DNA of 28,463 bases. It comes from an uncultured Spirochaetota bacterium (GTDB lineage: Bacteria; Spirochaetota; Spirochaetia; SZUA-6; Fen-1364). Shown piece by piece: positions 1 through 28,463 of this stretch (position 1 is its first letter; each line of letters opens with the position of its first letter). The notes beneath the pieces are model-generated. The model searched no databases. It was given only the letters and a program-made list of their open reading frames with translations, and was not told the DNA's origin. Where the stretch lies: the NCBI GenBank assembly GCA_963745235.1, contig CAVUXE010000077.1:1-28463 (forward strand). Direction: 5' to 3'. The position numbers and the translations under genes were made by a program.

Positions 1-1
1 C

Positions 2-421
2 TACAACGTCGAAGTCGTGAATCGGTTCGAACAGTTCCTGCTCAATACGGCGGAAGAAGCGGTGGGGTACGTCCAGAGGGTCGAGAGCCCGAACCTCAAG
101 ATACTCCTCGATACGTACCATATGAATATTGAGGAGGACAGCTTCGAAGCTGCCATCACGACCACCGGAAGCCTGCTCGGCCATCTCCACACCGGAGAGA
201 GCAATCGCAAGCCGCCCGGCCGCGGCCATATCCCGTGGAAAGAGGTCGGGGCTGCCCTGAAGAAAATCGGCTTCAACGGCTGGGTCGTCATGGAGCCTTT
301 CCTCATGCCCGGAGGCGAGATTGGCCGCGACATTCGTGTTAATCGTGAATTGATGCCCCAGGTGGATCTGGACGAAGAGGCGCGCAGGGCGTGCGCGTTC
401 ACGAGGGAGCTCCTGTCATGA
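2..421 (+). CDS. D-psicose/D-tagatose 3-epimerase family (TIM-barrel ketose epimerase), 5'-partial
   Basis: Open from the window edge. EVVNRFE, LDTYHMNIEE, HLHTGESNRKPPGRG and VMEPF carry the Glu/Asp/His/Glu metal and catalytic residues of the family. Confidence 0.9.
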   Translation, partial: YNVEVVNRFEQFLLNTAEEAVGYVQRVESPNLKILLDTYHMNIEEDSFEAAITTTGSLLGHLHTGESNRKPPGRGHIPWKEVGAALKKIGFNGWVVMEPFLMPGGEIGRDIRVNRELMPQVDLDEEARRACAFTRELLS

Positions 422-453
422 GGTCTTTGCGCAACCCTTGAAGCGTGTGAAAG

Positions 454-1494
454 ATGCCGACCCGCAGGCGTGAACTCGCAACGAGCGAAGATGTCGCCAG
501 GATGGCTGGCGTATCTCGGGCAACCGTCTCAAATTTCCTCAACAGATCAAAGTATGTGAGCCCTCAGCTTTCCGCCCCGGGTGAAGTCTGCGATTCAGAG
601 ACTCAACTACCGGCCGCACAGGGCATCGCCCGTAGCCTTGCCGCGAAGAAGACCTACACGATCGGCCTCCTGGTTCCAAGGATCGCAAGCTCGTTCTATC
701 CGCCCATCGTCTCCGCTGTTCAGCGGGTGTTGGAGCGCGCTGGGTATTCCACGATTCTTGGGGAGAGTCTCGAAAAGCAGGCGAGCGAAGCGACAATGTT
801 CAGAGTGCTGACGGAGAAGCGCGTGGATGGAATAATCTGGGCCCCCTGCAGCTCGCAGAACCTCCCCCTGGCGCAATCCCTCGTAGCATCCGGCTTCCCG
901 GTCGTGATCATCGACCGAAAGCTGAATACACGAGAGCTGGACATGGTGGTCTCTGATAATGAGAGCGCCGGCAGGACGGGTACACGCCACCTTCTTTCCC
1001 TTGGATACCGACGAATCCTGGCGCTCACGTTCTCGCAGGATCTGGCCCCTGCACGCGACAGACTCATTGGATATCGGCGCGCAATGCAGGAATCAGGAAT
1101 CGGGATTGAACGGTCCCTTGTCTGATTGTCCGGCAAGCCCGCCTACGGTGACGCCAGCAAAAAGCTCGCGGCCATTCTTCGGGGGACGCGACGGCCGGAA
1201 GCAATCTTTGCGTGCTCTGACGTGCTGACCCTCATCACCGTGAAGGAAGCAAGGAATCCCGGCTTGTCAATCCCGCGTGATCTGGCGGTCCTCGGCTTTG
1301 ACGACACGCATTGGGGCGCTTTCGTCGATCCGCCCCTGACAGTCATGACTCAGGACACACAGAATATGGGGACGCTTGCAGCCAAGTTCCTGCTCCACCG
1401 GCTGAATGAGGGAAGAGACGAAAAGCCCCATCTGATTGAGCTCCCCGTCAAGCTGTTGAAACGCAGCTCATGTGGCGAGGCCAGGGCTGACTGA
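454..1494 (+). pseudogene. LacI-family transcriptional regulator, disrupted (compensating frameshifts ~575-622 and in-frame TGA 1123-1125; possibly sequencing errors)
   Basis: HTH ATSEDVARMAGVSRATVSNFLN. The hinge VKSAIQRLNYRP lies in another frame (581-620), then IARSL..TIGLLVP resumes. The C-terminal PEAIFACSD, DLAVLGFDD, PPLTV, LLKRSSCG continues in frame after the TGA. Confidence 0.85.
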
Positions 1495-1564
1495 CGCGGG
1501 AGATGTCACGTGCACGTAAAGGGGTCCGGTGCCAAAAGGCGAATTGACCGCGGTGGAACATTCC

Positions 1565-1918
1565 ATGAAAACCTATGATTTGAAGAAAGGGACGCGGGTC
1601 ATTATCAGAGACGGCCGAGACGCTGAACTGCTTGATTCATCGCGAAGATTGATCAGACAAGCAAAGATCGAAGCAGCCTCGGTGGGTTCTGGAGCCATCT
1701 TGAGCTACGACATCGTCGCTTATCGGGACCGTGAAGGCATTTGGCAAAAGGATCTTGAATACTCGCAGGAAGAAGTCAAGCAGCGGGAGCGCCGGGATTC
1801 AAAAACGGCCGCCCATGGCCACGGCTATTCAACCGAATCACCCCATACTTCCGGGCAAGTAGATAACCCGTTCAGTTGGAATCTTGCAAACACCTGCGAA
1901 CCTTCCCTAGGCGCGTGA
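1565..1918 (+). CDS. hypothetical protein
   Basis: ORF MKTYDLKKGTRVIIRDG... fills the gap between genes; alternative GTG start at 1529. No family securely recognised. Confidence 0.5.
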   Translation: MKTYDLKKGTRVIIRDGRDAELLDSSRRLIRQAKIEAASVGSGAILSYDIVAYRDREGIWQKDLEYSQEEVKQRERRDSKTAAHGHGYSTESPHTSGQVDNPFSWNLANTCEPSLGA

Positions 1919-1920
1919 CA

Positions 1921-2421
1921 TCAAAGCTGGCCCATTTGAGAAGGTCGCGATGTCTGAAAGTACTCCCTCAGGATCTTCACAACGAGCTCGTGGTCTTCTT
2001 TTTGAGGAAGCGCCCGGACACAGTAATCGTACCTACGAATCCAGTACCTTTGACGACAATGGGGAAACAGCCCCCATGGGCGGCAAAGTGACCCATATGG
2101 CGGTCATACCTTTCGTCAAGTGTTTTCCCTTCGCTCAACAGTTGCAGATGAATTGCATAGGAACTTCCGGAACGTCGTTTTGACCAGATTCTTTTTTCGC
2201 TCGATCCAATCTGCATTATCCACTGAGCTGCCATTCGCTGCAAAATGGAATAGCCTTTGTCCGCTTCGTTCGATGTCGACGGCGATGGGAAGTTTACGCT
2301 CTCTCGCCACTTTCAGAAGCGCAAGCCCCACGCTGAAAGCTTCTTCGTTTCCAAATGATTCAAAGACAAGTTCCCTTTCTTCCTGATCTACTTTGTCGAG
2401 CTCCTCCCTGCCTTGATCCAT
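1921..2421 (-). CDS. UPF0303 / heme-degrading-domain (GlcG/HbpS-like) protein, two apparent frameshifts (~2165-2180 and ~2010)
   Basis: RBS AAGGAG before ATG 2421. Three frames join to give LVFESFGNEEAFSVG...PIAVDI...DNADWIERKKN / SSY...FAAHGGCFPIVVKGTGFVGTITVSG / LPQKEDHELVV, stop at 1921-1923. Confidence 0.85.
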
Positions 2422-2596
2422 GATCACTCTCCTTTCTTCTTGCAATAATCACATTGGACCCCCAGAAGCTGAGCACATACTAACACACACACAAATGGGC
2501 AGACTATCCTGTCTGATCGCTGAGATTTCGACGCGAGACAGCGCGCTGCTGAGTCTTCCTGCAGGTTGTCTAGTTCTTGACAATCCAGGAAATCGT

Positions 2597-3515
2597 TCAT
2601 TCATCAGCAGCCGCGCCCACTTGTTCACGCAGCCTGGTGATGTCCTTGGTTGGCGCATTCCCGAAGAAGCGGCCGTATTCTCTGCTGAACTGCGAAGCGC
2701 TCATGTACCCCACGTTCCGACTTGCAGTACCTGCGTCCATCATCGGGGACAACATCAGACGCCTCGCCTCTTGAAGACGCAGCACCTTCTGGTACTGCAA
2801 GGGGCTCATCGAGGTGACGGACTTGAAGTGCTGGTGGAAAGAGGAAACGCTCATGTTCGCCAACTTGGCCAGCTCTTCGACTTTCATGGGCTGGGAGAAA
2901 TTGGCGCGCAGCCAGGACACTGCCTTTGCGACTCCATACACACCGGAGTCCGCAAGGCCAATCTGGGCCACCCGGACACCAATGGGACTGCGGAGCAGAC
3001 GGATCAGGATCTCATCGACGACAAGCGGGGCGAAGCAGCTCTGCATCCCCGGGCTGCGCCATCAACTCGATCAGCCTTATTGCTGCATTGATGATATTCG
3101 CGTCGGCCTGACCGACGTACACGCCGCCGCTCTCGTGAACAGGCGGCAGACCCTGCGGGAATACCTTCAATACCAGATTGGCGACCTTTTGCGGATCGAG
3201 ATCCAGCCTGAGACAGAGGAAAGGCTCGGAAAGGCTTGCTCGCGTGACCTGAGAAGCCACGGGCACATCAACCGAGAACACGATCATGCGCGACGGGTTG
3301 TACTCATAGACCTCCCGTCCCACCATCACGCTCTTCTCGCCTTGCGCGACGATGCACACGGCTGACTGCTGCACGCCATGCACCAGCTCCGCGTACGTTC
3401 GTGAACGGCGAATCGCGTGCACCCCGGGAATGCGCAGCTCGAAGCTGCCGTCGTGCGGTGCATAAGCCTTGATCAGACTGGCCAGCCTGACCACGTCCGG
3501 CCCGCTTGGGTCCAC
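2597..3515 (-). CDS. AraC-family regulator with AraC_N (YqhC-type) sensor domain, frameshift ~3030
   Basis: N-terminal [38 protein letters not shown]; C-terminal [52 protein letters not shown]. The true start may be TTG 3558 behind GGAGG, which needs one more indel. Confidence 0.9.
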
Positions 3516-3775
3516 GACGGCGCCTGGTGCAGGCGACGCTGTTATCAGAAGCCTTCAAAGTCAGGCACCTCCCTGACAAGTATTTCAGAAAGTTACGCCC
3601 ATGGCGATGGCCTCGCCGTGGCGGTGCAAGCCCGTTGTCCAAAGCCCTGTCGAGGTGAAACCGCGGCACCGATCATCTTCCTGGCTGCTGCAGGTTCTCT
3701 ACTCAGTCTCGTCACTCCCTACGAATGCCGCTTCCGCAGTTCCGCGGCCAACCCGGTCCAAGCGTGGCCGAACGA

Positions 3776-4423
3776 TCACGGGTTGGTGAAATACTCGAAC
3801 CGGTACGCCAGCTCGGGGCCGCCGTTGCCCTCGTACGCCAGCTGGCCGACGAGCAGCGCAAACGGCTCGGTATAGCGTGCAATCCGCAAGGGCCCGGCGT
3901 CCACGGGATCGAAGCCCACGTCACGGATCAGCTCAGCAGCAATCTCTTTGCTGCTCGAGTCGTCCCCGCAGTACACGAGGCTGGGTCGCCCGGTCTTTCC
4001 CCTGGCTTCATACGCACCGAAAAGGACCTCGCCGGGCACCGTGTTGAATGCGCAGACGACCCGAGCATTCGGAACCATCCTTGCCAGCTCTTCCGCGCCC
4101 GACGTGGTGTGACCCACGACGAGCTCCGTATTGTTGGAGTTCATCGGGAGGGAGCAGGTGAGGATCACCTTACCGGACAGATCGCCAGCCTGCCGTAGCA
4201 CATCGGCTATTCGCGACCAGTGCACGGCCAGCAGGATGGCGTCGGCATCCCGCGCCGCCTCACGTGGTGTCCCCGCTCTGGCTTTTCCCTGCGCCTCCCG
4301 CGCCAGGTTCTTCAGTTTCTCCTCGCTTTGCGCGTAGCTGAAGGTCACTTCGTGCCCGGCACGTGCGAAGATCGTTCCGAGCTTGCCGCCCATCAACCCC
4401 GAACCTATGACGCCGACGCGCAT
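3776..4423 (-). CDS. NADPH-dependent F420 reductase / pyrroline-5-carboxylate-reductase-like dinucleotide-binding oxidoreductase (COG2085-type)
   Basis: AAGGAG RBS; MRVGVIGSGLMGG Rossmann motif; SGAEELA, ARVVCAFNT, CGDD, GFDPVDAGPL. Confidence 0.88.
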   Translation of the reverse strand: MRVGVIGSGLMGGKLGTIFARAGHEVTFSYAQSEEKLKNLAREAQGKARAGTPREAARDADAILLAVHWSRIADVLRQAGDLSGKVILTCSLPMNSNNTELVVGHTTSGAEELARMVPNARVVCAFNTVPGEVLFGAYEARGKTGRPSLVYCGDDSSSKEIAAELIRDVGFDPVDAGPLRIARYTEPFALLVGQLAYEGNGGPELAYRFEYFTNP

Positions 4424-4457
4424 TTGCTCTCCTTTTGTCTTACGGCCTCTGGCCTCA

Positions 4458-5466
<1,009 letters not shown>

Positions 5467-5515
5467 CTATTGTACCGAACGTTGAAAAACCTTCGACGCA
5501 CAACTTCCGGCCGCT

Positions 5516-6258
5516 CTACAACGCCGAGCGCAGTCCATTGATGATGTCCGCCTCCCTCATGGGCGGACGCCCGGGGAGCCGGCCCTCCTGGTCGTGGACG
5601 ATGCGCAGCCTGCGTCGTCCACCCTCTTGGCCTTCAGCCCGAAGATGCGCTGCGCGAACTGCACGAACCGGGCGGGCCGCGCCTTGGCCGCAAAGCGCAT
5701 CCACGCCGGGTTGAGCACTGCCAGCCCAGCCCCATGCGTTATGTCGTAGTGGGCGGACAGCACGTGCTCAATCATCTGCACCGGGCATGGCGAGTCGGTT
5801 CCGACCTGGACCCATCCGTTGAGCGCCACCACCGATGCCCACGGCACCTGGACTCTTGCCTCGAGGTTTCTCCGTCGACCACAGCTTTCGGACCCCACTC
5901 CATGGCCGTGAGGATTGTCCCCTCGGCAACGCGGTCCTGCAGCGGCGTGCCGTCCACACCGTTGAGTAGAAGACAGCGGCCGCGATCACCTTCGCCGTGT
6001 GCATCGTGCTGCCGCCCCCCTGCACGCCGGAACATTCCGTCACCGAAGGCCCGCTCCTTTCAGACTGGAAACCGCGCGGTCGAACGCCCCGCTGCGCTTG
6101 ACGCTGTTGCCGCCGGTAACGAGCAAGGCGCGTCTGCCGTACGCACCCACCACCTCGCCCAGGCGCGAAAGCGCTCCGGCCGCGAAGATAAGACGTGTGG
6201 GATTCTGGAGCTCGAACTTCATTGTCGCATCGCGAAGCTTGTCCTGGTTTTCAGCCAT
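5516..6258 (-). pseudogene. iron-containing alcohol/butanol dehydrogenase (YqhD/BdhA-like) pseudogene with internal deletions
   Basis: Fragments in several frames: FELQNPTRLIF..ALLVTGGNSVKRSG; GGGSTMHTAK; IEHVLSAHYDITHGAGLAVL. About 740 bp against roughly 1.15-1.2 kb for an intact family member. Confidence 0.85.
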
Positions 6259-6351
6259 CGTTCGTTTCTCTCCTTGTATTGTTTAGCGTGAAGATCTTGT
6301 TTGGGTCTTACACTGTCGCCACGTCCGTGGAAAGCACGGGCTCGCAATGGG

Positions 6352-6413
6352 AATATAGGGTTTGACACCGGTGAGTGTTTGCCTAAACCTACCAATCTTT
6401 AGCCTGATTCACT
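6352..6413 (-). promoter_or_regulatory. candidate AraC-activated promoter: tandem AGGC(T/A)A boxes 21 bp apart plus -10 TATATT
   Basis: Minus strand reads GAATCAGGCTAAAGATTGGTAGGTTTAGGCAAAC; boxes at 6400-6405 and 6379-6384; TATATT at 6357-6352, upstream of the ADH-AKR operon. Confidence 0.5.
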
Positions 6414-6822
6414 CGATCACTGTCCTGGTCCATCTCGACATGCCCTTCCTACCTTTAGGCAGGGCCCCACCAAATGGCGTCCCCGATGCAGATCGTTTCG
6501 AGACATTCCCTATCGAGCATGCGCTGATGCGCACCATCACCAAGGGCGCAACAAGGTTTCTGAGGGAGGCGGGCTCGTCCGGTCGGGCTGACCGCAGTGG
6601 AAATTGAATACCGGCAAAAGCGGTCCTGGGGCAGAGAAGCGTCGTGACTTCAAGCGAAGGGCGAGGAGGGCTCCGGCGGCCGAGGCTGTTGGGCCCACCC
6701 GGTGGCGGCGATCGACTGCCGCGATCGCGAACAGATGGGCAGGCAGATGGGGCAGGCTCTGGGATTCCGCCCCGGCATGGGCGCGCCTGCGGCCAATTCG
6801 CCATGATTTTTCGAAATTTCAA

Positions 6823-6851
6823 TTGACCGGAAGAGGTCATCATATTATTTT
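6823..6851 (+). promoter_or_regulatory. sigma70-type promoter of the catabolic cluster
   Basis: TTGACC (6823-6828), 17-bp spacer, TATTTT (6846-6851), in an AT-rich patch about 45 bp before the M24 ATG. Confidence 0.6.
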
Positions 6852-6883
6852 CTTGATCAGTTGGTCAAACCAATTGACCAAGA
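6851..6883. promoter_or_regulatory. FadR/PdhR-type (GntR family) operator within a 33-bp imperfect palindrome
   Basis: TCTTGATCAGTTGGT-CAA-ACCAATTGACCAAGA, arms complementary at 13/15. The core AGTTGGTCAAACCAATT is one base from the PdhR-type consensus AATTGGTnnnACCAATT. Confidence 0.75.
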
Positions 6884-6895
6884 GATTCATCCGCT

Positions 6896-8032
6896 ATGGA
6901 AGATTACAAGACCCTTAAGCCATACGGATTCCGCAAGGATCGATTGCTCAACGAGATGGGCGCGCGAAAGCTTGATTGTCTACTATTAACTTCACCTGAA
7001 AACGTCTATTACGTCACCGGATATACGGTCCTTCCAAGCAGCGGAAATCCCATTCTCTATACCCTGCGCAATCGACTTCCGTACGTGGTGCATATCGATT
7101 CACAAGGGACGATCTCGCTGATTTGCTGGGGTTTTTCCGCGCAAGGAGTCTCATTCGGGGTCGACCACGTCGTCGGCATCAACACGTTCCGCGAGAGCGT
7201 CGAAGCTTTACTTCATCGTCTGTCCGCTCAACAAAGTCTGAGACGGGTTGGCATCGAATCTACCATGCCTTTCGCGGTATTCTCGGCGATCCGGAGCGCT
7301 TATCCCGCGCTCGACCTTGTCGACAGCGATGAGGTCATGAAGAAGTTGCGTCTTATCAAGTCAGCGAGCGAAATTGAGCAGATTGCTTCAAGCACTCGGA
7401 AGATCGAGCAAACTGTTCAGGAACTGTACGGTGTATTGCGCGTCGGTATGTCTCGCCTGGAGCTTATCCAGGAGGCCAAGTATCGCCTGCTGAAGAACGG
7501 CGCGGACGGAATAAGTCACGCCACTTTCGCCTTCGGTCGGGATAACCCGGAAATCGCTTTGGGCGAAAAGCTCGAAATGAACAATCTGATAACTCTTGAC
7601 CTCGGCGGGATATTCAATGGATATAGTTCGGACACCCGAAGATACGCTTTCACCGGTATTCCGCCGAGCTCGGTCCTTGCAAAATACCAGACCATGGTGG
7701 ACATCGTTGACGCTGTCGGTGCCGCCCTTGTCCCAGGGGCGACCTACGCGCGGGTATCAAGCCGCGCAGTCGAACTTTTCGAGGAACACGGTGAAAAGTC
7801 TGCCGGCCGGATGACGCATGTTGGTCACAACATCGGGATCGAAACCGAAGAAGAATGGATCGATGATAGCGAGAACCCAATCCAAATCGGAATGGTGATC
7901 AATATCGAGCTTTATACAACCACGGATTCGTTTGGACATATAGGAAATGAAGAAACTTTTGTCGTCGAGCAGAGTGGACCGCGGAGAATTTCCAGCCTCC
8001 CCCGAAAAATCAAGGCGATAGGACTCACGTGA
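6896..8032 (+). CDS. M24-family (Xaa-Pro peptidase/creatinase fold) metallohydrolase
   Basis: Creatinase_N-like SPENVYYVTGY; linker LRLIKSASEI; metal ligands in TLDLGGIFNGYSSDTRR, HVGHNIG, NIE and GNEET. Confidence 0.9.
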   Translation: MEDYKTLKPYGFRKDRLLNEMGARKLDCLLLTSPENVYYVTGYTVLPSSGNPILYTLRNRLPYVVHIDSQGTISLICWGFSAQGVSFGVDHVVGINTFRESVEALLHRLSAQQSLRRVGIESTMPFAVFSAIRSAYPALDLVDSDEVMKKLRLIKSASEIEQIASSTRKIEQTVQELYGVLRVGMSRLELIQEAKYRLLKNGADGISHATFAFGRDNPEIALGEKLEMNNLITLDLGGIFNGYSSDTRRYAFTGIPPSSVLAKYQTMVDIVDAVGAALVPGATYARVSSRAVELFEEHGEKSAGRMTHVGHNIGIETEEEWIDDSENPIQIGMVINIELYTTTDSFGHIGNEETFVVEQSGPRRISSLPRKIKAIGLT

Positions 8033-9058
8033 GGAACGGAAAGCTTCAGCTTGGACTTATTGGGCTCGGATCGATCAGCCAAGCGCATGTGGCGGGGTAC
8101 CAGGAGGAAGCGTCGCGGGTTGAGATCGCGGCGGTGTGTGACATCCGCGAGGAGGTTTTGCACGCGACTTCCAAGAAACTTCGCGCGAAGGCATACAGAA
8201 ATTTCGAAGAAATGCTCGCTGACCGGAACATCGAGGCTGTGGATATTATCCTGCCGCACAATCTGCACTTTCGAGTAGCGCAGGCGGCGCTCAAAAGTAG
8301 CAAACACGTCCTTGTTGAAAAGCCCATGACTCCAAGCAGCCAGGAATGTTCGCAACTAATAGCGCTTGCCGCTGAAAAACGTCTTACCTTTACCGCAGCG
8401 GAGAACACCCCTTTCGTGCTTGCGTACCAAGCAGTCGAGGAGTTGACGAAATCTGGCCTTGTAGGAAAACCTCGCGTCGTCCGGACCTTTATCTATGGCT
8501 CAGAGGTTGACAGGCTGACAAGAACCGACTTATGGAAAGGCAAACTCGATGGTTCAAACGGTGGTGCGATAATTGACGCGGGACCTCACTCCTTCTATCT
8601 CATTAAATGGCTGTTCGGTGAGATCGACAAGCTACAGGCTGCCCAATACAAGCTCGTAAACGAAAGCGAAGTCGAAGACAACGCAGTGATTTCGGGGTCC
8701 TTAAAGAACGGAGCGGTGTTCATCTCCGAGTTCAGCTTTACTGCAGAGATACCCTGGGGCGAACGTCTTGAGATCTATGGGTCCGAAGGAACGATCATTC
8801 TCGACCATCTGTTTGATCCTCCGATTCAGGTATACAGGGGAAGACACGACTATGAGGGCAAAGCCGTTGAACGAATCAAATACAATCCAAAGAAGTGGAA
8901 AAGTGATTCCATTGCACGTAGGAGTCAGAGACTTCATTTCCGCGGTACTGAATGAACGTCCTCCCCGGGTGGATCCAAGAGATGCGCAATACGGAGTCTA
9001 CATTGCAGAGAAGGCATACGAGTCCGTTCGCTCGGGAGGCAGGTCTGTGAATGTTTAG
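8029..9058 (+). CDS. Gfo/Idh/MocA-family oxidoreductase (copy 1), frameshift ~8917
   Basis: GLIGLGSI, KHVLVEKP, GGAIIDAGPH. The C-terminus VRDFISAVLNERPPRVDPRDAQYGVYIAEKAYES is in the next frame and matches the end of copy 2. The GTG overlaps the M24 stop (GTGA). Confidence 0.9.
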
Positions 9059-9061
9059 CCT

Positions 9062-9240
9062 ATGGGCGCTACGGCGGCTGAATTGCTACGACTTGCGAAG
9101 CTCCAAGGAGACATTGTGCAGAACCGAATCGCAATCGTGACCGGCGCCGCTACCTTCGAAGAAATAAAGAAAGCAACGGGAGGAGGAGCAGGCGTTGGGA
9201 AGGTGGGCCGATCCTCGCGAAATCGCCGAGGTAATCTGGT
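9062..9240 (+). pseudogene. possible degenerate BFD-like [2Fe-2S] ferredoxin remnant
   Basis: GDIVQ..IVTGAATFEEIKKATGGGAGVGK resembles the BFD pattern GA.T.EEIK..T.AG.GCG.C, but the Cys ligands are absent or out of frame. Confidence 0.3.
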
Positions 9241-9446
9241 TTCTATCCGGCAGCGGAGCATCATTCATTACTGGTGCGGATGTTCTCGCGGATGCGGGGT
9301 GGGTTGCCAGGTGAAATGGAGCGGTCCTTCGACCGCGAGGAGGGTGCACCAGGATCAAGAAAGAGGGAGTTTCCAAAGCACCGCCGTGACGCAAAAAAAA
9401 CGCGCTCATAGCGAAGTCAAGGACAAGTTCAAGAGGAGGCATATAT

Positions 9447-10735
9447 ATGAAGGGCACGGTACTGAAGAAGCGAATTGTTGTTCTTCTGGTTTTCCTCGGG
9501 CTCATCACTTTTGCCGGCTTCGCATTTGGGAGCCCGGTAGAGTTGAATTACGTGTATCGGATCACGAGCGCGGATCACGACACGTATATCAAGTGGCTTA
9601 CGGATGCGTTCAATCAAATGAACGCGGGAAAAATCCATCTGAATGTCACTGGAATTGCAGACAAGATATACAAATCGAAAATTGAGCTTCAACTGGCCGG
9701 CGCCGGGCTCCGGATGTCTTCTTCTCATGGGAGGGAGGATATGCGCAAGGCATGGTAGATTCCGGTTATGCGGCGCAACTTGACCCCTACTTCAAGAGTT
9801 ACGGATGGGATACATCTCTCACGGCGGCAGCCAGGTCGATCGCCACGATAGAGGGGCATCAATACTGTCTTCCTTACGTCATGGATGCGTCTCTGGTCTG
9901 GTACAATACCGACATTTTCAAGAAGTACAACCTGCGCGCCCCTAAGACATGGGATGAAATGATGAACGTCGCAAATGTCCTCAAGCAGAACGGCATTGCA
10001 CCGATGCTGCTCGCAAATCAGCAAAAGTGGGAGGCCCAATTCGACTGGACTGCATATTTCGTCAACAAGAATGGCGCACAGACGTACACTGATCTCTTGA
10101 ATCGCAAGATCCCATGGACCGATGAGAGGGTCATCGACACGTTCAAAGAGATGAAAAGTCTTGTCGACACGGGATTCTTCACGCGGGATTTTAGCTCCAT
10201 GGATTTTAGCACAACCGCGGATCAAGTGTGGGACGCTGGCAAGGCGGGGATGTGGTACCAGGGTTCCTTCATATTGTTCTACTTTCTGAACTCGAACAGA
10301 ACAGCTCTGAGGTCTCCTGTCTCTTTCTTCCCTTACCCCAAGATCGGTGATGTGGCACCAACCATTGAGATCTTTGCTGAGGAAACTGACATGATCAACG
10401 CTCATAGCAAATTCAAGGATGCGGCGGCCGAGTTCTTGAACTTTGCCGTGTCAAAACAGGCTCAGGAGCGACAGACGAAGACGGATGTCCCGTTCCCGGT
10501 AAACAAGAGTGTTGAGCTTACCGGGCTTCCGTTCATGGTCAAGCAGATCGGAGCGTTGATTGCCGGCTACAAAGGGTCGACCTGGATGCATGTGGACCAC
10601 GCCCTGACCTCGAACGTAGCAATTCCGTTCCTGGACTCTCTTTCCAGCGTCCTTACGGGACAAATGAGTCCGGAGGACGCCGCCAAAGCAGTCGAACAGG
10701 CAGCGCAGGCAGCGCTCGGTCCGGTCGCACAGTGA
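9447..10735 (+). CDS. CUT1 ABC transporter solute-binding protein (copy 1), frameshift ~9705
   Basis: GAGGAGG RBS; signal peptide KKRIVVLLVFLGLITFAGFAFG; rejoined APDVFFSWEGG, VWYNTDIFKKYNL.APKTWDE, GMWYQGS. Confidence 0.9.
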
Positions 10736-10745
10736 ACCGGCAGCG

Positions 10746-10769
10746 CAGGGGAGCGACAGTGCTCCCCTG
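10746..10769 (+). terminator. intercistronic stem-loop after SBP 1 (mRNA stabiliser or partial terminator)
   Basis: CAGGGGAGC-GACAGT-GCTCCCCTG, perfect 9-bp stem, no long U tract. Confidence 0.6.
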
Positions 10770-10832
10770 TTGCTCCCGAGGCGCGAGAACCCTGTCGGTT
10801 GAGGGCAGCAAGTGAGAGTAGCACAGAAACTC

Positions 10833-11726
10833 ATGAAGCTAAGGGAGCACTGGTTCATTGCTGCCTTTGGCGTGGCCGTTCCTCTGGCGCTTTTTGGCCT
10901 TTTTGTAGGATATCCGATCTGTTACAACGTAGTCCTGAGCTTCATGAAGTGGAACGGGCTCGCGCCGCGCCTTCAACCAGTCGGAATCAGCAACTACGCG
11001 ATGCTTGCCAACGCCTTTGTCTTTTGGATGGCGTTGTTCAACACGATCAAATGGTTGATTGGTACGGTGTTGCTCGCCAATGTTTTTGGCCTTTTGTTCG
11101 CCGCTGTTTTACAGCCGCGGCAAGTATATTTGTCCACCTTGTTCCGTTCACTGACATTCTTACCGGTGACGATGTCTTTGGTTTCGGTCGGAATAATGTT
11201 TGCCTTCATACTGGATCCAAACTTCGGCATCGTTAGCCATGCTATGCGCGCGTTGGGGTTACACTCGGCAGGTCCCGAGTTGCTAGGTGATCCGAGAATC
11301 GCAATATATTCCTTAATTGCCGTGTTCGGCTGGTCGTACGTCGCGGTTCCCATGATGATATATCATGCGGGGATTTCACAAATTTCTCCTGAGCTTTACG
11401 AAGCTGCCTGGCTTGAAGGCGCTGGTAGATCTCAGATTTTTCGCTATGTAACGATTCCTTCCTTGAGATCCGTTCTCGTCGTCGTCACTATCTATTCAGT
11501 AATACAAGGGTTCAGAAACTTTGATTTGATAGCAACTGTTACCAGCGGCGGACCTGGTAATGCAACAAGCGTTCTTGGCTTCTATATGTACATACTGGCC
11601 TTTGAGGAGCGTTTTTTTGGCCCGGGCGCGGCAGTCAGCACGCTTATACTAGTCTTAAGCCTGCTCTTCGTCGTAACTTATTTGAGACGGGTAGGACATA
11701 ATACACTCTATGCATCGGAAACTTAG
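10833..11726 (+). CDS. carbohydrate ABC transporter permease (MalF/UgpA-type)
   Basis: Transmembrane segments; ISPELYEAAWLEGA EAA loop; TSGGPGNATSVL. Alternative GTG start at 10812. Confidence 0.93.
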   Translation: MKLREHWFIAAFGVAVPLALFGLFVGYPICYNVVLSFMKWNGLAPRLQPVGISNYAMLANAFVFWMALFNTIKWLIGTVLLANVFGLLFAAVLQPRQVYLSTLFRSLTFLPVTMSLVSVGIMFAFILDPNFGIVSHAMRALGLHSAGPELLGDPRIAIYSLIAVFGWSYVAVPMMIYHAGISQISPELYEAAWLEGAGRSQIFRYVTIPSLRSVLVVVTIYSVIQGFRNFDLIATVTSGGPGNATSVLGFYMYILAFEERFFGPGAAVSTLILVLSLLFVVTYLRRVGHNTLYASET

Positions 11727-12549
11727 ACCAGAAAAGATTATTTGGACAATCATTGTAGCCGCGCTCGTTCTGATTTGGCTCTACCCTGTTGTTCTGTCAA
11801 TCTTTACCTCGCTAAAGACGACAGAACAGATTGCGCGCAATCCGTTCTCGCTGCCGGATCCAGTGACATTCAGTGCGTACATCGAATCCTGGAAAGTCCT
11901 GGGATTTCAATCGTTGCTTTTGAACAGCGCGATTTACGGGATCGGCGGTTCTCTGCTGGCCTTGGTCCTCGGCATCTTGCCGGCATTTGCTTTTACTCGC
12001 TTTCGAATTCCGGGTGGAACCATTCTCTTCGTCATGATTCTTACTACGTTGATGCTCCCGCAACAAACGGTCATTATTCCGCTCTACAATCTCTTGTTGA
12101 AATTAGGTCTTCTCAACACCAGGATAGGCCTTATTATTGTCCACGGTGTATATGGAATGGCATTTCAATTGTTGATTTTGTCCGGCTTTGTCAGCACCAT
12201 TCCAAAGGAGATCGAAATGGCGGCGCGCGCCGACGGCTGTTCTGACACGGGGATACTGCGATGGATTGTTATTCCGCTGACCGTTCCTGCGGCTGCAGTG
12301 GCAGTCACCTTGAATTTCATGGACATATGGAAAGAGTTTTTTTTCGCTCTCGTGTTCCTTAGCGATCAATCGGTAATGCCCGTAACGCTCGGAATCCTCA
12401 CAATGAGTCCTTTGGGTACGACGTACTTCAAGTCAATCAACTTGCCGGCCGCGACGGTCGTTCTGTCTCAGATTCCAATCATAGTCTTGTTTGTTTTTGC
12501 TTACCGTTGGATCAGCTCCGGCATCTTTGTCGGATCCGTGAAAGGATAG
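11710..12549 (+). CDS. carbohydrate ABC transporter permease (MalG/UgpE-type)
   Basis: IPKEIEMAARADGCS loop; WKEFFFALV; ends GSVKG; overlaps the upstream permease. Confidence 0.93.
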   Translation: MHRKLRPEKIIWTIIVAALVLIWLYPVVLSIFTSLKTTEQIARNPFSLPDPVTFSAYIESWKVLGFQSLLLNSAIYGIGGSLLALVLGILPAFAFTRFRIPGGTILFVMILTTLMLPQQTVIIPLYNLLLKLGLLNTRIGLIIVHGVYGMAFQLLILSGFVSTIPKEIEMAARADGCSDTGILRWIVIPLTVPAAAVAVTLNFMDIWKEFFFALVFLSDQSVMPVTLGILTMSPLGTTYFKSINLPAATVVLSQIPIIVLFVFAYRWISSGIFVGSVKG

Positions 12550-12569
12550 CAATGCAGGAGGTTGCTCAC

Positions 12570-13364
12570 GTGGAGAAGTTGATCATTACTGCAACCACGG
12601 CAAACTCGTGGATTTATCCCGATTTGAAAAACTGGGCTGGAAACGACAAAGATCTTGTCGAAGATGCGGTCAAATGCGCCGAAGCAGGTGCGGCGGTAAT
12701 CCATATACACCTGCCGCGCGGTCGTGAGGTGGATGTGGTGAAGCGGCTCCGTGACAGGACTGAGGCCCTCGTACAGGCGGGAATGTCAAGCGAACCGATT
12801 CCGGATCGCAAGGGCGATTTTACGGCTCGCCCCGACATGATGTCCGTCATTCTCAATCATCATGCCGAGCAATTCACAGAAGTCGAAGTGAACCGGCTCC
12901 ATCCTGTTTCCGAGCTGGAAGAATACTGCAAGCGCTGCCGCGATTCCGGGATAAAGCCCGAATGGGAAGTATGGAACAGCGGATCCTACTGGAATCTTCG
13001 ATACCTCAGGGACAAGGGATTGCTCGATCCGCCCAGCATCCTCACACTGTTTTTCGGCTGGCCGGGAGGGACCTGGTCTCCGTCCACACCGGAGGAGTTT
13101 CTTCATCGCGTCCACACCATGCCGGACGATTGCCGCTATGCCATCAGCGTCATGGGGGAGGAGCAGACCCTTATCGCGATATTGTCAATCGCCAGGGGGG
13201 GGAACGTTCGGGTGGGAACCGAAGATTGGCCTTTCTTGAGACCTGGCGTCAAAGCCAGGAACAACGCAGAGATCATAACACGGATGGTCGGTCTGGCTCG
13301 AGAAATCGGGCGTGAGATCGCCTCACCCCAGGAAGCAAGGAAAATCCTGGGCTTGCCTGGCTGA
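12570..13364 (+). CDS. beta-keto acid cleavage enzyme family (BKACE/DUF849, 3-keto-5-aminohexanoate cleavage enzyme-like)
   Basis: AGGAGG 8 nt before GTG 12570; KLIITAT, AEAGAAVIHIH (Zn His pair), GIKPEWEV, GGNVRVGTED, GREIASPQEARKILGL. Confidence 0.9.
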   Translation: MEKLIITATTANSWIYPDLKNWAGNDKDLVEDAVKCAEAGAAVIHIHLPRGREVDVVKRLRDRTEALVQAGMSSEPIPDRKGDFTARPDMMSVILNHHAEQFTEVEVNRLHPVSELEEYCKRCRDSGIKPEWEVWNSGSYWNLRYLRDKGLLDPPSILTLFFGWPGGTWSPSTPEEFLHRVHTMPDDCRYAISVMGEEQTLIAILSIARGGNVRVGTEDWPFLRPGVKARNNAEIITRMVGLAREIGREIASPQEARKILGLPG

Positions 13365-13373
13365 GGTCGGAGA

Positions 13374-14117
13374 ATGCAGTTCGAGGGAAAGGTCGTCATT
13401 ATTACGGGAGCCGGGAAGGGCATCGGCCGCGCAGCGGCCCTTGCGTTCGCGAATGAGGGTGCCCAGGTGGTGTGCAATTCCATGACAGACTCTGGACGCG
13501 CCGTGGCGGAGTCCATCGGAAATCGGCGCGCTTCTCTGTTCGTTCAGGGCGACGTTTCGGATGAAAAAGTGTCAGCCCGAATTGTCGCAGAGACGATTCG
13601 GAAGTTCGGAAAAATCGACATTCTCTTCAATAATGCCGGGATCGTGATCCCCGGGACACTCGACCAGACAACAGTTCGCGACTGGGACCGGGTCATGTCG
13701 GTCAATGTTCGCAGCGTATTCCTCATGTCCATGCATTCTTTCCCACACCTTGCGAAGTCAAAGGGTGTCATCATCAACAATGCCTCTTCGGTGGCTTTGA
13801 AAGGCGTTGGGGAGAGATTTGCTTATACCGCGTCAAAAGGCGCGATTCTCTCCATGACTCGTTCGATGGCGGTGGACTGTCTCAAGCACGGTATTCGGGT
13901 CAACTGCATCTGCCCGGGAACCACCGATACCCCCTCATTGGCTGAGAGAATCATGTACGGAGAAAACCCTGAACGGCTGAGAGAGGAGCTGAAAATAAGA
14001 CAGCCCATGGGGCGCTTCGGGACGCCGGAAGAAATTGCGGAGGGGGTTCTGTACCTCGCCGGTGCGACTTTCTGTACCGGCATTCATCTTTCCGTTGATG
14101 GAGGAATGACTACCTGA
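13374..14117 (+). CDS. classical SDR, BDH2/2-keto-3-deoxy-L-fuconate dehydrogenase-like
   Basis: TGAGKGIG, LFNNAG, YTASK, GIRVNCICPGTTDTPSL..RI, RQPMGRFGTPEEIA. Confidence 0.9.
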   Translation: MQFEGKVVIITGAGKGIGRAAALAFANEGAQVVCNSMTDSGRAVAESIGNRRASLFVQGDVSDEKVSARIVAETIRKFGKIDILFNNAGIVIPGTLDQTTVRDWDRVMSVNVRSVFLMSMHSFPHLAKSKGVIINNASSVALKGVGERFAYTASKGAILSMTRSMAVDCLKHGIRVNCICPGTTDTPSLAERIMYGENPERLREELKIRQPMGRFGTPEEIAEGVLYLAGATFCTGIHLSVDGGMTT

Positions 14118-14174
14118 CAATAGTCTGACGGCTATGATCAGCGTTCAAAACCAACAGAGAGGATCATTCGCTCA

Positions 14175-14915
14175 ATGAGCACCGAGAGCCGAAAGGTCGA
14201 ATATGGAATTCTCCAGAGAGAGGTTCTCTCGGAAAAGATCGTGCAGCGACTTCTCTCGATGATCCGGGAAAAGCGTCTGCGTCCCGGGGACAAGCTTCCC
14301 CCGGAGCGGGAGTTGGCCGTGCTCATGAACGTGAGCCGCCCTTCGCTGAGAGAGGCTCTTCGCGCCCTGTCACTCATGGGGATCATCGAACACCGTCAGG
14401 GCTCGGGCACACGAGTCGCTTCACTCAAGCCTTCCCGGCTTGTTGAGCACATCGACCTCATCTTCTCTCTCGAGGACTCGACGCTCCTCGATCTTTTTCA
14501 GGCAAGGAAGATCCTGGAAGTCGGGCTTGCCGGACTCTCCGCGGAGAAGATCACCGACGAGGAGCTCGACCAGATCGACAAGGCGCTGCAGGAGGGGGAG
14601 CAGAATATCAATGACCCTGCAGCGTTCTCGAGTTGTGACATCAAGTTCCATGGACTTATCGCCAGATCCTCGGGGAATCGGATCCTTATGACATTCATGG
14701 AATCAGTTGCGCAGCTGAACCTTTACAGCCGTCGACGCACAGGTGAGCACGCGGATGTTCGGGAGCACACCAGAACCGCCCACCGGGACATCCTGGACGC
14801 CCTGCGGAAACACAGCCCCGAGGAGGCGCGGGCTGCAATGATGCGGCACTTGAGTTTCGTCGAAGAACGGCTGAAAACAATTGCGATACAGGAAGAGGCC
14901 AGGACGTTGTCCTGA
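14175..14915 (+). CDS. FadR-subfamily GntR regulator (wHTH + FCD)
   Basis: LRPGDKLPPERELAVLMNVSRPSLREAL..RQGSGT; FCD ARKILE, DIKFHGLIARSSGN, HRDILDAL, MMRHL. Confidence 0.95.
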   Translation: MSTESRKVEYGILQREVLSEKIVQRLLSMIREKRLRPGDKLPPERELAVLMNVSRPSLREALRALSLMGIIEHRQGSGTRVASLKPSRLVEHIDLIFSLEDSTLLDLFQARKILEVGLAGLSAEKITDEELDQIDKALQEGEQNINDPAAFSSCDIKFHGLIARSSGNRILMTFMESVAQLNLYSRRRTGEHADVREHTRTAHRDILDALRKHSPEEARAAMMRHLSFVEERLKTIAIQEEARTLS

Positions 14916-14953
14916 GTTTTGGGTCTATCTCATGTCCCTCAAGGAGGAGACAG

Positions 14954-16255
14954 ATGAAGAGGTATAGCTTATTTTTGCTGGTTGGTATTTTGCTCGTTGC
15001 GAGCGCAACCTACACGGCTGCTTCTGGCAACAAGGAAGCGACTACGGCAGGACCCTCCGGAGTAGTGAACCTGACCTACTTCGAGCGTAATAATGACCCG
15101 ATCAACTGGGCCGAGTTCAACTGGGAGGTCAATACCTTCAATCAGCAGAACGCCGGGAAGATCCACGTCACCTTGAGCGGAATTGATGGAGTGACTTTCC
15201 GAACCAAGGCGCCTATCGAGCTGCAGAGCGGCAATCCGCCGGACATCTTCTTCGCCTGGGAGGGCGGTTGGGCTCAGAAGATGGTCTCCTCGGGCTTTGC
15301 TGCCCCTCTGGACGACTATTATGCCAAGTACGGATGGGCCAGTTTCGTGAACCCCGCTGGTGTCACTCTTGCAACAATCGACGGCCACAAGTACTTCCTC
15401 CCCACGCAGATGTCCGGGTCATTCGTATGGTATCGACCGGATATCTTTGCGCAATACAACATACAGGTGCCCACCACCTGGGACGAGTTCCTCCAGGTCT
15501 GCGATACGCTCAAGACCAACGGGGTCATTCCGCTGATGATTGCAGACCAGGCAAAATGGCCAGCGCAGTTCGAGTGGACGGCCATCTATGTCAACAAGTA
15601 CGGCCTCTCCAAGTACGACGAGTTGCTCCACAACAAGATCCCCTGGACCGATCCGAGCGTCGTGGATGCATTCAATGTGCTCCGGGACCTGGTTACCAAG
15701 GGGTACGTGTGGCCGGGTTACAACTCCACTGATATCGATCCCGGAAACATTCCCTTCTCTCAGGGCAAGGTGGCCATGTGGTACCAGGGGACCTGGATGA
15801 TCAGTACCTTTCTGGGCAACAACAAGACCTTGCCGTTCTCAGTCGGCTTTTTTCCATTCCCTGCATTTCCAGGGGTCAAACCAACCATCGAGGTCTTTGC
15901 CGAAAACACGCTGATGATAGACTCCAAGTCCAAATACAAGGACCAGGCCGCGGAGTTCCTCAACTGGATAATCTCTGACCAGGCGCAGCAGCACAAGATC
16001 AACTCTCAGCTGCCCTATGCGGCCAATACTCGCGTCAGCCTTGCCTCGCTGATTCCCCTGGCGCAGCAGGCCGGTGGCACAATGGCCAAGGCAGGCCAGT
16101 TCACGTTCATGCACGTCGATCACGCCTTTGATCCTGCCATTGCCGATACGTTCCTCACCCAGCTTCAAGGCGTTTTAAGCGGCGCGATCTCCGGGCAGAC
16201 GGCAGCCGAGGCGACGGAAACCACGGCCACTCAGGTCCGCGGTGCGGTAAAGTAG
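14954..16255 (+). CDS. CUT1 ABC transporter solute-binding protein (copy 2)
   Basis: AAGGAGGAG RBS; signal peptide ending ASGNKEA; PPDIFFAWEGG, PTTWDEFL, AMWYQGTW; shares PTIE.FAE and MHVDHA with copy 1. Confidence 0.95.
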   Translation: MKRYSLFLLVGILLVASATYTAASGNKEATTAGPSGVVNLTYFERNNDPINWAEFNWEVNTFNQQNAGKIHVTLSGIDGVTFRTKAPIELQSGNPPDIFFAWEGGWAQKMVSSGFAAPLDDYYAKYGWASFVNPAGVTLATIDGHKYFLPTQMSGSFVWYRPDIFAQYNIQVPTTWDEFLQVCDTLKTNGVIPLMIADQAKWPAQFEWTAIYVNKYGLSKYDELLHNKIPWTDPSVVDAFNVLRDLVTKGYVWPGYNSTDIDPGNIPFSQGKVAMWYQGTWMISTFLGNNKTLPFSVGFFPFPAFPGVKPTIEVFAENTLMIDSKSKYKDQAAEFLNWIISDQAQQHKINSQLPYAANTRVSLASLIPLAQQAGGTMAKAGQFTFMHVDHAFDPAIADTFLTQLQGVLSGAISGQTAAEATETTATQVRGAVK

Positions 16256-16274
16256 CTTCCGTGTGCAAGACGAT

Positions 16275-16315
16275 GGCATAAATCGATGCCAAACCCGGGG
16301 TGGACGATGGGTTTG
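16275..16315 (+). terminator. intercistronic hairpins after SBP 2
   Basis: GGCAT-AAATCG-ATGCC (16275-16290) and CAAACCC-N12-GGGTTTG (16290-16315). Confidence 0.35.
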
Positions 16316-16380
16316 CCTGATTTCAGTAGACAACTTGCCGCCCACCCTCTTTCTGAGGCGAATGGACGGATGTCATTACC

Positions 16381-17292
16381 TTGAACATACGTAATTGGTG
16401 GAGGATTTTTTCCCGTCACAAGTTTGTCTACCTTGCAGGCGTTGTCCTGCCGGTGATCCTCTATGCGATATTCGTCGGCTACCCAATCGTGAATACTATT
16501 TTTCTGAGTCTTTTCCGGTGGAATCAGATTGGTATTCAAAAGGTCTGGATTGGGATTCAGAACTATCGGCAGCTTTTCAGGGATGCAAACTTCTATCTCT
16601 CATTGATAAATACGGCCAAATGGACAGCCTTGACCTTGTTGATCCCGGTGTTGATCGGCTTCTTGCTGGCAGTTTTCCTCACCAGCGGCAGGGCTTATCT
16701 CAGCGGGGTGATTCGGTCCTTGTTTTTTCTTCCGATTACCATGTCGCTGATCACCATTGGCATCATGTTTTCCCTGATTCTCAACCCTGTTTTTGGAGCA
16801 TTCAATACGACCCTCCATGCGATCGGCCTTGGTTTCCTTGCGCATGATTGGCTCGGAGACCCGAACACCGCCTTATATACCCTCATTTTCACGTTTGCGT
16901 GGAGCTACCTGGGATTGCCGCTTACCATGTTCTTTGCAGGCATAAAGCAGATCCCGGAGGAGCTTTTTGATGCTACAAAGATTGAAGGCGCCAATATTCT
17001 CCAGAACCTGCGCTTCGTCACCGTCCCCCTGCTGCGGCCCGTCTTTACTATTGTGGTGGTCCTCGCGGTGATCAACTCCGTGCGCTCGTTTGACCTCGTG
17101 TTTGCCATGACGCGCGGAGGCCCATTCGGGCAAACCACCGTCCTGGGGTACTACATGTACACGCAGGCCTTCCTTGCGTATCGCTATGGATACGGCGCCT
17201 CGGTGAGCGTCGTATTGCTGGTCATCAGCTCGATATTCGCTTTTGTCTATCTGAGGACAATCGCCAGAGAGTCGCTGCATGCTGAGTCCTAA
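16381..17292 (+). CDS. carbohydrate ABC transporter permease (MalF/UgpA-type), copy 2
   Basis: IPEELFDATKIEGA loop; MTRGGPFGQTTVL; TTG start uncertain. Confidence 0.93.
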   Translation: MNIRNWWRIFSRHKFVYLAGVVLPVILYAIFVGYPIVNTIFLSLFRWNQIGIQKVWIGIQNYRQLFRDANFYLSLINTAKWTALTLLIPVLIGFLLAVFLTSGRAYLSGVIRSLFFLPITMSLITIGIMFSLILNPVFGAFNTTLHAIGLGFLAHDWLGDPNTALYTLIFTFAWSYLGLPLTMFFAGIKQIPEELFDATKIEGANILQNLRFVTVPLLRPVFTIVVVLAVINSVRSFDLVFAMTRGGPFGQTTVLGYYMYTQAFLAYRYGYGASVSVVLLVISSIFAFVYLRTIARESLHAES

Positions 17293-18157
17293 TGTCATTC
17301 GCAATCCGGATATTCCCCGCACGAGAACCAGGAAGATTCAAATCAGCAAGGTGCTCTATTTCATTATTGCCATCGTGATCCTGGCTATATGGTTGTACCC
17401 GGCATTTTTGGACGTGATCACGGCTATCAAGAACGATAATGAAGTTCTCGCTTCCCCTCTTGCCCTCCCTGCCCATCCCACACTCGAAGGGTTCATCAAG
17501 ACCTGGAATTACATCACTTTTGGGACGCTGATTAAGAACAGCTTCATCATCACGATCGGGGCAGTGCTATTGGGGATCGTCATCTCGTCGATCCCGGCCT
17601 ACGCCTTCAGCAGGTTCCGCATTCCGGGGGGAGATCTCATCTTCATTATCCTGCTTACCACGCTGATGCTGCCCCAGCAGACGGTTATTATCCCGTTGTA
17701 CGCCGTGCTGGGGCGTCTGGGACTCCTCGACACTTTGCTGGGGCTGATCGTCGTCCATGCAGTCTATGGGATGCCGTTCAACATGTTCGTCATGCGCGGC
17801 TTCATGGCTGGTATTCCCCAGGAGCTGGAGGCGGCAGCCAGAATGGACGGCTGCTCGGATTTTGGTTTGTACCGCCGCATCATCCTGCCATTGTCCGTGC
17901 CGGCAATTGCAGTAGCGGCTACCCTGAATTTTATCAATATCTGGAATGAGTTTTTCTTTGCAATCGTCTTGCTGCAATCCAACGCAAAGTTTCCAGTGAC
18001 GGTTGGAATGATTACGATTACGCAATCGCAGTACTTTTCCTCATGGAACACGCCTGCGGCAGCAGTCATTATGGCCCAAATACCGACCATCATTCTCTAT
18101 ATTTTTGCCCACCGCTACATTACCCGGGGTCTTCTAGCGGGTGGGGTGAAAGGTTAA
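17279..18157 (+). CDS. carbohydrate ABC transporter permease (MalG/UgpE-type), copy 2
   Basis: IPQELEAAARMDGCS; WNEFFFA; ends GGVKG; ILLTTLMLPQQTVIIPLY is nearly identical to copy 1. Confidence 0.94.
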   Translation: MLSPNVIRNPDIPRTRTRKIQISKVLYFIIAIVILAIWLYPAFLDVITAIKNDNEVLASPLALPAHPTLEGFIKTWNYITFGTLIKNSFIITIGAVLLGIVISSIPAYAFSRFRIPGGDLIFIILLTTLMLPQQTVIIPLYAVLGRLGLLDTLLGLIVVHAVYGMPFNMFVMRGFMAGIPQELEAAARMDGCSDFGLYRRIILPLSVPAIAVAATLNFINIWNEFFFAIVLLQSNAKFPVTVGMITITQSQYFSSWNTPAAAVIMAQIPTIILYIFAHRYITRGLLAGGVKG

Positions 18158-18186
18158 AGACCCGGGCGGCAACGGAGGTAATCTGC

Positions 18187-19029
18187 ATGATGCCAGAAGA
18201 AATGGATGAGTTTTCCGGATATCGCTACGAGCTGATGCGACCGCAGCAGATCATAGCAGCACGTGAGAAGTCTTCAATGGCCTTCATTCCCCTTGGGCCA
18301 ATGGAATGGCATGCGCCGCATATGCCGTACGGGACCGATATGCTGCATGCGTACGCGATCTCCCTCCATCTCGCGAAGGAGTTCGGGGGAGTGGTACTGC
18401 CGCCACTGCCTCTGGGCTCTGAGACGATCCTCTCGCCGGACCGTCTGCGCGACCGTGGGTTCAAAGGAGATGAGAAGATCATCGGGATGGACTTCCCCGA
18501 TCTGGCGCTTCCCAGCCTCTATATCGAGGAAAGCGCCTTTGCGAGCATTGTTCTTGAGCTCGTCAGGGCACTCAAGCGGCAGGGCTTTCGCGTGGTGGTC
18601 ATCGTGAATGGCCATGGCGGCAAGTATCACCTCATCGCTCTTGACAGGATCGCGGCTGAGGAGAGCGAACGCGGGCAGGCGGCTGTGATCCATGGTTTCC
18701 CTGTCGACCCCGAACGCAGACGCCTGGGCGGGCACGCGGAGAAGTTCGAGAGCAGCTTCATGAAAGCCTATTATCCTGAGACAGTCGATCTGGCAGCGCT
18801 GCCTCCACTGGGAAAGCCGATCAAGAACATGGAGTTCGGTATCCTGGACGGGCCTACCTGCATTGGCGAGCCGACCCCGGATTATACGGTGCGTGAAAAC
18901 CAGGATCCACGTCACGCCAACGAAAAGGACGGCCAGGAAGAGCTGAAAAACGCGGTGCATCTGATCGGAACTCGGATCCGGGAAGCCATGCGCGACCTGA
19001 AATTGCAGCAGACAGCGGCAAAGAAATAA
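18187..19029 (+). CDS. creatininase-family amidohydrolase (copy 1)
   Basis: GGAGG 8 nt before ATG; PLGPMEWHAPHMPYGTD, VNGHGGK, GGHAEKFESS. Confidence 0.9.
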   Translation: MMPEEMDEFSGYRYELMRPQQIIAAREKSSMAFIPLGPMEWHAPHMPYGTDMLHAYAISLHLAKEFGGVVLPPLPLGSETILSPDRLRDRGFKGDEKIIGMDFPDLALPSLYIEESAFASIVLELVRALKRQGFRVVVIVNGHGGKYHLIALDRIAAEESERGQAAVIHGFPVDPERRRLGGHAEKFESSFMKAYYPETVDLAALPPLGKPIKNMEFGILDGPTCIGEPTPDYTVRENQDPRHANEKDGQEELKNAVHLIGTRIREAMRDLKLQQTAAKK

Positions 19030-19039
19030 GGAGAGCAAG

Positions 19040-19891
19040 ATGAACAAGCCTGGTCAGGACGAATCGGATTCCAGATACCGGTATGACCTGATGCGTCCGC
19101 AGCAAATTATTGCGAGACGGGATCAATCGCCCATTGCCTACGTTCCTCTCGGTCCGCTCGAGTGGCATGGACCTGCGCTGCCCTACGGAATGGATTTCCT
19201 CCATGCCTACCGGATGTCCCTGGCGCTGGCCAGGGAGTTCGGCGGCGTTGTCCTGCCGCCGCTTCCCCTGGGCTCCGAAACTGTCCTGGAGTCAGACCGG
19301 GTGAAAGACAGAGGCTTCAAGGGCGACGAGAAAATCTGGGGAATGGACTTCCCGACTCTGCCGCTGCCGAGCCTGTATGTTCGCGATCATGCCATGGGCA
19401 CGCTGCTCCACGACCTGGTCGGGGCCTTGAAGAGACAGTTGTTTCGACTGATTGTCATGGTGAACGGCCACGGCGCCAAGTACCACGTGGTAACACTCGA
19501 AAGGATTGCAGCCGAGGAAACTGAACCAGGGAAGGTGGCTGTGATCCATGGTTTTGCGTTCGACGTCGGGCCCGGAAAGGGAGGGCACGCGGAGAGGTAC
19601 GAAACGGGGTTCCTGATGGCATATTATCCGGATACCGTTGACCTGAGCACACTGCCATCTCTGCCCACCCCTCTCAAGAACGTCGAGACCGGAATACTTG
19701 ATGGGCCAACATGTGTCGGCAAGCCTACCGCGGATTTCACGGTGCGGCCCGAGCAGGATCCACGCCATGCATCGGCAGAAGAAGGCTTTCAAGACGTCGT
19801 CAATGGCGTCCGACGGATCGGGGCGCAGATGAAGAAGGCCATGGAGAGCTTTACCTACCAGCCCGGGTTGAATACATACTATTCCCAGTAG
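19040..19891 (+). CDS. creatininase-family amidohydrolase (copy 2)
   Basis: AAGGAG RBS; PLGPLEWHGPALPYGMD, VNGHGAK, GGHAERYETG. Confidence 0.9.
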   Translation: MNKPGQDESDSRYRYDLMRPQQIIARRDQSPIAYVPLGPLEWHGPALPYGMDFLHAYRMSLALAREFGGVVLPPLPLGSETVLESDRVKDRGFKGDEKIWGMDFPTLPLPSLYVRDHAMGTLLHDLVGALKRQLFRLIVMVNGHGAKYHVVTLERIAAEETEPGKVAVIHGFAFDVGPGKGGHAERYETGFLMAYYPDTVDLSTLPSLPTPLKNVETGILDGPTCVGKPTADFTVRPEQDPRHASAEEGFQDVVNGVRRIGAQMKKAMESFTYQPGLNTYYSQ

Positions 19892-19906
19892 ATGAGGAAG
19901 AAGCCC

Positions 19907-20935
19907 ATGAGAAGCAGCGCGATAGGGTTTGGTCTCATAGGGGCGGGTGAGGTCTCCGACTTTCACGAAAAGGGGTATCAGGCCGCGAAAAACAAGGGGA
20001 GAATCGTGGCTGTCTGTGACCTTGATGAAAACAAAGCCAGGGAGAAAGCTGCGCCTCATAAAGCCAGGGTCTACACCGATTATCATCAACTGCTTGCGAA
20101 TACAGATGTGGAAGCTGTCGATATCATGCTGCCGCACTTCCTGCACTTTCCTGTCGCTGCGGCTGCGCTGGAGCAGGGGAAGCATGTGATTGTCGAAAAG
20201 CCGATTACGGTCTCCTGGCAGGAGGGAGAGCAATTATGTGAGCTGGCCAGGCGCCAGGGAGTACGGTTCACCGTGGCGGAAAATACCCGGTACGTCACCG
20301 CGTACCAAGAGGTTGAAAAGCTCATCAGGGAGGGTGTCCTGGGAGAACCGTGCCTGATCCGAACGTTCATCTACGGGTCCGAGATGATTCGCCTGCACGA
20401 TCCCAACAGCTGGGTCCGCCGGGACAAAGAATCCGGCGGCGGCGCAACCATCGACATGGCGGCTCATTCCCTGTATCTGCTCAAATGGCTGTTTGGTGAG
20501 CTCAAGGACGTCCAGGCAATGCAGTGGCAATGTGTCGCTGAGACGGAAGTACCGGATAATTCCATCGTCGCCGGAAGGTTGAAAAATGGTGCCATCTATG
20601 CGACCCAATACACTGATACGGCAGAAATCCCCTGGGGAGAAAGACTGGAGGTCTACGGCCGCCAGGGGTCCTTGATTGTTGACCAGCTTCATAATCCTCC
20701 GGCAGTTCTCTATAGAAACAAGGATGACAGTCAAGGAAGACCGCTGAAGAGCGTTCCTTTCGATCCGTTGAATTGGAAGAAGAACTCGATGATCGCCGAG
20801 GTTCAGGCGTTTGTCCAAGCTGTCTGGGAGGACAAACCTCCTTTGCTGGACCCGATGGATGGCGTTTATGTCGTCAAGATGATCGAGAAAGCCTACCTTT
20901 CCGCCAGACAAGGAGGGATAGTCATCACGGCATAG
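19907..20935 (+). CDS. Gfo/Idh/MocA-family oxidoreductase (copy 2)
   Basis: GLIGAGEV, KHVIVEKP, GGGATIDMAAH; shares RTFIYGSE, KWLFGE and TAEIPWGERLE with copy 1. Confidence 0.93.
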   Translation: MRSSAIGFGLIGAGEVSDFHEKGYQAAKNKGRIVAVCDLDENKAREKAAPHKARVYTDYHQLLANTDVEAVDIMLPHFLHFPVAAAALEQGKHVIVEKPITVSWQEGEQLCELARRQGVRFTVAENTRYVTAYQEVEKLIREGVLGEPCLIRTFIYGSEMIRLHDPNSWVRRDKESGGGATIDMAAHSLYLLKWLFGELKDVQAMQWQCVAETEVPDNSIVAGRLKNGAIYATQYTDTAEIPWGERLEVYGRQGSLIVDQLHNPPAVLYRNKDDSQGRPLKSVPFDPLNWKKNSMIAEVQAFVQAVWEDKPPLLDPMDGVYVVKMIEKAYLSARQGGIVITA

Positions 20936-21070
20936 GAGTACATCGAAGGGTTCTTGGAGTTGTCTGGCTGGCTATTCGATCATGGGGAGGATATTCCGAC
21001 TTGAAACGCTGTGCGTTGCCGCGATGCCGTCAGACTTGCTTAACCAGAGGAAGAGGGAGGGGGGTGACAA

Positions 21071-21667
21071 ATGAGTAATCGACACGATTCACATTTCAAC
21101 GGCGCCATCATCGACGCCATCCCCTTTCCACTTTTCGTCGTGGACGAGGATGTGAAAATCGTGGCATTCAACCACGCCGGATCATCTATACTTGGGAATA
21201 AGCCCTCCCTCGCACTCAACACCAAGGGCGGCGAGGCTCTTCATTGCCTCCACTCCACGGAGACCCTTGGCGGCTGCGGAGCATCGGAGGCATGTAGGAC
21301 CTGCGTCGTCCGCGGCTCGGTGGGTATGTCCTGCCGAGACGGGGTCGTGACCCGCCGTCCACAAAGGATGCAGTTGGTGGGCCCTCAAGGTGTGCGCGAT
21401 GTCTACCTGCTCATAACCACCAGCCCTTTCGCGAGCGTCGATCGGACCCTCGCCGTCTTGATGTTTCAGGACATCGGCGACCTTGTCGCTACGCAGGGAA
21501 TTGTGCCGGTCTGTATGCACTGTCGTAAAGTGCGCGACACGTCAAACGGATGGGCGCTCATGGAGCAGTACCTGAAAGATCACCTGGACCTCGACGTTAG
21601 CCACGGCATATGCCCGGATTGTCTGAAGAAGTACTATCCGGAAGTCTCTGCCCAAGCTTCGGACTAA
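21071..21667 (+). CDS. stand-alone PAS-domain protein with two Cys-rich clusters
   Basis: PAS start IIDAIPFPLFVVDED.KIVAFN; internal HC..GCGASEACRTC; C-terminal PVCMHCRKVRD...VSHGICPDC. Confidence 0.85.
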   Translation: MSNRHDSHFNGAIIDAIPFPLFVVDEDVKIVAFNHAGSSILGNKPSLALNTKGGEALHCLHSTETLGGCGASEACRTCVVRGSVGMSCRDGVVTRRPQRMQLVGPQGVRDVYLLITTSPFASVDRTLAVLMFQDIGDLVATQGIVPVCMHCRKVRDTSNGWALMEQYLKDHLDLDVSHGICPDCLKKYYPEVSAQASD

Positions 21668-21823
21668 ACTATTGTTTCGGCGTCAACCTGAAGCCTGATT
21701 CGTGGATGAATATCAGGTGGGCGCCCGGCCACGAGGCGTTTTTTTCGGGCCCTTGAGGACTCCAGTTTGCACTGAGCAAGAATTTGAGGATTATCTGATA
21801 CAGCGTTGAGCCAAGTCGGAGGC

Positions 21824-21858
21824 TTGACAGCTGACATATTCCATTTATAATGATGTCA
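21824..21858 (+). promoter_or_regulatory. consensus sigma70 promoter with an overlapping inverted repeat
   Basis: TTGACA (21824-21829), 16-bp spacer, TATAAT (21846-21851). TGACAT (21832-21837) and ATGTCA (21853-21858) straddle the -10. Confidence 0.8.
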
Positions 21859-21965
21859 TTCCTTTCTAATGTAATTCTTCGCAAAGGCGCTTGTGGCATT
21901 CGCAAAGACACGCCCGACGCCAGGGAATAAGCATCTTTCCAGAAGAAACCTAGAGGGGGTTGCAT

Positions 21966-23003
21966 ATGGGACGTTTTAAGAACGGGCTCGTCATCACAGG
22001 CGGCGCTAGTGGCATCGGCTCGGCTACCGTCAAAGCTGCACTTGCCAGGGGTTGGCCGGTCGCCTTCTGCGATATCCAGCCGAGGGACAAGATCGATCCA
22101 TCGCTTTTGACGGAAAAATCACTCTACGTCGAGGCAAACGTCGCGAAGCCGGACCAGATGATGCATTTCCGCTCGAGCGTGATATGTTCCTTCAAGGAAA
22201 GAGACCTGACCCCGGACAAGCTGAGCGTCGTTGCCTGCGCCGGCATCAGCCGCCGAGGCGATCCGGAACAGGTCCAGTTGATGAAGGACATCAACGAAGG
22301 CGGAACCTTCAACCTTCTTTACGCCTTCGCAAACGATATCCCGGCCGGGGGTGGCCTTTTCGTAGGCTTGAGCTCGATCGTCGCAGCCGAGGGAATCGCG
22401 GTCAAGGGAGATGAGGAGTACAAGTCCACCAAGGCCGAAGCGTGGAAGATCTCCACCGAAGAAGCCCGGGGTCTCGGCGTCGATGGCTTTGCGGTCGCCC
22501 CGGGCGCCATCGATACCCCGATGACGCGGAAGGAGGCCGTCTTCGGAATGCTCCTCCTGGGCGCTGCCAGGACTTTCGGCGGAAACGCCAAACATCCGCT
22601 GAGCAATGAAGTCCTTAGCCTGGCTGGCATTCGCGCTTGCACGACCCCGGCGGTGGTCCTGAAGGGGCTCCTCGGCTCGGCGCTCACAGGAACAGAGGAC
22701 TTCAAGATCGTGGCGGAAACCTTCGAAAAGGACCCTCTGCTTGCCATGGCCGGCGTCCTACGCTTTGTAGGCTACCTCAATCCCAAAGGGGCCGACGGGC
22801 AACGTCACGTCAGGCCCGAGGTCATCGCACGCTCGGTAGAGATACTAACGAAGCTCGACGTGGTTATCGGCCCTGAAGTCGTGGCTCGGCTCCTGCTCGA
22901 CCAACTCGAGAAAGGCAAGGCTCCCGAGGGTGGGCTGCTCAAAGCCTACAGCGCGAACGGCGAAAACCGGGTTACCCAACTCATGAGCGCCTTCGCTGCG
23001 TAG
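21966..23003 (+). CDS. atypical SDR-family oxidoreductase with a long C-terminal insertion
   Basis: AGAGGGGG RBS; ITGGASGIG, ACAGI, LSSIVA, YKSTK, VAPGAIDTPM, then about 110 residues before PEVVARLLL. Confidence 0.85.
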   Translation: MGRFKNGLVITGGASGIGSATVKAALARGWPVAFCDIQPRDKIDPSLLTEKSLYVEANVAKPDQMMHFRSSVICSFKERDLTPDKLSVVACAGISRRGDPEQVQLMKDINEGGTFNLLYAFANDIPAGGGLFVGLSSIVAAEGIAVKGDEEYKSTKAEAWKISTEEARGLGVDGFAVAPGAIDTPMTRKEAVFGMLLLGAARTFGGNAKHPLSNEVLSLAGIRACTTPAVVLKGLLGSALTGTEDFKIVAETFEKDPLLAMAGVLRFVGYLNPKGADGQRHVRPEVIARSVEILTKLDVVIGPEVVARLLLDQLEKGKAPEGGLLKAYSANGENRVTQLMSAFAA

Positions 23004-23022
23004 TTGTCGTCGCAAAGACAAT

Positions 23023-23068
23023 TGACGAAAGACCCCGACGGATAGGTCGTCCTCGGGGTTTTTCGTCA
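23023..23068. terminator. intrinsic terminator, probably bidirectional
   Basis: TGACGAAAGACCCCGA (23023-23038) pairs with TCGGGGTTTTTCGTCA (23053-23068), 20 nt after the SDR stop. Confidence 0.85.
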
Positions 23069-23324
23069 GAGCGGCTTAAGGTGTGCCCGGGTCAGATGCA
23101 TATTCAAGAGATATCTTGCGTAAACGGCCAAGGGCTCTCGGTTGTCCTGATTATCGCATTCCTCTCCGCCAACGGGCAGCCAGGTGTTGCCATCTGAATC
23201 GTGGTGCACCATGATGCCATTGGCATCGCTTGGACGTACCCCTGCGGTGGCAAACCTGCCCTTCCAACTCGTATCGGCCAAGAGAAGTACAGCGGGCGTT
23301 TCGTGCTTCGATCTCCGCGCAAGT

Positions 23325-23476
23325 CTGGCAGCTTCCTCGAGGCGAAGAAGACGATCACGGAAGGGATCGACTGGTACAACCTTGGCCGGCCGCATCAGCC
23401 GTTAGGATACAAGAGCCTCCCGGAATATCGGGCTCACGAACAAACCGCGGTGGCTTGAAAAATGGGGAGCACTACA
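23325..23476 (+). mobile_element. IS3-family transposase C-terminal remnant with right terminal repeat
   Basis: SFLEAKKTITEGIDWYNLGRPHQPLGYKSLPEY..VA* matches the integrase-core tail (YN..RPH..LGY.SP). It is followed by AAATGGGGAGCACTACA, ending in CA as IS3 ends do. Confidence 0.75.
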
Positions 23477-23578
23477 CCGATCCACTATCCCTGTGCTTGG
23501 AGACCTCGGGATACAAGTAGACGTGTCTATGATGATCTACGCCCTGCCTTCCTACCTCCCGGAACCGTTCCGTCTCGC

Positions 23579-24148
23579 TTACTTCGACGCTGCTTCGAGC
23601 TGCTTCAGGGCGTCGGTGCCTGCCAGATTGTCGTTGATATCCGTGTAACTAAGGGCCGTATTTCCATCTTTGTCTTTCGCTTTTGCATCCGCGCCGGCTT
23701 TCAGGAGTATAGTGATGACCTCTGGGTTCTTGGTCACCTTGGCAGCGTACATCAGCACGGTCACCCCGTTGTGGACTCTCTTCGTGTTGAGGTCCGCACC
23801 GGCCGCCAGGAGCGTGGTGACCACCTTGGGATTCGGGTTCTCCCCAGCGGCGAACAGCAGCGCGGTCGCTCCGTTGTTTTCCTGGGCGTTGAGGTCCGCA
23901 CCGGCCGTCAGGAGCGTGGTGATCACCTCCGGATCCGGGTTGAATTCGGCGGCGTACATCAGCGCGGTGCGGCCCCGGCCCGTCGGGTCATTGTCTTTAG
24001 CATTAACGTCCGCACCCTTGCTGATTGCGGTCTGCACGTCCTGTGGCGTTCCGGTCTTTGCCAGCTCAAAGAAGGTCTTTGTCTGTGCATACGCCGAAGC
24101 CGCCATGAGGACCGCAAGAATAACTCCAACCACGATTCGCTTTTTCAC
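23579..24148 (-). CDS. secreted ankyrin-repeat protein
   Basis: GGAGG RBS then GTG; signal peptide KKRIVVGVILAVLMAASAYA; repeats GRTALMYAA..LLTAGADLN, GATALLFAA..LLAAGADLN, GVTVLMYAA..LLKAGAD. Confidence 0.92.
   Translation of the reverse strand: MKKRIVVGVILAVLMAASAYAQTKTFFELAKTGTPQDVQTAISKGADVNAKDNDPTGRGRTALMYAAEFNPDPEVITTLLTAGADLNAQENNGATALLFAAGENPNPKVVTTLLAAGADLNTKRVHNGVTVLMYAAKVTKNPEVITILLKAGADAKAKDKDGNTALSYTDINDNLAGTDALKQLEAASK
23786..23928. repeat. 41-bp intragenic direct repeat with a 102-bp period (ankyrin unit)
   Basis: GTTGAGGTCCGCACCGGCCG(C/T)CAGGAGCGTGGTGA(C/T)CACCT at 23786 and 23888, two mismatches. Confidence 0.85.
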
Positions 24149-24420
24149 TTTATTGCCTCCGTGACCCCGCATTCTACACCTTGAAGCGAAACCACGTCCA
24201 CGCAGCGCAGATCAGTCCTATTAAGGGCGCTTAGATCCAGTGCCCTTTGACAGGTCGCCTTCCATGCATATTCCAAGCCGACTTGTTTGCCACCGCCGAT
24301 TTGCTCTCTGGCTTGCAGGGCATTCACTTTTTCGACAAATGCGCAACATGAGCCAAAGAGAGAAGCGTGCGTGCTCTTAGCCTGCTGCATCTCCTGCTCA
24401 TCTCCTGTCGCACTGCCCGC

Positions 24421-26511
24421 TTATGATAGCTGCTGCGACAGCTCTATTTCGAAAATGCGGGCGCTGTTGTCGGCGAGTGCTGCGTGCAGGATTCCTTCTC
24501 TTTCATTCCAATCGAAAGCGGGAACCCTGTCCCTTGGAAAGGCGCAGCGCACCTTTGATCGCCCGCCGGCCGCCTGCCGGATGGGAAGGTCTGCCGCCCT
24601 CTCCTTGCCTTCCGTTCGCCAAACTGCCACGTAGAGCGTGCTGCCGCAGTCCATTCCAAGGCTCATGTGCTCGTCGGCCATGCTTGCGAGCCCCAGCGGC
24701 CAGAACGGTACGCCCCGGTTCAACCGTTCGCAGATGCTCTTGTGATAGGCGATTCCTTCGTGGACGAACTGCCGGCGTTCTTCGGAGAGCTCGGCCAGGT
24801 GCCCGCTCTGGTGGATGCGAAGCAGGACCGCGCTCACCATGTTGAAGATGGTCTCCTCCACGGTGCCGTCGCGCAGCGGGTACGACCAGATGGCCGCCTG
24901 TTCAGGGGGCAGGGCAGTGGGGCAGTTGGCCGCGATCGCGGCAATCAGGCGGTAGTCGGTCTGGTCGGTCACGGACTGGATGCTGTGACGAGACAGCATC
25001 GACCAGGTCATCCGCATGCCGCCGCTTGAGCAGTTTTCCACCACCAGGGAGGGGTAGCGGACAAACACGCTGTCCAGCCAGTCGAGGTAGGCGCGCGTGT
25101 GCTGCAGCAGGCCGTCGCCCGTGCTGTCGGCGTCCCGTTCGGTCCCGGGTCCCGCGTTGATGTTGTAGTCCATCTTGATGTAGCCGACCCCCCATTCCTC
25201 CACGAGGCGGCGCACCACGCGGTCCGCGTGGTCACGCACGCCGGGATGGCGGAAGTCGAGCTGGTAGCGTCCCTCATCGATGACCGGCCGGCCGTTGCGC
25301 TGGAAGAACCAGTCCTGGGGAACGCGCTCGACCAGGGGACAGCGGATCCCCATGACCTCCAGCTCCAGCCAGAGGCCGGGAATCATCTCTTTCTTGCGGA
25401 TGTAGGCCAGCGGCTCCTGGATCCCGCCCGGAAACCGGGCCTTCGAAGGCAGCCACTCCCCGACGCCGTCCCACCAGGCGCCGTCCGCGTACCAGCCGGC
25501 ATCAATGCAGAAGTAGCGGCAGCCGGCCCGCGCGGCGGCGTCAATGAGCGGGAGAAGCTTCTCCGTGGTCGGGTCGCCGGAGAGGCAGTTCATATAGTCG
25601 TTGAAGATGACGGTGGGATGCTCGTTGTCGTCGTTGGGCCGGCGGATGGCGCGTCGATACCGCGTCAGCTGCTGGATCGAGCGCTCGAATCCGCCCTGCA
25701 CCACCGCGACGGCGCAGGGCTCAGACTGGAAGCGCTCGCCCTTGCGCAGGCGGCGGAGGAACGCGTTCTCCTGGTAGGTGGGACCCGAGAGCTGAAGGTA
25801 CAGCTCGCCGGCGATGTCGCTGAGCTCCCAGTGCCAGGAGGCGTGGGTCTCGATCTGCCAGGTGAGCGTCTGCCCGAGGTCGGTGTTCTCGTAGCTGCCC
25901 ATGGGCAGGTGCTCGGACGCCGGCCAGGTCCCCGTGCTCGTGCGAGAGATGCGCTTTACCGAGAATCGGTTCACCGCGTGGTAGCCCATCTCCGCGAGCG
26001 CGTACGAGCGCCACTGGGCTTCCCCACACCACGTGCTGTGCGGAATGCGCACCACGGCATCACGGTCTCGAGGTCCGCGAGCGCCGCGCGAGAGCCCCGT
26101 CAGCGCAAAGGAGCTGACGTACTCCATGGGCCGCTCCCGCTCCCCCCGGTTCTCGAGCTCCGTCCAGCTGCGGACCACGGGAATCCCGTCGAAGAGCTGC
26201 AGATGGCTGGTCACCAACAGCCCGTCGTGTTGCTGCGTGATCTCCAGCTTCCTGCCGAACCGGTTGCGGGCATCACGGGAGCTCACGTACCGAAGGAGCG
26301 AGCCCGGGCTGGAGCCCGTGTGCTTGCTGCCGTGGTGATCGTTCTGATTCTGGCCCGATTCGTGCACCTCAACCAGTCGAAATGCGCGGGCGATGGCATC
26401 TGCCGGCGGCCGCGACTGCGGATGCGCCGACAGCGAGAGCAGGCGGACATCGCCCTCGTCGGTCACTTGGACCGTCAGGAAAATCCCGTTCTCGTTGCAC
26501 TCGATAGTCAC
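24421..26511 (-). CDS. alpha-galactosidase, glycoside hydrolase family 36
   Basis: GGAGGAG RBS; FNDYMN, FCIDAGWY, PGLWLELE, YIKMDYN (nucleophile), ENCSSGGMR, SVTDQ (acid/base). Confidence 0.93.
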   Translation of the reverse strand: MTIECNENGIFLTVQVTDEGDVRLLSLSAHPQSRPPADAIARAFRLVEVHESGQNQNDHHGSKHTGSSPGSLLRYVSSRDARNRFGRKLEITQQHDGLLVTSHLQLFDGIPVVRSWTELENRGERERPMEYVSSFALTGLSRGARGPRDRDAVVRIPHSTWCGEAQWRSYALAEMGYHAVNRFSVKRISRTSTGTWPASEHLPMGSYENTDLGQTLTWQIETHASWHWELSDIAGELYLQLSGPTYQENAFLRRLRKGERFQSEPCAVAVVQGGFERSIQQLTRYRRAIRRPNDDNEHPTVIFNDYMNCLSGDPTTEKLLPLIDAAARAGCRYFCIDAGWYADGAWWDGVGEWLPSKARFPGGIQEPLAYIRKKEMIPGLWLELEVMGIRCPLVERVPQDWFFQRNGRPVIDEGRYQLDFRHPGVRDHADRVVRRLVEEWGVGYIKMDYNINAGPGTERDADSTGDGLLQHTRAYLDWLDSVFVRYPSLVVENCSSGGMRMTWSMLSRHSIQSVTDQTDYRLIAAIAANCPTALPPEQAAIWSYPLRDGTVEETIFNMVSAVLLRIHQSGHLAELSEERRQFVHEGIAYHKSICERLNRGVPFWPLGLASMADEHMSLGMDCGSTLYVAVWRTEGKERAADLPIRQAAGGRSKVRCAFPRDRVPAFDWNEREGILHAALADNSARIFEIELSQQLS

Positions 26512-26548
26512 CGCTCCTCCCTCGCTGGATCTGCCGCGCGTGACGGGA

Positions 26549-27406
26549 TCACCCCTTCAAGGCGCCGACCGTCATGCCCTTGATGAAGTATCGCTGCAGC
26601 GCGACGAACAGCGTGGCAATCGGGAGCACGGAGATCACGATGGCAGACATGGCCGACGTGTAGTCGTTGGTCTGCTGCGAGAACAGGGACTGGATGGCCA
26701 CAGTGAGCGTGCGCAACCGTCCCGTGCTCACGTAGAGACTGGCCATGAGGTAGTCGTTCCAGATCAGGAAGGACTCCATGATGATCAGGGTGGCCATGGC
26801 CGGCCTCAACAGCGGGATCACGATGCTGAAGAACGTGCGGTACAGCGAGCTGCCGTCCACGCGGGCGGCTTCCTCCAGCTCCACCGGCACGGTGGACATG
26901 AAGCTCGTCATGAGGAACACGCCGAAGGACATGCCCGTTGCCACGTACATGAGGATAACACCGTACGCGGTGTTGGTCAGGTGCATGGAGTAGCCAATGA
27001 TATAGATCGGAAGGAACAGCGCCTGGTAGGGGATGAGGATCCCGATGATGAAGTAGATGTAGGAGAACTTGAAGAAACGTCCGCGGTTACGCGCAATGGC
27101 CCACGAAGCCGCCCCGGCAAAGACCGCGAGGATCAGCACGGACACCCCCGTATAGAACAGGGTGTTGAGGAAGCTGGTGCCCATGTTCAGGCGGTACAGG
27201 GCGTTGGCGTAGTTCTCCCAGTTGAGGCTCTGCGGGAGGGAAAGAGGGCTGCCGAGGTACAACTCCCGGGTCGTCTTGAACGAATAACCCACGACGATCA
27301 GGAGCGGCAGGAGGAACACGGCCGCCACGATGACCACGGCGAGCTGGGCGAAGACCTGGCCGATGATCCGCCTTGCAGGGCCGGCGCGACGGCGGGCCTG
27401 CATCAC
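26549..27406 (-). CDS. carbohydrate ABC transporter permease (MalG-type)
   Basis: VPVELEEAARVDGSS; WNDYL; QRYFIKGMTVGALKG. Confidence 0.95.
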   Translation of the reverse strand: MMQARRRAGPARRIIGQVFAQLAVVIVAAVFLLPLLIVVGYSFKTTRELYLGSPLSLPQSLNWENYANALYRLNMGTSFLNTLFYTGVSVLILAVFAGAASWAIARNRGRFFKFSYIYFIIGILIPYQALFLPIYIIGYSMHLTNTAYGVILMYVATGMSFGVFLMTSFMSTVPVELEEAARVDGSSLYRTFFSIVIPLLRPAMATLIIMESFLIWNDYLMASLYVSTGRLRTLTVAIQSLFSQQTNDYTSAMSAIVISVLPIATLFVALQRYFIKGMTVGALKG

Positions 27407-27910
27407 AGCTGCACCTCACGCTTGCGCAGCACCGACACTTGTATGACCGCAACGATCAGCAGAACCACGACCAGCGTCATGGACAGCGCCGAGCCGTAGC
27501 CGTACTGCCTGCCGCTGATCGCCGTGTTGTAGATCTGGTAGACGATGGAGGTCGAGGCCCGGCCGGGCCCGCCCCCCGTCGAGGATACGATGAGCTCGTA
27601 GACCTTCAGCGATCCGATGGTTATGCCCACGATGCAGATCGTAAAGGCCGGCGCCAGCATCGGGATCGTGATGCCGAAGAACCGCCGCGCCCAGGAAGCG
27701 CCGTCCACGTGGGCCGCCTCGTACAGCTCCCGGGGAATCGACTGCAGGGCCGCGAGGTATATGATCATCCAGTAGCCGATCCACTGCCAGTTGTTGGCCA
27801 CGAGGAGACCTGACAGAACGGAACGGGCGTTGCCCAGGAGCAGGAAGTTGATGTTCGTCCCGAGGGCCGAGTTGATGGCCGGCAGCACGTTGGAGAACAT
27901 GCGAAGCCAC
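27403..27910 (-). pseudogene. carbohydrate ABC transporter permease (MalF-type), N-terminal part missing
   Basis: WQWIGYWMIIYLAALQSIPRELYEAAHVDGA and TGGGPGRAST are present. Upstream of about 27910 the frame is the antisense of MCP sequence. Confidence 0.85.
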
Positions 27911-28463
27911 CGCGAAGAGCCAGGCGCGGCATTGGAGGAGGCGGGACATGACTTTTCGGGCATGATGAACTCCGTGCGCAAGGTGGAAGAGATGGCCGCG
28001 GAGTGCCGAGCCGTGGCGCGGGAAAGCGGCAAGTCGCTGGAGACGTCGCTGTCCGCGATCAACCCGGGGAACGGAGAGCATCCGCGTTCTGGAGGATCGC
28101 ACCGCGCGTATCGAGGAGGCCGTGTCCGTCATCGGCGACGTTGCAGATCAGACGGAGCTGCTCTCCCTGAACGCCGCCATCGAGGCGGCGGGCGGGCGAG
28201 GCGGGCAGGGGATTCACCGTCGTTGCCCAGGAGGTCCGCAAGCTCGCGGATCGCAGCGCCCGGGCCGCAGCGGAGATTTCGGACTGGTCCAGGCGGTGCT
28301 CGATGCGGTGAAGAAGATCGTCGCGGATGCGCACGAATCCCTTACCAGCGGAAACGCGCTGAAAGACGAGCTGGAGAAAATAGGCGTCGCCATTACCTCC
28401 ATCGCCGATCTTTCGCGCCTGGCGTCCACCGCGGTCGGCAGGGCCGAAACGACGCTCGGATCG
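27911..28463 (+). pseudogene. methyl-accepting chemotaxis protein signalling domain, N-terminally truncated, about 3 frameshifts, runs off the window
   Basis: Hand translation: [28 protein letters not shown] / [28 protein letters not shown] / [12 protein letters not shown], the MCP hairpin-tip signature. Not in the supplied ORF track. Confidence 0.88.

Follow-up and report, generated by a model that had tools for sequence, protein, structure and literature searches.

A low-GC, two-module gene array of a Spirochaetota bacterium: a possible catabolic island for a decorated sugar

Introduction

The pairing of an SDR dehydrogenase with a BKACE enzyme has genetic support in the oxidative deoxyribonate pathway, as described in the accessible portion of PMC6365646. 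The succession of an SDR and a BKACE acting with acetyl-CoA is already known for a sugar acid (PMC6365646, same portion); these are the last two steps of the route put forward in the sequence-only reading of the locus considered here, and its view of the combination as no described pathway has to be qualified for them. According to the available part of the NetSyn preprint, BKACE group G7 is without keto-acid activity, this non-BKACE group lacking at least one of the residues corresponding to the Zn ligands and the catalytic Glu of Kce.

The present analysis concerns a gene array at positions 6823-20935 of the window, i.e., of the whole 28,463-nucleotide stretch of DNA that was analysed. The combination of families in this array had not been recognized as a described pathway, and a literature search likewise found no description of it.

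Architecture of the Array

The array is a low-GC composite (GC 0.53-0.55, vs 0.61 for the genome) of two modules. Module 1 consists of an M24 protein, a Gfo, an ABC importer, BKACE, an SDR, and an FCD/GntR regulator, while module 2 consists of a second importer, two creatininase-family paralogs, and a Gfo, its own regulator gene being absent. The 14 genes and families of the sequence-only reading, all on the + strand, are real, as Pfam places each at the coordinates claimed for it, including four BPD_transp_1 permeases; a 15th gene, a decayed second SDR at 9059-9314, had been missed. The M24 and Gfo1 genes overlap by 4 nt and the permease pairs by 17 and 14 nt; the other intergenic gaps are given as 0 to 29 nt, with 39 nt between the regulator gene and SBP2. 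Pfam and NCBIfam profiles confirm that 6823-20935 contains no kinase, aldolase, glycosidase, aminotransferase, or ABC ATPase. The missing ATPase is ordinary; a stand-alone UgpC/MalK-type ATPase gene is present on contig C58 of the same genome (447 bits vs a cut-off of 432). Every NCBIfam equivalog score for the array proteins is far under its cut-off.

The upstream region and module 1 comprise the following features:

6823..6851, + strand, sigma-70-like promoter TTGACC-17-TATTTT (9 of 12 positions match)
6861..6873, + strand, palindromic box TTGGT-N3-ACCAA, candidate operator for the FCD/GntR regulator (sole window match)
6896..8032, + strand, M24 metallohydrolase with Creatinase_N, window type, M24-W (Pfam, 79.8 and 60.2 bits)
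8029..9058, + strand, Gfo/Idh/MocA dehydrogenase Gfo1 (Pfam; frame change near 8918 in the assembly)
9059..9314, + strand, SDRb, what is left of a second SDR (the TGAA motif of the N-terminus fused to the final ~55 residues; frameshift)
9447..10735, + strand, CUT1 substrate-binding protein SBP1 (Pfam SBP_bac_1 at 9752-10735; frame change near 9704)
10812..11726, + strand, ABC permease 1a (BPD_transp_1; best NCBIfam match GlcT-like)
11710..12549, + strand, ABC permease 1b (BPD_transp_1; best NCBIfam match GlcU-like)
12552..13364, + strand, BKACE-family enzyme of an Asgard-rich subfamily (Pfam, 164 bits)
13374..14117, + strand, SDR dehydrogenase SDRa, the BKACE partner (Pfam, 203.6 bits)
14175..14915, + strand, GntR-family regulator with FCD domain (Pfam, GntR 74.8 and FCD 96.2 bits)
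14900..14914, + strand, putative hairpin plus T-run where the regulator gene ends (consensus match)

The promoter was assigned by its position and not by site count; promoter-like sites in the region are no more numerous than in shuffles. The box, which has a single match in the window (chance expectation 0.65 at one tolerated mismatch), lies behind the promoter-like site and 23 nt upstream of the M24 gene, the first of the array. An identical box with conserved flanks is found at 3694-3706 of locus L004, from one same-genus MAG, likewise 23 nt ahead of the M24 start codon. We take the box to resemble those of the PdhR/LldR type. The regulator had been called FadR; it belongs to the FadR subfamily (GntR plus FCD) but is not FadR itself (48 bits vs a cut-off of 189), and its best NCBIfam matches, both under cut-off, are NanR (162 bits) and LldR (142 bits). 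One promoter and operator had also been proposed for all 14 genes. A promoter-like site and a box are indeed located upstream, but the hairpin and T-run follow the regulator gene, and a single transcript over all 14 genes is therefore not established.

M24-W keeps all five residues (D, D, H, E, E) aligned with the positions that we take to be the metal ligands of prolidase 1pv9. It shares 84% identity with the M24 of L004, 38% with that of L014, and 28-29% with the common Asgard M24 type; conservation is at the family level and not at that of orthologues. In the BKACE, H-x-H, the Glu within PEWEVW, and R..ED all align with Kce 2y7d, the Zn and catalytic residues being kept. The BKACE is 62-66% identical to Asgard proteins, and SDRa is 60% identical to the SDR adjoining BKACE in the Asgard locus L008.

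The frameshifts in Gfo1 and SBP1 are probably assembly indels, because either change seen in the short-read contig of run X1, the only one that spans both sites, restores the frame: one base fewer at 8918 for Gfo1, and one extra G after 9704 for SBP1. Residues 99-440 of SBP1 are 87% identical to the L004 SBP. Relative to its L004 counterpart (5958-6704), SDRb is short of about 180 codons, those of the catalytic core among them. This deletion is real, because an X2 contig over 9022-9209 crosses the junction (about 9152) with zero differences. In the same region, another 118 nt are deleted in X3, and X4 has two gaps of 1 nt.

Module 2 comprises the following genes:

14954..16255, + strand, CUT1 substrate-binding protein SBP2 (Pfam SBP_bac_1, 145 bits)
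16381..17292, + strand, ABC permease 2a (Pfam BPD_transp_1)
17279..18157, + strand, ABC permease 2b (Pfam BPD_transp_1)
18187..19029, + strand, creatininase-family metallohydrolase Crn1 (Pfam, 111 bits; start codon set by alignment with Crn2)
19040..19891, + strand, creatininase-family metallohydrolase Crn2 (Pfam, 89 bits; 60% identical to Crn1)
19892..20935, + strand, Gfo/Idh/MocA dehydrogenase Gfo2 (Pfam; 46% identical to Gfo1)

SBP2 is a paralog of SBP1 (45% identity); the nearest solved relatives of SBP2 bind xylo- and chitin-oligosaccharides, and the best NCBIfam match of both SBPs is NgcE. The metal motifs E-x-H...D, NGHG, and H-A-E are invariant in the creatininase alignment. Among the best solved relatives of Gfo2 are the sugar C3-dehydrogenases DgpA (7xr9), 3q2k, and 3q2i, the latter two presumably being WlbA.

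Distribution of the Two Modules

The BKACE subfamily has 205 relatives among the species genomes scanned, and 60 of the best 80 carry Asgard labels. An SDR is found in 65, an M24 in 58, and a Gfo in 50 of 81 subfamily loci, and SDRs closest to the L008 SDRa query occur 49 times. Of the 38 loci flanked by 5 kb or more on either side, 29 have all three families. All these counts draw mostly on related Asgard genomes, whose loci are not independent. Together with the synteny of L004, the co-occurrence confirms that close homologues co-cluster elsewhere. In L004 it is the M24-to-GntR half that is syntenic (78-88% identity). The creatininase pair, the second importer, and Gfo2 are absent there, which goes against the 14 genes being one conserved unit. 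Distribution among relatives is patchy, with 1 of 20 same-genus genomes having the BKACE orthologue.

The creatininase subfamily of module 2 lies next to BKACE or M24 in none of its 80 best loci and with DegT aminotransferases in 26 of them. Creatininase-family genes occur in just 2 of the 81 BKACE loci, and the two module sets co-occur only in the window and in two other bacterial MAGs. In one of these, an Anaerolineaceae MAG (L014), all component families are found together in a different gene order, and only there does the module-2 creatininase subfamily adjoin BKACE. In the other (L055), a less closely related creatininase (27% identity with Crn2) lies beside BKACE, in the place taken in Asgard loci by PIG-L deacetylase (24 of the 81 loci). 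Another Spirochaetota genome has M24-W, Gfo::M24, BKACE, SDRb, GntR, and PfkB, and a second cluster of the present genome, on contig C35, contains a Gfo::M24 ORF of 757 aa. Of the 120 relatives of this ORF listed, 113 have both domains and 16 also have SCP2. CoA enzymes adjoin the cluster in L053 and L075 (an NDP-forming acyl-CoA synthetase-like gene) and again in L075 (a thiolase).

Proposed Pathway

We tentatively favor, as somewhat short of probable, a reading of the array as a horizontally acquired two-module catabolic island that imports and degrades a decorated sugar; a glycoside-like amino sugar or an N-acyl sugar would be the likeliest kind. Horizontal acquisition is favored by the low GC and the patchy distribution, and the reading as a whole by the tight packing, the box conserved in L004, the co-occurrence of BKACE, SDR, M24, and Gfo families, the Gfo::M24 fusions, the intact active-site residues of M24, BKACE, and both creatininase paralogs, and the CoA enzymes near some loci. 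Our best guess for the substrate is a chitobiose-like amino-sugar glycoside. This is indirectly hinted at by the NgcE matches of both SBPs and the oligosaccharide-binding relatives of SBP2, by the solved relatives of Gfo2 (3q2k/3q2i and DgpA), by the association of the creatininase subfamily with DegT sugar aminotransferases, and by the Asgard PIG-L whose place a creatininase takes in L055.

Either of the two paralogous importers would take up the compound, with the ATPase encoded elsewhere. The two creatininase-family enzymes of module 2 would cut off an amide-linked group and Gfo2 would oxidize a sugar hydroxyl, while in module 1 the sugar would be oxidized by Gfo1. M24 may then act directly on the Gfo1 product, either by opening a lactone or by cleavage or elimination at a keto-sugar. 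The resulting hydroxy acid would be oxidized by SDRa to a beta-keto acid, which BKACE would cleave with acetyl-CoA to give an acyl-CoA together with acetoacetate, either plain or substituted. The FCD/GntR protein is predicted to act from the TTGGT-N3-ACCAA box and to keep the island repressed until bound by an acidic intermediate.

Several points weigh against this proposal, among them the low NCBIfam scores, the family-level conservation of M24, the absence of module 2 from L004 and the rarity of creatininase genes beside BKACE, the non-independence of the loci counted, and the gene neighbors in Asgard loci and in L078 described below. An ordinary aldonate would yield a beta-keto acid bearing a 2-hydroxyl or 2-amino group, and we know of no characterized BKACE that accepts such a substrate. 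Furthermore, a family-I CoA-transferase and an acetoacetate decarboxylase were not found in the genome, which is 85.7% complete, and the fate of acetoacetate is therefore unexplained under the BKACE route.

Alternative Pathways

In 39 of the 81 loci (Asgard), the gene immediately before BKACE is a KDG-kinase-like PfkB, and some loci add a KDPG aldolase or an FAH hydrolase, which points to 2-keto-3-deoxy acids and not to CoA chemistry. We consider unlikely, however, that the core converts an aldose into a 2-keto-3-deoxy-aldonate without phosphorylation. In such a route C1 would be oxidized by a Gfo or by the glucose-1-dehydrogenase-like SDRa, M24 and the BKACE-fold enzyme would supply novel lactonase and dehydratase (or isomerase) activities, and the product would be passed on either to KDG kinase plus KDPG aldolase or to SDRb plus an FAH hydrolase. 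SDRa does pass the glucose 1-dehydrogenase subfamily model (220.6 vs 215 bits), SDRb occurs in five loci with an FAH resembling 2,4-didehydro-3-deoxy-L-rhamnonate hydrolase, and the genome has three KDPG aldolase genes and no CoA-transferase gene that could be found. In its favor, too, the M24 fold includes DddP, presumably a lyase and a weak match to the L008 M24, and the BKACE fold includes a hydrolase, cis-epoxysuccinate hydrolase (5zmu). The inactivity of G7 toward keto acids, as given in the available part of the NetSyn preprint, is also in line with it, but the window enzyme, unlike G7, keeps every residue that aligns with a Zn ligand or the catalytic Glu in Kce. Moreover, M24 and BKACE in L078 have a separate IlvD/Edd dehydratase and a separate Amidohydro_2 lactonase as neighbors and are therefore not simply such enzymes themselves; the window is without kinase, aldolase, and FAH, and SDRb is deleted.

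IolG is the best NCBIfam match of every Gfo (114-153 bits), and it is conceivable, albeit rather unlikely, that inositol-type Gfo enzymes produce a diketo-cyclitol whose ring is opened through C-C hydrolysis by creatininase and/or M24, as in Thermotoga IolN, SDR and BKACE then shortening the keto acid. The creatininase proteins match the IolN model weakly (29-45 bits), a creatininase gene on C99 adjoins a xylose-isomerase-like TIM gene that weakly matches IolO, and an IolD-like TPP enzyme (144 bits) is divergent beside the C35 cluster. DegT enzymes, in addition, can use inososes. However, these scores are far under the cut-offs (IolG 355, IolN 245, IolD 715, and IolO 300), the importers are of the CUT1 type with nearest solved relatives binding oligosaccharides and not cyclitols, the best solved relatives of Gfo2 include glycoside/nucleotide-sugar C3-dehydrogenases (94-102 bits, vs 65 for scyllo-inositol dehydrogenase), and a GH5 glycosidase and PIG-L deacetylase belong to the Asgard versions.

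The chemical difficulty with BKACE would disappear if the substrate were a genuine 2-deoxy sugar and the pathway directly analogous to the route of Price and colleagues, since C2 is then a methylene group and ordinary BKACE chemistry suffices. Here a 2-deoxy sugar (deoxyribose, for instance, or a deoxyhexose glycoside) would be oxidized by Gfo, M24 would open the lactone, SDRa would oxidize the 2-deoxyaldonate at C3, and BKACE would cleave. This is the sole SDR-BKACE role in sugar metabolism known to have experimental support (PMC6365646). We nevertheless find the pathway improbable: the importers resemble oligosaccharide binders, no function remains for either creatininase, for the two or three Gfo enzymes, for PIG-L, or for KDG kinase, and an acetoacetate CoA-transferase was not found in the 85.7% complete genome.

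Improbable as well is that two unrelated operons lie side by side, with module 2 handling a different compound and sharing only its position with module 1, as the module-1-only L004, the 0 of 80 creatininase loci with BKACE or M24, the hairpin and T-run after the regulator gene, and the single box ahead of module 1 would suggest, because creatininase-family genes recur within the BKACE/M24 clusters of L014 and L055 in differing gene orders, SBP1/SBP2 and Gfo1/Gfo2 are mutual closest paralogs in the genome (45-46% identity), and just 39 nt separate the regulator gene from SBP2 in a module without a regulator of its own.

Comparison with Described Pathways

The closest known logic to that of the decorated-sugar island proposed here is the oxidative deoxyribonate route, in which, according to the accessible portion of PMC6365646, a dehydrogenase, a lactonase, an SDR, and a BKACE act. 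With regard to the enzyme at the end of this series, the window BKACE differs from the G7 group, as characterized in the available part of the NetSyn preprint, in keeping all the Zn-ligand and catalytic Glu positions of Kce.

Gene Content of the Island

The window is a complete 28.5-kb contig (C77) of a 5.85-Mb metagenome-assembled genome that is 85.7% complete, and its nearest cluster-bearing relative is labeled Spirochaetota. Between 6896 and 20935, every long open reading frame with a family match lies on the forward strand, and the genes are in most places packed with overlaps of 4 to 17 nt or gaps of 0 to 29 nt. The features of the island are as follows.

6823–6851, forward strand: promoter-like site TTGACC-17-TATTTT, a match to the consensus
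6861–6873, forward strand: perfect palindrome TTGGT-N3-ACCAA, the single such box in the window and a candidate operator
First half of the gene order (module 1), forward strand: M24 with Creatinase_N, Gfo/Idh/MocA dehydrogenase Gfo1, binding protein SBP1, two permeases, BKACE, short-chain dehydrogenase SDRa, GntR+FCD regulator
9059–9314, forward strand: remnant of a second SDR type (SDRb), between Gfo1 and SBP1
Second half of the gene order (module 2), forward strand: binding protein SBP2, two permeases, creatininase-family enzymes Crn1 and Crn2, dehydrogenase Gfo2

The families and their order thus agree with those listed by the sequence-only reading. The Pfam and NCBIfam scans of the island detected no kinase, aldolase, glycosidase, aminotransferase, or ABC ATPase, as that reading had also stated, and its gene list is therefore correct. 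That reading could see neither the SDRb remnant nor the frame changes treated below. No island protein reached an NCBIfam equivalog cutoff, and function can therefore not be transferred by homology.

The assembly contains frame shifts in Gfo1 near 8918 and in SBP1 near 9704. Contigs of four public soil/peat sequencing runs (X1–X4) were aligned to 8000–10900 of the window. At 8918 an X1 contig is one base shorter, and after 9704 it has an extra G; each of these changes restores the frame. Because the two places are bridged by X1 only, X2–X4 having no contig across them, and because X1 may be the source sample of the window assembly, the two frameshifts are probable, not proven, assembly errors. 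The SDR deletion is genuine. The remnant fuses the N-terminal TGAA motif to the last ~55 residues, with about 180 codons gone relative to the intact gene of L004, a metagenome-assembled genome of the same genus, and an X2 contig spans the deletion junction with zero differences. In X3, a peat run, the remnant carries an extra 118-nt deletion (window 9070–9189), and in X4 it has two 1-nt gaps; the remnant therefore varies between populations. The genes around it are ~99% identical between runs, and its lesions are the picture of a dead gene.

The flanks of the island carry other sugar genes. A TIM gene resembling D-psicose 3-epimerase is represented at 2–421 by its 3′ part (207 bits against a cutoff of 300), and 24421–26511 on the reverse strand encodes a 696-aa Melibiase-family protein that is beta-L-arabinopyranosidase-like (488 bits against 1100). 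A LacI-family regulator at 454–1494 is split into two adjoining frames, 454–1125 and 1126–1494, and the genes upstream of it (AraC_N, ADH_Fe_C, aldo-keto reductase) are fragments. This region reflects either further assembly indels in the contig or decay.

Regulation

The number of TTGGT-N3-ACCAA boxes is not significant alone, as chance would give 0.65 when one mismatch is tolerated. In L004, the same box with identical flanks is located the same 23 nt ahead of the M24 start codon, the remaining spacer having diverged. Because the box recurs at equal distance, the comparison supports a single predicted operator ahead of the first island gene, in agreement with the sequence-only reading. Boxes of this kind serve FCD-type regulators, PdhR and LldR among them.

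The regulator has the architecture of the FadR subfamily, with a GntR helix-turn-helix (74.8 bits) and a C-terminal FCD domain (96.2 bits). The earlier designation as FadR is thus right at the level of the subfamily and wrong for FadR itself, which is excluded by a score of 48 bits against a cutoff of 189. The best NCBIfam matches are NanR and LldR, both under their cutoffs. A hairpin followed by a T-run is present at the extreme end of the regulator gene.

Two Modules and Their Origin

The 14 genes had been taken as one unit; the comparison with other loci resolves them into two modules instead. L004 has module 1 only. Its genes for M24, Gfo, an intact second SDR, importer, BKACE, SDR, and GntR follow one another as in the window, at 78–88% identity, and after the GntR gene it continues with unrelated genes on the other strand. 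Beyond permease-level similarity, the window and L004 have no shared flanks. Modules 1 and 2 occur together elsewhere in only two loci. The first, L014 from an Anaerolineaceae metagenome-assembled genome, has the order GntR, GlcD-like oxidase, Crn, importer, Gfo, Crn, M24, BKACE, SDR, and FAH hydrolase, and is 57–64% identical to module 2 and 38–45% identical to module 1. The second, L055, has a more distant creatininase gene within a BKACE-SDR-Gfo-Crn-SCP2-M24 cluster.

Module 1 is itself mixed. Its M24 is of a bacterial type that is common to L004, L014, and one other Spirochaetota genome and is 28–29% identical to the usual Asgard type. Its BKACE and SDRa are 60–66% identical to Asgard proteins, which suggests that these two genes may have been transferred between Asgard archaea and anaerobic bacteria. 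The GC content of the island is 0.53–0.55, against 0.61 for the genome, and a BKACE orthologue is present in 1 of 20 same-genus genomes. The simplest reading would be that the island was horizontally acquired.

The BKACE Subfamily and Its Conserved Neighbors

The BKACE protein matches PF05853 with 164.4 bits (gathering score 24.8). In the alignment with Kce (2y7d), its IHIH, PEWEVW, and RVGTED stand opposite IHLH, PEVEVY, and RCGFED, so that it retains the positions aligned with what we take to be the Zn ligands of Kce (H-x-H and Glu), the catalytic Glu, and the Arg-Glu-Asp motif. With these Kce-like residues kept, the protein looks different from the inactive G7 group, which the NetSyn preprint calls "non-BKACE" as opposed to the competent groups G1–G6. 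One curated model tested alongside gave 128.1 bits against a cutoff of 382, and the NCBIfam model of the 3,5-dioxohexanoate enzyme gave 106 bits against 430; neither cutoff was reached. The BKACE gene ends at 13364, SDRa starts at 13374, and the regulator gene is next, which places an adjacent SDR–BKACE pair in one regulated operon. For SDRa, only the broad "glucose 1-dehydrogenase" subfamily model of NCBIfam was passed.

A scan with an alignment query against a collection of one genome per species returned 205 relatives. The best 80 of these are labeled in their records as Asgard (60), "uncultured archaeon" (10), Thermoplasmatota (2), and bacterial (8), two of the "bacterial" contigs having 32–38% GC. 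The Asgard lineages among the best 80 loci (L025–L094) are Prometheo-, Thor-, Hod-, Hermod-, Hel-, Jord-, Freya-, and Atabeyarchaeia.

Gene families found beside BKACE, in loci out of 81
SDR: 65
M24: 58
Gfo: 50
KDG-kinase-like PfkB: 39
SCP2: 30
Unnamed 297-aa protein: 27
PIG-L deacetylase: 24
GH5: 19
UROD-like: 14
FAH: 5
KDPG aldolase: 5
GntR: 3

Because the loci come mostly from related genomes, these counts measure conservation and not independent events. SDR, M24, and Gfo are all found beside BKACE in 29 of the 38 loci having at least 5 kb on each side, and the co-occurrence in other genomes on which the sequence-only reading had staked its cluster is thus borne out for these families. No paper describing the enzyme set was found, and the same holds for searches combining BKACE with creatininase, and 3-keto-5-aminohexanoate cleavage with Asgard. 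An undescribed, conserved catabolic gene set does exist, as had been proposed; its predicted terminal chemistry has a described precedent in the deoxyribonate pathway, which the sequence-only reading did not name.

The fullest version of the cluster is that of an Atabeyarchaeia chromosome (L078, 3707–16395), which contains a TPP enzyme, Gfo, two tandem M24, SDRb, BKACE, FAH, a xylose-isomerase-like TIM gene, an IlvD/Edd dehydratase, a further Gfo, and an Amidohydro_2 lactonase-like gene. For reconstructing the pathway, this version can serve as a template.

Candidate Functions of the Other Components

In the window M24, all five metal ligands (D, D, H, E, E) are aligned with those of 1pv9 and 1wy2, whose ligand positions are assumed here. 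The protein is therefore a metalloenzyme, unlike the metal-free creatinase. Assignment of M24 as prolidase PepQ (NF040821) was rejected at 79.4 bits against a cutoff of 630, and that of Gfo1 and Gfo2 as inositol 2-dehydrogenase IolG (TIGR04380) at 114 and 143 bits against 355. The best-scoring solved relatives of Gfo2 include 3q2k and 3q2i, both presumably WlbA, and the C-glycoside 3-oxidoreductase DgpA, at 89–96 bits, with an unnamed oxidoreductase ahead of them at 102 bits. These 3q2k, 3q2i, and DgpA scores are somewhat above those of 1-dehydrogenases and inositol dehydrogenases.

This genome contains a second, paralogous cluster on contig C35 (C35:226993-231534; L095 9994-14580), consisting of Gfo, an importer of the CUT1 type, a Gfo::M24 fusion of 757 aa, a BKACE gene that is interrupted by an assembly frameshift, an SDR of the SDRb type, GntR/FCD, and an NAD-epimerase. 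Upstream of this cluster, a TPP enzyme resembling IolD is encoded divergently. Among the 120 best matches listed in a search with the fusion protein, 113 have both domains and 16 have a C-terminal SCP2 domain also; a protein of the culturable Treponema sp. TIM-1 is among the named fusions. Such a fusion is strong evidence, at the level of sequence, that the Gfo dehydrogenase and the M24 metallohydrolase would work in succession. Within the phylum, it is found in 2 of 301 genomes, this genome included, and the other genome supplied one more gene context. In some of the fusions (P0089–P0112, ~926–931 aa), the SCP2 (sterol-carrier) domain is the third and C-terminal one, whereas the Asgard loci encode SCP2 separately, next to M24. 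The SCP2 partner hints at a substrate that is partly hydrophobic or at a CoA ester.

The window encodes two CUT1-type importers, each with an SBP_bac_1 protein and two permeases, the ATPase being outside the cluster. A UgpC/MalK-type ATPase gene on contig C58 scores 447 bits against the NCBIfam cutoff of 432, with the OB_MalK Pfam domain alone sub-threshold, and we infer that it powers the island importers. The nearest solved relatives of SBP2 are binders of xylo- and chitin-oligosaccharides, and the best NCBIfam model for both SBP1 and SBP2 is NgcE.

Crn1 and Crn2 belong to PF02633 (111 and 89 bits) and retain the binuclear-site motifs E-x-H...D, G-H-G, and H-x-E. Residues E41, H43, D52, H144, H183, and E188, which we take to be the metal ligands, are invariant in the creatininase alignment. 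Both proteins were rejected as creatininase (TIGR04448 equivalog; 51.9 and 39.8 bits against 235) and as the 3-dehydro-scyllo-inosose hydrolase IolN (NF041098; 32.8 and 29.3 bits against 245, over the N-terminal part only). The subfamily has 378 relatives in species genomes. In the best 80 of these 378 loci, the neighbors are DegT-type sugar aminotransferases (26), Gfo (17), and permeases (13), and neither M24 nor BKACE is found. Many phyla show this creatininase–DegT–Gfo pattern (26 of the best 80 loci), of which no description was found, and the culturable Cellulomonas sp. Root485 is a named carrier of the creatininase subfamily. A third sugar-type cluster of this genome, at C99:205000-214000 (L096), contains an importer of the CUT1 type, Crn, a TIM gene resembling xylose isomerase, DegT, Crn, and DegT, the creatininase paralogs being 32–37% identical to Crn1 and Crn2.

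An HMM built from the creatininase alignment and the L055 protein detected no creatininase genes in the 81 BKACE loci beyond those of L014 and L055. The site of the creatininase gene in L055 is occupied by the PIG-L deacetylase in Asgard loci. The unnamed 297-aa protein of the Asgard loci was considered as a hidden creatininase and rejected, with a BLASTP E-value of 2.0 and a blank Pfam result even at E = 10.

Proposed Pathway and Alternatives

To our knowledge, every characterized BKACE acts on a beta-keto acid made by a neighboring dehydrogenase, carnitine breakdown being one precedent. Further precedents are deoxyribonate (PMC6365646) and triacetate in phloroglucinol breakdown (PMC10470551). 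By analogy, the firmest inference for the island is the SDRa–BKACE pair, in which the dehydrogenase would feed the BKACE. On the basis of these precedents and of the order of steps in the deoxyribonate pathway, a six-step route is proposed. A glycoside-like compound would be imported (step 1), and in carriers of module 2 the creatininase enzymes would take off an amide-linked group (step 2). The sugar would then be oxidized by Gfo (step 3) and the oxidized product handled by M24 (step 4). SDRa would convert the resulting acid into a beta-keto acid (step 5), to be cleaved by BKACE with acetyl-CoA (step 6).

Four weak lines, namely the SBP relatives, the Gfo2 relatives, the DegT partners, and the PIG-L/creatininase exchange, point to an N-acetylhexosamine-type glycoside as the substrate; that the substrate contains nitrogen is a guess. 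Family-I CoA-transferase and acetoacetate decarboxylase gave no matches (0 to PF01144 and 0 to PF06314) in the 85.7%-complete genome, which counts against the route. Thiolases are present (263 bits).

An enzyme with the BKACE fold could alternatively perform non-CoA chemistry on sugar acids, since in the Asgard loci BKACE comes directly after a KDG-kinase-like gene and some loci add a KDPG aldolase or an SDRb–FAH pair, the latter typical of 2-keto-3-deoxy-acid breakdown. However, L078 owns a classical lactonase and dehydratase beside M24 and BKACE, and in L053 and L075 the cluster is flanked by NDP-forming acyl-CoA synthetase-like genes and a thiolase. A cyclitol route, whose sole support is sub-threshold matches to IolG, IolN, IolD, and IolO, would be a less likely alternative.

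In its most novel form, the route through oxidation and BKACE cleavage would give Gfo and M24, fused in more than 100 protein clusters, some with SCP2, a joint role in which decorated (amino-)sugar glycosides are first oxidized and then cleaved independently of any glycosidase. The keto-sugar would lead to a 3-keto acid, cleaved with acetyl-CoA by a dedicated BKACE subfamily, in a CoA-dependent manner and with no initial phosphorylation, and this machinery would be common to, and exchanged between, Asgard archaea and scattered anaerobic bacteria. We consider this full proposal improbable as it stands.

If the reading is true, three large families whose default annotations are prolidase, creatininase, and lysine-fermentation Kce would gain new sugar-related functions. 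The enzyme set is common, with 205 BKACE relatives and 113 fusions among the 120 best matches. Asgard archaea have it particularly often, and as their carbon metabolism is under debate, a defined substrate would bear on their diet. The window contributes a version from bacteria that includes importers and a regulator, the parts easiest for ligand finding.

Comparison with Known Systems

Oxidative, glycosidase-free glycoside cleavage (DgpA, 7xr9; glucuronide-3-dehydrogenase, 8tdi; BT_2158/BT_2159) starts with a Gfo-type 3-dehydrogenase. The island shares with it the lack of a cluster glycosidase and the coupling of a metal enzyme to a dehydrogenase, and DgpA is among the best solved relatives of Gfo2. 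In place of M24, the known systems rely on TIM lyases resembling xylose isomerase. They differ further in that the BT_2158/BT_2159 models give 40–55 bits here against cutoffs of 650–750, and C3 regiochemistry of the island Gfo enzymes would be hypothetical.

The myo-inositol route of Thermotoga maritima reportedly proceeds through IolG-IolM-IolN-IolO (NCBIfam models NF041098 and NF041099). The shared element is a Gfo-type dehydrogenase followed by a creatininase-fold hydrolase, which in Thermotoga acts on a C–C bond of a diketone ring, and KDG kinase and aldolase form the end of that route, like the Asgard versions of the cluster. However, the IolN model gives 29–45 bits here against a cutoff of 245, the Thermotoga route is without BKACE and M24, and the island importers resemble oligosaccharide binders.

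The non-phosphorylative L-rhamnose/L-fucose branch combines a 2-keto-3-deoxy-aldonate 4-dehydrogenase (SDR) with an FAH-family diketo hydrolase. An SDRb-type gene is likewise found beside FAH in five loci (L014, L068, L077, L078, and L086), the FAH of such loci scoring 227 bits with the 2,4-didehydro-3-deoxy-L-rhamnonate hydrolase model, under the cutoff of 500. In the window, by contrast, SDRb is deleted and the FAH gene is absent.

The anaerobic phloroglucinol pathway of Clostridium scatologenes (PGR-DPGC-TfD-TAL), according to the accessible part of its description, shares a metal-dependent ring/C–C hydrolase, a dehydrogenase forming a beta-keto acid, and a BKACE-family lyase (PMC10470551). 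The same part gives an aromatic substrate and has no sugar importer or Gfo, and the pathway was rejected as a match, DPGC being in the "cyclase" family and not in M24 or creatininase (PMC10470551).

The oxidative deoxyribose/deoxyribonate pathway is described for Pseudomonas simiae, Paraburkholderia, and Burkholderia (Price et al. 2019, PMC6365646). As far as the accessible part of that paper extends, its first dehydrogenase is a molybdenum enzyme, its transporters are of the MFS type, and M24, creatininase, and Gfo do not appear; glycerate kinase and acetoacetate-utilization genes are needed (PMC6365646), whereas CoA-transferase was not found in this genome. In the same account, the pathway shares with the island an operon with its own regulator and transporters, and the conversion of sugar to lactone to acid, the formation of a beta-keto acid by an SDR, and the cleavage with acetyl-CoA by an adjacent BKACE are the steps that are proposed here (PMC6365646).
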